A stretch of DNA of 32,000 nucleotides from an uncultured bacterium (lineage in GTDB: Bacteria; Margulisbacteria; WOR-1; CAVSGV01), in contig OY969425.1 of NCBI GenBank assembly GCA_963699255.1, positions 540,001 through 572,000 on the forward strand. The letters are read 5' to 3'. Under the pieces are notes generated by a model that made no database searches, was not told the DNA's origin, and saw only the letters and a list, made by a program, of their open reading frames with translations. The translations under genes and the position numbers were made by a program. Below are positions 1 to 32,000 of the stretch, one piece after another; position 1 is the stretch's first letter; each line of letters begins with the position of its first letter.

Positions 1-445
1 TGGCTTCAGCGCCGACAGTGTGCGGATCAAAAGTGATCAGCGACCGCAGTTTCCCTCCGGCCGCCTGATAAAGTTCCTGTAAAGCCAGGACAGCGGTTAT
101 AGGTACACGGGGTTCGTCTTTTCTATCCTGCCTCAAGTACGGCATCGCTAACATCAGCAGATCTATGTCCCCGCAGGAAGCCAGGGACAATGTTTGAAGA
201 AGAATTTTGGTCTCCATAAGATCATCATTGATGCGGCCGGTATTGGCAGTAGCCAGAACAAAAGCATGTTTATTCCTGACGCTTTCCAGGATCTTAGTAT
301 GGGTCTCTCCAACTTTGAAGTTTGTGACCTTTACAGGGGTCAACCGAAGCCCACTTAGACCAGCAACCTTATCTGCCAGAACCGGATGGGTGCTTCCGGT
401 CAAGAAACAGTGCCTTTTACATTCAGTTGCCGATATTGTTGTCAT
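1..445 (-). CDS. prs: ribose-phosphate pyrophosphokinase (PRPP synthetase), N-terminal part; the gene runs off the left edge of the window
   Basis: This gene is not in the ORF track because it has no stop inside the window. Reverse translation by hand from the ATG at 445-443 gives MTTISATECKRHCFLTGSTHPVLADKVAGLSGLRLTPVKVTNFKVGETHTKILESVRNKHAFVLATANTGRINDDLMETKILLQTL..AMPYLRQDRKDEPRVPITA..ITFDPHT. This is colinear with Prs-family landmarks (NDxLME, PYxxxxRQDR, VPITA, DxH). The plus-strand ORF at 207-449 is its antisense shadow. Confidence 0.8.
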   Translation of the reverse strand, partial: MTTISATECKRHCFLTGSTHPVLADKVAGLSGLRLTPVKVTNFKVGETHTKILESVRNKHAFVLATANTGRINDDLMETKILLQTLSLASCGDIDLLMLAMPYLRQDRKDEPRVPITAVLALQELYQAAGGKLRSLITFDPHTVGAEA

Positions 446-509
446 ATAAGATCACCTAAGCGCTTTATGCAAACACATTGAGCAGAATACAAAAAAGCAA
501 AACCTGATA

Positions 510-1049
510 TTATTTTATGTCCTCAACTAAACGGAACGCATAGCCGTAAATACCGTTGGAACGGCTGTCAGGTAGATCCAAATAATGATCAAAGTGCACT
601 CCATCCTGAGAAAAAAGAAGATCATTCGCATACATTGATCTTGAAGTCTCGGTCCATTCCCGATGTCCGTGACTTCCTGTGAATTGGTACGCCTTCGCCA
701 GCTCATCTACGGTCGCGATCCTGAATTTTCTGCCGGTTTTTCCGTTGAGCCACCTAGCGAATGCCCTGGCATCATTCAAACTGAACGGCGTTGTAACTCT
801 GGCACACATCGGATTGTTAAGCGCTGACAAAAGCAGATCCGCCTTGTTCCCTGTGATCTCATATCTTGATCTCAGGTTCTGGCTCTGTAAGAACTGCTTG
901 AACAGGCCGACAGACACGGTATTATGCATTATTTTATATTTCTCACCCGTGACAGTTACAAGATTCAATTGTTCCGACACTATTTTCTTCGACAACACCC
1001 ATGTTCGGCCAACGGGAGCATAACCAACACGCATTTTCATATCAACCAT
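510..1049 (-). CDS. small FGE-sulfatase / SUMF1-like domain protein (function unknown)
   Basis: The 179-aa ORF has a strong RBS (AAGGAGG 8 nt upstream of the ATG). The segment SLNDARAFARWLNGKTGRKFRIATVDELAKAY and the C-terminal YGYAFRLV resemble the core of the formylglycine-generating-enzyme fold (W..A.aF..WL....g..yRLPTE.EWE ... GFRlv). It is much shorter than typical family members. Confidence 0.45.
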   Translation of the reverse strand: MVDMKMRVGYAPVGRTWVLSKKIVSEQLNLVTVTGEKYKIMHNTVSVGLFKQFLQSQNLRSRYEITGNKADLLLSALNNPMCARVTTPFSLNDARAFARWLNGKTGRKFRIATVDELAKAYQFTGSHGHREWTETSRSMYANDLLFSQDGVHFDHYLDLPDSRSNGIYGYAFRLVEDIK

Positions 1050-1171
1050 ATTAATTTCCTCCTTATAATTTATATAACATTTACCATTATGTATCGGCAG
1101 TATTGCCCGAAAATTTCAGTTTATATGATAGATTTTTAGGGAATTTAATGAGGGGAAATTCAGCGCGTTTG

Positions 1172-2386
1172 CTATTTATGTTTATGGTGTTCCTGGCGGA
1201 CGTAGCCCCAGTCCGCCGCGACCCTTTCGAAATTCTCTATATAATCGGGGTCTTTCGCTTTCTCAGGAGTGACTATTTCGACAAACTTATAATTGATGGA
1301 ATATCCCATTTCATTGAAACCGCGCAACACTTTCAAGTACTCTTCGTTCTCGGACATCTCCACCGTGAAGGATTTAAAGAAGTAACCGGTTATTACAAAA
1401 CCTTCCTTATCAAGCCCCATTATCAACGCCATGTATTTCTGATCATGGGCTTGTTCAATGCTGAGGCAATAAACCAGACTTCCGTCCACATCTATGTGCG
1501 CCTTGTGCAAGGTCACCAATGTGTCAAGAAACCCAGGATCGGAAGCTTTTTCGATCGACAGGGCATCAGCAATGTCGCCGCTTACCAGTATCTTGGCCTT
1601 TTTCAGGTCTTTCAGCGCGCTGATGAATTGCATGTTGTCAGCCTTCTCTTTGGAGAGGAGTCGTACGAATAAGCCGTCGATATGGATATGGGAGCCATGC
1701 AGATCTTTTAACGCTGAAATATACTGTGGATCCAAAGCCTTATCGATATCAAGCGCGGCCACAAGTCGGCCGCCCACATCGATATGCCCCTTATGCAGCG
1801 ATTGCAAGGCATCAATGTACTGCACGTTGGTAGCTTTTTCCGTCGAAAGAGCGTTCACAAGTTCCCCATTGACCGTGATCTTTGCTTTTCTGAGGTTTAT
1901 CAAAGCTTCAACATATCCCGGATGTTCCAGTTTTGCAGGGTCAAGCGCTTTTATCAATCCCGAGTCTATCTTTATGCCGGCCCTGCGGAGGTAGCGCAGG
2001 AGCTTGATATAGCGGTCGTCCGATGCTTTTCCCAGAGTGATCGCTTTTGTCATATTTTTATCGATCTTGACTCTCACATCGGCCAGTTCATATATGGCCA
2101 TGCATATTTCCAGATAATCGTCTAACTTGTCCAGTTCTTGCTCATCAAAAACCTTGTTCTTTCCCGCGATCTTTTCTAATTCGCGAGGATCGACTTTTTT
2201 GATCCCAATATGCCTTAACCGGCTTCGCAGTTCCTCTGCCGTTGTTTTCTCGGGAACGACGGTGACGCTTATCTTCCGGAGCTCGGTCTTGTCCTTTTTA
2301 TTCTCTTTCGGCAGCTTTATTGCCGATGTTTGCTTGCCTGCGGAGATCATCACATTGCCGGTACTTAATTTATCGATCTGATCCAT
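1172..2386 (-). CDS. hypothetical protein with about nine tandem 32-33-aa repeats
   Basis: The 404-aa ORF has the RBS AGGGGG upstream of its ATG. From about residue 115 onward the sequence repeats with the pattern KA.D..YI.AL..L.KA.I.V.G.LV.ALS.E (for example KATNVQYIDALQSLHKGHIDVGGRLVAALDID, KALDPQYISALKDLHGSHIHIDGLFVRLLSKE, KADNMQFISALKDLKKAKILVSGDIADALSIE). I did not recognise a family. Confidence 0.7.
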   Translation of the reverse strand: MDQIDKLSTGNVMISAGKQTSAIKLPKENKKDKTELRKISVTVVPEKTTAEELRSRLRHIGIKKVDPRELEKIAGKNKVFDEQELDKLDDYLEICMAIYELADVRVKIDKNMTKAITLGKASDDRYIKLLRYLRRAGIKIDSGLIKALDPAKLEHPGYVEALINLRKAKITVNGELVNALSTEKATNVQYIDALQSLHKGHIDVGGRLVAALDIDKALDPQYISALKDLHGSHIHIDGLFVRLLSKEKADNMQFISALKDLKKAKILVSGDIADALSIEKASDPGFLDTLVTLHKAHIDVDGSLVYCLSIEQAHDQKYMALIMGLDKEGFVITGYFFKSFTVEMSENEEYLKVLRGFNEMGYSINYKFVEIVTPEKAKDPDYIENFERVAADWGYVRQEHHKHK

Positions 2387-2486
2387 AAAAACCCCCTATT
2401 ATGTATATCGATAAATTGTGGCTGAAATTTCTTAAAATGATGAGGAAAAAACGCTGGTTTTTGACCTGTTTTTTAAGGCTTATTTA

Positions 2487-2559
2487 TGGAGCCGAGCGGG
2501 ATCGAACCGCTGACCTCCTCGTTGCGAACGAGGCGTTCTCCCAGCTGAACTACGGCCCC
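2487..2559 (-). tRNA. tRNA-Ala (anticodon CGC)
   Basis: The reverse complement GGGGCCGTAGTTCAGCTGGGAGAACGCCTCGTTCGCAACGAGGAGGTCAGCGGTTCGATCCCGCTCGGCTCCA folds as a 73-nt cloverleaf. It has a 7-bp acceptor stem with the G3:U70 alanine identity pair, the anticodon loop TTCGCAA, and the T-loop TTCGATC. CCA is not encoded. Confidence 0.95.
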
Positions 2560-2630
2560 ACAACCCGCTTCGCGGGGAAATCCCAATGACCAAATCACAA
2601 ATCCTCCCGCTGAGCGGGATCCCGCAACAC

Positions 2631-2661
2631 ATTATATCCTAATAATAAGGATGCGGGACAA
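2631..2661 (-). promoter_or_regulatory. candidate sigma70-type promoter for tRNA-Ala
   Basis: On the minus strand there is a perfect TATAAT (2636-2631) and a TTGTCC -35-like hexamer (2661-2656). The 19-nt spacer is suboptimal. The site lies about 70 nt upstream of the tRNA 5' end. Confidence 0.3.
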
Positions 2662-2683
2662 ACAAATCCCAAAATCCAAATCT

Positions 2684-2723
2684 CAAAATTCAAAAGGGAA
2701 CCGCGACTTTAGTCGCAGGTTCC
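2684..2723 (-). terminator. intrinsic terminator downstream of pgk
   Basis: The minus strand reads GGAACCTGCGAC-TAAA-GTCGCGGTTCC, an 11-bp stem with one bulge. It is followed by CTTTTGAATTTTGAG and starts 21 nt after the pgk stop. Confidence 0.65.
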
Positions 2724-2743
2724 TGGACATCCAATTCCCAAGC

Positions 2744-3934
2744 TTACGCTTCCTGCAGAACCGCTATACCAGGGAGTTCCTTGCCTTCTAAAAATTCGAG
2801 AGATGCGCCGCCTCCGGTTGAAATATGCGTAATCTTGTCCGCGACTCCCGCAGCCTCAACTGCGGCAGCAGAATCCCCGCCGCCGATTATCGTTACGGCT
2901 TTGGAATCCGCCATCGCTTTTGCTATTTCGTTCGTCCCCTTCGCGAATTTCGGTATCTCAAAGACTCCCACAGGACCGTTCCACACAACGGTACCGGCCT
3001 TCTTTATCTCATCCTTTATGATCTTTATCGTCTCGGGGCCGGCGTCAACGCCCATCATATCCGGGGGTATCTGATCGACTTTCACCACTTTTGTGACCGC
3101 CTTATCGGACATCTCGCTGGCAACAACAACATCTTTCGCGAAAATGACCTTGGCCTTGCCGGCTTCCGCCTGCGCCATGAAGATATTTGCCTGGTCGATC
3201 GATTTGTCTTCAACGAGCGACTTGCCGATCTCAAGCCCCTTGGCTTTCAGGAACGTATAGACCATTCCGCCGCCGATTATCAGCGTATCCACCTTATTCA
3301 AAAGGTTCTTCAGTACCGCTATCTTTGTCGATATTTTTGCCCCGCCGATGATGGCAACGAACGGCCTCTTCGGGTCGGTAAGCGCTTTGCCCATGATATC
3401 AAGCTCTTTCTGGATCAGAAATCCCGCGTAAGCCGGCAGGAACTGCGCGACCCCTGCTGTGGACGCATGCGCCCTGTGGGCGGTGCCGAACGCGTCATTC
3501 ACGTATATATCCGCAAGCTCGGCCAGCTTTCTGGCGAACTGTTCGTCATTGGCTTCTTCTTCCTTGTAAAACCTGATGTTTTCAAGCAGGACCACATCGC
3601 CGTTATTCATTTTAGATATCGCCTGCTCGACTTCCTCCCCCACCGAATCGTCAAGCTTCAAAACTTTCTTCTTTAGCAGTTCCTCGAGTCTCTTTGCGAT
3701 GGGGTTCAAACGAAGGTCTTCCGTTACGCCTGAAGGTCTGCCGAGATGGGAAACAAGTATCACCTTTGCGCCCTTATCCGACAGATACTTTATCGTTGGA
3801 AGGGATGCTTTGATCCTGGTGTCGTCCGTTATCTTCTTTTCCTTGTCCATCGGGACATTAAAATCAACACGGACAAGGACTCTCTGCCCCTTTAGGTCTT
3901 TTTCGCCAAGGTCAGCAATGGATTTTTTTGCCAT
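2744..3934 (-). CDS. pgk: phosphoglycerate kinase
   Basis: The 396-aa ORF has the RBS AGGAG. The N-terminus ([19 protein letters not shown]), the central [10 protein letters not shown] motif and the C-terminal [18 protein letters not shown] motif are canonical for Pgk. Confidence 0.97.
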
Positions 3935-3952
3935 GGAAATTCTCCTAAATCC

Positions 3953-3997
3953 CCGAGACTAAAGTCTCGGTTAATTTATCCGCGACTTTGGTCGCGG
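3953..3997 (-). other. two intercistronic hairpins between gap and pgk
   Basis: The hairpins are CCGAGAC-TAAA-GTCTCGG (3953-3970) and CCGCGAC-TTTG-GTCGCGG (3980-3997), each with a 7-bp stem and a 4-nt loop. Neither is followed by a clear U-tract on the minus strand, so they may act in RNA stability or processing rather than as full terminators. Confidence 0.35.
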
Positions 3998-4024
3998 GTT
4001 TCCGGAAAACCAAACAGTTACCTA

Positions 4025-5089
<1,065 letters not shown>

Positions 5090-5186
5090 TCAATCCCTTC
5101 CTTTTCTATTAATATTTCGACCCAAAAAAACGGAAAATCAGTATATCATCCACGATATTGCGTGTCAATTCTGATATAATTTCCCC

Positions 5187-6314
5187 ATGTTCAGAAAAAT
5201 GATCCTGCCCGCCATAGCGGTAATAATAATAGCTCTGGTCGTTTATGTAATAAAAGTCAGCGATAAAATAGACCTGCTTCAGTCCCTTATTCCCGAGAAG
5301 ATAGCCGTTTTAAAGAACGTGCACATGGCCGGCAAGGAAGGGGCGAATTACTGGGAGGTCTTCGCCAGGGAGGGTTGGACAGGCAGGGACAGGAACACGA
5401 CAACCCTTGAATTCATAACGGATGCTGAGATCGACAAGAACGGCAGGCCTCTCATAAAGGACGTGAAAGCCAGAAGATTGAAGCTTTCTAAAAACAATGA
5501 GATCGAGGTCCTTAAGCAGGCTGATGAGGAAAAAGGCGGCGATAGATATCTGAGCCTTTTGATAAACTTCAACGCTATCTCGAACAAAAAAAAGAAAATA
5601 AAATTCTCCACCCTGACGGCTGACAGCGTCAAGTTCAACCCTAACACCAAGAAAGCCGCGATAACTGGGAACATAAAGATATTAAAGGACAAGCTTTTGA
5701 TAAGGTCCGAAAAGATAGACCTGGACCTTGATAAGAACATCGCCACGTTCGAGGGCAGAAGCTCCTTTTCCAGGGCGGGTTCAAAGCTACAGGCGAATTC
5801 CGCCGTTGCCTTCTTTGATGAAGATAGGATATTCATGTCCGGAAGCATCGAAGTGATACAAAAGAACAAAACGGCCGCATCTGACACCGCGATATATAAT
5901 GACGGCTCAAAGACCATCGTTCTCTCCTCCAATGTCAAAGCTGAGATCGAGAAGCTTGGAAGCATGATGAAAGAAAAAAGCGCAAAAAAGGTAAAGGGGA
6001 AAGAAGCAAAGAATGCTTTACAGGAAAAGACCTTGATAATATGCGACAATCTTCAGCTCTCCACCGAAAAAGGCGATTGCAGGGCGTATGGAAATGTTCA
6101 TGTCCACCAAAAAGATAAAGAGGCGAGATCCGATGAAGCTGTTTATCAGGAAGGAAGCGAAAACATCGTCCTGACAGGCAACGTATACATGAAGAGAAAA
6201 GATGACTGGGTAAGGGCGAACAAGGTCATCGTCTCAGTGGATAAGGAAACTTTCGAGGCCATAGGAAGAGTTGAAACAGTATTCAAGGTGAAAAAGGGAT
6301 CAAGAAGAAACTGA
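5187..6314 (+). CDS. membrane-anchored OstA/LptA-like (LPS transport) domain protein
   Basis: The 375-aa ORF has an N-terminal TM helix (ILPAIAVIIIALVVYVI). It contains repeated OstA-type strands such as ASDTAIYNDGSKTIVLSSNV and ARSDEAVYQEGSENIVLTGNVYM (the A..a.Y......i.L.GnV pattern). It is the only convincing plus-strand gene in the window. Confidence 0.55.
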   Translation: MFRKMILPAIAVIIIALVVYVIKVSDKIDLLQSLIPEKIAVLKNVHMAGKEGANYWEVFAREGWTGRDRNTTTLEFITDAEIDKNGRPLIKDVKARRLKLSKNNEIEVLKQADEEKGGDRYLSLLINFNAISNKKKKIKFSTLTADSVKFNPNTKKAAITGNIKILKDKLLIRSEKIDLDLDKNIATFEGRSSFSRAGSKLQANSAVAFFDEDRIFMSGSIEVIQKNKTAASDTAIYNDGSKTIVLSSNVKAEIEKLGSMMKEKSAKKVKGKEAKNALQEKTLIICDNLQLSTEKGDCRAYGNVHVHQKDKEARSDEAVYQEGSENIVLTGNVYMKRKDDWVRANKVIVSVDKETFEAIGRVETVFKVKKGSRRN

Positions 6315-6318
6315 GAGC

Positions 6319-6337
6319 CTGAGGCTAAACGCCTCAG
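6319..6337. terminator. hairpin between convergent genes (possible bidirectional terminator)
   Basis: CTGAGGC-TAAAC-GCCTCAG has a 7-bp stem and lies between the stop of the LptA-like gene (6314) and the stop of the DUF3006 gene (6360). The flanking U-tracts are weak. Confidence 0.4.
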
Positions 6338-6359
6338 CCCCAGCCTCACCCTCATTTAC

Positions 6360-6587
6360 TTAGCTCCCACGGCTCAACTTTTTGATCAAATTCCCAACTC
6401 TTTCTTTTTCCTCTTTCGTCTTCCTGTCCTTCAATTCAAGTTTTATGGCGATCATATCGCCTTCTCTGCAACCTGCGGGAAGAAGATCTTTTGATATTTC
6501 TACCGTATAGCCATCTTCCCCGACAAGGATAACGGCTGTATCTCCCTCTACCCTATCAAGCGTTCCATAAAACTTTCTATTTTTCAT
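6360..6587 (-). CDS. DUF3006-like small protein
   Basis: The 75-aa ORF reads LDRVEGDTAVILVGEDGYTVEISKDLLPAGCREGDMIAI, which matches the DUF3006 pattern (iDRiEgd.AVl....g....v....LP....EGD). Confidence 0.6.
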   Translation of the reverse strand: MKNRKFYGTLDRVEGDTAVILVGEDGYTVEISKDLLPAGCREGDMIAIKLELKDRKTKEEKERVGNLIKKLSRGS

Positions 6588-6717
6588 TTGAAAAGCCTTT
6601 CAAAATAAATCCAAAATCCGAAATTCAAATGACAAATGAATATTTCAAATCCAAATAATTTAATAGTTATTGATTTGTTAATCGATTCATTTGGATTTTG
6701 GTTTTTGACATTTGGAT

Positions 6718-7959
6718 TTAAAACAGCAGCTTATGCCTTCGCATCGCTATGCTCTGAAGGATGCCGATCGCGCACATGTTCATCACCAGAGCGGTCCCCC
6801 CGTAACTTATAAAAGGGAGCGGCACCCCAACGATAGGCATAAGACCCAGAGCCATTCCCATGTTCACAAGCACCTGAAAACCAAGCATAACGGCGATCCC
6901 GGCAGCAAGCATGCTTCCGAAGAAATCCCTTGATTCGACCGCCAGGGTAATGGCCCTGTATATCACTATCGTAAAGAGGGCGAGGACAAGTACGGAACCC
7001 AGGAACCCGAATTCTTCGCCTAAAGCGGAAAATATAAAATCAGTGAACTGCTGCGGTATGAACGCCAGCTGGGTCTGGGTCCCGTGCATATATCCTTTTC
7101 CAAAAAATCCGCCGCTTCCGATCGCGATCTTCACCTGGATGCTGTGGTACCCTATACCAAGAGGATCGCTGCTTGGATTCAGGAACACAAGAAGCCTTGC
7201 CTTTTGATAATCTTTCAGCATTCCCCAGACCTTTGCCACGGCATACCCCGTCCCTATATTCCCCAAAAGGATAATGGCGTAGTCAAGCAATCTGATCCTG
7301 ATCTGCCACATAAATATAGCAAGGGCGGCAAGATACGCCACCCACACATAGGTGTTCGATTTAAGAAAAATACTGAGCAGGGGCGTTACCATGAACATCA
7401 GCAGCGTTGCCGATGTCTCCGCCCAGATAAGCATGCCGGTGAAAATAGCGAAAAGTATTATCGAGGTCCCTAGATCGGGCTGTTTAAATATCAGTATGCA
7501 TGGTATCGCGACGATAATGAGCGGAGGGATGAGGCTCATGATGCTTTTTATTTCCCCGCGCCGCTCGCCAAGGAACGAGGCCAGAGCGATCAATAATATA
7601 AGCTTTGATATCTCCGAAGGTTGAAAAGATACAGGTCCTAAAGCGGTCCATCTTTGCGCGCCAAGCATGGTGAACCCCTTGAACAGCACCATTAACAGGA
7701 ATGCGATCGCAAGGCCGTACAGGAACCATGAAGCGCCCTTCAGGTGAGAGTAATCCAGATAAGTAAAGATCGAAAGACCCAGTAATCCGATCGCAAATGC
7801 AAAGAGCTGCTTCCTTGCGTAATAGAACGGGTCGTCCCCCTCCCGGGACCGCTGAGAGAAAGTGCAGCTTAGTATCATCATGAGACTGATCAATATTAAA
7901 AGCCCGACGCTGATCCATATGAGCATGTCGGAGTGCCGTAACATCCTGAAGTTTATCAT
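6718..7959 (-). CDS. rodA: SEDS-family peptidoglycan glycosyltransferase RodA
   Basis: The 413-aa polytopic membrane protein contains FQPSEISKL and IAIGSGGFFGKGYMHGTQTQLAFIPQQFTDFIFSALGEEFGFLG. The latter closely parallels the E. coli RodA segment AIGSGG..GKG...GTQSQLEFLPERHTDFIF. Confidence 0.85.
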   Translation of the reverse strand: MINFRMLRHSDMLIWISVGLLILISLMMILSCTFSQRSREGDDPFYYARKQLFAFAIGLLGLSIFTYLDYSHLKGASWFLYGLAIAFLLMVLFKGFTMLGAQRWTALGPVSFQPSEISKLILLIALASFLGERRGEIKSIMSLIPPLIIVAIPCILIFKQPDLGTSIILFAIFTGMLIWAETSATLLMFMVTPLLSIFLKSNTYVWVAYLAALAIFMWQIRIRLLDYAIILLGNIGTGYAVAKVWGMLKDYQKARLLVFLNPSSDPLGIGYHSIQVKIAIGSGGFFGKGYMHGTQTQLAFIPQQFTDFIFSALGEEFGFLGSVLVLALFTIVIYRAITLAVESRDFFGSMLAAGIAVMLGFQVLVNMGMALGLMPIVGVPLPFISYGGTALVMNMCAIGILQSIAMRRHKLLF

Positions 7960-7963
7960 CTGA

Positions 7964-9442
7964 TCATCCCTGCGACAGTTCTAATGCTTTCAGCAACGCG
8001 CCGGCCTTGTTCAGGGTCTCCTCGTATTCTTTCGCGGGAACAGAGTCGGCAACAATGCCCCCCCCGGCCTGTACATAAGCGCTGTCGCCTTTCATTAAGA
8101 TGGTCCTTATCGTGATGCAGGTATCAAGGTTCCCGTAAAAATCAAAATAACCCACCGCGCCGGCATACGGGCCCCTTCGCAGGTTCTCAAGCTCGTCGAT
8201 TATCTCCATTGCACGCACCTTTGGAGCGCCTGAAACCGTTCCTGCCGGAAAAGCGGCCCTGATAAGATCAAACCCGTCCTTCCCGGGCTTAAGCTCACCC
8301 GTAATGTCAGATACTATATGCATCACATGCGAATATTTTTCCACGGACATGAGCTCATTTATTTTCACGCTGTTGAACCTGCACACTCTTCCCAGATCGT
8401 TCCTGCCAAGATCAACAAGCATAATGTGTTCGGCTCTCTCTTTTTCATCCGCAAGAAGCTCTTTTTCAAGAGAAGCATCTTCTGCTTCGTTCACGCCTCT
8501 TCTCCTTGTTCCCGCTATCGGGCGGACATTTGCGATATTATTCTCAAGCCTTACCATCGTTTCCGGCGATGAACCGATAAGTTTCATGTCCTTGAACTTC
8601 AAATAATACATGTACGGAGAGGGGTTCAGCGTCCGCAGGATCCTGTATATATTAAAAGGATCCCCGGAAACCTTTGTTTGGAACCTTTGCGAAGGAACGA
8701 CCTGGATTATATCGCCGGCCTTCACGTATTCTTTCGCTCTTTGCACGATCGCCTCATACTCCGTTTTGCTGAAATTCGACTTCAGCTTCGATCTTTTCCC
8801 CTTGCCGATCTCGATCTCAGCGCTTTTTACCGGCTTTTCAAGCCTGGAAACCAGGGCATCTATCTTTTTAACGGCGGACTCATACGCCCTGCCGGGATCC
8901 CCTTCTGCCAGGACATTAGAGACAACGCTTATCTTATGGTTCACATGATCAAAAGCAAGGATAGTATCCGTTAAGAGGAATTGCATGTCCGGGAGCTTCA
9001 GATCATCGGGGTTTTTATCCGGAAGTTTCTCTATGTGGCGAACAATGTCATAACTGAAATATCCGACCAGCCCGCCGTGGAACCTGGGAAGGCCTTTTAT
9101 TTTGACCGGCCTGTACTTTGACAGCACTTTCTTGAGTTCCGCGATCGGGTCGCCTTCGATCCTGGTCACACTTCCGCCTGATATGATCTCGATCCTGCTT
9201 CCCTTGCTTTTGACGATGAGTACAGGATCGCAGCCAAGGAACGAATATCTGCCGAGCTTCTCTCCTCCTTCAACACTTTCAAGAAGATAAGAATATTCAG
9301 CGGCTTGCTTGCCGTCAGGCGCGGCGATCTTTTTGAACGCCGAAACCGGCGTTTCCATGTCAGCGATTATCTCCCTGTAAACAGGGATAAGGTTCCCCTT
9401 TTTTGATAATCTTATGAACTCTTCTTTAGTTGGATAATACAT
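7964..9442 (-). CDS. trpE: anthranilate synthase component I
   Basis: This is a chorismate-binding enzyme. It has the N-terminal LLESVEGGEKLGRYSFLG motif (the Trp-feedback region) and the C-terminal GAVGYFDFYGNLDTCITIRT and GGGIVADS motifs. The track starts at the GTG at 9460. I prefer the ATG at 9442 (MYYPTKEEF), because 9459-9531 is a repeat element. Confidence 0.9.
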   Translation of the reverse strand: MYYPTKEEFIRLSKKGNLIPVYREIIADMETPVSAFKKIAAPDGKQAAEYSYLLESVEGGEKLGRYSFLGCDPVLIVKSKGSRIEIISGGSVTRIEGDPIAELKKVLSKYRPVKIKGLPRFHGGLVGYFSYDIVRHIEKLPDKNPDDLKLPDMQFLLTDTILAFDHVNHKISVVSNVLAEGDPGRAYESAVKKIDALVSRLEKPVKSAEIEIGKGKRSKLKSNFSKTEYEAIVQRAKEYVKAGDIIQVVPSQRFQTKVSGDPFNIYRILRTLNPSPYMYYLKFKDMKLIGSSPETMVRLENNIANVRPIAGTRRRGVNEAEDASLEKELLADEKERAEHIMLVDLGRNDLGRVCRFNSVKINELMSVEKYSHVMHIVSDITGELKPGKDGFDLIRAAFPAGTVSGAPKVRAMEIIDELENLRRGPYAGAVGYFDFYGNLDTCITIRTILMKGDSAYVQAGGGIVADSVPAKEYEETLNKAGALLKALELSQG

Positions 9443-9458
9443 ATTTTTGCCCTTACTC

Positions 9459-9531
9459 ACCCCTTCTGTCCCTCGCTTGAGCTCGGGACATCTCCCCCTT
9501 AGTAAGGGGGAGACACAGAGGGGGTTTTGTC
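9459..9531. repeat. structured intergenic repeat, copy A
   Basis: This copy has 73 nt and differs from copy B (13221-13293) at 6 positions. It contains the perfect palindrome TCTCCCCCTT-AGT-AAGGGGGAGA. A 10-bp outer stem (CCCCTTCTGT at 9460-9469 with ACAGAGGGGG at 9515-9524) encloses it. Confidence 0.65.
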
Positions 9532-9536
9532 ATATT

Positions 9537-9860
9537 TCAAAATAACATGCTTATTGCTATGACCATTAAATATACAGCGAACGCTCTCCTTAATATAATA
9601 TCCGGAATCGGCTGAACGATCGACGCGCCTATGAACCCGCCGAACAAAAAACCGATCGCCGTGTATAATGCCACATCTATCACTATGTTTCCATTATAAT
9701 AATACTTCAGCGCGGCAAGAAGCCCAACCGGCAGAAGCATAGCTGCAAGCGCCGTTCCCTGCGCCTGATGCTGGCTGAAACTCAGCAAAAAAACGAGAGC
9801 GGGTATGATTATCGTCGCTCCCCCTATGCCGAACGCTCCGGAAAAAGTTCCCGCGATCAA
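9537..9860 (-). CDS. half-size TSUP (TauE/SafE) family membrane permease
   Basis: The 107-aa hydrophobic protein begins (L)IAGTFSGAFGIGGATIIIPALVFL, which is the typical TauE/SafE opening motif. The frame opens directly at the ispD stop codon and the only start is the TTG at 9860. Confidence 0.55.
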   Translation of the reverse strand: MIAGTFSGAFGIGGATIIIPALVFLLSFSQHQAQGTALAAMLLPVGLLAALKYYYNGNIVIDVALYTAIGFLFGGFIGASIVQPIPDIILRRAFAVYLMVIAISMLF

Positions 9861-9890
9861 ACCCGTAACAAGAGAAAGAATGACGTTGAT

Positions 9891-10574
9891 TTAACTCCCC
9901 CGCCCTTTCAAAATTGCTTCCGCTATCGCCACGTCTTCCGTAGTTGTAATTTTAATGTTCTCGTATGACCCCATGACCATTTTAACAGGAATTCCCATCC
10001 TCTCAACAAGCTTTGAATCATCCGTCGCCCTGTATTTGATCCTCTGGGCTCTTTCATAAGCTTCCTTTATAATGGACGCCCGGAAAGCCTGGGGCGTCTG
10101 GACCTGCCAGATCGAAGCCCTGTCAAGCGTTTCGAGTATGACATTCTCAGAAGATACCGTTTTTACCGTGTCTTTGACCGGCACTCCAACGACCGCGGCC
10201 TTTGAAGCCTTTGCTTCCATGACGGCCTTTGCGATGATCTCCTTGGTCACAAGCGGCCTTGCCGCGTCGTGGACCACCACGATATCATCATCTGAATCCT
10301 GTATGACCTCCCTGAGCCCGTTATAGACCGAATCCTGGCGCTCTACCCCGCCCTCAACAACGCTCCTGACCTTTTTAAAATCTTTTAACAGCCTTTTTGT
10401 AAGCTCAACGTCTCCCCTGGCAACAACAACGATAACATCATCGATCGACTGGCATTTATCAAAAGCGGAAACGGTGACGGATAGGACAGGCTGCCCGTTG
10501 ATCTCCATGAACTGCTTTTTAACGTTTATTCTTTTCCCGGAGCCGGCCGCGGGAATGATCGCCGTAACTTTCAC
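9891..10574 (-). CDS. ispD: 2-C-methyl-D-erythritol 4-phosphate cytidylyltransferase
   Basis: The 227-aa ORF starts with AIIPAAGSGKR and contains VVHDAARP and WQVQTPQAF, the IspD signatures. Its start overlaps the upstream gene by 4 nt. Confidence 0.93.
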   Translation of the reverse strand: MKVTAIIPAAGSGKRINVKKQFMEINGQPVLSVTVSAFDKCQSIDDVIVVVARGDVELTKRLLKDFKKVRSVVEGGVERQDSVYNGLREVIQDSDDDIVVVHDAARPLVTKEIIAKAVMEAKASKAAVVGVPVKDTVKTVSSENVILETLDRASIWQVQTPQAFRASIIKEAYERAQRIKYRATDDSKLVERMGIPVKMVMGSYENIKITTTEDVAIAEAILKGRGS

Positions 10575-11596
10575 AGGACCTCTAGCTTCTTTGTGGACCT
10601 TGTCAGCACTTCACAGCCGCCTTTTTTGACCAGGACCATGTCTTCCACCCTGAAACCCCCGACACGCGGCAGATATACGCCGGGCTCGATAGTTATGACC
10701 ATCCCTTCCCTGAGAACATCCCTGCTTGACGAAGAAACACGCGGACCTTCATGGACCTGCAATCCTACTCCATGACCGGTAGCGTGAGTGAAGTACTTTT
10801 CCAGCTTTTCTTTTCCAAGCGCTTCCCTCGCCGCTTTATCGATCTCAGCCGCCGCAACGCCGTCCTTAACTTTTGAAACGGCCGCCGCTGAAGCGGACAA
10901 CACCGCGCTGTATATTTTCAATGTTCTCTTTGATGGGGCTCCGAGAGAGACCATCCTTGTGATGTCGCTGTTATAGCCCTTGTACCTCGCCCCAAAGTCC
11001 ATTATAACAAGCTCCCCTGCTTTGATCTTTTTATCCGTCGGCTTGCCGTGCGGGTTCGCCGACAACCTGCCGGATGAAACAAGCGTTTCAAAGGCCGGCG
11101 CATCACCCTTGAATGTTTTTATCAGGTAATCTATATGCGCCGAGATCTCCAGCTCCGTCATTCCCGGCTTAATTATCCGGATAATACAATCATAGGTCAG
11201 GTCCGCGATAAGCGCAGCTTTTTTTATCGCGTCGATCTCGCCGGCGCGCTTTATGCACCTTTGATCCCTTAACTGGCCGCTTATGGAATGAAATTTCGCC
11301 CGTGGAAATCCATCTTTCAGCTTGTTGAACGATGCCACATCCAGCTTATCGTCCTCAAATCCGATGTCCGATATCCTTTTCTTCTCCAGAATGCTTATGG
11401 CGGTTTTCATCAGCGTTGCAGAGAGAGGGGCTTCTACGACCCGAATGCCCTTGTAAACCTCCGATCTTGCCTGCAGAGTATATCTGCCGTCAACTATCAG
11501 CTGGCAAAGCTTATCCTGGGCAATAAGGATGCCCGCGCTGCCGGTAAATCCGGAAAGATAATGGATGTTCGGTTGGCTTGTAATGATCCTGATCAT
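10571..11596 (-). CDS. M24-family Xaa-Pro aminopeptidase/dipeptidase
   Basis: The 341-aa ORF shows the pita-bread fold metal ligand motifs: VIMDFGARYKGYNSDITR, HATGHGVGLQVHEGP, ITIEPGVY and GGFRVEDMV. Confidence 0.88.
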   Translation of the reverse strand: MIRIITSQPNIHYLSGFTGSAGILIAQDKLCQLIVDGRYTLQARSEVYKGIRVVEAPLSATLMKTAISILEKKRISDIGFEDDKLDVASFNKLKDGFPRAKFHSISGQLRDQRCIKRAGEIDAIKKAALIADLTYDCIIRIIKPGMTELEISAHIDYLIKTFKGDAPAFETLVSSGRLSANPHGKPTDKKIKAGELVIMDFGARYKGYNSDITRMVSLGAPSKRTLKIYSAVLSASAAAVSKVKDGVAAAEIDKAAREALGKEKLEKYFTHATGHGVGLQVHEGPRVSSSSRDVLREGMVITIEPGVYLPRVGGFRVEDMVLVKKGGCEVLTRSTKKLEVL

Positions 11597-12030
11597 TTAA
11601 TAAGGTCGATGGCGGCTCTCAGCCCCAGAATATAGCTGTTCATGCCGAAGCCCGAGATCTGCCCCGCAGCCACGGGAGCAATGACCGATCTTTGCCTGAA
11701 CTCTTCCCTTGAATATATATTTGACATGTGGACCTCCACCGTAGGTATTTTAACGGAAGATATGGCATCCCTTATCGCCACTGAATAATGAGTGTATCCG
11801 CCGGGATTGATCACGATGGCCTTATACGTTTTCTTGGCTTTCTGTATCAGGTCGACGATCTCGCCTTCTATGTTCGTCTGAGCGGTATCGACGACCATGC
11901 CTTCCTGCGCCCCGAGTTTTTTCAATTGAGCGTTGATCTTATGGAGAGTGACCTTACCGTAGACATTTGGCTCCCTCTGTCCGAGGAGATTCAAGTTCGG
12001 ACCATGGATGACAAGTATTTTCTTTGCCAT
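11593..12030 (-). CDS. aroQ: type II 3-dehydroquinate dehydratase
   Basis: The 145-aa ORF contains ILVIHGPNLNLLGQREPNVYG, INPGGYTHYSVA and VEVHMSNIYSRE, which are canonical AroQ motifs. Confidence 0.95.
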   Translation of the reverse strand: MAKKILVIHGPNLNLLGQREPNVYGKVTLHKINAQLKKLGAQEGMVVDTAQTNIEGEIVDLIQKAKKTYKAIVINPGGYTHYSVAIRDAISSVKIPTVEVHMSNIYSREEFRQRSVIAPVAAGQISGFGMNSYILGLRAAIDLIK

Positions 12031-12039
12031 AACTATTTT

Positions 12040-12048
12040 ATTATATCA
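12040..12048 (-). promoter_or_regulatory. candidate extended -10 box upstream of aroQ
   Basis: The minus strand reads TGATATAAT (TGn + TATAAT) and ends 9 nt before the aroQ ATG. No Shine-Dalgarno sequence lies between them, so the mRNA may be leaderless or have a very short leader. Confidence 0.25.
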
Positions 12049-12054
12049 CAGAAA

Positions 12055-12104
12055 TCCCCCGCTCGCTTCACTCGCGCCCCCTTTATTAAAGGGGGTTGGG
12101 GGGA
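12055..12104. repeat. structured intergenic repeat, degenerate copy C
   Basis: The sequence TCCCCC-GCTCGCTTCACTCGCG-CCCCCTTT-ATT-AAAGGGGG-TT-GGGGGGA has the same architecture as copies A and B: a C-run/G-run outer stem, a CTCGCTT..CTCG insert and a central C5T/AG5 hairpin. The primary sequence is different. Confidence 0.4.
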
Positions 12105-13253
12105 TTAATCCAGCACTACCAGTTTTCCGCTTCCGATGACACTGTCACCCGATATTATCTTGTAAATATACATCCCGTTACCGGCGACCTGGCCGCCGAG
12201 CGACCTGCCGTTCCAGTTCACCTGGTTAGTTCCGCCTCTGGCCCCGTTCGTGCCGGAGCCGAACCTCATCCTCTTTGCTTCATGTCCGGTTATGTCGTAT
12301 ATGACTATCGTAACGGCCGCGTCCTTGGACAGCGTGTACTGGATCGTCGTGGCAACGCCTGACATCGGACTGAATGGATTGGGATAATTGTATGTCCCTC
12401 CTACGACCTGCACAGACCCTCCTAACACCCTGGCTTCCATCGTGTCTTCACAGGCATTCGCGCTGATATCCTCCATGTGAAAAGTGAATAGATGTCTCTG
12501 CTGGGAGCCCGGTTGTATGGTGAAGTTGCCATACCATGTCCCGTAAAGAGAGTTCCCTGAAACAAGGCTCAACGGCGGATAGACCGGAATATTGTCAACC
12601 CTCAATAAAACTGAAGCGACACCCGCTCCGACTTCGCTTGATATGATAGCTTCCATGCTCACGTGGGATGATATTATGTCCCCGGACCTGACCCTGACGC
12701 CGTTCACCCATACAGCCACTACTTTCATAATGTCAGAAAAGGCTTCCGGCGTAAAAATAGTTGAAACCTGAAATGAAGGGACCGACCATTCTATCGGCAT
12801 GGGAGGATCGCCGGCCTCGATCGTGTCAGAAAGCTGAGAGTCGCCGTAATGGTCGGACATTACCAGAGAAGGGCCGTTCCATGCCCTTACGTAGAGCCTG
12901 CATTGCTCAGCAAGGGATTGGTCGCCCGCGAAATCCCTGATAAAAGCGCCGTTGCTCAGTCCGCCCTGCCCTACAGGCCCCGCCCAGAGGATAGTATCGC
13001 CGCCTGAGGGTCCGCCATATTTACTTGGAACATGGATAGTCTCTTCTGAAGCGCAAATGATCTGGATAACTTCGCCCGTAGGCAATGCATTGCCGTCCAG
13101 CCCTTGAACGGCCTGATTTGTCCCGTCCATCTGAACGGTGACCGTGACAGCCGACGCAGGAAGGTTGAATCCAAATGACAAAACCCCGATGACAAATAAA
13201 ACCCAAACGACAAATGACAAACCCCTTCCGTCTCTCGCTTGCGCTCGAGACAT
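12105..13253 (-). CDS. S7: secreted protein with the shared N-domain and a T9SS-type/FlgD-Ig-like C-terminal domain
   Basis: The signal peptide (..LSFVVWVLFVIGVLSFGFNLPASA) is followed by the N-domain also found in S2, S3 and S5. The C-terminus reads NYPNPFSP..TIQYTL..VTIVIYDITGHE....WNGRSLGGQVAGNGMYIYKI. The track starts at 13316, but 13254-13316 is read through repeat copy B. I prefer the ATG at 13253 (MSRAQARDGRG..). Confidence 0.8.
   Translation of the reverse strand: MSRAQARDGRGLSFVVWVLFVIGVLSFGFNLPASAVTVTVQMDGTNQAVQGLDGNALPTGEVIQIICASEETIHVPSKYGGPSGGDTILWAGPVGQGGLSNGAFIRDFAGDQSLAEQCRLYVRAWNGPSLVMSDHYGDSQLSDTIEAGDPPMPIEWSVPSFQVSTIFTPEAFSDIMKVVAVWVNGVRVRSGDIISSHVSMEAIISSEVGAGVASVLLRVDNIPVYPPLSLVSGNSLYGTWYGNFTIQPGSQQRHLFTFHMEDISANACEDTMEARVLGGSVQVVGGTYNYPNPFSPMSGVATTIQYTLSKDAAVTIVIYDITGHEAKRMRFGSGTNGARGGTNQVNWNGRSLGGQVAGNGMYIYKIISGDSVIGSGKLVVLD
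12108..12401 (-). other. T9SS type-A-like / FlgD-Ig-like C-terminal domain of S7
   Basis: The last 98 aa match the Por-secretion-tail pattern (N.PNPF.p.T.I.y.l......v.l.IyD..G......  ....WnG....G..v..G.Y.y.i). Confidence 0.6.
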
Positions 13254-13293
13254 CTCCCCCTTACTAAGGGGGAGATACAGAGGGGGTTTTGTC
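13221..13293. repeat. structured intergenic repeat, copy B
   Basis: 67 of its 73 nt are identical to copy A. The central palindrome is TCTCCCCCTT-ACT-AAGGGGGAGA. It lies between the S6 stop and the body of S7, and it supplies the S7 start codon and SD-like GGGGGAG. Confidence 0.65.
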
Positions 13294-13322
13294 GTTTTAT
13301 ATTTAAAATTTGTCATTACCGA

Positions 13323-15773
13323 TTAAGGTTTGGGTCTTGTCCCCCATGAGAAAGGACTTGCCGATTTCCTCTTGTAGAAATATCCCCTGTCAGCGCTCAT
13401 TTGCCATGTGGGAGCAATCCCCGTACTTACATCTATCCAGCTGCCCGACAGAGAAAGGTAGGCTTTGTTGTAGTTGGTGGTCCCCGGTATCAGCTGGTAG
13501 ACCACGTCCGCGCTGAGCAGATCTCCCGATTGAGCCCCGGATTCCAAGAGATTCGAATTGTTCAATAATATAGAAGCTGCCTGTCCGGAGGCTATTAGAT
13601 TCCAGCCGGGAATGATCTGGGTCGATCCGACAAAACCTCCCCCTCCTCCTCCGATCCCGCCCCCGGGCACACTGCCGGTGGAATCATAATTATTGGAATA
13701 TACAATTGACTGGGAATAAGCCCATGCCCGATAATAATATTGCTGTCCTTTAGTAAGGCCTGTATCCGAAAAGCTCTCGGTGCTGTCAATCATGGCGCTT
13801 TGAATATAAATCGGCACTTCATCGACATTAACCGGGACACCCAATGTAGGAAGAGTGCCGGATGCAAAGGGGCATGTCGCTGACGTAAATTCGCTCGTTC
13901 CCGGTTTTCTTAGGATTATCACTCCGCCCAGATTCGAACTCGAGGGATCAAACCAGTTAAGCCTGAGACTGGTATCCGTCGCCGGCATCGCATATAAAAA
14001 GCTGACCGGATCCGGCGGCGAGGTATCATAGCTTGCCTGTGCGCCTGAAGAATATCGCCTTAAGGTTTTATCGGTCCCCGTATTATTGTGAGTAAAGATC
14101 GTGACATAATAACCAAGCAATGGATCAGGGAAAACACTGGTATCAAAAGTGTAAGTCTGATTAGTAGCTCCAGGCGTCAATCCTCTCTCTTCATAGATGG
14201 CACCTCCAACTCCGGTATCTCCGGGAGTTGTGGGATAGCTGCCTAATTTTGCCACGATTATAACTCCATCAAACCATGAGTCCGAGGGGTTAGTCCAATT
14301 GACTTTTACGCCGGCCGAAGTATTTGATCCGAATACATTTGATGCATTGTGAGGAGGGATCCCGGCATCAGCAATGATCGGCGATGCAGCCGCATAGTTC
14401 CTGCCCTGTTCGTTGGGGTAGCCGTCATAAGCGCAGCGGTCATAATTATATACATTGAAAAAATATTCTGATCCGGGTGTGAGGCTGCTCACCACCGTAC
14501 TCCCTATATCACCTGTCGCGACAACAGTTGCGGTATTTACCGTGCCGCCAACACCATAATTATTGCCATTTGAATCCCCTGCTGCGCCCACAGGCGTTAT
14601 CCCTGTCCAGGTGCTTGAGGGGTTCTGCAGGACCATACATCCCGCATAATCCGAGGCGCTCCCTTTATTCCAGTATAGAGTTACCTTGTCATTCTCCGGC
14701 ACATACCCTGTAAAACCGGTTATCGTATCCCAACTGCTGCCATTATAGTGGAACATTCTAGGCTGATTCCCATTAACCGAAATATCGGATACATTTTTAG
14801 CCGAAAAAGATGGAGAAGCGCAAGGCGTGTAATCGTGGGATTTTACCGCAGAGCTCCAGGGAGTAGAAGTTTCATTATGGTCAAGAGTATTATCCACCGC
14901 TTCAACCCTGTAGTAATAGCTCACGGGGTTTCCGGTGGTGTAATCAATAAGATCATCAGGAAATCCCCCCTGAATGCCCGTGCTTAGGCCGTTCGGGTAA
15001 CTTCCTCCGCTGATGGAAAAATCACCGCCCGCAATTAGCGTGCCTGTGCCTGAACCTGTCGTGCTCCTGTATACTTTATACCTGACATTGTTTGAATTAT
15101 AACTGGTGGCAGTGATCCCAAAAGGAGTATAGTCAGTCACTCCTGCCGTTGTCCATGAAACGTTTATCTTATTTCCCGTTTGAGCATCGGTGACTCCTCC
15201 TACACCAGCAAAACCCACCGGCGAATGCGAGGCAGCAATGTTGATCGTTTGATCATTTATCGTGCCGATTCCCAGGCCATTATGGATCACATATACGCCC
15301 GGCCCGGTTGAAAGGCGGCAGGTGTCAGGCTCCCAGCTCAAAAGCGCGGTTCCCGTGGCAGTGGGAGTGATCCTGAAAGTCAGCTGATAAATATCGGTGG
15401 CAGATGAAACATCCCATCCGGTACCACTCGTGGCTACGCCCTTCGCATATTGAACTTTGCCTTCGGAAAAGGTGGCATTGATCGATGAAACATCAAACCA
15501 GCTTGAACTCATATAATCGCCTGATACTATGGGTCGCGTATTTGTTACGTATACAAACTTGTTGAGCTCATAATCCACCCAAGCATCGATCCCCACAATG
15601 TGACGGGCACTGCTTGGAGTATATCGAATATTGATAGGCCTGTCGCTGTTTTGCTCCCAATTGTGCGAAGAGTCCGCCTCATAGAAGCCTATACTATCCG
15701 CCAAAGCGGCAGAGGCCAGCATTACAACGATCAATGGGACCAAAAGCCCAACCTCCTTAAAAAAACTTTTCAT
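13323..15773 (-). CDS. S6: secreted protein with a cohesin-like N-module, FN3-like domains, a Gly-rich linker and CTD-A
   Basis: This intact ORF is 823 aa in the track. I prefer the internal ATG at 15773 (MKSFFKEVGLLVPLIVVMLASAALA), which has GAAGGGGG upstream. It is a paralogue of S4. FN3-like segments include KINVSWTTAGVTDYTPFGITATSY, VTLYWNKGSASDYAGCMVL, VKVNWTNPSDSWFDGVIIVAK and LRLNWFDPSSSNLGGVIILRK. Confidence 0.85.
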   Translation of the reverse strand: MKSFFKEVGLLVPLIVVMLASAALADSIGFYEADSSHNWEQNSDRPINIRYTPSSARHIVGIDAWVDYELNKFVYVTNTRPIVSGDYMSSSWFDVSSINATFSEGKVQYAKGVATSGTGWDVSSATDIYQLTFRITPTATGTALLSWEPDTCRLSTGPGVYVIHNGLGIGTINDQTINIAASHSPVGFAGVGGVTDAQTGNKINVSWTTAGVTDYTPFGITATSYNSNNVRYKVYRSTTGSGTGTLIAGGDFSISGGSYPNGLSTGIQGGFPDDLIDYTTGNPVSYYYRVEAVDNTLDHNETSTPWSSAVKSHDYTPCASPSFSAKNVSDISVNGNQPRMFHYNGSSWDTITGFTGYVPENDKVTLYWNKGSASDYAGCMVLQNPSSTWTGITPVGAAGDSNGNNYGVGGTVNTATVVATGDIGSTVVSSLTPGSEYFFNVYNYDRCAYDGYPNEQGRNYAAASPIIADAGIPPHNASNVFGSNTSAGVKVNWTNPSDSWFDGVIIVAKLGSYPTTPGDTGVGGAIYEERGLTPGATNQTYTFDTSVFPDPLLGYYVTIFTHNNTGTDKTLRRYSSGAQASYDTSPPDPVSFLYAMPATDTSLRLNWFDPSSSNLGGVIILRKPGTSEFTSATCPFASGTLPTLGVPVNVDEVPIYIQSAMIDSTESFSDTGLTKGQQYYYRAWAYSQSIVYSNNYDSTGSVPGGGIGGGGGGFVGSTQIIPGWNLIASGQAASILLNNSNLLESGAQSGDLLSADVVYQLIPGTTNYNKAYLSLSGSWIDVSTGIAPTWQMSADRGYFYKRKSASPFSWGTRPKP
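13326..13625 (-). other. CTD-A, conserved ~100-aa C-terminal domain (S6 copy)
   Basis: The domain reads IPGWNLIASGQ...DVVYQLIPGTTNYNKAYLSLSGSWIDVSTGIAPTWQMSADRGYFYKRK..WGTRPKP and is preceded by PGGGIGGGGGGF. Homologous C-termini occur in S1 (two copies), S2 and S4. Confidence 0.6.
15231..15698 (-). other. cohesin-like module of S6
   Basis: This ~155-aa module follows the signal peptide directly. HIVGIDAWVDYELNKFVYV, GKVQYAKGVATSG and DIYQLTFRITPTATGTALLSWE parallel the cohesin strands seen in clostridial cohesins (I.n.DF.f.YDpnvL.., ..i.f.f.....G, G.fa.i.f.v....G...i.f). This assignment is by eye only. Confidence 0.45.
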
Positions 15774-15802
15774 ATTAAAACCCCCTTCTTTCATTTGAAC
15801 AA

Positions 15803-16885
15803 TTATCTGGGCACAAAACTCTTAGCTCCAGCCTGCCAATTTACCCTCCAGTATGGGAGGTCCCCGCTGGCAGTGATAGATCCATCCCCATCAAGATCTG
15901 AATTGGGGTCAAATCCCGTCTCACCTTGCTTTATTCCTGACTGCCAGGCAGTCTGCCAGAAGGGCAGATCTCCTGAAGATGTAACCTGTCCATCCGCATC
16001 TATATCCCCTGCCCGCAAGCTCATAGTACTGTTGGCTTCTGTAGTCATGGCATCCGGGAAAGGAGCAACCGAATAGGCCGTATAATAGTTGCCTGCTGAA
16101 GGTTCCGAAATGTTCACGGAAGCTGTCCCTCCGCCAAAAGGAACTTTATCATTTGTTATGATCGCAAGATGGTTGGGGCCGATAGTGTTTCCGGCTTTAT
16201 GCTTGATCACCAGATAAAAATCACCCGCCGCATAGATATCCACCGTACCTACTCCGGTAGTATCCAAGCTGATATATTCCGAAGTCACCATATTTCCAGG
16301 GAAAGCGGTTCCGGGATCACTGCCGTTTCGCAGCTCAACTTCTATCGTAGCCGGAACCTGAAGACCGGTGCTTGGATTATAATATCCCTGCAGGTAGGCC
16401 TTTAATGTAAGGGTCGTAGCCGGCGGATTCTCGGTAGTGGTAGTGAATGTCCAAGTATAAGGGCCGGCCAATGGATTTCCGGATATGTTCCGCACTCCGG
16501 TATCGACAGTGCAGGTTATAGTTTCACTGGTAACGAATATTCCGGTCTGGTTAAAGGTAACGGTCCTTGTACTGTCATTATAAGAAGGTTTGGTCGCATG
16601 GACACCGGTTTTATCGCCGGTCACCATAAAGTTTTCGGCTGTTACGGTGCTTCCTAATAAAGAATTATTAAAGGCAGCGGTTATATTCGGGAATAAAAAT
16701 ACTCCCGTGGCATTGCTCTCCGGAGTGGTAGAGGTCACCGCAAGGGCGCCCGTGCTGATATTGACCTCCCGGCTGGAAGAAGAACTGACATTGCCGGCAT
16801 TATCCACGGCATGTACCTCCCAGGTATGAAGACCATCACTTAAGGAGGTTTCCGGTGTTGCCGAGATACTCGAGAGATGATACAT
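15803..16885 (-). CDS. S5, C-terminal fragment (Ig-like, Big_5-type Ig, beta-sandwich, dockerin-like end); no signal peptide of its own
   Basis: The 360-aa ORF is colinear with residues ~640-983 of S3 (HTWEVHAVDNAGNVSSSSS, TPESNATGVFLFPNI, TVTFNQ, CTVDTGV..GNP..PYTW.FTT, YLQGYYN). It overlaps the upstream fragment (16836-18785) in a different frame. Together the two fragments form one frameshifted gene. Confidence 0.75.
   Translation of the reverse strand: MYHLSSISATPETSLSDGLHTWEVHAVDNAGNVSSSSSREVNISTGALAVTSTTPESNATGVFLFPNITAAFNNSLLGSTVTAENFMVTGDKTGVHATKPSYNDSTRTVTFNQTGIFVTSETITCTVDTGVRNISGNPLAGPYTWTFTTTTENPPATTLTLKAYLQGYYNPSTGLQVPATIEVELRNGSDPGTAFPGNMVTSEYISLDTTGVGTVDIYAAGDFYLVIKHKAGNTIGPNHLAIITNDKVPFGGGTASVNISEPSAGNYYTAYSVAPFPDAMTTEANSTMSLRAGDIDADGQVTSSGDLPFWQTAWQSGIKQGETGFDPNSDLDGDGSITASGDLPYWRVNWQAGAKSFVPR
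15806..16012 (-). other. dockerin-like duplicated EF-hand module of S5
   Basis: The module has two parts, DIDADGQVTSSGDLPFWQTAWQSG and DLDGDGSITASGDLPYWRVNWQAG. Each is a Ca-loop (D.D.DG.[IV]) followed by a helix, at the extreme C-terminus. Confidence 0.55.
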
Positions 16886-18785
16886 CTATATTTTTGACAC
16901 TATCGATCCACAACTCATATTTTGCCAGTCCGGAACCAAAATCCGAAGACGCTTCCCAGGAAAAAGTGGGGGTTTGAATACTTAACCATGATCCTGATTC
17001 CGGGCTTATTAGATAAACACTTGCCGGCGGCGTCATATCCACTCCAAAGTCCATCGCGGACTCATCGTTATCGCCAAAACTGACCCAGTCACCTGTATTA
17101 TCGGCAGAATCCATTACCCTGGCCTGCCAGTGATACGCTCCTTCACCCATGTTCTCAAGAGTTATTAAGCCCGTCACAGGTGTTCCGGAATATGGAACTC
17201 CTTCGCCCGTGGCTGTGACAGTGCCATTGAAATCCGTTCCTACCGGTTCTATTTCCACTTCAGGATATAACGTCGTCCCGCTTAGGGGTGAACTCATGCT
17301 CATACTGATCTCTACCGTAGACTCGGTCATCCATTCTCCGGTGGCGATCGCAGTTATACCGTCCGATCTGAATTGACCAAGCCCTGCGGGAAGGTTCGGA
17401 GCAACGATGCCGAAAGCTTCGGTAGTAAAGGAAGCGACACTGCTGTATTCGCTGGTACCGTTCACGTTCACCGCAGCGACCTTCCAGTAGTATTCCGTGG
17501 TCGCACTAAGACTGGTGAATGTCCAGGCCGCTTCATCCGTGGTAGCCACTGTATCCGCCGCAGAGTCCTGCGTACCGTAACTTATCACAAAATATCCCGT
17601 GTAGCTTCCCGTATCCCATGTGCCGTACGCGGAGTCGGTGGTTATGTTCGTTGTGACCAGGCCCTCCGGAGTCCCCGGCAGAGCATCGGAATCCGCAGAT
17701 GAAACGTATGTCGTTAAAATATTGTCGCCGTTATATGCATATATATAGTAGAAGTGCGCCTGGTCAGCTACCAGATTGGCATCCACCGTAGTGGCCGCCG
17801 TACCTGTATAGATAAGCGCCCCGCCCAATGCTTCGGGGGTACCCTCGTACACCTCGAATCCGGACTGAGCACCGCCCGATTCCCACGAAATGACACAATC
17901 ATAACCGGCGCCATTCACTCCCAAGACAGATGGATTGATCGGAGCATTAGCCAGGGTATATTTTGGTTCCGCCGTCGCATATCCGCTGTAGCCCGCTTCA
18001 TTATATGCCCTCACCCTGACCCAGTACGCTTCATTTGTGGATAATCCATAGATAGTATATAAATCGTCGCCGGCTTCAGCCGTTCCCGTAAATATGGTCA
18101 CCCATGGATCGGTCGCGGACACCTCGATACTGAACCCTTTCTCATTAATTGAATTGACCTGCCATGTAAAACTCTCGGATGTGTCGCTGAGAGCTTCCAG
18201 TGTGGCATCGCTTGGATCCGCAGGAACGGAAACGGTCACGAATTCCGAGGAAGCAAAAAATGTCGGGACCGACCAGCTCTGGGGCATTGGCGGCGCGCCC
18301 GCGTCAAGGCTGGCAGAAAGATGGGAGTCGCCGTAATAGGTGGATGATTCGATGCTGGGGCCGTTCCACGCTCTTATGTAGATATGGCTGTCATCGAGCA
18401 GGGATTGGCCGCCCACGAATTCCTTGATAAAAGCGCCGGGCCCCATGATATAAGGGGGATCGCCCAGTTCGCCCTGTCCCACAACTCCGGTCCAGATCAA
18501 GGAATCTCCGCCCGTTGCTTCTCCTGTCGTGCCGGGCGCATGGATGGCTTCATTTGACGCGTAAATGACCTGGATGACCTCTCCGGTAGGCATCTTTGCG
18601 CCGTCATGGTCATATATGATCTGGTTCGTCCCGTCCATCATGACGGTGACCGAAACAGCCTCCGCCTGCCGCGGGATGGCAAATGACCAGATACCAACGA
18701 CAAAACAGATCCCGATGATAAATTTCCAGACCGGAAATTTGATCCCGGATATCATTTTATTGCCTGATGATCTCAGATCAGCCAT
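16836..18785 (-). CDS. S5, N-terminal fragment (signal peptide, shared N-domain, FN3-like domains, Ig-like)
   Basis: The 649-aa ORF has the RBS AGGAG 7 nt upstream of its ATG. It is colinear with residues 1-~630 of S3, and the N-domain is about four fifths identical by eye. It ends ..LAKYELWIDSVKNIDV and then runs into out-of-frame sequence. Confidence 0.8.
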   Translation of the reverse strand: MADLRSSGNKMISGIKFPVWKFIIGICFVVGIWSFAIPRQAEAVSVTVMMDGTNQIIYDHDGAKMPTGEVIQVIYASNEAIHAPGTTGEATGGDSLIWTGVVGQGELGDPPYIMGPGAFIKEFVGGQSLLDDSHIYIRAWNGPSIESSTYYGDSHLSASLDAGAPPMPQSWSVPTFFASSEFVTVSVPADPSDATLEALSDTSESFTWQVNSINEKGFSIEVSATDPWVTIFTGTAEAGDDLYTIYGLSTNEAYWVRVRAYNEAGYSGYATAEPKYTLANAPINPSVLGVNGAGYDCVISWESGGAQSGFEVYEGTPEALGGALIYTGTAATTVDANLVADQAHFYYIYAYNGDNILTTYVSSADSDALPGTPEGLVTTNITTDSAYGTWDTGSYTGYFVISYGTQDSAADTVATTDEAAWTFTSLSATTEYYWKVAAVNVNGTSEYSSVASFTTEAFGIVAPNLPAGLGQFRSDGITAIATGEWMTESTVEISMSMSSPLSGTTLYPEVEIEPVGTDFNGTVTATGEGVPYSGTPVTGLITLENMGEGAYHWQARVMDSADNTGDWVSFGDNDESAMDFGVDMTPPASVYLISPESGSWLSIQTPTFSWEASSDFGSGLAKYELWIDSVKNIDVSSLEYLGNTGNLLK

Positions 18786-18815
18786 TATTAACTCCTGATA
18801 ATGACAATTATTATG

Positions 18816-20966
18816 CTACCTCGCTTCCCAGGTGAAAGGATAATTCGTGTTCCTCATCAGGAAATATCCCGCATCCGGGGTCATTTCCCATGTGGCCACC
18901 CCGCCGGTATCCTGATCGAACCATTGATTAGAAACAACGACGGTGGCCAACTTGTAATTGTTCGTTCCGGGAATGATCCTGTATATCTTGTCCCCTGATG
19001 CGGCTCCCTGCAGTATCAGAGTTGACTGGTCAAGTGTCTTTGATATTTGCTGGCCTGTGGATATCATGTTCCACCCGGGAACGATCGTTGTGGGACCCGC
19101 AAAGAGCACTCCTCCGATCCCGCCTCCAGGTAAGGCGGCGGTGGAATCGTACGCGGACGGATAATTATACGCGTCATCATTGGACCAGATACGGTAGTAA
19201 TAGGTCTCCGATGAAGACAGCCCGGTATCCTGGAAGTACTCCAGAGGACCTGAATAGATCACGACTTCCTGGGAAATCCCGGAACCTCCGACGGGGGGAG
19301 TAAATGTGGTATAGGGGTTACCCGTCAGCGGAAAATCCGATGGATTGTAAACAAATTCGCTTGTGCCGATCTTTCTTAAGATGACCACACCCAGAAAATC
19401 CGAGTCGGTCGGGTTGGTCCAATTCAGATCAACGCTCGTGCTGCTGCTTGGCAGGGCGTAGAAATACTTCACCGGAGCCGGCGCTGTTGTATCATAGCCT
19501 GCCTGCACGCCAGAAGAATACCGCCTGTGGTTAATATCCGCCGCCTTATTATATGTATATACAGTAACGTGATAATCGTTAGCAACATCGTCCAGAGGGT
19601 TCGGGCAGGCCACATTATCAAAAGTATAGGTCGTAGGATCTGTGGCAGAAGATTCATGGAACGCATATACATCTCCCGGGTTTGATGAATAGCCGTGTTT
19701 TTTTACAGCTATCCTAACTCCGTCAAAGTAGCTCTCGCCGGGGTTAGTCCAGGTGACGGTAATGCCGTTCGTATTCTTGAACGAGGTCACGGATGGCACG
19801 TTGGAAGGAGAGACGCCGGGTGTCGCAACAATAGTTAATGTAGAACTGTAGTTCCTGCCCTGCTGGCCTATCCCCGCGGAACCATCGTAGTCCTCAGCCA
19901 GGTCATAAGCCGTTATATTATAATAATATGGGACGCCGTTCTGAAGGTCAGTCGATCCATCTTTCAGCTTGGTCCTTACGAGCTGAGCTACGCTTTCCTT
20001 CGAGACCACTTTCCCATTGTTAAAAGAATACCCGTCCGGATAGTCCGTACCATTGTTATCTCCTGACGCAGATTGGAATGTGAACGGGGTCCACGGATCG
20101 GTATCGCTGCCGATGACCAGATACCCTGCCAAGTCGCTCGCGGAGGAAGGATCCCATTTCAGCGTTACCTGCTTATCACCCGGAACGTATCCCGTAAAAG
20201 AGCTTGTCGGCCCCTGCCATGTAGTTCCGTTATCGGTGGTCCAGTACATTGCCGGGGCTCCTCCCTGGAGCGACGAGGTCGGCGCGTCCGGAGCGACATA
20301 GTCGTGGGATTTCACAGTAACGGCCTGGGAATTGTTGTCTTCATTAGGAGTGACACAGTTATCAAGGGCATGCAGCATATATGTGTAGGTATAATTATGC
20401 GGCGGGCAGCAATCGTACGGCTCATTGCCTTCATATTGCCCGTTGGAATTGCCGTCATCATAGTTCGTCGCTCCCGGAGAAGATGTTTCCAGGGTTGTAT
20501 AACTGCTTTCATCGTTGTTCCTCTTGCGAAGGACTTTGAACCTTAAATTGTGCGGATCATAGGTCGTTGCAGTAATGCCATATGGGGTGACATCCGTTGC
20601 CTGGGTATTGTCCCATGTTACCTGCAGCATATTGCCGGTATCAGGATTAGGAGGCGTGACCGGATTGCTTTTTGAGTTTATCCCTACATTGGAACCCCAG
20701 GTCGGAGGAGCACTTTGTGTAATGGTTATAGTTCTGGCCGGCGTTGATCCCGTAACATCTACTCCCGCTCCGGGGGTTCTTAAAAGTTTAATGCCTGCGG
20801 TATACCAATTGAAAGAGTCGTTGGACCCGAGCTGAGCCGTAGGCGATACCAGAAATTGCAGATCATACAGGGAAACAGTTCCTGTACCGGTCGTCCAATA
20901 CTTGGCTTGCGTAGTATCCCTTGTGTATATAATGTGGCACGGAGGAGTAGTATCTGCGGATAAATT
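18816..20966 (-). CDS. S4, C-terminal fragment (rest of the cohesin-like module, FN3-like domains, CTD-A)
   Basis: The track lists 18816-20630 (604 aa, from the first ATG). The frame is open up to 20966, and the extra 112 codons (..TGTGTVSLYDLQFLVSPTAQLGSNDSFNWYTAGIKL..) align with the cohesin-like region of S6. It is a paralogue of S6. Confidence 0.75.
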   Translation of the reverse strand, partial: NLSADTTPPCHIIYTRDTTQAKYWTTGTGTVSLYDLQFLVSPTAQLGSNDSFNWYTAGIKLLRTPGAGVDVTGSTPARTITITQSAPPTWGSNVGINSKSNPVTPPNPDTGNMLQVTWDNTQATDVTPYGITATTYDPHNLRFKVLRKRNNDESSYTTLETSSPGATNYDDGNSNGQYEGNEPYDCCPPHNYTYTYMLHALDNCVTPNEDNNSQAVTVKSHDYVAPDAPTSSLQGGAPAMYWTTDNGTTWQGPTSSFTGYVPGDKQVTLKWDPSSASDLAGYLVIGSDTDPWTPFTFQSASGDNNGTDYPDGYSFNNGKVVSKESVAQLVRTKLKDGSTDLQNGVPYYYNITAYDLAEDYDGSAGIGQQGRNYSSTLTIVATPGVSPSNVPSVTSFKNTNGITVTWTNPGESYFDGVRIAVKKHGYSSNPGDVYAFHESSATDPTTYTFDNVACPNPLDDVANDYHVTVYTYNKAADINHRRYSSGVQAGYDTTAPAPVKYFYALPSSSTSVDLNWTNPTDSDFLGVVILRKIGTSEFVYNPSDFPLTGNPYTTFTPPVGGSGISQEVVIYSGPLEYFQDTGLSSSETYYYRIWSNDDAYNYPSAYDSTAALPGGGIGGVLFAGPTTIVPGWNMISTGQQISKTLDQSTLILQGAASGDKIYRIIPGTNNYKLATVVVSNQWFDQDTGGVATWEMTPDAGYFLMRNTNYPFTWEAR
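18819..19094 (-). other. CTD-A (S4 copy)
   Basis: The domain reads VPGWNMISTGQ...KIYRIIPGTNNYKLATVVVSNQWFDQDTGGVATWEMTPDAGYFLMRN..FTWEAR and is preceded by PGGGIGG. Confidence 0.55.
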
Positions 20967-21250
20967 CTATCAACGCCTTCCAGAACGGTCGTCGGTATTT
21001 CATTTGACATGGTGGGCACGCCAAGGTTAGCGAAACCATCATAATTATTATATTGCAGATGGGCGTCGAAACCCAGGATCTGATAGCTTGTGCCGGTGAC
21101 ATAGTTTATCCTTAGCGGGCGATAGCTGTTCTGCTCCCAGGTATAATTTGAAGAATCGATGGACACATCCGCATACGCGAAACCCGCAGCGCCGAATAAG
21201 AACACAAGCAGGACTCCGATCACCTTCCATTTTTTCATTTTATTCTTCAT
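20780..21250 (-). CDS. S4, N-terminal fragment (signal peptide and first part of the cohesin-like module)
   Basis: I prefer the ATG at 21250 (MKNKMKKWKVIGVLLVFLFGAAGFAYA), which has GGAGGAG upstream. The track start at 21283 overlaps the end of S3. Homology to S6 (NYTWEQNSYRPLRINY..ILGFDAHLQYN) holds to about 20967. After that this frame reads non-homologous sequence until its stop at 20780. Confidence 0.65.
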   Translation of the reverse strand: MKNKMKKWKVIGVLLVFLFGAAGFAYADVSIDSSNYTWEQNSYRPLRINYVTGTSYQILGFDAHLQYNNYDGFANLGVPTMSNEIPTTVLEGVDRIYPQILLLRATLYTQGILRKPSIGRPVQELFPCMICNFWYRLRLSSGPTTLSIGIPQALNF

Positions 21251-21266
21251 TCTTAACTCCTCCTTT

Positions 21267-24218
21267 TTATGGGACTGGGGCATAACTGTTCACCCCGTTA
21301 TTACTAAGCCAGATGCCGAAATCATCGATGCGGATCAGGCCGTCGCCGTTAAAATCCGCTCTCGGGTCGAATCCGGACTCACCGGCATTCAAGCCGTTCG
21401 CTGCCAGCCAGATGCCGAAATCGTCGATGCGGATATATGGGTCGCCATTCGCGTTCCCGCCGCGCATGCTGAGCTTTCCGTCCGTTTCCGTCCACTCCGC
21501 GCTTGGTGACGCGGTCGGAGTATATGCCGGATCGGTCCCGTCAGCCAGGTCCACAATGACCGGCCCGGACCCAAAGTTCTTTGTGCTGTTGGTTATTACG
21601 GACAGGTGGTTCGACTCGAAAGAAATGCCCGCATGTTGAACTTCAACATAGAAGCTCCCTGCCGGGACATTTATATCCGCGGTGCCGGTGCCTGTCGCAT
21701 CCAGGATGATCTCCTGAGAACCTGCGATGGTGTGAGCGGTGCCTGGATCACTGCCCTGCCGCAGCTGCACTTCTACGGTCGCCGGGGACTCCTGCGTGCC
21801 GCTGATCGCATTATAATATCCCTGCAAGTATACTTTAACGGTAACGTTGGTGGCGGGCGGGACCTCGGATGTCGTCGTAAATGACCAGGTATAAGGATAG
21901 GCCATTGGATTTCCGGCTTTATCCTGCACTCCGGTATCCACAGTGCAGGTCACGGTCTCACTTGTGGCGAATTCCCCCGCCTGATTGAACGTTACGGTCT
22001 GGGTACTGTCATTATAAGAAAGGTTCGTCGTTTCATGGGAACCGGATTTACTCCCCGTTACCTCAAAGTATTCAAATGTGACAGTGCTTTCTGTTAAGCC
22101 TTTGTTAAATGTCGCCATGATATTCGGGAACAGGAACACGCCGGTGGCATTGCTCTCCGGAGTGACCAAACTCACCGCAAGAGGAACAGTATCTATATTG
22201 ACCTCCCAGCTGGAAGAAGAACTGACATTGCCTGCAAGATCCACGGCATTAACCTCCCAGGTGTGAACGCCGCTACTTAAGGGAGCTACCGGTTCAGCTG
22301 AAGTCATCGTGGACGGGACAACTTCATTAGTGACGCCGTCTATCCACAGCTCATATTTCGCCAGGCCGGACGGCGCATCATTAGCGCCGATCCATTCAAA
22401 AGTAGGCGTTTGTGTGTTCATCCAGGTACCCGGAAGAGGGCTTTGCAGGATCGGTAAAGTAGGCGGAGTCATATCCACGCCAACATCCATAGAGGATTCA
22501 GCGTTTCCGCCAAAGCTCTCCCAGCTGCCCGTATGACCGGCGGCATCTCTTACCCTTACCTGCCAGTGATATGGCCATTCAGCTAAGTTCTCAAGAGTTA
22601 TTATGCCGGTCACAGGTGAGACGGAATAAGGGACCCCTTCGCCGGTGGCTGTGACCCTGCCGTTAAAATCCGTCCCTACCGGTTCTATTTCCACCTCAGG
22701 AGATAAAATAGAAGCGATAGGAGAAGTCATGCTCATACTGATCTCCACTGTAGACTCGTTTATCCATTCTCCGGTAGCGATCGCGGTTATCCCGTCCGAT
22801 CTGAATTGATCAAGCTCTGCGGGAAGGTTCGGAACAGGAGGCGACAAAGCTTCGGTAGTAAAGGAGGCGACACTGCTGAATTCGCTGGTACCGTTAATAT
22901 TCACGGCCGCGACTTTCCAGAAGTATTCCGTGGCCGGATTAAGCATTGTAAATGTATAAGCCGCTTCGTCCGTGGTGACCAACGCGTCCGTGACAGATTC
23001 CTGCGTCCCGTAACGTATGACATAAGATCCCGCGCCGCTCACCGCCTCCCATGTGCCGTAAGCGTCATCGGTCGTGATATTCGAGATGACCAGGCCTTCC
23101 GGGGTCCCGGGCAGGGCATCGGAATCCGCGGATGAAACATACGTCGTTAAAACATTGTCCCCGTTATAGGCATATATAAAGTAAACATTATTGGCATCGG
23201 GATCGGCATCAACGGTCGTTATCGCTGTCCCCGTATAGATCGGTGTCGCTCCCGGACTGTTCGCGGGATAATTGCGGTATACCTCGAATCCTGTCTGAGC
23301 TCCGCCGGATTCCCAGGAAATAACACAACTATAACCAGGAACATTCACACCCAGGACAGATGGAGGATTTACAGGAGCATTCGCCAGGGTATATCTCGAT
23401 TCAGCGGTCGCCGGATCGCTATAGCCGGATATATTATATGCGCTGACCCTGAACCAGTACGCCTCGTCTGTGGCTAATCCATCGGCCTCATATGAAGTGA
23501 CATTGGCATCAACCGTGGCCGTAACTATATCCGTCCAGGTTTCAGATGTGGACATCTCGATCCTGAAGCCCTGCTCGTTATTTGAATTATCCTGCCAGGT
23601 AAGCTCCATGGAAGCGGTGCCCAGTACTTCCAGCGTGGCATTGCTTGGAGCTAAAGGAGCATAAAGAGCCGCTAATTCTGTTGAAGCATAAAAAGTCGGG
23701 ACAGACCAAAATTGTGGCATCGGCGGCACGCCCGCATCAAGTGTTGTGGAAAGCTGGGAATTGCCGTAATAGGTGGATGATTCGACACTGGGGCCGTTCC
23801 ATGCCCTCACATAAATTCGGCTATAATCGATCAGCGACTGTCCGCCGGCGAATGCTTTTGTAAAAGCGCCGGGCCCCATGACAAAAGGTGGATCGCCAAG
23901 TCCGCCCTGCCCCACAACTCCCGTCCAGATCAAGGAATCTCCGCCTGTGGCTTCGCCGGTCGGGCCGGGCGCATGTATAGCTTCATCTGACGCGTAAATG
24001 ATCTGGATGACTTCTCCCGTAGGCATCTTGGCGCCGTTATGGTCATATATGATCTGGCTGGTCCCGTCCATTTGAACGTTGACCGTGACCGCAGATGCCG
24101 GAAGCATGGATCCAGATGACAGGATCCATGATACGAACAGAATCCCAATAGCCAGCTTCCAGACCGTGGATCCGTATCTGGCGATCATTTTATGATATGG
24201 CAACCATAGATCTGCCAA
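21267..24218 (-). CDS. S3: secreted protein with the shared N-domain, FN3-like domains, Ig-like and Big_5-type Ig domains, a beta-sandwich and a dockerin-like C-terminus
   Basis: This intact 983-aa ORF uses a TTG start with AAGGAG 6 nt upstream. The start is homologous to the ATG start of S5 (MADL..). The signal peptide is ..LAIGILFVSWILSSGSMLPASA. The Big_5/SbsA-type segment is TPESNATGVFLFPNIMATFNKGLTESTV..VTFNQ..CTVDTGVQDKAGNPM. Confidence 0.88.
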   Translation of the reverse strand: MADLWLPYHKMIARYGSTVWKLAIGILFVSWILSSGSMLPASAVTVNVQMDGTSQIIYDHNGAKMPTGEVIQIIYASDEAIHAPGPTGEATGGDSLIWTGVVGQGGLGDPPFVMGPGAFTKAFAGGQSLIDYSRIYVRAWNGPSVESSTYYGNSQLSTTLDAGVPPMPQFWSVPTFYASTELAALYAPLAPSNATLEVLGTASMELTWQDNSNNEQGFRIEMSTSETWTDIVTATVDANVTSYEADGLATDEAYWFRVSAYNISGYSDPATAESRYTLANAPVNPPSVLGVNVPGYSCVISWESGGAQTGFEVYRNYPANSPGATPIYTGTAITTVDADPDANNVYFIYAYNGDNVLTTYVSSADSDALPGTPEGLVISNITTDDAYGTWEAVSGAGSYVIRYGTQESVTDALVTTDEAAYTFTMLNPATEYFWKVAAVNINGTSEFSSVASFTTEALSPPVPNLPAELDQFRSDGITAIATGEWINESTVEISMSMTSPIASILSPEVEIEPVGTDFNGRVTATGEGVPYSVSPVTGIITLENLAEWPYHWQVRVRDAAGHTGSWESFGGNAESSMDVGVDMTPPTLPILQSPLPGTWMNTQTPTFEWIGANDAPSGLAKYELWIDGVTNEVVPSTMTSAEPVAPLSSGVHTWEVNAVDLAGNVSSSSSWEVNIDTVPLAVSLVTPESNATGVFLFPNIMATFNKGLTESTVTFEYFEVTGSKSGSHETTNLSYNDSTQTVTFNQAGEFATSETVTCTVDTGVQDKAGNPMAYPYTWSFTTTSEVPPATNVTVKVYLQGYYNAISGTQESPATVEVQLRQGSDPGTAHTIAGSQEIILDATGTGTADINVPAGSFYVEVQHAGISFESNHLSVITNSTKNFGSGPVIVDLADGTDPAYTPTASPSAEWTETDGKLSMRGGNANGDPYIRIDDFGIWLAANGLNAGESGFDPRADFNGDGLIRIDDFGIWLSNNGVNSYAPVP
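21270..21461 (-). other. dockerin-like duplicated EF-hand module of S3
   Basis: The module has two parts 33 codons apart, GNANGDPYIRIDDFGIWLAANG and ADFNGDGLIRIDDFGIWLSNNG. The IRIDDFGIWL parts are encoded by a 27-bp direct repeat with 26 of 27 positions identical. Confidence 0.6.
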
Positions 24219-24296
24219 AATTAGCTCCTTGTTATATTATACTACTTCAATGAACCTCTTACCATTGTTATATTACATCGCTTCCCTTGTTATCAT

Positions 24297-25862
24297 TTAA
24301 GGTTTAGGCCTTACCCCCCACATCAACGAACTCGGCTTTCTTCTCATATAGAAATATCCTTTGTCAGGCTCTATCCCCCAGGTTGGCGCAGACCCCGTAT
24401 TTGGATCGATCCAGACGCCAGATAAAGACAGGTATGCTTCTTTAAAATTTGTTGTTCCCGGTTCGTACTGGTAGATCACGTCCGCCGTACCCGCGTCCCC
24501 CGTCGCGGCCCCTGATTCAAAAAGATTTGAATTATCCAGCGCCATCGGCTCCGCCTGCCCGGCGGCGATCAAGCTGAACCCGGATTCCATTGTCGACGGC
24601 CCCGTAAATCCTCCCGCCATTCCGAACTGCAAATCCGTGATGTTGGATATTGCCGACCAGTTGGGCGTTGTATCCTTTGACTTTACCGCAAAGGATCTGA
24701 TCCCGGCCGGCAGCCCCGCGATCGTAACTTCCTGTGTTAAACCCCAGTGCAGCGGCGTCGGCGTCGAGTAAGAAGGGTCTACGGATGTCGCCAGATACCA
24801 GTCCACGAACCCTTCAAGCGTCGATGACAGGATCGGCTCCGGGCTGTACCTTATATCATACCCCGTAACAGTGGCCGGCGCGCCCAGTCTATCCGTGTCG
24901 TACGGCGCTGTCCATTCCAGCGTCACCGTGTATGATCCCGCGCTCCCTCCCGAATCCTTTATCCTGAGGTCCGTTATCGTCTGCGGCGGCGTAAGATCAG
25001 GCTTGCGCTGCGTATGGAATGGTACAGCTGCGCTCCAGCCGCTTGGTCCAAATGAATTTACCGCCTGTACCCTTACCGAATAATCCGTATCGTCGGACAG
25101 CCCTGACATATCTATCGACTTCAAGTCCGTCGAGTTCGGTGATGGATACCGCTGAGCATTATTATATAGAGGAGGGGACGTCGATACCGGTCCGCTCCCT
25201 GATTCCCAGCTTATCTCATAGTATCTCGCTCCAAATGACGCGTCAAATGTTGCCGTAGCTGTGTTATATAATATTGACCCTACTCCCAAATTCGTCGGCG
25301 TGTCCGGCGCGGTCTTTGAGAACATCACCTGAAAGGTTGGAAGACTTACCTCGCTGGGTGCTGAAGGTGGAGAGCCTGGCATCGCCGTAAATATCTGTGA
25401 CTCCCCGAACTTTGCATCGCCTAAGCCAGGGTCTTTGTTCCACGCGCGCACATAAAAGGAATTCACGTTCGTTGTTATCGTCGAGAGGTCGGTATAGAAC
25501 TCCCCGGCCATATTAGAAAATCCGTGGTGCTTATTGTCATCTCCAACAGTATATGATTTGACCAGACTCTCTCCTGCGCCAGTATCAACATTCCCGTTGC
25601 TCAGCGGCCCTACTATGAAGTTGCCAGACGCGTTAATATACTGCACCGGACTCCCTACCGCCAGTGGCGCACCGGTATCATCTTCCACCGTTCCGAACGT
25701 GGTAAAATTCAATGGAGGCCCGGAATACGCCGGCAGATCCGGCACGCAGCCCGCAAGCACCGAATAAACCGTGCAATACGCCCCGCTCACGCCACCTCCC
25801 ATTATCATGATCAGCATAAAGATCAATATCTTAAGCTTCCTTTTCATTTTATTTTTTCCCAT
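24297..25862 (-). CDS. S2: secreted or lipid-anchored protein with a diverged shared N-domain, two FN3-like domains and CTD-A
   Basis: The 521-aa ORF has the RBS GAGGAGGAG. The signal peptide is KLKILIFMLIMIMGGGVSGAYC, and the Cys suggests a possible lipobox. N-domain motifs are FYVRAWN and SLPTFQV. FN3-like segments are ATATFDASFGARYYEISW..YSVRVQAVNSFGPSGWS and YTVTLEWTAPYD. Confidence 0.85.
   Translation of the reverse strand: MGKNKMKRKLKILIFMLIMIMGGGVSGAYCTVYSVLAGCVPDLPAYSGPPLNFTTFGTVEDDTGAPLAVGSPVQYINASGNFIVGPLSNGNVDTGAGESLVKSYTVGDDNKHHGFSNMAGEFYTDLSTITTNVNSFYVRAWNKDPGLGDAKFGESQIFTAMPGSPPSAPSEVSLPTFQVMFSKTAPDTPTNLGVGSILYNTATATFDASFGARYYEISWESGSGPVSTSPPLYNNAQRYPSPNSTDLKSIDMSGLSDDTDYSVRVQAVNSFGPSGWSAAVPFHTQRKPDLTPPQTITDLRIKDSGGSAGSYTVTLEWTAPYDTDRLGAPATVTGYDIRYSPEPILSSTLEGFVDWYLATSVDPSYSTPTPLHWGLTQEVTIAGLPAGIRSFAVKSKDTTPNWSAISNITDLQFGMAGGFTGPSTMESGFSLIAAGQAEPMALDNSNLFESGAATGDAGTADVIYQYEPGTTNFKEAYLSLSGVWIDPNTGSAPTWGIEPDKGYFYMRRKPSSLMWGVRPKP
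24300..24599 (-). other. CTD-A (S2 copy)
   Basis: The domain reads SGFSLIAAGQ...DVIYQYEPGTTNFKEAYLSLSGVWIDPNTGSAPTWGIEPDKGYFYMRR..WGVRPKP. It is very similar to the S6 copy. Confidence 0.6.
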
Positions 25863-25878
25863 CTCTTCTCCTCCTCAG

Positions 25879-25908
25879 GTGTGAAGTATATTTAATATTA
25901 CTTCACAC
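25879..25908. promoter_or_regulatory. perfect 10-bp inverted repeat between S1 and S2
   Basis: GTGTGAAGTA-N10-TACTTCACAC is located 14 nt after the S1 stop and ends about 5 nt before the S2 RBS. No U-tract follows it. Confidence 0.35.
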
Positions 25909-25921
25909 TAAACAATTACAT

Positions 25922-28900
25922 TCAGGGTTTCGGGTAATCCCAGGTCACATTTCCCGAACTGTTCTTTATGACCCAGTATCCTTTTCCGGCCTCAAATGAA
26001 GGCACAGATCCTGTCCATGTTGCTCCGTTATATGTCTCCACATTCCACCCGTTATTGTAGCCCCAGACCACGTCGGAAGAGGTTACATAATCCCCCAAAT
26101 GCGTCTGTGCCATGGTTTGCGTGGAATTAAATGCCGTTCCTACCAGATTGAAACCCGGATTGATACTCTGGCCCTCCAGAGTTATATAGCGATCCGTTTG
26201 TGATAAATTACCGGTCACCTCTAATGTGACCGCATTGCCCAAAAGTATCCAGTAGCCTTTATCCGCCTCGATCGAAGGTACAGATCCTGTCCATGTTGTT
26301 CCGTTGTATGTCTCTACATCCCACCCGCCAGCCGGCGAATAGGAATATACTGTGGCTGTCTGTCCGGCCAGTTGATTTCCTATCACACTGTTTATGGAAG
26401 TATCCTGCGGGATCACCGGCAGTGAGATCAAATTCCAACTCGCGACCAGAGGTATCTTTGCCCCCGGCGGCGTTATCGTGAGACTGAACTGCTTGTCATA
26501 TACCGCCGCCTGGCTGTCCGTCACCTCCACAGTGAACGTCCTGGTCTCAAATGTAGCGGGCGTTCCGTGCAGCAAGCCGTTTGTTTCCAGCGTTATTAAC
26601 TGAGGCGGGCTCCCGCCTTTCAATGACCACGTATACGGTGTTTCTCCGCCCGTCGCGGCGAACTGCAGGCTATATGCGGAACCCTGCATGCCGTCAGGCA
26701 GAGGTGACGCGGTCGTGATGAGCAGCGGATTTATCGCCGCTGCAGTATATCCCGTGTAATGGTATCCCATGTCAACGGTATTTGAATCCCCGTGTATGCC
26801 GTCCGGATTGGTGCCGTACCCTTCTTTTGAACTAAGGCCGAGCATATGGGCATCGCCGCTTCCTCTATCTATGCACTCCGACGTAATGAGCAGATGCACA
26901 TCTCCCGCCGGCCCGTTCACGAACAGCGGCTCCGAGCTGATGTTGCCGGTACCAGGATATACAGTGTCCCTCTGTACGCAGGAGTAGGTCACCGTCGGCG
27001 TTGAGCTGGTGCTTGCGATGTTCAGCGGCGAATTCCCGTATACGATGGTGTTCGTAATGACCGGCGATGAGGAGTTATAGTTGAATATCCCGCCGCCCGT
27101 GCTCGCCGTGTTCGCCGTGAAAGTGCAGTTCTTCACCTCCGGCGATGACGTAAAGTTGAACATGCCGCCGCCGAAGTTCGGTGTGGTGTTACCTGTGAAC
27201 TTGCAGTTCGTTACCACCGGATCCGCGGAGAAATAATTCAGGATGCCGCCGCCCTGTTTCGCGCTGTTCGATGTGAACACGCAGTTATTTATGGTCGCGG
27301 AGGTCTGGACGTTGCATATGCCGCCGCCGTAATTATTGTTCGCGCTGTTAGACTCAAAGGTGCAGTACTTGATGACCGGCGAAGAGGATATGTAGTTGCA
27401 AATACCGCCGCCGTAATTATTGACCGCGATGTTCAGAGAGAACGCGCAGTTCGATACCGTCATTGATGAGTGGTCGCCATAGATGCCGCCGCCGGATATG
27501 TTGGCGCGGTTCGACGAGAACACGCAGTTGTTTATGAGAGGATTGGAATTATTGAGAAGATACATCCCGCCGCCGTAGCCGCTCCCCCCGGACGCGTATC
27601 CGTTAGTTATCGTGAAGTTCTCGATCGTTGTGGCCGAGGTCAGCGTTGAGCCGCTCATGCAGCGCACGGCGCCCTCTCCGGATATTATCGTGGTAGTGCG
27701 GTCTACTGTCGGGCTCCAGCCGCCATCATAACCGCCGTGCAAATACACTCCCGGCTTGAGTATTATCGAAGCGGCCAATCTGTATGTCCCCTGCTGTACT
27801 CGTATCTCATCTCCGCTCTCCGCTGAGATTTCCGCTGAGTTTATAGTCTTGAAAGGATGCGGCTGGGACCCGTCCTGGAAACCGGAAGCGGAATCGCTTA
27901 CATACCAGACGCCGAGGGTGGATAATGTCTCCGCTGAAACCACACCGCTTGCATCGGTGGTTATCTGATCGCCGTTATATGCTCTCACTATGTACCAGTA
28001 TGTGGTGCTCAGCGGCAGGCCGGTATCGGTGTATTCCGTAGTTGTCACATTGTCTTCCCATGTGGCGATATATGTCCATGGCCCCGCCGCCTGGCTGGCC
28101 CTTTCTACAGCATACCTCGTTCCGTCGCCGCTCCAGAACAGCCTTATAGTTGCGCCGGTCACTTTCACGACCGCCAGGCTCTCCGGTGTATCAGCCAGGG
28201 TGAATACAGAGAAGTCCAGTGACGGCACCATATTCCCTCCGCCGTTATACGCCACGACATGGCGGGTATACTGCGTGTTGGCAAGCAGGCCGACCTCTGT
28301 TGTGCCCAGATCCCCGGCCGTCGCGGACCCGACCACATTATCAGAGGTGTCCTGCAAATAATATCCGTCAGCATCTGTCACATCGTTCCATGACCATATT
28401 ATAGAGCTCGTCGATTCTGCCGTGCCGGTGAGGACGGAAGGCGTCAGAGGATGCGTTTCAAACGATACTATTTCGCTATACTCTCCGTAGCCGCTCGAAT
28501 TTCCGGCTGAGACCTGCCAGTAGTATGTAGTGGCTGGAATAAGGTCCGTCCAGGTATATGATGTCTCCGTTGTCGTTATTGTTCCCAGGTTGGCCGCCGC
28601 CTGGTCCGTACCATAGCTTATCGTAAATGAATGAGCATCACTCTCCCACGTCCCGTAGGCGTCATTGGTCGTGATATTCGAGGTAAACAATCCCTCGGGG
28701 CTTGCCGGCGGCGTTAACCCCAATGATGAAATAGATGCGGGGGTTAATACATTATCACCATTATAGGCGTATATATAATATGTATAGGTGGTATCGGGGA
28801 TCAGGCCGCCGTCCACAGTTGAGGTGCCGGTCCCGTCATAGACCAAACTGCCAACGCCCTCGATCCCATCGCGGTATACCCTGTAGCCGGACTGTGCTCC

Positions 28901-30013
28901 GCCGGTCTCCCACGAAATGTTACAGTGATAACCGTAAGTAAGGTCATAGGCGCCGCTGACCACAGGATTGATAGGCGGTAAAGCCAGGGTATATACTGAA
29001 CAGCTGTTCGACTCACTGCTCCCGATGGTATTATACGCGTTCACTTCCCGGGTACATAGAGTATTCGCTGTCAGGCCGGTCTCAAGGGTGGTCGTTATAT
29101 TTGCCGCAACCGGGATCACTTTACTGTACGCGAGATAATGCAATTTATAGCCATCCTCATCCACAAGATCATTCCATGACCATAAGATGGATGAAGTTGA
29201 TTCGGCTGTCCCGATCAAGCCTGTAACCGGGACCGGAGAATTGAGGGTCGGCTGCGCATACCCGGAATAATGGTAGCCCATATCAACTCGGTAGGCATCG
29301 CCGTGGACCTCGTCCGAGTTGGTCCCATAACCCTGGCCAGGCACCCATCCAAGCCCGATGGCTATGGCATCGCCTGTTCCGGAATCGACGCATTCCGAGG
29401 TCGGGAGAAGATATAAGTCACCATTAGGGCCGCTTGCGAACAGCGGATCCGCAGTGATATTCCCGGTCAATCCAATAAAACCATCCGGGATGCAGGAGTA
29501 GGTTACCTCTGCAGTAGAATTAGCATCATCGGAGATGTTTCCTCCGTTATTGCCGTAAATGATAGAGTTTTTAACGGTTGGAGAGGAGTTGTCCCGGTTA
29601 GAGATACCGCCGCCTGAAACATGCGCGCTATTTGAAGCAAAGGTGCAGTTTTCTAAGGTTGGATTGGAGGTATCATTGTCTATTCCGCCGCCGGTTACCT
29701 CCGCGCTATTTGAAGTAAAGGAGCAGTTTGAAATGGTCATGAAGGATTGGTCGTTACCTATCCCGCCGCCGCTTACTTCCGCGCTGTTTAAAGTAAAGGC
29801 GCAGTTTGAAATGGTCGGGTAGCCACCTTCGTTATATATCCCGCCGCCGTAATTTGACCTGTTTGACTTAAAGGAACAGTTCGATATGGTTGGGGCGAAG
29901 GAGCCATTATATACACCGCCACCCCAAGGAGCGCTATTTGAAGTAAAAACGCAGTTTGAGACAATTGAGTTGGAGCTGGCGTTAACTATGCCGCCGCCGT
30001 AATACAGGGTCAC
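25922..30013 (-). CDS. S1, C-terminal fragment of a giant Pmp-like beta-helix, FN3 and Ig protein with two tandem CTD-A domains
   Basis: This is the 1363-aa ORF. It has 22-23-aa beta-helix repeats of the form NC.F..N.A...GGGI.N...SP.i (the GGxI / FxxN pattern of polymorphic-membrane-protein-type repeats). It also has FN3-like domains, a putative Ig domain (SPLPDGMQGSAYSLQFAATGGETPYTWSL) and two C-terminal copies of the WNLI...KGYW domain. The frame is open upstream to 30046 and is continuous in homology with the ORF at 30015-31088. Confidence 0.85.
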   Translation of the reverse strand: MTLYYGGGIVNASSNSIVSNCVFTSNSAPWGGGVYNGSFAPTISNCSFKSNRSNYGGGIYNEGGYPTISNCAFTLNSAEVSGGGIGNDQSFMTISNCSFTSNSAEVTGGGIDNDTSNPTLENCTFASNSAHVSGGGISNRDNSSPTVKNSIIYGNNGGNISDDANSTAEVTYSCIPDGFIGLTGNITADPLFASGPNGDLYLLPTSECVDSGTGDAIAIGLGWVPGQGYGTNSDEVHGDAYRVDMGYHYSGYAQPTLNSPVPVTGLIGTAESTSSILWSWNDLVDEDGYKLHYLAYSKVIPVAANITTTLETGLTANTLCTREVNAYNTIGSSESNSCSVYTLALPPINPVVSGAYDLTYGYHCNISWETGGAQSGYRVYRDGIEGVGSLVYDGTGTSTVDGGLIPDTTYTYYIYAYNGDNVLTPASISSLGLTPPASPEGLFTSNITTNDAYGTWESDAHSFTISYGTDQAAANLGTITTTETSYTWTDLIPATTYYWQVSAGNSSGYGEYSEIVSFETHPLTPSVLTGTAESTSSIIWSWNDVTDADGYYLQDTSDNVVGSATAGDLGTTEVGLLANTQYTRHVVAYNGGGNMVPSLDFSVFTLADTPESLAVVKVTGATIRLFWSGDGTRYAVERASQAAGPWTYIATWEDNVTTTEYTDTGLPLSTTYWYIVRAYNGDQITTDASGVVSAETLSTLGVWYVSDSASGFQDGSQPHPFKTINSAEISAESGDEIRVQQGTYRLAASIILKPGVYLHGGYDGGWSPTVDRTTTIISGEGAVRCMSGSTLTSATTIENFTITNGYASGGSGYGGGMYLLNNSNPLINNCVFSSNRANISGGGIYGDHSSMTVSNCAFSLNIAVNNYGGGICNYISSSPVIKYCTFESNSANNNYGGGICNVQTSATINNCVFTSNSAKQGGGILNYFSADPVVTNCKFTGNTTPNFGGGMFNFTSSPEVKNCTFTANTASTGGGIFNYNSSSPVITNTIVYGNSPLNIASTSSTPTVTYSCVQRDTVYPGTGNISSEPLFVNGPAGDVHLLITSECIDRGSGDAHMLGLSSKEGYGTNPDGIHGDSNTVDMGYHYTGYTAAAINPLLITTASPLPDGMQGSAYSLQFAATGGETPYTWSLKGGSPPQLITLETNGLLHGTPATFETRTFTVEVTDSQAAVYDKQFSLTITPPGAKIPLVASWNLISLPVIPQDTSINSVIGNQLAGQTATVYSYSPAGGWDVETYNGTTWTGSVPSIEADKGYWILLGNAVTLEVTGNLSQTDRYITLEGQSINPGFNLVGTAFNSTQTMAQTHLGDYVTSSDVVWGYNNGWNVETYNGATWTGSVPSFEAGKGYWVIKNSSGNVTWDYPKP
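25925..26461 (-). other. two tandem CTD-A-type domains at the S1 C-terminus
   Basis: The two copies read SWNLISLPVIP...TVYSYSPAGGWDVETYNGTTWTGSVPSIEADKGYWILL and PGFNLVGTAFN...VVWGYNNGWNVETYNGATWTGSVPSFEAGKGYWVIK..WDYPKP. Confidence 0.5.
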
Positions 30014-30014
30014 G

Positions 30015-31088
30015 CTATTTGAAGTAAAGGTGCAGTTTGAGAATCTCTATTGTGGAGGACTCACTATAGATCCCGCCGCCGCCGTATACCGCGCTATTTG
30101 ATTCAAAAGAGCAGTTCAAGACGACCGGAGAGGAGGAGTAGTAGCTGGCTAAACCGCCGGCGTTGTGACCTGCCCTATTTGAAATAAAATCACAGTTTTT
30201 GATGGTTGGAGAGGAATTGTCCAAACCAAGCCCGCCGCCATCTCCGCCGGAGACATAACCATTTTGTATGGTGAAGTTCTCAACGGTGGTGGCAGAACCA
30301 AGCCCCTCTCCGTGCATGCACTGGACGCTGCCTTCTCCGGATATTCTGGTAAGCGAGGGATCGTTGATCTGCGCCCAACTATCGTCGTAGCCTCCCATTA
30401 AATGGACGCCGCTTGAGAGAAAAATTGTGCCCGGAACAGTCAGAGAATATGTCCCCATCTTCACATGTATCTCATCGCCGTAGCGCATGTTCCCATTGCT
30501 CTCGGCTGAGTTAATGGTATTAAAGGCGTCATTCGTAGAGCGGCCGGTATGAGTAAAGTCATTTCCATTGATGCTGTCAACGTACCAGATCGTTGGAACA
30601 GGTATGATGCTGAACTTGCCGCTTTCACCGTACCCGCTGTTGCCGGAGGTATCTACCGCGGTGATCTTTATCTTTGCCTCCGTGGTGGCGATATTAGGAA
30701 CCGTCCAGGCATAGCTTCCACTGTTAGCTATACCCGTGACGATCGCAGTATAGGATGATCCCCCGTCTATTGAGTAAGAGATGCTGATGGGGTTTGTAAT
30801 AAGCCCCTGATCATCGGAAGCTTCCCAGGTAATATCGTAGCTGTACCCCCCGGTCCAGACATCCCCGCCTGCGGGAGAAAAGACCTCAACGGTGGGAGGC
30901 GTGATATCGGTCAGGACCGATTCAGAGCTGGTGTAACCATAATAATGGTATCCCATGTTCACTATCCCATCGTCGCCGTGGAACCTGTCCAGGTTGGTCC
31001 CGTAACCTTGCTGCCATCCAAGACCAAGTATCTGACGCCTCGCCGGTCCCGGTATTAACGCAGGGCGAGTTATTGGGAAGGTGCACAT
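30015..31088 (-). CDS. S1, middle fragment (Ig-like domain and the start of beta-helix module 2)
   Basis: In the 357-aa ORF only the part from ..ILGLGWQQGYGTNLDRFHGDDGIVNMGYHYYGY onward is homologous to the inter-module linker seen elsewhere in S1. The fragment ends inside a beta-helix repeat (..GGGGIYSESSTIE) that continues in another frame at 30046. Confidence 0.7.
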   Translation of the reverse strand: MCTFPITRPALIPGPARRQILGLGWQQGYGTNLDRFHGDDGIVNMGYHYYGYTSSESVLTDITPPTVEVFSPAGGDVWTGGYSYDITWEASDDQGLITNPISISYSIDGGSSYTAIVTGIANSGSYAWTVPNIATTEAKIKITAVDTSGNSGYGESGKFSIIPVPTIWYVDSINGNDFTHTGRSTNDAFNTINSAESNGNMRYGDEIHVKMGTYSLTVPGTIFLSSGVHLMGGYDDSWAQINDPSLTRISGEGSVQCMHGEGLGSATTVENFTIQNGYVSGGDGGGLGLDNSSPTIKNCDFISNRAGHNAGGLASYYSSSPVVLNCSFESNSAVYGGGGIYSESSTIEILKLHLYFK

Positions 31089-32000
31089 CGCCGGCAGACG
31101 GATTTACTAATTTTGGATCCGCAGTGATATTGCCGGTCATTCCGATGTAGCCGTCAGGAATGCAGGTGTAAGTTACATTTGATGAACCTCCGTTGTCGTA
31201 GATGTTCCCTCCGGTATTTCCATAAACGATCGAATTCAAAATTATCGGAGAGGATGATTCGTTATATATACCACCGCCGCTGCCTGCAATGTTTGAAGTA
31301 AAAGTGCAACCTTCAATGGTCGGAGTGCCATTGTAATCATATATCGCTCCGCCGTTGCTGCCGCCTGCGTTATTTGAAATAAAGGCGCAATTAAAGATAA
31401 ACGGTGAAGGCAAACCATAATTATCATTGTATATAGCGCCGCCGCCGTTCGTGCTTGCGCTATTTGAAATAAAGGCACAGTTTTTGATGATCGGGGTGGC
31501 ACCACTGATCCAGATAGCGCCGCCGACATTGAGCGCCCTATTTGCAATGAAATTGCAATTTGATATGGTTGGCGAAGAGTTATTGTAAAGTATAAGACCA
31601 CCGCCACCGGGGAGAAGGTGTCCATTGTAATATCCATCTCGTATGGTGAAACTTTCAATTGTGGTAGCAGAACCAAGCGAGTTCCCGATCATGCACCGGA
31701 CCTGGCCCTCTCCGGATATTATGGTAAGCGCGGGATCGTTAACTTGATTCCAGCCGTCATCATAGCCGCCCCTCAAATATATGCCGTCATAGAGAGTGAT
31801 GGTTTGTGGTCCGGTCCCCGGTCCACTGTCACTGCTGTACAGATAATATGTCCCCTGCCTCACATGTATCTCATCGCCGTAGCTCATGCCCACATTGTTC
31901 TCGGCCGCGTTGATGGTCTTGAACGGATGCTCCGCAGAACCGTCCGCGCCAGCCTCGGGAGAGGCAGCGTCTACATACCAATAGGCTGAAGCACGGGAAA
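30922..32000 (-). CDS. S1, upstream fragment (beta-helix module 1); open to the right edge of the window
   Basis: The track lists 30922-31893. The same frame stays open to position 32000 (..AYWYVDAASPEAGADGSAEHPFKTINAAENNVGMSYGDEIHV..), so the gene starts outside the window. Homology to the other S1 modules ends at ..PCVNTGTGEASD (about 31035) and resumes in the frame of 30015-31088. Confidence 0.7.
   Translation of the reverse strand, partial: SRASAYWYVDAASPEAGADGSAEHPFKTINAAENNVGMSYGDEIHVRQGTYYLYSSDSGPGTGPQTITLYDGIYLRGGYDDGWNQVNDPALTIISGEGQVRCMIGNSLGSATTIESFTIRDGYYNGHLLPGGGGLILYNNSSPTISNCNFIANRALNVGGAIWISGATPIIKNCAFISNSASTNGGGAIYNDNYGLPSPFIFNCAFISNNAGGSNGGAIYDYNGTPTIEGCTFTSNIAGSGGGIYNESSSPIILNSIVYGNTGGNIYDNGGSSNVTYTCIPDGYIGMTGNITADPKLVNPSAGDVHLPNNSPCVNTGTGEASDTWSWMAARLRDQPGQVPRRRWDSEHGIPLLWLHQL

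What the first reader, a model, noticed from the sequence alone, without database searches (positions are those of the whole stretch)
12105..32000. Seven co-directional genes encoding a combinatorial set of secreted modular proteins: a candidate self-assembling cell-surface system
S1-S7 are all on the minus strand, with gaps of only 8-80 nt. The stop/start pairs are 25922/25862, 24297/24218, 21267/21250, 18816/18785, 15803/15773 and 13323/13253. Every protein whose N-terminus lies in the window has a signal peptide. A small module set is re-dealt among the genes. The shared N-domain is in S2, S3, S5 and S7. A dockerin-like end is in S3 and S5. A cohesin-like head is in S4 and S6. CTD-A is in S1 (two copies), S2, S4 and S6. 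A T9SS-type CTD is in S7. A Pmp-like beta-helix is in S1. FN3 and Ig spacers occur throughout. I see no catalytic, transporter or regulatory domain anywhere in 20 kb. The picture is of adhesin- or scaffold-like parts that carry matching connectors and anchors, meaning a multi-protein surface structure encoded as one operon. That is different from a collection of independent adhesins. I do not recognise this architecture as a described system.
Basis: partly seen in the sequence, partly recalled or inferred. Interest (0 to 1): 0.8.

Follow-up and report, generated by a model that had tools for sequence, protein, structure and literature searches.

The report
Non-cellulosomal cohesin–dockerin surface protein cluster
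An uncultured outer-membrane bacterium carries a rare gene cluster of enzyme-free secreted stalk proteins. Two adjacent gene pairs in it appear to join through the cohesin–dockerin "plug and socket" known from cellulosomes, here apparently used to build a cell-surface structure.

Summary
The seven co-directional genes and the shared modules are real.

- **Cohesin head (S4/S6):** supported. Pfam does not detect it. A head profile recovers Pfam-validated cohesins (hhalign 98.7%). An AlphaFold model (pLDDT 76.5) has cohesins as its 35 best PDB matches.
- **Dockerin tail (S3/S5):** suggestive only. It is a duplicated EF-hand-like calcium-loop pair. Pfam Dockerin_1 is below threshold, and the best PDB relative is a dockerin at E 3e-4.
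- **Gene pairing:** S3/S4 and S5/S6 are a tandemly duplicated dockerin-gene then cohesin-gene pair. The pair recurs in every related contig that shows it, including a distant genome where only the tail module and the cohesin protein are kept.
- **CTD-A:** a confident model (pLDDT 85) has no match in the PDB or viral structure libraries, and the domain is unrelated to the T9SS C-terminal domain that S7 carries.
- **Enzymes:** no enzyme family is detected, but S1's beta-helix fold also occurs in some enzymes.

My reading is a lineage-restricted, non-cellulosomal cohesin–dockerin system that makes two-chain surface fibrils or adhesins. Binding, anchoring and operon status are inferred, not shown. 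It is a new variant of a known kind. Interest is about 0.5.

The parts
25922..32000 (-). S1 (N-terminus lies off the window). More than 2024 aa once two frameshifts (c. 31029 and c. 30041) are bridged. It has three right-handed beta-helix modules with PMP-type repeats, an Ig domain, FN3 domains and two C-terminal CTD-A-like copies.
   Evidence: ORFs. Frames and junctions. Pfam Beta_helix 92.5 bits, Chlam_PMP 32.8 bits, fn3, Kre9_KNH and Big_7.
25925..26470 (-). Two tandem CTD-A-like domains at the S1 C-terminus (26198-26470 and 25925-26197). Motifs are (S/G)(W/F)NL(I/V) ... W.TGSVP ... KGYW, and the protein ends in YPKP.
   Evidence: Alignments. hhalign against the S2/S4/S6 CTD-A profile gives 90.8%, E 1.2e-6. 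85% DNA repeat D19.
24297..25862 (-). S2, 521 aa: signal peptide, divergent N-domain (25308-25775), fn3, then CTD-A (24300-24599). It is a single-chain protein carrying both the N-domain and CTD-A.
21267..24218 (-). S3, 983 aa (TTG start; an ATG 10 codons downstream was used by the gene call on contig L004). Order: signal peptide, N-domain (23652-24092), fn3 domains, Big_13/Big_5 (21873-22391), beta-rich 'X-like' module (21504-21860), dockerin-like tail.
21270..21530 (-). S3 dockerin-like tail. Two 12-residue Ca-loop-like segments (NANGDPYIRIDD and DFNGDGLIRIDD), each followed by FGIWL..NG.
   Evidence: Direct reading plus the alignment. The profile's best PDB hit is dockerin 2y3n_B at E 3.2e-4. 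Pfam gives only EF-hand, below threshold.
18816..21250 (-). S4, 811 aa after adding 1 nt near 20966: signal peptide, cohesin head (c. 20682-21172), FN3-like region, Gly-rich linker, CTD-A (18819-19109).
   Evidence: The intact orthologue P0008 is 60% identical.
15803..18785 (-). S5, 993 aa after removing the extra T at 16868. It is a paralogue of S3 (62% identity). N-domain at 18231-18659, X-like module plus dockerin-like tail at 15806-16450, tail proper at 15806-16048.
   Evidence: Pfam Dockerin_1 19.2 bits against a gathering score of 22.9.
13323..15794 (-). S6, 823 aa, intact. It is a paralogue of S4 (35% identity): signal peptide, cohesin head, FN3-like region, Gly-rich linker, CTD-A.
15195..15707 (-). 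S6 cohesin head (aa 30-200).
   Evidence: Exhaustive HMMER hits include Pfam-validated cohesins. hhalign 98.7%, E 3.7e-16. AlphaFold2 pLDDT 76.5. The 35 best Foldseek PDB hits are all cohesins.
13326..13631 (-). S6 CTD-A (aa 722-823), ending in RPKP.
   Evidence: AlphaFold2 pLDDT 85, pTM 0.77. No fold match in the PDB or BFVD (best E 0.07 and 0.05). No relation to the S7 CTD.
12105..13253 (-). S7, probably starting at M22 (13253) of the 403-aa ORF: signal peptide, N-domain (12747-13151), middle region, T9SS type A / FlgD-Ig C-terminal domain (12108-12386).
   Evidence: Orthologue on L009 is 79% identical.
13221..13298 (.). 78-nt repeat element with the palindrome TCTCCCCCTTACTAAGGGGGAGA, lying between S6 and S7. 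A second copy is at 9459-9536, upstream of trpE.
12077..12095 (-). Hairpin CCCCCTTTAATAAAGGGGG just after the S7 stop, followed by a TGTGATATAAT box before aroQ. This is the likely end of the cluster's transcription unit.
   Evidence: Direct reading.

Best explanation
The cluster encodes a lineage-restricted, enzyme-free cohesin–dockerin surface system.

**The two-chain units.** There are two tandemly duplicated gene pairs, S3+S4 and S5+S6.
- The first gene of each pair encodes a secreted stalk of about 985 aa. It runs signal peptide, novel N-domain of about 140 aa, FN3/Ig spacers, beta-rich X-like module, C-terminal dockerin-like Ca-loop pair.
- The second gene encodes a secreted protein of about 815 aa. 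It runs signal peptide, N-terminal cohesin, FN3-like spacers, Gly-rich linker, CTD-A.

**Proposed mechanism (inferred).** After export, the dockerin-like tail of S3 (or S5) docks onto the cohesin of the protein encoded just downstream, S4 (or S6). This gives a long two-chain fibril with the N-domain at one end and CTD-A at the other.

**One-chain versions.**
- S2 joins an N-domain to CTD-A directly.
- S7 joins an N-domain to a T9SS type A C-terminal domain.
- This pattern suggests the N-domain is the displayed, probably ligand-binding, head.
- It also suggests that CTD-A and the T9SS domain are alternative cell-envelope attachment modules.
- S1, a giant beta-helix/PMP-like protein, carries two CTD-A-like copies and would be attached the same way.

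**Shown versus inferred.**
- Shown: module homologies, the cohesin fold, synteny, rarity, and absence of recognisable enzymes.
- Inferred: cohesin–dockerin binding, its pair specificity, anchoring by CTD-A, surface location, and co-transcription.
For: **Cohesin**
- The head profile finds only 11 proteins among 1.84 billion representatives. P0010, P0013 and P0014 carry Pfam Cohesin above the gathering score over stretches that overlap the matched ones.
- hhalign gives 98.7%, E 3.7e-16.
- The AlphaFold2 model has pLDDT 76.5, and the 35 best Foldseek PDB hits are all cohesins (E 1.5e-7 to about 3.6e-5, TM-score up to 0.77).

**Dockerin-like tail**
- It has two EF-hand-type loops at the extreme C-terminus.
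- The best PDB relative of the tail profile is a dockerin.
- Pfam Dockerin_1 scores 19.2 bits for S5.

**Pairing**
- A gene for a dockerin-tailed protein lies directly upstream of a gene for a cohesin-headed protein, 8-17 nt apart, in 5 of 5 observable cases. These are two in the window, two on L005 and one on L006.
- On the distant locus L006, only the C-terminal 225 aa (X-like module plus tail, 43% identical) of the upstream protein is conserved. The rest is a different CarboxypepD_reg protein.

**Domain logic and synteny**
- S2 fuses the N-domain and CTD-A in one chain.
- Synteny holds on L005, L008 and L009 at 60-83% identity, and the L005 orthologues of S4 and S5 are intact.
- An LptA/LptD_N-type gene in the flank points to an outer membrane.
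Against: - Pfam does not detect cohesin in S4 or S6 even at E up to 10.
- Only 1 of 5 tails touches Dockerin_1, and below threshold. EF-hand models score about as well. hhalign against a validated dockerin gives only 43%. The tail fold was not modelled.
- No binding test of any kind was possible.
- CTD-A has no known anchoring relative.
- Four frameshifts interrupt S1, S4 and S5 in this assembly. An independent contig still has S4 broken.
- The rest of the genome could not be inspected. T9SS machinery, other dockerin proteins or enzymes may exist elsewhere.
- Promoter and terminator scans were uninformative.
Confidence: 0.55

Rival explanations
1. Cellulosome-like enzyme display. S4 and S6 would be small, single-cohesin anchoring scaffoldins. 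Their real clients would be dockerin-bearing hydrolases encoded elsewhere in the genome, with S3 and S5 merely two of many dockerin proteins.
For: The S4/S6 head has the cohesin fold. A cellulosome-like system whose scaffoldin carries a conserved C-terminal attachment domain has been proposed for Cloacimonadota (PMC8542988). The rest of the 1.77-Mb contig could not be examined.
Against: There is no enzyme or CBM in 20 kb. Each protein has only one cohesin. The conserved unit across loci is the adjacent dockerin-tail and cohesin gene pair, with 8-17 nt junctions. The dockerin-like tails are highly atypical and family-specific.
Confidence: 0.15
2. Independent adhesins. The genes would be a paralogous cluster of separately acting surface adhesins. 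The cohesin-fold head would be just another beta-sandwich binding domain, and the tail a structural Ca-binding motif, with no inter-subunit assembly.
For: The dockerin evidence is sub-threshold. Cohesin-like folds occur in non-assembling contexts, for example a C. perfringens glycoside hydrolase and a fibrillar-adhesin CLIPPER domain among the fold hits. Adhesin genes often cluster and duplicate.
Against: The tail-gene then head-gene adjacency is kept when the rest of the upstream protein is replaced (L006). The pair was duplicated as a unit. Junctions are tight.
Confidence: 0.15
3. Head-to-tail fibre. The N-domain would bind CTD-A, so that S1, S2, S3:S4, S5:S6 and S7 polymerise in gene order into one fibre. 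S7's T9SS domain would tether the base to the cell.
For: Domain logic only. Every unit has an N-domain at one end and CTD-A at the other. S1 ends in CTD-A-like copies. The last gene has an N-domain plus a cell anchor.
Against: There is no evidence that the N-domain and CTD-A interact. CTD-A-like domains occur widely, as tandem pairs, in proteins without the N-domain. L006 has no N-domain detectable by BLAST.
Confidence: 0.1
4. Decaying cluster. The genes would be pseudogenes in this genome, no longer making a functional system.
For: There are four frameshifts in 20 kb and none in the nine Pfam-recognised housekeeping genes of the 12-kb flank. Logan contig L004 is also out of frame in S4, and L001 carries a different indel in the S5 tail.
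Against: L001, from the same run, lacks the S5 frameshift. The indels are single bases at sites where independent assemblies disagree, as expected for read error or strain heterogeneity. Apart from these single-base shifts the reading frames stay open, with no premature stop codon or large deletion. Orthologues are intact on L005. At the observed rate, about 2.4 frameshifts would be expected in the 12-kb flank (P about 0.09 for zero, my calculation), so the contrast is not significant.
Confidence: 0.05

Closest known systems
Clostridial cellulosome cohesin–dockerin system (type I/II/III cohesins; dockerin PF00404)
   Same: A secreted non-catalytic protein carries a cohesin-fold module. The partner carries a C-terminal duplicated Ca-loop and helix tail. 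An X-like beta module sits next to the tail, as in type II X-Doc. Components are spaced by FN3/Ig modules. An attachment module sits at the far end of the cohesin protein.
   Different: There is one cohesin per protein and no enzymes or CBMs. The host appears to have an outer membrane rather than being a Firmicute. There is no SLH or sortase anchor. Both modules are too divergent for the Pfam thresholds. The presumed cognate partners are encoded as adjacent, duplicated gene pairs.
Non-cellulosomal cohesin/dockerin modules. These were surveyed by Peer et al. 2009, cited in PMC8542988. Examples are the Archaeoglobus fulgidus cohesin (PDB 2xdh) and Clostridium perfringens glycoside-hydrolase cohesins (2w1n, 2jh2, 2vo8).
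   Same: Single cohesin-fold modules in proteins unrelated to cellulose degradation. These structures are among the fold hits (ranks 16, 20, 21, 31).
   Different: Those examples sit on enzymes or small proteins. Here both partners are long non-catalytic stalks carrying two uncharacterised terminal domains, the N-domain and CTD-A.
Predicted cellulosome-like complex of 'Ca. Stygibacter' (Cloacimonadota) (PMC8542988)
   Same: Cohesin and dockerin proteins in an uncultured non-Firmicute lineage, together with C-terminal-domain surface attachment. The authors cite a T9SS review for that domain.
   Different: Stygibacter has a 3,755-aa scaffoldin with tandem cohesins and CBMs, and its dockerins are on GH18, GH57 and peptidases. 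Here the T9SS-type domain is on S7, which has neither cohesin nor dockerin. The cohesin proteins end in CTD-A instead.
T9SS cargo proteins with a type A C-terminal domain (TIGR04183)
   Same: S7 passes the model. It is modular, Ig-rich and secreted.
   Different: Only S7 has it. CTD-A of S1, S2, S4 and S6 shows no sequence or fold relation to it.
Chlamydial Pmp-type / right-handed beta-helix surface proteins
   Same: S1 has Chlam_PMP and POMP repeats within beta-helix modules.
   Different: There is no autotransporter barrel. The C-terminus is two CTD-A-like domains.

Membership tests
Cohesin (Pfam PF00963) | Sequence match to the Pfam Cohesin HMM at or above the gathering score | tested here: not met
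   No Cohesin hit for the heads of S6, S4 or P0002, even at E up to 10.
Cohesin (Pfam PF00963) | Demonstrable homology to bona fide cohesin modules | tested here: met
   The head profile hits P0010 (E 2.6e-7), P0013 (6e-6) and P0014 (9e-5) in a 1.84-billion-protein library. Their matched stretches overlap Pfam Cohesin domains scoring 27.6-52.8 bits against a gathering score of 24.1. hhalign gives 98.7%, E 3.7e-16.
Cohesin (Pfam PF00963) | Cohesin beta-sandwich (jelly-roll) fold | tested here: met
   The AlphaFold2 model has pLDDT 76.5 and pTM 0.75. Foldseek PDB ranks 1-35 are all cohesins, with probability 1.00 and TM-scores of 0.55-0.77.
Cohesin (Pfam PF00963) | Binds a dockerin | not testable with these tools
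   No complex prediction or experiment was available.
Dockerin (Pfam PF00404) | Sequence match to Dockerin_1 at or above the gathering score | tested here: not met
   S5 scores 19.2 bits against 22.9. S3, L5a, L5c and L6e give no Dockerin_1 hit, only sub-threshold EF-hand hits.
Dockerin (Pfam PF00404) | A C-terminal duplicated segment, each with an EF-hand-type Ca-binding loop followed by a helix | tested here: inconclusive
   S3 has two canonical 12-residue loops (NANGDPYIRIDD and DFNGDGLIRIDD). S5 has 13-residue loops. The W/NG helix motif is conserved in 5 tails. The best PDB relative is dockerin 2y3n_B at E 3.2e-4, but calerythrin and calmodulin follow closely. hhalign against a validated dockerin gives 43%, E 2.5e-4. 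The helices are assumed, because the fold was not modelled.
Cellulosome | Scaffoldin with multiple cohesins plus a CBM | tested here: not met
   S4 and S6 each have one cohesin, and no CBM family is hit.
Cellulosome | Dockerin-bearing carbohydrate-active enzymes | tested here: not met
   No enzyme family is found in S1-S7. The rest of the genome could not be examined.
T9SS type A cargo | C-terminal domain matching TIGR04183 at or above the cut-off | tested here: met
   S7 scores 33.2 bits against 23, and FlgD_ig 29.6 against 27. This holds for S7 only. CTD-A is unrelated.
T9SS type A cargo | T9SS machinery (PorK/L/M/N, Sov, PorU/V) present in the genome | not testable with these tools
   Only the 32-kb window was available. 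The genome is absent from the species-representative collection scanned.
Chlamydial Pmp / autotransporter adhesins (S1) | PMP repeats in a beta-helix passenger, plus a C-terminal autotransporter barrel | tested here: not met
   The repeats are present (Chlam_PMP 32.8 bits against 20.6). The C-terminus, however, is two CTD-A-like domains with no barrel family hit.

The most novel reading that the evidence does not exclude
The cluster would encode an ordered, self-assembling fibre. The N-domain and CTD-A would be a second, previously unknown connector pair. Together with cohesin–dockerin they would link S1, S2, S3:S4, S5:S6 and S7 head-to-tail in gene order. S7's T9SS domain would fix the base to the outer membrane. 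CTD-A would also be a new fold.
Probability: 0.1. Interest if true: 0.8.

Novelty: new variant of a known kind. Interest (0 to 1): 0.5.

Why it matters
- Cohesin–dockerin pairing is the textbook way to build extracellular multi-enzyme machines, and it is a workhorse of synthetic biology. What the many non-cellulosomal cohesins and dockerins do is largely unknown.
- This locus gives a clean, directly testable case. Two presumably orthogonal partner pairs are encoded side by side, with no enzymes. They appear to be used to build long surface fibrils in an outer-membrane bacterium from a lineage that is almost unsampled.
- If binding is confirmed, it adds two very divergent, possibly orthogonal connector pairs.
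- It also flags two uncharacterised terminal domains. CTD-A has a confident predicted structure with no match in the PDB or viral structure libraries.

Tried and rejected
- **Methylation-motif basecalling errors at GATC/AGATCT as the cause of the frameshifts.** Several sites sit in near-GATC contexts. However, GATC is very common here (239 sites against about 124 expected) and 9 AGATCT sites are intact, so the coincidence carries no weight.
- **A recurrent frameshift in the S6-like gene of L008.** It is only a scaffold gap of Ns.
- **N-domain related to cohesin.** hhalign 0.06%.
- **CTD-A as a divergent T9SS C-terminal domain.** hhalign 0.15%, and no fold match.
- **Mirror-tree signal between tails and downstream heads.** r = 0.84, but it is driven by one orthologous pair and is not used as evidence.
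- **L006 repeating the 'same head on a dockerin protein and on a T9SS protein' logic.** There is no similarity among the L006 proteins.
- **Organism identification failed.**
  - The genome is absent from the species-representative scan.
  - No source names were returned.
  - Accession searches in papers found nothing.
  - Look-ups that might have reached the 1.77-Mb contig failed.
- **The metagenome scan** gave only an FN3-level hit.
- **Promoter and terminator scan.** Terminator-like sites were at shuffle expectation and promoter-like sites only about 2 sd above it, so the scan was not informative.

Full report
**1. What is in the sequence**

From 32000 down to 12105 every large ORF is on the minus strand. 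Three of the seven "genes" are nevertheless not single ORFs in this sequence.
- S1 is read in three frames (31998-30925, 31103-30018, 30046-25925).
- S4 is read in two frames (21289-20783, 20966-18819).
- S5 is read in two frames (18815-16839, 16885-15806).

Comparison with paralogues and orthologues places four single-base shifts near 31029, 30041, 20966 and 16868. Bridging them gives continuous proteins of more than 2024 aa (S1), 811 aa (S4) and 993 aa (S5).

Two short contigs assembled independently from run ERR10755942 are 99.9% identical to the window.
- L001 lacks the extra T at 16868, so S5 is in frame there. It carries a different indel at 15897, inside the second tail repeat.
- L004 has a further 1-nt deletion at 20967 and is still out of frame in S4.

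The frameshift sites are therefore places where assemblies of the same sample disagree. That points to read error or strain heterogeneity rather than fixed decay, but I cannot decide this without the reads. The nine Pfam-recognised housekeeping genes of the 12-kb flank have no frameshift. At the observed rate that contrast is not significant (my estimate, P about 0.09).

**2. Module map**

- **Paralogy.** S3 and S5 are full-length paralogues (62% identity). S4 and S6 are also full-length paralogues (35%). The core is one gene pair duplicated in tandem.
- **N-domain.** About 140 aa directly after the signal peptide, shared by S3, S5 and S7 (E 1e-49). A divergent version is in S2 (E 2e-5 to 2e-8). 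It has no Pfam family, no PDB relative and no relation to cohesin.
- **Spacers.** S3 and S5 continue with fn3, Big_13/OmpL47-like and Big_5 modules. S4 and S6 give no Pfam hit. Their middle region looks FN3-like only through a weak fn3 hit in the S4 orthologue P0008.
- **Tail region.** S3 and S5 end in a beta-rich module of about 120 aa and a C-terminal tail of about 75 aa.
- **CTD-A.** About 100 aa, ending RPKP or EAR, shared by S2, S4 and S6 (E 1e-32 and 4e-20). The two terminal domains of S1 are distant relatives (hhalign 90.8%, E 1.2e-6).
- **S7.** It ends in a T9SS type A / FlgD-Ig domain that passes TIGR04183.
- **S1.** It has three beta-helix modules with PMP repeats.
- **N-termini.** All six N-termini in the window look like Sec signal peptides (no dedicated predictor).
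- **Enzymes and regulators.** No enzyme, transporter or regulator family is hit. The beta-helix fold also occurs in some enzymes, so S1 being catalytic is not excluded.

**3. Is the head a cohesin?**

Pfam and NCBIfam see nothing, even at E up to 10, and there is no PDB sequence relative. An exhaustive HMMER search with a profile of the S6, S4 and P0002 heads found only 11 proteins among 1.84 billion representatives.
- The closer hits are S4/S6-family members (P0008, P0009).
- The remote hits P0010 (E 2.6e-7), P0013 (6e-6) and P0014 (9e-5) carry Pfam Cohesin domains above the gathering score, overlapping the matched stretches. P0015 carries a Pfam dockerin.
- Profile–profile comparison of the head family with those validated cohesins gives 98.7%, E 3.7e-16 over 132 columns. 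The cohesin set was chosen from the hits. Each member, though, was significant on its own against the whole library and passes Pfam independently.
- An AlphaFold2 model of S6 residues 30-200 reaches pLDDT 76.5 and pTM 0.75.
- Its 35 best Foldseek matches in the PDB are all cohesin modules of types I, II and III. They include the non-cellulosomal ones from Archaeoglobus fulgidus and Clostridium perfringens (E 1.5e-7 to about 3.6e-5, TM-score up to 0.77).

The head is a highly divergent cohesin.

**4. Is the tail a dockerin?**

- **By eye.** S3 has two 12-residue EF-hand-type loops (NANGDPYIRIDD and DFNGDGLIRIDD). Each is followed by FGIWL..NG, and the loops start about 36 residues apart. S5 has 13-residue loops (DIDADGQVTSSGD and DLDGDGSITASGD). 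The pattern is conserved in five tails.
- **By score.** The case is weak.
  - Dockerin_1 scores 19.2 bits for S5 (gathering score 22.9) and gives no hit for the other four tails. EF-hand models score similarly.
  - The tail profile's best PDB relative is a dockerin (2y3n_B, E 3.2e-4), closely followed by calerythrin and calmodulin.
  - hhalign against a Pfam-validated dockerin gives 43%, E 2.5e-4.

I call it dockerin-like, with family membership inconclusive.

**5. Evidence from related loci**

The family is very rare.
- S6 finds only itself and one 66%-identical protein among 5.8 billion clusters.
- CTD-A finds 7 proteins.
- The window's PGK, GAPDH and AroQ are singletons at 90% clustering.

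Even so, the gene order recurs.

| Locus | Source | Gene order seen |
|---|---|---|
| L005 | JGI metagenome | S3-like (69%), S4-like (60%, intact), S5-like (66%, intact, 1363 aa), cohesin-headed protein |
| L008 | ENA | S6-like (73%), then S3/S5-like |
| L009 | JGI | S6-like C-terminus (83%), then S7-like (79%) |
| L006 | NCBI GCA_043812655.1 | 458-aa CarboxypepD_reg protein, then the cohesin-headed protein P0009 (37% to S6) 17 nt downstream |

L006 is the most telling case. Its 458-aa protein has an unrelated N-terminal half, yet it ends in the same X-like module plus tail (43% identical to S3 residues 777-981). A beta-helix protein and a protein ending in a CTD 34% identical to S7's CTD region (FlgD_ig is only a faint precomputed hit there) lie nearby.

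In all five observable cases the tail gene is 8-17 nt upstream of the head gene. The head gene is 24-69 nt from the next gene. Selection has kept tail and head together while the rest changed. This is the strongest argument that they interact.

**6. CTD-A**

The AlphaFold2 model is confident (pLDDT 85, pTM 0.77). It has no significant match in the PDB (best E 0.07, TM-score 0.34) or in BFVD. It has no PDB sequence relative and no relation to S7's T9SS domain.

**7. Mechanism**

The best-supported reading is that each dockerin-tailed stalk (S3, S5) plugs into the cohesin of the protein encoded immediately downstream (S4, S6). The resulting two-chain fibril has the N-domain at one end and CTD-A at the other.

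S2 (N-domain plus CTD-A) and S7 (N-domain plus T9SS domain) are one-chain equivalents. This is a Rosetta-stone-type argument that the N-domain is the displayed head and that CTD-A and the T9SS domain are alternative attachment ends.

An LptA-type gene in the flank indicates an outer membrane.

A hairpin and a promoter-like box after S7 suggest that transcription of the cluster ends there. Co-transcription itself is unproven, because the strand run continues into housekeeping genes and the scan was uninformative.

The rivals are as follows.
- Enzyme display, with client enzymes encoded elsewhere.
- Independent adhesins.
- A head-to-tail fibre in which the N-domain binds CTD-A.
- A decaying pseudogene cluster.

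**8. Comparison with what is known, and verdict**

The connector is the known cohesin–dockerin kind. Non-cellulosomal cohesins and dockerins have been catalogued (Peer et al. 2009, cited in PMC8542988; my knowledge). A cellulosome-like complex whose scaffoldin is attached by a conserved C-terminal domain has been proposed for Cloacimonadota (PMC8542988).

This locus is not a cellulosome. It has no multi-cohesin scaffoldin, no CBM and no enzymes.

It is a new variant of a known kind, defined by three features.
- It is an enzyme-free, duplicated, adjacent tail/head gene pair on long stalk proteins.
- It carries two uncharacterised terminal domains.
- It comes from a barely sampled lineage with an outer membrane.

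The assembly claim is plausible but unproven. The frameshifts were missed, and the novelty was overstated. Interest 0.5.

Noticed in passing
window 9459-9536 and 13221-13298: A 78-nt repeat, 90% identical between the two copies, with a perfect palindromic core TCTCCCCCTTAnTAAGGGGGAGA (0 matches expected by chance). Both copies sit immediately upstream of, or overlapping, a minus-strand gene start (trpE and S7). The first 21 codons of the 403-aa S7 ORF are a translation of this element, so S7 probably starts at 13253.
   Followed up: partly
window 12031-12104: The S7-aroQ spacer holds a hairpin CCCCCTTTAATAAAGGGGG (12077-12095). It is followed by TGTGATATAAT, an extended -10-like box, just before the aroQ ATG at 12030.
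   Followed up: no
window c. 31029, 30041, 20966, 16868; L001 and L004: All four frameshifts are single-base indels at non-homopolymer sites. Independent contigs from run ERR10755942 carry different indels at 16868, 20967 and 15897. The cause (read error or strain heterogeneity) is undecided.
   Followed up: partly
window 1-32000: GATC occurs 239 times against about 124 expected from base composition.
   Followed up: no
window 2486-2560 (minus): tRNA-Ala (CGC), the only Rfam or ARAGORN hit in the window.
   Followed up: yes
window 510-2386 (minus): Two ORFs with no Pfam family. One is 404 aa with an internal repeat of about 35 aa (...ALS.EKA.D..YI.AL..L.KA.I...G..V...). The other is 179 aa. 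They lie next to the tRNA.
   Followed up: no
window 2744-5086 and 11593-12030: PGK, GAPDH and AroQ of this genome are each the only member of their 90%-identity cluster among about 15 billion proteins. The lineage is otherwise essentially unsampled, and its taxonomy could not be determined.
   Followed up: partly
L006 1664-2881 and 6185-8605: In the distant locus, the cohesin protein P0009 and a neighbouring 405-aa secreted protein end in a different C-terminal domain that looks similar to CTD-A (FN.V..P ... W ... G.GYQV). It may be a remote CTD-A relative. This was judged by eye only, and BLAST found no match between the two proteins at E up to 0.01.
   Followed up: no
L006 2917-4794 and 8659-9030: The distant locus has three unrelated genes inserted among its surface-protein genes. 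They encode a nucleotidyltransferase (NTP_transf_2), a 438-aa protein with no Pfam family and a 23S_rRNA_IVP four-helix-bundle protein.
   Followed up: no

Follow-up and report, generated by a model that had tools for sequence, protein, structure and literature searches.

Two tandem gene pairs of an uncultured WOR-1 bacterium encoding putative X-module-dockerin and cohesin connectors between stalk proteins

In the 32,000-nucleotide stretch analysed here (the window; contig OY969425.1, positions 540,001 to 572,000), four neighbouring genes on the minus strand form two consecutive pairs, each consisting of a gene for a stalk protein with a dockerin-like tail directly followed by a gene for a stalk protein with a cohesin-like head. 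The proteins S3 and S5 on the one side and S4 and S6 on the other most likely plug together end to end by a cellulosome-style dockerin-cohesin joint without any enzyme. Taken as a whole, the data are best explained by stalks that are encoded by neighbouring genes, joined by an X-module-dockerin (X-Doc)/cohesin plug and present in two copies that do not cross-assemble, a reading that we consider fairly probable. The observation made in the preliminary description of this DNA was borne out in part, and its interpretation is supported. The four genes are as follows:

21267..24218, minus strand: S3, stalk protein of 983 aa (ORF list; Pfam fn3, Big_5, Big_13)
18816..21250, minus strand: S4, stalk protein with a cohesin-like head, of about 811 aa after repair of the frame (tblastn with S6, three-frame translation)
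15803..18785, minus strand: S5, S3 paralogue that comprises 993 aa without the extra T at 16868
13323..15773, minus strand: S6, intact cohesin-headed stalk protein of 816 aa

S3 comprises, in this order, a leader, an N-domain, fn3 repeats, Ig domains of the Big_13/Big_5 type, an X module and the dockerin. S4 starts at the ATG at 21250 with an AGGAGG site ahead of it, 16 nt after the stop of S3, while the gap between S5 and S6 amounts to 29 nt. The gap, the signal peptide and the cohesin-like head described preliminarily for S4 were thus found again, but the gene is not intact due to a frameshift. S6 likewise begins with a signal peptide, and its start at MKSFF agrees with the database protein P0001; the ORF list contains an alternative ATG at 15794. 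A search of all six-frame ORFs with the family profiles (hmmsearch) detected each of the two modules, tail and head, exactly twice in the window. None of the 21 window ORFs scanned against Pfam matched a glycoside hydrolase (GH) or CBM family, as had been noticed from the sequence before, and neither dockerin-bearing CAZymes nor a multi-cohesin scaffoldin with a CBM, which together define a cellulosome, were observed; each protein carries one cohesin. A scan for promoters and terminators returned counts close to the shuffle expectation.

The C-terminal parts of S3 and S5 comprise the following modules:

21465..21869, minus strand: S3 X module, beta-sandwich directly N-terminal to the dockerin (AF2 model; alignment A6)
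21270..21464, minus strand: dockerin-like tail of S3, built from two almost identical segments in which a canonical EF-hand loop of 12 residues leads into an IRIDDFGIWL helix
16016..16405, minus strand: S5 X module, aligning with that of S3 at 46% identity (alignment A6)
15806..16015, minus strand: dockerin-like tail of S5, in which both segments have a 13-residue loop and an LP[FY]W helix

S3 ends on the minus strand in the duplicated EF-hand tail reported for it (...GNANGDPYIRIDDFGIWLAANG...ADFNGDGLIRIDDFGIWLSNNGVNSYAPVP before the stop), and the peptides quoted for the tail of S5 and the head of S6 were likewise recovered from this strand. In the S3 tail, the loops NANGDPYIRIDD and DFNGDGLIRIDD are each followed by FGIWL, and in the S5 tail the 13-residue loops DIDADGQVTSSGD and DLDGDGSITASGD, with the pattern D-x-D-x-D-G-x-[VI]-T-x-S-G-D, are each followed by LP[FY]W. 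Accordingly, S3 and S5 both show the tandem of two segments of EF-hand loop plus helix by which dockerins are recognised. An invariant Trp and the motif D-[FYL]-[GP]-x-W are present in every dockerin helix (alignment A6), and the motifs LQGYY and SNHLSVIT of the X module are kept throughout the family. In Pfam, the S5 tail reached 16.8 bits (E = 0.0077) for Dockerin_1 (PF00404), below the gathering threshold of 22.9, and S3 gave no match to this family; two of the six family tails matched Dockerin_1, with a best E of 1.9e-4. Against the tail profile, the S5 tail scored 104 bits. By sequence, the S3 tail matched the PDB dockerin 2y3n_B (E = 7.8e-4) and the tail profile matched the PDB dockerins 2y3n_B, 8x39_A, 5nrk_B, 5lxv_B and 1ohz_B, while a phmmer search of PDB sequences with only the S5 tail returned nothing useful.

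The last 200 residues of S3 were modelled with AF2 from an alignment of seven sequences. The resulting model (pLDDT 77.5, pTM 0.72) consists of a beta-sandwich and two helices, with the strands at residues 6-135, a block with a pLDDT of mostly 80-93, and the helices at 152-157 and 181-188. In a Foldseek comparison, the ten best PDB matches were all type II XDoc dyads with E-values of 3.5e-7 to 2e-6, aligned over 192-205 columns at a sequence identity of 13-18%. The TM on target amounted to 0.56-0.67 for stand-alone XDoc chains and 0.38-0.39 for longer multimodular chains, and the best match after these ten was about 400-fold weaker. Judged by the model, the S3 tail and X module form one structural unit of the type II-like X-module-dockerin dyad kind, which agrees with the paired EF-hand dockerin fold predicted for the C-terminal segments in the preliminary description.

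The two heads are located as follows:

15228..15701, minus strand: S6 cohesin-like head, mature residues 25-182 (AF2 model, Foldseek, profile)
20712..21172, minus strand: S4 cohesin-like head, split over two frames at about 20967

The S4 head matches positions 1-70 of the head profile in one frame and 73-156 in the other, and shares 77% identity with the corresponding head of P0005, an orthologue that is intact. For the S6 head, one out of five AF2 models calculated from three sequences was folded (pLDDT 65, pTM 0.62). Its top PDB matches in Foldseek were almost all cohesins, with E-values of 5e-7 to 1e-4 and a TM on target of 0.6-0.73 (4ums, 2jh2, 5lxv, 5nrk, 1aoh, 6kgc, 1g1k and 2xdh). Type II cohesins are distinguished from type I by an alpha-helical insertion and beta-flaps. 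At a pLDDT of 65, the best fold matches of the S6 head are a mixture of type I, II, III and non-cellulosomal cohesins, and the model, which is of moderate quality (pLDDT 65), contains no helix of at least four residues. On the level of sequence, the head profile found the cohesin 4ums_A in the PDB over nearly the full length (E = 0.002), while phmmer with the S6 head alone gave nothing useful against PDB sequences. No match to Pfam Cohesin (PF00963, gathering threshold 24.1 bits) was obtained for S4 or S6, so that the Pfam check once suggested for heads and tails came out negative at the thresholds of both families. NCBIfam likewise returned neither a Cohesin match nor a Dockerin match above threshold for the proteins of the window. 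Among the distant homologues of the heads, P0009 (26.8 bits) and P0010 (27.7 bits) exceed the Cohesin cut-off of 24.1, while P0014 (22.7 bits) and P0007 (19.4 bits) stay below it. Since the proteins of the window miss the Pfam thresholds, their membership in the two families is argued from models and remote homologues. Altogether, the model indicates that the S6 head adopts the nine-stranded beta jelly-roll of cohesins, the fold on which the earlier interpretation had been made to depend. The head family is rare, with 13 matches in 1.84 billion representative proteins in an exhaustive profile search; a word-indexed homologue search had returned two matches for S6 and two for the head profile.

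Further support for the naming of partners by gene order comes from other loci. In the window and in eight further loci or groups of loci, all ten readable junctions (10/10) show an X-Doc gene directly upstream of a cohesin-headed gene, and the type of tail matches the type of head in all cases open to comparison, which strongly reinforces the assignment by adjacency that had been proposed from the window alone. The gaps amount to 17 nt in L004, 15 nt in L005, 21 nt in L008/L009 and 16 nt in L010 and L013-L016. L003 contains two pairs, for one of which the gap was measured (16 nt), and in L006 the end of the tail alone is visible upstream of the cohesin gene. A scan of genome contigs yielded the MAG JBDRLW01 only, and a scan of metagenome contigs one weak locus (L011). 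The cargo of the dockerin protein varies between the loci: L003 has fn3/Big_5 stalks with a length of up to 1363 aa, while in L004 and L008 CarboxypepD_reg proteins with 366-458 aa are found. The junction from X-Doc to cohesin is constant. S3-type tails (window, L003 g1 and L010) are always followed by S4-type heads, and L005-type tails (L005, L013) by P0009-type heads. The tails of L003 g3 and L004 are 57% identical, and their heads are the most similar ones outside orthologues (37%). At least five types of tail and head are visible, two of them together in each of two genomes. A Mantel comparison of the identity matrices of tails and heads gave r = 0.89, a value reached by 4 of 5040 permutations. 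Since the correlation of X module and head is r = 0.87 and that of tail and head is no stronger, these values demonstrate co-inheritance of the gene pair and not co-evolution of the interface as such.

A comparison of orthologues with the paralogues of the window revealed opposite tendencies. S3 and S5 share 82-87% identity at residues 61-150 in the N-domain, 45-80% with fluctuations in the middle region and 27-33% in the last approximately 120 residues. The high N-terminal identity described preliminarily was therefore found again, but instead of the steady fall towards the dockerin a sharp late drop was observed. The tails of these co-resident paralogues thus lie at 27-33% compared to 62% overall. 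The heads of S4 and S6 are strongly diverged, as had been stated, with 20-23% being the lowest stretch of a pair that is 36% identical overall. Between orthologues, tails showed 85-87% identity compared to 64% overall, and heads 73-82% compared to 63% and 75-80% compared to 68%. Between orthologues, tail and head are therefore conserved better than all other parts, and between the paralogues of the window they are conserved worst. This contrast of sequence conservation fits separate specificities of the two pairs.

The possible anchoring of the fibres can be discussed on the basis of a further C-terminal domain, CTD-X, and two neighbouring genes:

13326..13664, minus strand: CTD-X of S6, C-terminal domain after a Gly-rich linker
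18819..19127, minus strand: CTD-X of S4, at the S4 C-terminus
24300..24623, minus strand: CTD-X of the 521-aa protein, at its C-terminus
24297..25862, minus strand: 521-aa protein with a weakly S3-like N-domain, fn3 and CTD-X
12105..13316, minus strand: S7, N-domain of the S3/S5 type (53% identity) and T9SS type A sorting domain (tblastn)
12114..12386, minus strand: T9SS type A sorting domain of S7 (TIGR04183; Pfam FlgD_ig)

The CTD-X of S6 is 57% identical to the 521-aa protein over 108 aa, and a CTD-X profile matched exactly three ORFs in the window. Neither CTD-X nor the N-domain gave a sequence match in Pfam or the PDB. Based on its distribution, CTD-X is a candidate for a cell-anchoring module, and in the 521-aa protein a relative of the displayed domain would be anchored directly. 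S7, the true start of which is probably at 13253, scored 33.2 bits for TIGR04183 (cut-off 23) and is the only protein here qualifying as T9SS type A cargo; no match to TIGR04183 was found in S3, S6 and the distal ORFs of S4 and S5. It represents the third member of a recurring three-gene module; in L004, L006 and L008, an equivalent gene follows downstream of the cohesin gene. An LptD/LptA-like gene is present in the organism of the window; together with the T9SS-type sorting domain, this makes a diderm organism probable.

From these observations, the following assembly is proposed. The region would represent a conserved connector module of two genes, present in two tandem copies and belonging to a rare family that occurs in uncultivated bacteria. 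The first gene (S3, S5) would provide a long secreted fn3/Ig-like stalk with the N-domain at one end and the type-II-like X-Doc at the C-terminus, and the second gene of the same operon (S4, S6) a stalk with a single N-terminal cohesin and CTD-X at the C-terminus. After export, the dockerin of S3 or S5, presumably loaded with Ca2+ and dependent on it, would bind the cohesin of the neighbouring gene product. The resulting fibre would consist of two pieces with about 1,800 residues in total and have the order cell, CTD-X, stalk, Coh::Doc-X, stalk and N-domain at the tip, in which CTD-X would serve as the anchor and the N-domain as the functional tip. The interfaces S3 to S4 and S5 to S6 would have diverged, hence no cross-assembly would be expected. 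While the predicted folds, the conserved gene order and the distribution of sequence conservation over the proteins are established, we tentatively go one step further, with somewhat less than even confidence: this could be an enzyme-free cohesin-dockerin joint not described before, with several mutually insulated plug types per genome for which the gene order is the partner table, with CTD-X as a new anchor and with the tip domain displayed at three distances (by the T9SS CTD, by CTD-X and by the two-piece fibre, which would assemble by itself).

The integrity of the genes has to be considered in this context. The reading frame of S4 changes near 20967/20968 within the cohesin-like head (between GVDR and NLSAD), where the intact orthologue P0005 in L003 reads GAT AAG AAC; at this site the window is short of 1 nt and the Logan contig L002 from the same organism of 2 nt. 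A programmed frameshift in S4 was rejected on the basis of a missing slippery motif and of the different indels at the site in the two assemblies. S5 is divided into ORFs of 649 aa and 360 aa by the extra T at 16868, without which its translation contains no internal stop. This T is missing in the Logan contig L001, where S5 is in frame at this point, but L001 shows an indel and two mismatches at 15894-15897, which break the second EF-hand segment of S5. S3 is intact in the window and in L002; since S4 is frameshifted, the S3-S4 pair is probably inactive in the sequenced population. From the S4 frameshift in both assemblies and the disruption of S5 or its dockerin in one or the other, it follows that the connector system may be decaying in this genome. 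Whether the whole locus is a relic, with genuine frameshifts in S4, S5 and the upstream beta-helix gene and non-functional pairs here in a family that may work elsewhere, is a possibility that we regard as appreciable but doubtful. It would explain why the surface-protein genes, about 20 kb in total, contain at least four frameshifts, compared to single ORFs with near-full-length domain matches in about 12 kb of Pfam-matched housekeeping ORFs, and the finding that S4 is out of frame at one site in two independently built assemblies. However, the absence of the S5 frameshift from the Logan contig implies that at least some indels are assembly errors or minority alleles, the ORFs are otherwise clean, with single indels and no stops accumulated in the correct frames, and orthologues elsewhere are intact.

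Even with functional genes, the partners might not be the neighbours, if each dockerin bound some other cohesin or the family were promiscuous and the adjacency merely reflected a block-duplicated operon of surface proteins. Block duplication alone predicts that tails correlate with heads no better than X modules do, as was found, and type II plasticity across species is known (PMC12484212). Nonetheless, we consider this unlikely, since the only candidate partners in the window are the two heads and the two tails, since the junction was kept in 10/10 cases while the remainder of the dockerin protein was swapped, and since promiscuous binding would not require heads and tails that are conserved between orthologues and diverged between paralogues. 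It is very unlikely, in our view, that no cohesin-dockerin binding takes place at all and that the tail is a generic Ca2+ EF-hand pair aiding stability or export of the stalk, the head a generic beta-sandwich adhesin domain and their likeness a result of convergence or distant ancestry. The missed Pfam thresholds, the matches of the tail profile to calerythrin and calmodulin-type EF-hands at similar E-values, and the integrin and CLIPPER adhesin domains lower among the matches of the head model would be in line with such a view. Against it, the full 200-residue X-Doc unit, beyond the EF-hands, resembles type II XDoc dyads with nothing else close, remote homologues of the head pass Pfam Cohesin, and the strict 1:1 co-occurrence and juxtaposition in every locus is difficult to explain without an interaction.

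Modules resembling cohesins and dockerins are scattered over non-cellulolytic microbes, mostly with neither a partner nor a purpose assigned to them. In the present family, the gene junction kept in every readable locus names the partner, and the long-standing question of the role and the specificity insulation of non-cellulosomal pairs becomes directly testable with a few small recombinant modules. If this is confirmed, protein-assembly engineering would gain X-Doc/Coh connectors that are matched by nature and probably orthogonal, and the pairs would, in addition, exemplify a two-piece modular route to bacterial surface fibres.

Among the closest known systems are type II cohesin-dockerin pairs, which typically attach scaffoldins to cell-surface proteins (PMC12484212). 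In Clostridium thermocellum, the XDoc of CipA is anchored by cohesins of SdbA, OlpB and ScaC, and in A. cellulolyticus that of ScaA by ScaB; the XDoc structures compared were PDB 2b59, 5g5d, 3kcp, 4fl4, 4wi0, 4u3s, 5k39 and 5m0y. The predicted combination of a C-terminal Ig-like X module with a two-segment dockerin is shared, the type II XDoc being the best match to the modelled fold, and so would be the anchoring role (PMC12484212), in that a non-catalytic structural protein would plug into the cohesin of another one. In contrast to the type II cellulosomal systems, the window shows neither enzymes or a CBM nor a scaffoldin with several cohesins, and no anchor of the SLH or sortase kind. Its cohesin proteins have a single cohesin each, located at the very N-terminus, and the context is a probably diderm organism with a T9SS-type neighbour. 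The invariant Trp with the D-[FYL]-[GP]-x-W helix motif and the 13-residue loops of the S5 type also differ from type II XDoc, and the helix hallmark of type II cohesins was not seen in the model of the S6 head (pLDDT 65).

Regarding joints outside cellulosomes, non-cellulosomal cohesin and dockerin modules were reportedly surveyed by Peer et al. in 2009 (cited in PMC8542988). The fold matches of the S6 head include one such module, the cohesin of Archaeoglobus fulgidus (PDB 2xdh). To our knowledge, the partners of non-cellulosomal modules are generally unassigned; unlike for these, the partner is named here by conserved juxtaposition, and an X module lies beside the dockerin. The glycoside-hydrolase toxin complexes of Clostridium perfringens combine cohesin-like modules (2jh2, 2w1n, 2vo8, 2o4e), which are among the best fold matches of the S6 head, with dockerin-like modules. 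They likewise represent a joint of the cohesin-dockerin type outside cellulosomes that links two large secreted proteins, but the proteins linked are enzymes (GH84, GH33) of a Gram-positive pathogen, and we know of no arrangement of these genes as adjacent pairs.

A cellulosome-like system has been proposed for 'Ca. Stygibacter' of the Cloacimonadota (PMC8542988), which comprises dockerin-bearing hydrolases and a scaffoldin of 3,755 aa with tandem cohesins and CBMs. Compared to this system, the locus described here contains no enzymes and is built from single cohesins in 1:1 gene pairs, with the T9SS CTD on a third protein, S7.

The products of S3 and S5 are paralogous stalk proteins which end in an X module and a dockerin-like tail (X-Doc), and those of S4 and S6, encoded directly downstream of S3 and S5, respectively, are stalk proteins which begin with a cohesin-like head. 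In the preliminary description, S3-S4 and S5-S6 were proposed as cognate, mutually orthogonal dockerin/cohesin pairs outside a cellulosome. This reading is supported by the predicted folds, by the gene order and by how the sequences are conserved and diverge. That the adjacent gene products, as predicted partners, bind each other is considered somewhat probable, and for the mutual orthogonality of the two pairs the chances are roughly even. The genes are listed in the order of transcription.

31893..25922, minus strand, giant gene with beta-helix/PMP repeats
25862..24297, minus strand, gene of a 521-aa protein
24218..21267, minus strand, S3
21250..18816, minus strand, S4
18785..15803, minus strand, S5
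15773..13323, minus strand, S6
13316..12105, minus strand, S7, N-domain of S3/S5 with a T9SS type A sorting domain

All peptides quoted in the preliminary description were found on the minus strand of the window. S4 starts 16 nt past the stop of S3, as described, and is preceded by an AGGAGG site. Since the intergenic gaps from S3 to S7 are short (16, 30, 29 and 6-69 nt) and a terminator scan between the genes of this region gave no convincing candidate, the genes are likely co-transcribed. Downstream of S7 follow the housekeeping genes aroQ, M24 peptidase, ispD, trpE-like, ftsW-like, gap and pgk and, in plus-strand orientation, an LptD/LptA-like gene. This Lpt-like gene together with the T9SS-type sorting domain of S7 suggests a diderm bacterium. 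The phosphoglycerate kinase (2744..3934, minus strand) formed a 90%-identity cluster of its own among ~15 billion proteins, and the genome of the window (1.77-Mb contig) was absent from a scan of GTDB species representatives, although S6 should be matched by one of the search patterns; the lineage appears poorly sampled. A palindromic repeat of ~73-86 nt with the core hairpin TCTCCCCCTTAGTAAGGGGGAGA lies between S6 and S7 (13215..13300, minus strand) and again, with 92% identity, directly upstream of the trpE-like gene (9459..9531, minus strand), and the stretch from S7 to aroQ contains a less similar relative (~12050..12100, minus strand). Since the repeat overlaps the listed N-terminus of S7, its true start is probably the ATG at 13253.

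In the Pfam check of the heads and tails, Cohesin matched neither S4 nor S6, and Dockerin_1 was found below the threshold in S5 alone. The cohesin-type fold proposed for the heads was recovered in a predicted structure of the S6 head. The AlphaFold2 model of the S6 head, based on three input sequences, was all-beta with a pLDDT of 65 and a pTM of 0.62, one of the five models being folded. Its Foldseek matches in the PDB were nearly all cohesins (E 5e-7 to 1e-4, TM on target 0.6-0.73), including 4ums, 2jh2, 5nrk, 1aoh, 6kgc and the non-cellulosomal cohesin 2xdh of A. fulgidus. Among 1.84 billion representative proteins, searched exhaustively with a head profile, only 13 relatives were found; of these, P0009 and P0010 have heads which exceed the Pfam Cohesin threshold, and P0014 and P0007 lie narrowly below it. 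Searched against PDB sequences, the 13-sequence head profile matched the cohesin 4ums_A over nearly its full length (E = 0.002).

For the tails, the S3 sequence matched the dockerin 2y3n_B (E = 7.8e-4), and a six-sequence tail profile matched several dockerins, interspersed with ordinary EF-hand proteins. More informative was a model of the last 200 residues of S3 from seven sequences (pLDDT 77.5, pTM 0.72), in which a beta-sandwich precedes a pair of short helices. Since the ten best PDB matches were all type II X-module-dockerin dyads (4wi0_B, 4u3s_B, 5k39_B, 4fl4, 3kcp_A, 5m0y_B, 2b59_B, 5g5d_B), with ~195 aligned columns and E from 3.5e-7 to 2e-6 compared to 8e-4 for the next match, the tail is, according to the model, an X-Doc unit rather than a bare dockerin. 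Across the family the X module carries the motifs LQGYY and SNHL.[IV]IT, and every dockerin helix contains an invariant tryptophan. In the duplicated EF-hand end reported for S3, a canonical 12-residue loop occurs in both of the near-identical segments; the end of S5 is likewise duplicated, its loops being 13 residues long, and S6 comes next, carrying a signal peptide as well as the quoted head. Such near identity of the two segments, which holds within each tail, accompanies a dual binding mode in known dockerins (PMC12484212), and by analogy this may also apply to the present family. A family-profile search of the six-frame ORFs of the window returned exactly two tails and two heads.

The identity gradient between S3 and S5 is real, yet not steady as had been described: 82-87% in the N-domain, 45-80% in the middle and, after a sharp drop, 27-33% over the final ~120 residues. 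The heads of S4 and S6 are indeed strongly diverged, with 20-23% identity compared to 36% for the whole pair. Between orthologues across metagenomes, tails are 85-87% identical compared to 64% overall, and heads 73-82% compared to 63% and 75-80% compared to 68%; in the comparison of S3 with gene g1 of L003, which runs off its contig, the low N-terminal values may be an artefact. Thus, tail and head are the best-conserved parts of their proteins between orthologues, whereas they are the worst-conserved parts between the paralogues of the window genome. Judged from the sequences, such a contrast would be expected if interface modules stay fixed inside each type while those of co-resident types are pushed apart, and as a signal it is more specific than the matching of tail and head types. 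Wherever pairwise identities and loci can be compared, the tail type matches the head type. The identity matrices of tails and heads correlate with r = 0.89, a value reached in 4 of 5040 permutations. The X module correlates equally well with the head (r = 0.87), and therefore the correlation reflects co-inheritance of the pairs and not in itself co-evolution of the interface.

In the DNA upstream of cohesin-headed homologues, all ten readable junctions, the two of the window included, lead from an X-Doc tail to a cohesin head.

L003 (JGI 3300081534), two pairs as in the window: S3-type tail 16 nt before P0005, the intact S4 orthologue
L003, second pair: S5-like protein of 1363 aa, its tail of a third type, before another cohesin head
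L004 (MAG GCA_043812655.1): 458-aa CarboxypepD_reg protein with X-Doc tail, 17 nt before P0006
L005: X-Doc tail 15 nt upstream of P0009, the head of which exceeds the Pfam Cohesin threshold
L006: only the final tail residues visible, before P0013
L008/L009: P0021, with a faint precomputed Dockerin_1 match, 21 nt upstream of a cohesin-headed protein of 658 aa
L010 (MAG GCA_043820455.1): P0019, tail of the S3 type, 16 nt upstream of an S4-type head
L013-L016: P0020 16 nt before a P0009-type head

The remainder of the dockerin protein ranges from ~300 to >1,300 residues with differing domains. An S7-like FlgD_ig/T9SS-type sorting domain terminates the product of the gene that follows the cohesin gene in L004, L006 and L008, so that the recurring unit comprises three genes. 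Small mobile-type or toxin-antitoxin-like genes are neighbours of the module: 23S_rRNA_IVP in L004 (8659..9030), flanked by the cohesin gene and the CTD gene, MJ0235/TumE-family genes in L005 (3684..4362) and HicA in L014 (9..236).

Several surface-protein genes of the window are interrupted. S4 changes frame inside the head near 20967/20968, and an extra T at 16868 splits S5 into ORFs of 649 and 360 aa. The giant gene (25922..31893, minus strand) consists of three ORFs (323, 357 and 1363 aa) separated by frameshifts, at least two in number (near 31000 and near 30040), and its repeat motifs run on past both breaks in another frame. Two Logan contigs of the same organism, L001 and L002 (run ERR10755942, 99.9% identity), differ from the window at only three sites in ~11 kb (20967, 16868 and 15894..15897), all within surface-protein genes and each involving a frame-changing indel. 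L001 lacks the T at 16868 and is in frame there; it carries another lesion at 15894-15897, which destroys the second EF-hand segment of the S5 tail. Compared to the intact orthologue (GAT AAG AAC), the S4 site lacks one nucleotide in the window and two in L002. Every Pfam-matched housekeeping gene is one uninterrupted ORF with near full-length domain matches. The lesions may originate from pseudogenisation, population polymorphism or assembly error. In the population that was sequenced, S3 and S4 probably do not form an active pair.

Two further domains, both lacking a match in Pfam and among PDB sequences, are shared by these proteins. CTD-X comprises ~105 C-terminal residues after a glycine-rich linker; in L004 and L008, diverged copies terminate the cohesin-headed proteins as well as some of their neighbours. 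The N-domain (~150 residues) is common to S3, S5 and S7 and weakly shared by the 521-aa protein.

13326..13664, minus strand, CTD-X of S6
18819..19127, minus strand, CTD-X of S4
24300..24623, minus strand, CTD-X of the 521-aa protein
23679..24209, minus strand, N-domain of S3
18138..18800, minus strand, N-domain of S5
12759..13280, minus strand, N-domain of S7

The N-domain of S7 is 43-53% identical to those of S3 and S5, compared to 82-87% between the latter two. Across these proteins the N-domain is joined to three C-terminal ends, namely X-Doc, CTD-X and, in S7, the T9SS type A sorting domain. S3 and S5 would be exported stalks bounded by the conserved N-domain and X-Doc, and S4 and S6 stalks with the cohesin at the extreme N-terminus and CTD-X at the C-terminus. 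In the simplest reading, CTD-X and the T9SS CTD would be two means of fixing proteins to the cell, and the X-Doc/cohesin joint a third, indirect attachment, in which a two-piece fibre would hold the N-domain far from the surface. The cell-fixing role of CTD-X and the role of the N-domain are conjecture.

In cellulosomes, type II pairs have an anchoring role (PMC12484212), and the joint proposed here would resemble them in this respect. Unlike them, it occurs without enzymes, CBMs and multi-cohesin scaffoldins; as had been noted for glycoside hydrolases and CBMs, none of the 21 ORFs matched such a family in the Pfam scan. Non-cellulosomal precedents among the fold matches of the S6 head are 2xdh and the C. 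perfringens cohesin-like modules 2jh2, 2w1n and 2vo8, and a cellulosome-like system with a CTD anchor has been proposed for Cloacimonadota (PMC8542988). An enzyme-free family of gene-adjacent X-Doc/cohesin pairs was not described in the literature searched, the key 2009 survey lying outside this search. The binding principle is already known; the novelty lies in the architecture and context and in a partner table that is encoded by the genes.

What the first reader, a model, noticed from the sequence alone, without database searches (positions are those of the whole stretch)
13323..24218. Tandem ~5.4-kb duplication of the two-gene module, with mosaic divergence and reciprocal disruption
Unit 1 is S3+S4 (24218-18816) and unit 2 is S5+S6 (18785-13323). 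Divergence is very uneven. A 107-nt stretch that I aligned by eye (17294-17400 against 22727-22833) differs at only 9 positions. The 3' thirds of S3 and S5, and the whole of S4 and S6, are much more diverged; the CTD-A copies of S4 and S6 are roughly half identical. This suggests gene conversion homogenising the 5' parts, or diversifying pressure on the connector ends. In unit 1 the dockerin gene is intact and the cohesin gene is broken. In unit 2 the reverse holds. If the breaks are real, the only intact dockerin (S3) and the only intact cohesin (S6) come from different units.
Basis: partly seen in the sequence, partly recalled or inferred. Interest (0 to 1): 0.6.

Follow-up and report, generated by a model that had tools for sequence, protein, structure and literature searches.

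The report
Paralogous surface-gene pair; frame breaks are artefacts
Two neighbouring two-gene units for large secreted surface proteins are real, old paralogues whose front halves were homogenised by gene conversion, but the "reciprocal gene breaks" are almost certainly single-base assembly errors at a probably methylated AGATCT site.

Summary
The tandem pair of about 5.4-kb two-gene units (S3+S4, S5+S6) is real and colinear. Divergence is mosaic. About 2.35 kb of S3/S5 is 75% identical with unsaturated synonymous sites. The last ~150 codons of S3/S5 and all of S4/S6 are at synonymous saturation.

A related metagenome contig (L036) carries the same array with all four genes intact. A four-sequence test against it shows concerted evolution between S3 and S5 at codons ~186-560. 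It shows plain orthology for the tails and for gene 2. The connector ends are the most conserved parts between orthologues (dN/dS 0.08-0.17), so diversifying selection is not supported.

The "reciprocal disruption" is not biology.
- The S5 break is one extra T inside an AGATCT site and is absent from a second assembly.
- S4 needs two surplus bases removed: one is absent from that assembly, the other again lies in AGATCT.
- The same lesion splits essential rpoC and the neighbouring giant gene.
- The genome encodes a BglII-family restriction-modification pair.

Earlier follow-ups in this scan reached the same artefact verdict elsewhere in this genome. The "dockerin" label has only sub-threshold support. 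The "cohesin" label has none.

The parts
21267..24218 (-). S3, gene 1 of unit 1 (983 aa). Order of parts: signal anchor, shared N-domain, fn3 repeats, Big_13/Big_5 Ig-like domains, a beta-rich pre-tail domain, and a dockerin-like double calcium-loop tail.
   Evidence: ORF. Pfam fn3 and Big_5. The tail hits the dockerin chain 2y3n_B at E=0.0017.
18816..21283 (-). S4, gene 2 of unit 1. The assembly splits it into pieces of 167 and 604 aa. It becomes one 821-codon frame if the surplus bases at 20967 and 20951 are left out.
   Evidence: Intact orthologues of 803-806 aa exist (P0009, P0010, P0011).
15803..18785 (-). S5, gene 1 of unit 2. The assembly splits it into 649 and 360 aa by one surplus T at 16868.
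   Evidence: The frame is continuous at this site in the Logan contig L016.
13323..15794 (-). S6, gene 2 of unit 2 (823 aa). Order of parts: signal peptide, an orphan N-domain, fn3-like repeats, and CTD-A.
   Evidence: No Pfam family matches. P0007 is 68% identical overall.
21735..24085 (-). Less diverged tract in S3. It pairs with 16304-18652 in S5.
   Evidence: blastn gives 75.1% over 2368 nt. Four-fold-site identity is 0.58 inside the tract, against 0.25-0.31 outside it and 0.26 expected at saturation.
16304..18652 (-). Less diverged tract in S5, the partner of 21735-24085.
22539..23663 (-). S3 codons ~186-560. This is the part with positive evidence of concerted evolution with S5, meaning gene conversion after the split from the L036 lineage.
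   Evidence: Informative sites are 86 concerted, 13 orthology and 14 for the third topology.
21270..21539 (-). Dockerin-like tail of S3. It holds two repeated calcium-loop and helix segments.
   Evidence: Alignment A2 and the PDB dockerin hit. There is no Pfam Dockerin_1 hit. It is 85% identical in protein to the R1 tail, with dN/dS 0.08.
15806..16075 (-). Dockerin-like tail of S5, of a different type from S3 (36% identical).
   Evidence: Pfam Dockerin_1 scores 18.5 bits, below the 22.9 cut-off. Alignment A2.
15210..15695 (-).
   Evidence: No Pfam hit at E<=10. No cohesin among PDB sequence hits. Zero hits in 1.84 billion representative proteins. The AlphaFold2 model has pLDDT 32.
16864..16870 (.). 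AGATACT on the + strand (AGTATCT in the gene's sense). This is an AGATCT site with one surplus base and is the S5 frame break.
20949..20955 (.). AGTATCT on the + strand. This is an AGATCT site with one surplus base inside the S4 break zone. A second surplus base, G, lies at 20967.

Best explanation
S3+S4 and S5+S6 are two old paralogous two-gene units in a tandem array. They encode large secreted, Ig/fn3-rich surface proteins.

Each unit has a type-specific connector cassette. This is the last ~150 codons of gene 1, with a dockerin-like double calcium-loop tail, plus the whole of gene 2, with an orphan head domain. Each cassette type diverged long before the split from related species and is kept under strong purifying selection.

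The fn3-rich body of gene 1 has been homogenised between the two units by gene conversion. This is clear for codons ~186-560. The overall younger tract runs from codons ~45 to ~830.

All four genes are most likely intact in the organism. The frame breaks in S4 and S5 are single-base insertion errors of the consensus assembly. They concentrate at AGATCT, a palindrome that this organism probably methylates through a BglII-family restriction-modification system.

What is shown: the duplication, the mosaic, the phylogenetic incongruence, and the artefact pattern.
What is inferred: that the tail of gene 1 binds the head of the adjacent gene 2; that the sequencing platform was nanopore-like; and that AGATCT is methylated.
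For: Duplication and mosaic:
-. Four-fold identity is 0.58 (n=303) in the tract, against 0.25 and 0.31 elsewhere and 0.26 expected at saturation.

Gene conversion:
-. L036 carries the array R1-R4 with all genes intact.
- Site counts for the concerted, orthology and third topologies are 86/13/14 at codons 186-560 and 9/59/3 at codons 830-990.
- Gene 2 gives 22/95/31, favouring orthology of S4 with R2.

Old, conserved cassettes:
- In a genome of another genus (G003, L007), a 298-aa protein has an S3-type tail (46% to S3, 40% to S5).
- It is followed at once by an S4-type head (56% to S4, 37.5% to S6).
- Orthologue dN/dS is 0.08-0.17 at the connector ends.

Artefact:
- The S5 surplus T and the S4 surplus G are absent from Logan contigs that are 99.93-99.98% identical.
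- rpoC and ileS are also split, while rpoB, dnaE, secA and gyrA are intact.
- An AGATCT+1 7-mer sits in 4 of 5 independently evidenced breaks, against 0.14 expected (Poisson p about 1e-5), and in 5 of 7 other suspect junctions.
- Removing the surplus base gives paralogue-consistent protein in the giant gene and consensus-like protein in rpoC.
- All four 7-mer forms occur in sense orientation, which fits a DNA palindrome and not an mRNA signal.
- AGATCT is depleted, 506 observed against 746 expected.
- A BglII-family endonuclease (70 bits, found in 0 of 14 control genomes) lies next to an N6/N4 methyltransferase.
- Modification-linked consensus errors are documented for nanopore data (PMC6591954).
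Against:
- The Logan contig also keeps the AGATACT in S4, so S4 is still out of frame there.
- The Logan contig carries its own lesion at another AGATCT in S5, at 15897-15894. If that run is accurate short-read data, these would be real variants.
- The platform of the genome and of run ERR10755942 is unknown.
- One S4 surplus base (20967) and the ileS break are not at AGATCT.
- Third-position divergence inside the 2.35-kb tract is not significantly uneven on its own (p 0.06-0.38).
- Conversion is therefore demonstrated only for codons 186-560. R1 lacks its 5' end, so codons 1-185 are unresolved.
- The binding of tail to head is untested. Both AlphaFold2 models failed (pLDDT 32 and 40).
Confidence: 0.8

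Rival explanations
1. The frame shifts are real. S4 and S5 are young pseudogenes, leaving a non-cognate intact pair (S3 tail, S6 head).
For: Both assemblies leave S4 out of frame. The Logan contig has a different lesion near the S5 end. That could mean several independent inactivations in the population.
Against: The same AGATCT+1 lesion splits essential rpoC, and ileS is also split. The rate of breaks in essential genes (2 in 19 kb) matches the rate here. Each gene has no other stop or lesion. The S4-type and gene-1 relatives in the related array L036 are all intact and under purifying selection. The discordances between the two assemblies fall on AGATCT sites.
Confidence: 0.07
2. There was no gene conversion. 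The whole unit duplicated once, and the uneven divergence reflects only different selective constraint or diversifying selection on the connector ends and gene 2.
For: Inside the tract the all-site unevenness is significant but the third-position unevenness is not, so part of the pattern does reflect constraint. The heads and tails are the least similar parts between paralogues.
Against: Synonymous four-fold sites differ sharply: 0.58 identity against saturation. The four-sequence topology switches along the gene. The connector ends have the lowest dN/dS between orthologues. S3-type and S4-type cassettes already exist in another genus.
Confidence: 0.04
3. The shared body is not due to conversion between resident copies. 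It is due to unequal crossing-over or unit turnover, or to import of a cassette from a related strain, so that bodies and cassettes were recombined as modules.
For: P0007 has an S6-like body (65-86% identical) but an S4-type CTD-A (71% against 48%) and is followed by another long gene. The relative's second unit, R3/R4, is not orthologous to S5/S6: R4 is 49% identical to S4 and 35% to S6. The G003 tail protein has no long body. A second locus has S2' and S7' adjacent with no units between them.
Against: The tract ends inside a domain (codon ~830) and inside the fn3 body (codon ~565), not at module borders. This is what homologous conversion tracts do. The two mechanisms are not exclusive.
Confidence: 0.12
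4. AGATCT sites are real hypermutable or phase-variable switches, or recoding signals, that turn surface genes on and off.
For: Many of the affected genes encode surface proteins.
Against: rpoC is hit by the same lesion. The 7-mers occur in all orientations relative to the coding strand. There is no repeat tract that could slip. Only about 2% of AGATCT-class sites are affected.
Confidence: 0.02

Closest known systems
Concerted evolution (partial gene conversion) in tandem paralogous surface-protein genes
   Same: Paralogues within a genome group together over a bounded internal tract, while the flanking parts keep orthology. The tract ends ignore domain borders.
   Different: The exchange is old: four-fold identity of 0.58 is about the level of the species split (0.46-0.55). 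It involves only two copies here, with no sign of a silent-cassette or antigenic-variation system.
Cohesin-dockerin pairs, including non-cellulosomal ones
   Same: Gene 1 ends in two repeated calcium-loop and helix segments that align to a solved dockerin (2y3n_B). The next gene starts with a type-specific head that is co-inherited with the tail across genera.
   Different: The Pfam Dockerin_1 cut-off is not reached. The head has no cohesin signal at all. No carbohydrate-active enzymes are present. The fold could not be modelled.
Modification-linked systematic consensus errors in long-read (nanopore-type) assemblies
   Same: Errors concentrate at one short palindromic motif, hit essential genes, and coincide with a cognate restriction-modification system. 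Such errors are described for Dcm sites in PMC6591954.
   Different: Here the motif is AGATCT and the error is a single inserted A/T. The platform and the modification were not verified.

Membership tests
Dockerin type I (Pfam PF00404) | Match to the family model above its curated cut-off | tested here: not met
   The S5 tail scores 18.5 bits against a cut-off of 22.9. The S3 tail has no Dockerin_1 hit, only EF-hand_6 at E=0.013.
Dockerin type I (Pfam PF00404) | Two tandem ~22-residue segments, each an EF-hand-like calcium loop followed by a helix | tested here: met
   Both tails show the duplicated D-x-[DN]-x-D-G loop and following segment (alignment A2). The S3 tail aligns over both repeats to dockerin chain 2y3n_B at E=0.0017.
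Dockerin type I (Pfam PF00404) | Dockerin fold and calcium-dependent binding to a cohesin | tested here: inconclusive
   The AlphaFold2 model of the S3 tail has pLDDT 39.6 and is unusable. Binding cannot be tested with these tools.
Cohesin (Pfam PF00963) | Match to the family model, or to solved cohesin sequences | tested here: not met
   There is no Pfam family at E<=10 for the S6 head. No cohesin appears among the PDB sequence hits. There are zero hits at E<=0.001 in 1.84 billion representative proteins.
Cohesin (Pfam PF00963) | Nine-stranded beta-sandwich (jelly-roll) fold | tested here: inconclusive
   The AlphaFold2 model of the S6 head, built from 4 sequences, has pLDDT 32. No fold search was run on it.
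Gene conversion / concerted evolution between paralogues | Within-genome paralogues group together against positional orthologues over a bounded tract, with the opposite topology outside it | tested here: met
   Site counts are 86/13/14 at codons 186-560 and 9/59/3 at codons 830-990. The change point is at codon ~565, reached by 0 of 1000 shuffles.
Gene conversion / concerted evolution between paralogues | Lower synonymous divergence inside the tract than outside | tested here: met
   Four-fold identity is 0.58 inside, against 0.25 and 0.31 outside and 0.26 expected at saturation. The change point is at 21731/16294, reached by 0 of 500 shuffles.
Pseudogene (real inactivation of S4 and S5) | The lesion is reproduced in independent sequence data and is not shared with essential genes | tested here: not met
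   The S5 lesion and one S4 lesion are absent from the Logan contigs. The same lesion class splits rpoC.
Modification-linked consensus error of a long-read assembly | Errors enriched at one motif, essential genes affected, and a matching methyltransferase system encoded | tested here: met
   Four of 5 evidenced breaks carry AGATCT+1, against 0.14 expected. rpoC is affected. A BglII-family endonuclease lies next to an N6/N4 methyltransferase.
Modification-linked consensus error of a long-read assembly | Raw reads or signal show the motif is modified and that the surplus base is not in the molecules | not testable with these tools

The most novel reading that the evidence does not exclude
The array encodes at least two orthogonal connector pairs. 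In each pair, a dockerin-like tail of gene 1 would bind the sequence-orphan head of the adjacent gene 2. These pairs are co-inherited as cassettes across genera of an uncultured small-genome lineage. The display body of gene 1 is free to be exchanged by conversion. If true, this is a non-cellulosomal, self-assembling surface scaffold with a receptor domain of a new sequence family.
Probability: 0.3. Interest if true: 0.6.

Novelty: new member of a known kind. Interest (0 to 1): 0.3.

Why it matters
There are two practical points.

First, the eye-catching part of the finding, reciprocal loss leaving a mismatched pair, is a sequencing artefact. The same artefact affects many genes of this closed genome, including rpoC. 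Any pseudogene, recoding or phase-variation claim in this assembly must first be checked against AGATCT+1 sites.

Second, what remains is a clean small example of how modular surface-protein arrays evolve. Connector cassettes are kept type-specific and conserved, while the repeat-rich body is homogenised by conversion. This gives a testable prediction: S3 tail with S4 head, and S5 tail with S6 head, form specific pairs.

Tried and rejected
- Exact-protein look-ups with guessed start codons failed for S6 from its first ATG, for the 413-aa gene and for S2.
- Scans of genome contigs and metagenome contigs with S6 found only distant fn3-like matches and no close array.
- The contig carrying P0007 has no DNA on hand.
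- HMMER with the S6 head against 1.84 billion representatives found nothing.
- Both AlphaFold2 jobs gave unusable models (pLDDT 32 and 39.6), so no fold search was run.
- A genome-wide count of ORF gains at all AGATCT+1 7-mers is barely above control motifs (25 of 2572 against 0.5-0.9%). The enrichment is seen only when one conditions on junctions with independent evidence of a break.
- A list of overlapping same-strand frames (368 junctions) was too unspecific to estimate the genome-wide error rate.
- A search for nested younger tracts at third positions inside the 2.35-kb tract was not significant. The nested structure appeared only with the four-sequence test.
- A same-class genome with an S3-like tail (L010) shows no detectable S4/S6-like gene downstream.
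- A paper search for the run accession found nothing.
Full report
**Setting.** The window is genome positions 540001-572000 of a closed 1.77-Mb single-contig genome. On the minus strand a giant beta-helix/fn3 gene comes first. It is followed by S2, S3, S4, S5, S6 and S7, and then by housekeeping genes.
- S3 (24218-21267, 983 aa) and S6 (15794-13323, 823 aa) are open.
- S4 is split into 21283-20780 and 20630-18816.
- S5 is split into 18785-16836 and 16885-15803.
- Read through, S5 is 991 codons and S4 is 822, matching their partners.

**Observation: the duplication and the mosaic are real.**
- blastn aligns only 24085-21735 with 18652-16304, 2368 nt at 75.1%. The rest gives only short weak matches.
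- On codon alignments S3/S5 are 63% identical in protein and S4/S6 are 39%.
- At four-fold degenerate sites of conserved residues, third-base identity is 0.58 (n=303) over S3/S5 codons 0-820.
- The same measure is 0.25 (n=36) in the last ~150 codons and 0.31 (n=157) in S4/S6. The expectation at saturation is 0.26.
- A maximum chi-square scan places the change at S3 21731 / S5 16294, reached by 0 of 500 shuffles.
- Inside the tract, all-site divergence is uneven (p<=0.001). Third positions alone are not (p 0.06-0.38). Part of the unevenness there is therefore due to differing protein constraint.

**Gene conversion is supported by a direct test.**
- The last protein search found intact S4-type proteins of 803-806 aa in other data sets.
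- One of them lies on a 10.8-kb JGI contig (L036). That contig carries the same kind of array, R1 to R4, with every gene open.
- L021, from the same sample, is syntenic with S7 and the genes downstream of it. Its housekeeping proteins are 81-88% identical to the window's, and four-fold identity is 0.46-0.55.
- In a four-sequence alignment (S3, S5, R1, R3), informative sites were counted for three groupings: (S3,S5|R1,R3), (S3,R1|S5,R3) and the third topology.
  - At S3 codons 186-560 the counts are 86, 13 and 14.
  - At codons 560-830 they are 25, 42 and 19.
  - At codons 830-990 they are 9, 59 and 3.
  - The change point is at codon ~565, reached by 0 of 1000 shuffles.
- The fn3-rich body has therefore evolved in concert within each genome, while the tails are old orthologous types.
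- Gene 2 shows orthology of S4 with R2: the counts are 22, 95 and 31, and the proteins are 71% identical.
- Codons 1-185 cannot be resolved, because R1 lacks its 5' end.

**The connector cassettes are old and conserved, not diversifying.**
- In a genome of another genus of the same family (G003, L007), a 298-aa protein consists of a signal peptide, the pre-tail domain and an S3-type tail. The tail is 46% identical to S3 and 40% to S5.
- It is followed at once by an S4-type head, 56% identical to S4 and 37.5% to S6.
- Between orthologues, the S3 tail against R1 is 84% identical with dN/dS 0.09. The S4 head against R2 is 78% identical with dN/dS 0.17. The middle of S4 is only 58% identical.
- This rejects current diversifying pressure on the connector ends. 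It also shows that S4-type genes are maintained by selection.
- Module exchange does occur in the family. P0007 is S6-like over residues 1-690 (65-86% identical), but its CTD-A is S4-type, 71% identical against 48% to S6.
- R4 is nearer to S4 than to S6, so unit content differs between relatives.

**The labels.**
- The S3 tail aligns over both calcium-loop repeats to a solved dockerin, 2y3n_B, at E=0.0017.
- The S5 tail scores 18.5 bits on Pfam Dockerin_1, below the 22.9 cut-off. S3 has no such hit.
- The S6 head has no Pfam hit at E<=10, no cohesin among PDB sequences, and no homologue in 1.84 billion representative proteins.
- Both AlphaFold2 models were unusable, with pLDDT 32 and 39.6.
- 'Dockerin-like' is therefore a fair description. 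'Cohesin' is unsupported.

**The frame breaks.**
- A Logan assembly of run ERR10755942 has two contigs over this region.
- L016 equals window 18707-13264 at 99.93% identity. It lacks the T at 16868, so the sequence there reads as an AGATCT site and the S5 frame is continuous. It has its own small lesion at another AGATCT, at 15897-15894.
- L017 equals window 24572-18987 with a single difference: the G at 20967 is absent. S4 is still out of frame there.
- Leaving out G20967 and the A at 20951, the middle base of an AGATACT, gives one 821-codon frame.
- A 1.6-kb pgk contig is identical to the window.

**The same lesion elsewhere in the genome.**
- The neighbouring giant gene breaks at window ~31029 and ~30042 on AGATCT+1 7-mers. 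Removing the base at ~31029 gives a sequence that matches the paralogous modules.
- Essential rpoC is split at an AGATTCT. Removing one base restores the conserved segment.
- ileS is also split, though not at this motif.
- rpoB, dnaE, secA and gyrA are intact.
- That makes two breaks in about 19 kb of essential genes. This is the same order as the two or three breaks in the 11 kb examined here.
- The four 7-mers AGTATCT, AGATACT, AGAATCT and AGATTCT occur 454 times in the genome.
- They lie in 4 of 5 breaks that have independent evidence, where 0.14 is expected. They also lie in 5 of 7 further suspect junctions.
- They appear in all orientations relative to the coding strand. This fits a DNA palindrome and not an mRNA recoding signal.
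- AGATCT is depleted, 506 observed against 746 expected.
- The genome encodes a BglII-family endonuclease (PF09195, 70 bits, none in 14 control genomes) beside an N6/N4 methyltransferase.
- Consensus errors concentrated at methylated motifs are documented for nanopore data (PMC6591954).
- After I had made these tests, I found that earlier follow-ups of this scan had reached the same verdict for rpoC and for another giant gene of this genome.

**Caveats.**
- The sequencing platforms are unknown.
- The Logan contigs may come from the same reads as the genome.
- No raw reads could be inspected.
- S4 remains out of frame in both assemblies.

**Verdict.** The tandem paralogous units and their mosaic are real, and conversion of the gene-1 body is supported. 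Diversifying selection and reciprocal pseudogenisation are not supported. The finding is an ordinary, well-behaved case of concerted evolution in a surface-protein array, seen through an assembly that carries systematic single-base errors.

Noticed in passing
L033/L034 (genome 952993-954326, minus strand): A BglII-family restriction endonuclease (PF09195, 70 bits) lies directly beside an N6/N4 DNA methyltransferase. This is probably an AGATCT-specific restriction-modification system. AGATCT is depleted in the genome (506 observed against 746 expected).
   Followed up: partly
window 30040-30046 and 31027-31033: The giant beta-helix/fn3 gene upstream is cut into pieces at AGATCT+1 7-mers. Together with pieces beyond the window (junctions at genome 573842-574002 and 579871-579925), it would form one frame of about 28.5 kb.
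   Followed up: partly
genome 1738514-1738587 (ileS): Essential ileS is split by one surplus base in a CTTCTC context that is not an AGATCT site. Not all consensus errors in this assembly are tied to the motif. The surplus G at window 20967 is a second such case.
   Followed up: partly
genome 734115-736920 (L003): A second locus has an S2-like gene and an S7-like gene directly adjacent, after another split giant gene, with no S3-S6 type units between them. The S2/S2' CTD-A copies are 86% identical. The N-domain of S7' is 71% identical to those of S3 and S5.
   Followed up: partly
P0007 (JGI sample 3300075153, 4.5-kb contig, no DNA on hand): This is a chimeric relative. It has an S6-like head and body but an S4-type CTD-A, and it is followed 24 nt later by another long gene. 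The pattern suggests unequal crossing-over inside such arrays.
   Followed up: partly
L036:5547-9638: The relative's second gene 1 (R3, 1363 aa) is about 370 aa longer than S5. The extra length is an internal repeat of the fn3 region (roughly S3 codons 180-485). Its tail is of a third type.
   Followed up: no
L007:263-1159 (genome G003): A minimal form of gene 1 exists here, a 298-aa protein with only a signal peptide, the pre-tail domain and the dockerin-like tail. It lies next to pdxJ and is followed by an S4-type gene.
   Followed up: partly
L016:2805-2815 (window 15894-15897): The Logan contig differs from the window by a one-base gap plus two substitutions exactly at an AGATCT site in the second calcium-loop repeat of S5. 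This would shift its last ~30 codons.
   Followed up: partly

What the first reader, a model, noticed from the sequence alone, without database searches (positions are those of the whole stretch)
13326..26461. CTD-A: a ~100-aa C-terminal domain present five times in four proteins, possibly a new anchoring or sorting module
S6 (13326-13625), S4 (18819-19094) and S2 (24300-24599) each end with a domain of the form [GS][WF][NS][LM]I[AS].GQ ... D.[IV]Y[QR].[IE]PGT.N[YF].. ... G.W.D..TG..[AP]TW ... D.GYF[YL].R. In S6 and S4 the domain directly follows a Gly-rich linker (PGGGIGG...). S1 carries two tandem, more distant versions (25925-26461) that share the opening [WF]NL[IV] and the closing [AD]xKGYW. 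Three proteins terminate in the same PKP tripeptide (RPKP, RPKP, YPKP). There is no hydrophobic helix or basic tail, so this is not a sortase, exosortase or PEP-CTERM type signal. It also does not resemble the T9SS type-A CTD found in S7. Its position, the linker and its recurrence on otherwise different passengers are what one expects of a cell-envelope anchor or a secretion-recognition domain. I cannot name a family for it.
Basis: partly seen in the sequence, partly recalled or inferred. Interest (0 to 1): 0.7.

Follow-up and report, generated by a model that had tools for sequence, protein, structure and literature searches.

The report
Unannotated surface-protein docking domain with partner
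The repeated C-terminal domain is real and matches no Pfam, NCBIfam or solved-structure entry, and its genes sit almost everywhere next to genes for a second unnamed domain, which points to a docking pair that hangs proteins on the cell surface rather than a simple sorting tag.

Summary
Five copies of a ~95-aa all-beta domain (here "P") end four minus-strand proteins. S6, S2 and S4 are 41-58% identical. The two S1 copies are distant but significant members.

No Pfam, NCBIfam or PDB match exists. An exhaustive HMM search gave only 203 relatives among 1.84 billion cluster representatives. The usual form is a tandem pair at the extreme C-terminus, ending in a conserved F-T-W-x-Y-P-K-P-Y motif. 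The window's "PKP" is that motif cut short, and the single copies correspond to the second lobe of the pair.

About 40% of relatives are signal peptide plus pair only, and about 6% carry the pair N-terminally. This argues against a pure cleaved secretion tag.

The new result concerns gene neighbours. In 10 of the 12 independent loci I could read, the next gene after a P gene (the second gene in L009) encodes a second unnamed ~130-aa domain ("N") at its mature N-terminus. Window S2, S3, S5 and S7 carry it. N-proteins carry recognisable tails: PEP-CTERM, T9SS type-A CTD, or a weak dockerin-like repeat. Two independent N/P fusions exist.

Best reading (about 0.4): P docks on N, tethering passenger proteins to surface-sorted partners. 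Binding itself is untested.

The parts
13326..13625 (-). P domain (CTD-A), single copy, C-terminus of S6 (gene 13323-15794). Follows a PGGGIGGGGGG linker and ends in RPKP.
   Evidence: Family HMM i-E 4e-30. AF2 model pLDDT 86.6, pTM 0.78, seven strands. Scores 80 bits on the copy-2 HMM against 47 on the copy-1 HMM.
18825..19097 (-). P domain, single copy, C-terminus of S4 (ORF 18816-20630; the open frame runs up to 20966). Ends in TWEAR.
   Evidence: Family HMM i-E 1e-24. Orthologues P0003 and P0007 end the same way.
24300..24599 (-). P domain, single copy, C-terminus of S2 (gene 24297-25862). Ends in RPKP.
   Evidence: Family HMM i-E 4e-30. 58% identical to the S6 copy.
25925..26170 (-). P domain, second lobe of the canonical tandem pair at the C-terminus of S1. 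Ends in WDYPKP.
   Evidence: Family HMM i-E 1e-14. Copy-2 HMM 51 bits against copy-1 HMM 26 bits. Pair AF2 model pLDDT 83.4, pTM 0.79.
26228..26458 (-). P domain, first lobe of the S1 tandem pair.
   Evidence: Family HMM i-E 8e-10. Copy-1 HMM 58 bits against copy-2 HMM 22 bits.
25326..25730 (-). N domain at the mature N-terminus of S2. S2 therefore carries both N and P, a natural fusion.
   Evidence: N HMM i-E 7e-39. BLASTP S2 versus S5 E 6e-9, versus S7 E 2e-5.
23688..24092 (-). N domain at the mature N-terminus of S3 (gene 21267-24218). S3 ends in a dockerin-like repeat pair.
   Evidence: N HMM i-E 1e-51. BLASTP S3 versus S7 E 1e-49.
18255..18659 (-). N domain at the mature N-terminus of S5 (16836-18785). 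S5 continues in S5b (15803-16885) after a frame break.
   Evidence: N HMM i-E 2e-52. S3 aligns to S5 and then to S5b. Dockerin_1 scores 16.8 bits on S5b, below the cut-off.
12765..13151 (-). N domain at the mature N-terminus of S7 (gene 12105-13316). S7 ends in a T9SS type-A / FlgD-Ig CTD.
   Evidence: N HMM i-E 9e-48. TIGR04183 scores 33.2 bits, above the cut-off of 23.
12105..30013 (-). Tightly spaced array with alternating domains: S1(P-P), S2(N..P), S3(N), S3b/S4(..P), S5/S5b(N), S6(..P), S7(N). Gaps between genes run from -17 to +79 bp.
   Evidence: ORF coordinates. Domain map.

Best explanation
CTD-A is the C-terminal lobe of an unannotated ~95-aa beta domain (P). Its normal form is a compact tandem pair at the very end of Sec-exported proteins. 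I propose that P is a non-covalent protein-protein docking module. Its proposed partner is a second unannotated ~130-aa domain (N), found at the mature N-terminus of the protein encoded next door.

N-proteins carry the recognised surface-sorting tails: PEP-CTERM in PVC-type bacteria (one identified as Lentisphaerae), T9SS type-A/FlgD-Ig CTD in Margulisiibacteriota, Saganbacteria and window S7, and a weak dockerin-like repeat in S3 and S5. P-proteins carry none. Docking of P on N would tether the varied passengers (FN3, beta-helix, TIG, CBM11, beta-propeller) to the sorted partner. S2 has N at one end and P at the other, so it could act as an adaptor or chain extender. Stand-alone pairs have two similar lobes and could cross-link two N-proteins.

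Shown: homology of the copies, architecture, terminal motif, gene adjacency, fusions and the tails.
Inferred: that N and P physically bind, and that the result is surface tethering.
For: 1. Adjacency. Every locus was fetched through P alone. In 10 of 12 independent loci the gene just downstream of a P gene starts with N. In L009 one gene intervenes. The loci are the window, L001, L010, L007, L008, L009, L015/16, L002-5, L006, L012/13 (order P-N-P-N) and L014. Among 1,497 six-frame ORFs the N HMM hit only those 20 ORFs.
2. The PVC-type neighbours really are N homologues: hhalign probability 97.3%, E 1.8e-11 over 99 columns.
3. Two independent fusions exist. S2 and its orthologue P0005 have N...P. 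P0053 has passenger-P-P-GGGG-N, in frame with no stop codon.
4. Tails differ by domain. N-proteins match TIGR04183 above its cut-off (S7 33.2 bits, L015 37.2, L007 34.2) or PEP-CTERM. No P-protein has a hydrophobic C-terminal tail.
5. The same N domain occurs with three alternative C-termini in the window, one of them P.
6. The pair model is compact (pTM 0.79).
7. The two lobes within one protein are more alike (median 46%, up to 79% identity) than equivalent lobes between proteins (32%). This fits both lobes tracking one lineage-specific ligand.
8. Positions are consistent: N always at the mature N-terminus, P at the C-terminus in 161 of 176 relatives.
9. Spacing is operon-like.
Against:
- Adjacency could reflect a shared pathway or co-regulation without contact.
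- The N HMM was built iteratively from these same loci. The independent hhalign test only partly offsets this.
- Two loci showed no N neighbour: L017 (P0059 subtype) and the short L018 (N-proximal subtype).
- Genome-wide co-occurrence of N and P could not be measured.
- How a docked P-protein would cross the outer membrane is unexplained.
- The Margulisiibacteriota and Saganbacteria loci may be related to one another, so they may not be fully independent observations.
Confidence: 0.4

Rival explanations
1. P is a direct envelope or matrix anchor. It would bind a non-protein surface polymer (LPS, exopolysaccharide or secondary cell-wall polymer), as SLH, LysM or CWB2 modules do. The neighbouring N-proteins would simply be other members of the same surface layer.
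For: - P is terminal, usually C-terminal and occasionally N-terminal, as known binding modules are.
- Tandem, pseudo-symmetric repeats are typical of wall-binding modules (this comparison rests on general knowledge).
- SLH proteins are encoded two genes downstream in four Margulisiibacteriota-type loci.
- Stand-alone copies exist.
- Conserved Trp, Tyr, Asp and Asn residues sit in loops.
Against: - It does not explain the gene-by-gene P-to-N pairing across lineages or the two fusions.
- Homogenisation of the two lobes within a lineage fits a fast-evolving protein partner somewhat better, although lineage-specific glycans remain possible.
- No similarity to any known carbohydrate- or wall-binding fold or family was found.
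Confidence: 0.23
2. P is a secretion or sorting signal. It would be a folded C-terminal domain recognised by an outer-membrane translocon and perhaps cleaved, analogous to the T9SS CTD.
For: - 161 of 176 relatives end within 20 aa of the domain.
- The terminal motif F-T-W-x-Y-P-K-P-Y is strongly conserved.
- A flexible Gly linker lies in front of the domain.
- Passengers are diverse and carry Sec signal peptides.
- P alternates with a T9SS-type CTD on the same N-terminal domain.
Against: - 71 of 176 relatives have at most 70 residues ahead of the pair; the full-length ones are signal peptide plus pair with no cargo (some of the 71 are fragments). 10 have the pair N-terminally. P0053 has it internally, with the PKP motif followed by a linker.
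- The S4 subfamily lacks the terminal motif altogether.
- No conserved candidate translocon or peptidase gene lies next to P genes. The conserved neighbour is N.
- There is no homology or fold match to T9SS CTDs.
Confidence: 0.12
3. P is an outward-facing ligand-binding (lectin, CBM or adhesin) module that binds an external substrate or another cell. Its terminal position would be incidental.
For: - P occurs with CBM11, TIG, beta-propeller and LamG/TSP3 passengers.
- Stand-alone secreted copies exist.
- The only structural neighbour is an unnamed phage-contig protein labelled 'putative hemin binding protein' (Foldseek E 2.9e-4, TMq 0.50).
Against: - The strict terminal position, the conserved end motif and the coupling to N are not expected for a generic CBM.
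- No match to any CBM or lectin family or fold was found.
Confidence: 0.15

Closest known systems
Cohesin-dockerin docking pairs of cellulosomes
   Same: The proposed logic is the same: a small terminal module on varied passenger proteins binds non-covalently to a partner module on a protein that carries the real cell-surface anchor. Adaptor proteins with both module types exist, and here S2 has N and P. The modules are duplicated internally and the genes are clustered.
   Different: There is no sequence or fold similarity. Pfam finds no Dockerin or Cohesin on P or N, and Foldseek against the PDB finds nothing. P is a ~95-aa beta domain used as a pair, not a 60-aa Ca-binding helix pair. Binding is not demonstrated. 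The hosts are diderm, uncultivated lineages.
T9SS type-A C-terminal domain (TIGR04183 / PF18962)
   Same: Both are ~90-100-aa all-beta domains at the extreme C-terminus of Sec-exported proteins with varied passengers. In this window both occur on paralogues that share the same N-terminal domain.
   Different: No HMM match. hhalign probability is 0.2% against the local T9SS-type CTDs. P occurs as a tandem pair, as cargo-less stand-alone proteins and sometimes N-terminally. P has its own terminal motif, W-x-Y-P-K-P-Y.
SLH / CWB2-type repeated wall-binding modules
   Same: Both are tandem repeats that form one compact pseudo-symmetric unit at a protein terminus and retain surface proteins non-covalently. 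SLH proteins are encoded nearby in four related loci.
   Different: There is no homology. P has two beta lobes, whereas SLH and CWB2 have three helical or alpha/beta repeats. The ligand of P is unknown, and the genomic evidence points to a protein partner.
PepA-type flocculation-associated PEP-CTERM proteins (NF033554; PMC9850573)
   Same: This comparison concerns the partner domain N. The PVC-type N-proteins are ~200-aa proteins made of signal peptide, one domain and PEP-CTERM. They give sub-threshold matches to floc_PepA (39.9 and 26.5 bits). In Aquincola, PepA overexpression raised cell-bound and lowered soluble exopolysaccharide (PMC9850573).
   Different: The scores are far below the cut-off of 80 bits, and much of the score comes from the PEP-CTERM tail. 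This is a lead, not membership. No P-type partner is described for PepA.

Membership tests
T9SS type-A CTD (TIGR04183 / PF18962 / PF13860-like) | Match to the family HMM above its curated cut-off | tested here: not met
   P domains gave no hit at Pfam E<=10 or NCBIfam E<=0.1. S7 in the same window passes the cut-off (33.2 bits against 23).
T9SS type-A CTD (TIGR04183 / PF18962 / PF13860-like) | Remote homology or shared fold with bona fide CTDs | tested here: not met
T9SS type-A CTD (TIGR04183 / PF18962 / PF13860-like) | Cleavage by PorU and attachment to A-LPS; presence of T9SS genes in the genome | not testable with these tools
   This needs the whole 1.77-Mb genome and proteomics.
Sortase / exosortase / archaeosortase-type tripartite signals (LPXTG, PEP-CTERM and similar) | Short motif, then a hydrophobic helix, then a basic tail at the C-terminus | tested here: not met
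   None of 176 family members has a hydrophobic 15-mer in the last 35 aa. The window tails are ...WGTRPKP...TWEAR and ...WDYPKP.
Dockerin / cohesin | Pfam Dockerin_1 or Cohesin match, or the corresponding fold | tested here: not met
   No match on P or N. Only the separate C-terminal repeats of S5b give Dockerin_1, at 16.8 bits against a cut-off of 22.9.
New 'P-pair' family (defined here) | Significant match to the family HMM; ~95-aa beta lobe with motifs G[WF]NL[IV]S, AD.[IV]Y, KW.D and G.G[YF]W | tested here: met
   All five window copies match, with i-E from 8e-10 to 4e-30. 203 relatives at E<=1e-3 among 1.84e9 representatives.
New 'P-pair' family (defined here) | Tandem pair at the extreme C-terminus ending in W-x-Y-P-[KR]-P-Y | tested here: met
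   S1 has the pair and ends in WDYPKP. S2 and S6 are single second lobes ending in RPKP. S4 lacks the motif. The feature is therefore met by S1 and partly met by the single copies.
New 'P-pair' family (defined here) | N-domain gene immediately downstream | tested here: met
   The window order is P-P, N..P, N, P, N, P, N. The same holds in 9 other independent loci and is absent in L017 and L018.
floc_PepA (NF033554), for the partner N domain | HMM score at or above 80 bits | tested here: not met
   39.9 and 26.5 bits for two PVC-type N-proteins, and none for the others or for the window N domains.
Carbohydrate-binding modules / lectins | Match to a CBM or lectin family or fold; demonstrated glycan binding | tested here: inconclusive
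   No family or fold match was found. Glycan binding cannot be tested here.

The most novel reading that the evidence does not exclude
P and N form a previously unrecognised, phylum-spanning 'piggy-back' surface-display system. P-proteins have no export tag of their own. They would bind the N-domain of a partner in the periplasm and be carried out and retained through the partner's T9SS-type CTD or PEP-CTERM signal. Bivalent stand-alone pairs would cross-link N-proteins into a matrix. This would be a new, non-homologous counterpart of cohesin-dockerin in diderm, mostly uncultivated bacteria.
Probability: 0.15. Interest if true: 0.85.

Novelty: new variant of a known kind. Interest (0 to 1): 0.66.

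Why it matters
Neither domain has a Pfam, NCBIfam or PDB counterpart. All relatives that carry a source name are labelled 'hypothetical' or given an evidently uninformative label. Even so, the pair of domains is conserved as a two-gene unit in a Lentisphaerae-type lineage, in Margulisiibacteriota and Saganbacteria, and in the window's own 1.77-Mb genome.

If P docks on N, this would explain how large surface proteins without any known sorting tail are retained in these lineages. It would add a modular docking system outside the Firmicutes cellulosome. It would also supply two new HMMs for annotating surface proteomes of uncultivated phyla.

The idea is directly testable with complex prediction and a simple pull-down.

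Tried and rejected
- Pfam and NCBIfam scans of the CTDs alone, of the whole window proteins and of ten distant relatives found nothing on P.
- Word-indexed protein searches were nearly blind. The A-type alignment gave 4 hits, the S1 copies 0, and a 20-pair profile 30. Only the exhaustive HMM search opened up the family.
- PDB sequence profiles for P and N found nothing.
- GTDB genome scan with the A-type profile found none. A 20-pair profile was too diverse to build search patterns. A 6-pair profile gave 3 loci.
- tblastn of a pair against the phage collection found none.
- Literature searches for 'PKPY' and for Margulisbacteria with T9SS found nothing relevant.
- Taxonomy of the window was not obtained. 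Its proteins sit on a 1,770,855-bp NCBI/ENA contig with no name attached.
- Rejected: homology to the T9SS CTD and cohesin or dockerin identity. Membership of N in PepA was also rejected, because the scores fall below the cut-off and come largely from the PEP-CTERM tail.
- A mirror-tree argument from the window paralogues was considered and dropped, because the data cannot discriminate between the alternatives.
Full report
**1.

The region 12.1-30.0 kb is an array of minus-strand genes for large secreted proteins. The last ~100 residues of S6 (13323-15794), S2 (24297-25862) and S4 (18816-20630) are clearly homologous:
- S6/S2 58% identity, E 6e-41
- S6/S4 45% identity, E 1e-27
- S2/S4 41% identity, E 2e-22

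S1 (25922-30013) ends in two copies that are 43% identical to each other (E 3e-15). These are only 25-28% identical to the other three. The relationship is nevertheless supported in two ways. Profile-profile comparison gave probability 91%, E 1e-6. A family HMM built later from 279 domains scored S1a at 8e-10 and S1b at 1e-14.

S4 ends in TWEAR, and so do its orthologues.

**2. The domain matches no curated family**

- Pfam and NCBIfam give nothing on the domain, either in the window proteins or in ten distant relatives.
- A PDB sequence profile finds nothing.
- AlphaFold models are confident. The single domain has pLDDT 86.6 and pTM 0.78, with seven strands. The S1 pair has pLDDT 83.4 and pTM 0.79, which indicates one compact two-lobed unit.
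- Foldseek finds no solved structure at E<=0.001, and the best TM-scores are 0.2-0.4.
- The only structural neighbour is an uncharacterised protein from an 'uncultured marine phage' contig (E 2.9e-4, TMq 0.50).
- The domain is unrelated to the T9SS/FlgD-Ig CTD of S7 (hhalign probability 0.2%).

**3. The wider family changes the picture**

An exhaustive HMM search of 1.84 billion cluster representatives found only 203 proteins at E<=1e-3. I mapped domains on 176 of them:

| Architecture | Count |
|---|---|
| Tandem pair at the C-terminus of a larger protein | 78 |
| At most 70 residues ahead of the pair (about 250 aa when full length; some are fragments) | 71 |
| At most 70 residues ahead of a single copy (contig fragments) | 7 |
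| Pair directly after the signal peptide, followed by TSP3/LamG or a subtilase | 10 |
| Internal | 4 |
| N-proximal single copy (fragment) | 1 |
| Single C-terminal copy | 5 |

Four of the five single C-terminal copies (P0005, P0006, P0007, P0011) are window-type; the fifth, P0131, is called as a pair under the first profile.

Other points about the family:
- Copy-specific HMMs show that S6, S2 and S4 are second-lobe copies (80/77/63 bits on the copy-2 HMM against 47/56/40 on the copy-1 HMM). S1a is a first lobe and S1b a second lobe. The ancestral unit is therefore the pair, as in S1, and the single CTD-A is derived.
- Family tails converge on F-T-W-x-Y-P-[KR]-P-Y at or near the last residue.
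- Members with intact N-termini mostly have Sec-type leaders (101 of 143). None has a C-terminal hydrophobic helix.
- Identified lineages are Lentisphaerae and Candidatus Saganbacteria and Margulisiibacteriota.
- The window itself lies on a 1.77-Mb contig of unknown taxon.

**4. A conserved partner domain**

The N-terminal ~130 aa of S2, S3, S5 and S7 are homologous to one another (S3/S7 E 1e-49, S2/S5 6e-9, S2/S7 2e-5). I call this domain N. In the window it is combined with three different C-termini: P in S2, a weak dockerin-like repeat in S3 and S5b, and a T9SS type-A CTD in S7.

I then examined loci that had been fetched only through their P domain.
- In the Margulisiibacteriota, Saganbacteria and related loci, the gene after the P-pair gene starts with N and ends in a T9SS-type CTD (in L009 one gene intervenes). 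An SLH protein follows.
- In four independent PVC-type loci, the stand-alone pair gene is followed by a ~200-aa protein made of signal peptide, N and PEP-CTERM. L012 even reads P-N-P-N.
- Homology of these small proteins to the window N domain is supported by hhalign (probability 97.3%, E 1.8e-11, 99 columns).

Overall, 10 of 12 independent loci show P followed by N. The N HMM hit only those 20 ORFs among 1,497 six-frame ORFs. The exceptions are L017, a divergent subtype, and the short contig L018.

Two independent fusions exist. S2 and its orthologue P0005 have N...P. P0053 has passenger-P-P-GGGG-N, read in frame with no stop codon.

Read along the coding (minus) strand, the window gives S1(P-P), S2(N..P), S3(N), S4(P), S5(N), S6(P), S7(N), with gaps of -17 to +79 bp.

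**5. Proposed mechanism**

Conserved adjacency across distant lineages, together with independent fusions, is classic evidence that two domains work together and often that they bind. Three further facts fit this:
- N is always at the mature N-terminus of proteins that carry a recognised sorting tail.
- P is at the C-terminus of proteins that carry none.
- The two lobes of a pair stay more alike within a protein (median 46%, up to 79% identity) than equivalent lobes are between proteins (32%), as if both lobes follow one lineage-specific ligand.

I therefore favour P as a docking module for N, at about 0.4. This would work like cohesin-dockerin without being related to it.

This step is inferred and not shown.

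The rivals are:
- a direct polymer anchor (0.23)
- an outward-facing ligand-binding module (0.15)
- a T9SS-like sorting signal (0.12), which is weakened by the cargo-less, N-terminal and internal occurrences and by the motif-less S4 subfamily

**6. Novelty**

The domain is a real, rare and unannotated family. Its coupling to a second unannotated domain matched no curated family, and the three literature searches run here turned up nothing relevant. In kind, it is a terminal surface-display module, so I rate it a new variant of a known kind. If the docking or piggy-back reading proves right, it would deserve more.

Noticed in passing
window 20780-21283 and 18816-20966; 15803-16885 and 16836-18785; 30013-31893: Several genes are split by frame breaks. 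S3b plus S4 equals the intact 803-aa orthologue P0007, with the break near 20960. S5 plus S5b equals the intact paralogue S3. S1 has no signal peptide and follows two overlapping beta-helix ORFs (S0 and Sm1), so it is probably the tail of a longer protein. The contig is a single 1.77-Mb piece, so indel errors in the assembly are as likely as true pseudogenes.
   Followed up: partly
window 13323-24218: The two-gene unit is tandemly duplicated. S3 is 67% identical to S5 over 639 aa and 53% identical to S5b. S4 is 38% identical to S6 over 636 aa.
   Followed up: yes
P0021, P0032, P0038, P0081 and others (family-wide): The two lobes of a pair often share near-identical central segments within one protein (up to 79% identity). 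Lobe-specific features, such as VIGxQLTGG in lobe 1 and SGLxxSGATAG plus the PKPY end in lobe 2, are conserved across proteins. This suggests partial gene conversion or concerted evolution.
   Followed up: partly
window 15803-16100 and 21267-21560 (C-termini of S5b and S3): There are two EF-hand-like repeats (DIDADGQVTSSGDLPFW ... DLDGDGSITASGDLPYW) that resemble a dockerin. Dockerin_1 scores 16.8 bits on S5b, below the cut-off of 22.9, and gives no hit on S3. No cohesin was seen in the window.
   Followed up: no
window 12105-12400 (S7 C-terminus); L007, L008, L009, L015: T9SS type-A CTDs score above the TIGR04183 cut-off in loci titled Candidatus Margulisiibacteriota and Saganbacteria. From my own knowledge, T9SS is not known in those lineages. 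These genes are followed by Glucodextran_B+SLH proteins. Whether these genomes encode a T9SS was not checked.
   Followed up: no
L019 (P0053), residues 830-860: This is an in-frame fusion of a P pair, a GGGG linker and an N domain. The P terminal motif reads TWNLPKP-I-SGGGG, so a free C-terminus is not required in that protein.
   Followed up: yes
P0077, P0103, P0112, P0118, P0149, P0096: In this subfamily the P pair sits right after the signal peptide, followed by bacterial TSP3 repeats and LamG, or by a subtilase with Big_7 domains. No N gene was seen on the one short contig examined (L018).
   Followed up: partly
L017 (P0059 subtype): This divergent P-pair subtype ends in W-V-M-A-x-N-x-C-x-W-x-H. 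It is encoded next to a protein with Pfam S-layer (PF07752), NosD and beta-helix domains. The downstream 368-aa protein is not a significant N match (E 0.4).
   Followed up: partly
L001 2135-8002: A 1,955-aa protein with YadA-head repeats and a C-terminal Peptidase_S74 intramolecular-chaperone domain lies just downstream of the S2-like and S7-like gene pair in a related metagenome contig.
   Followed up: no
window 1-12030: This is an ordinary housekeeping block: pgk, gap, an LptA/OstA-like gene (which implies an outer membrane), rodA/ftsW, anthranilate synthase I, ispD, an M24 peptidase and aroQ. Two ORFs, 510-1049 and 1172-2386, have no family match.
   Followed up: partly
BFVD A0A8D9C8P8: A protein labelled 'putative hemin binding protein' from an uncultured marine phage contig is the only structural neighbour of the P pair (E 2.9e-4, TMq 0.50, 16% identity). 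Its sequence could not be retrieved, and tblastn of a pair against GenBank phages found nothing.
   Followed up: partly
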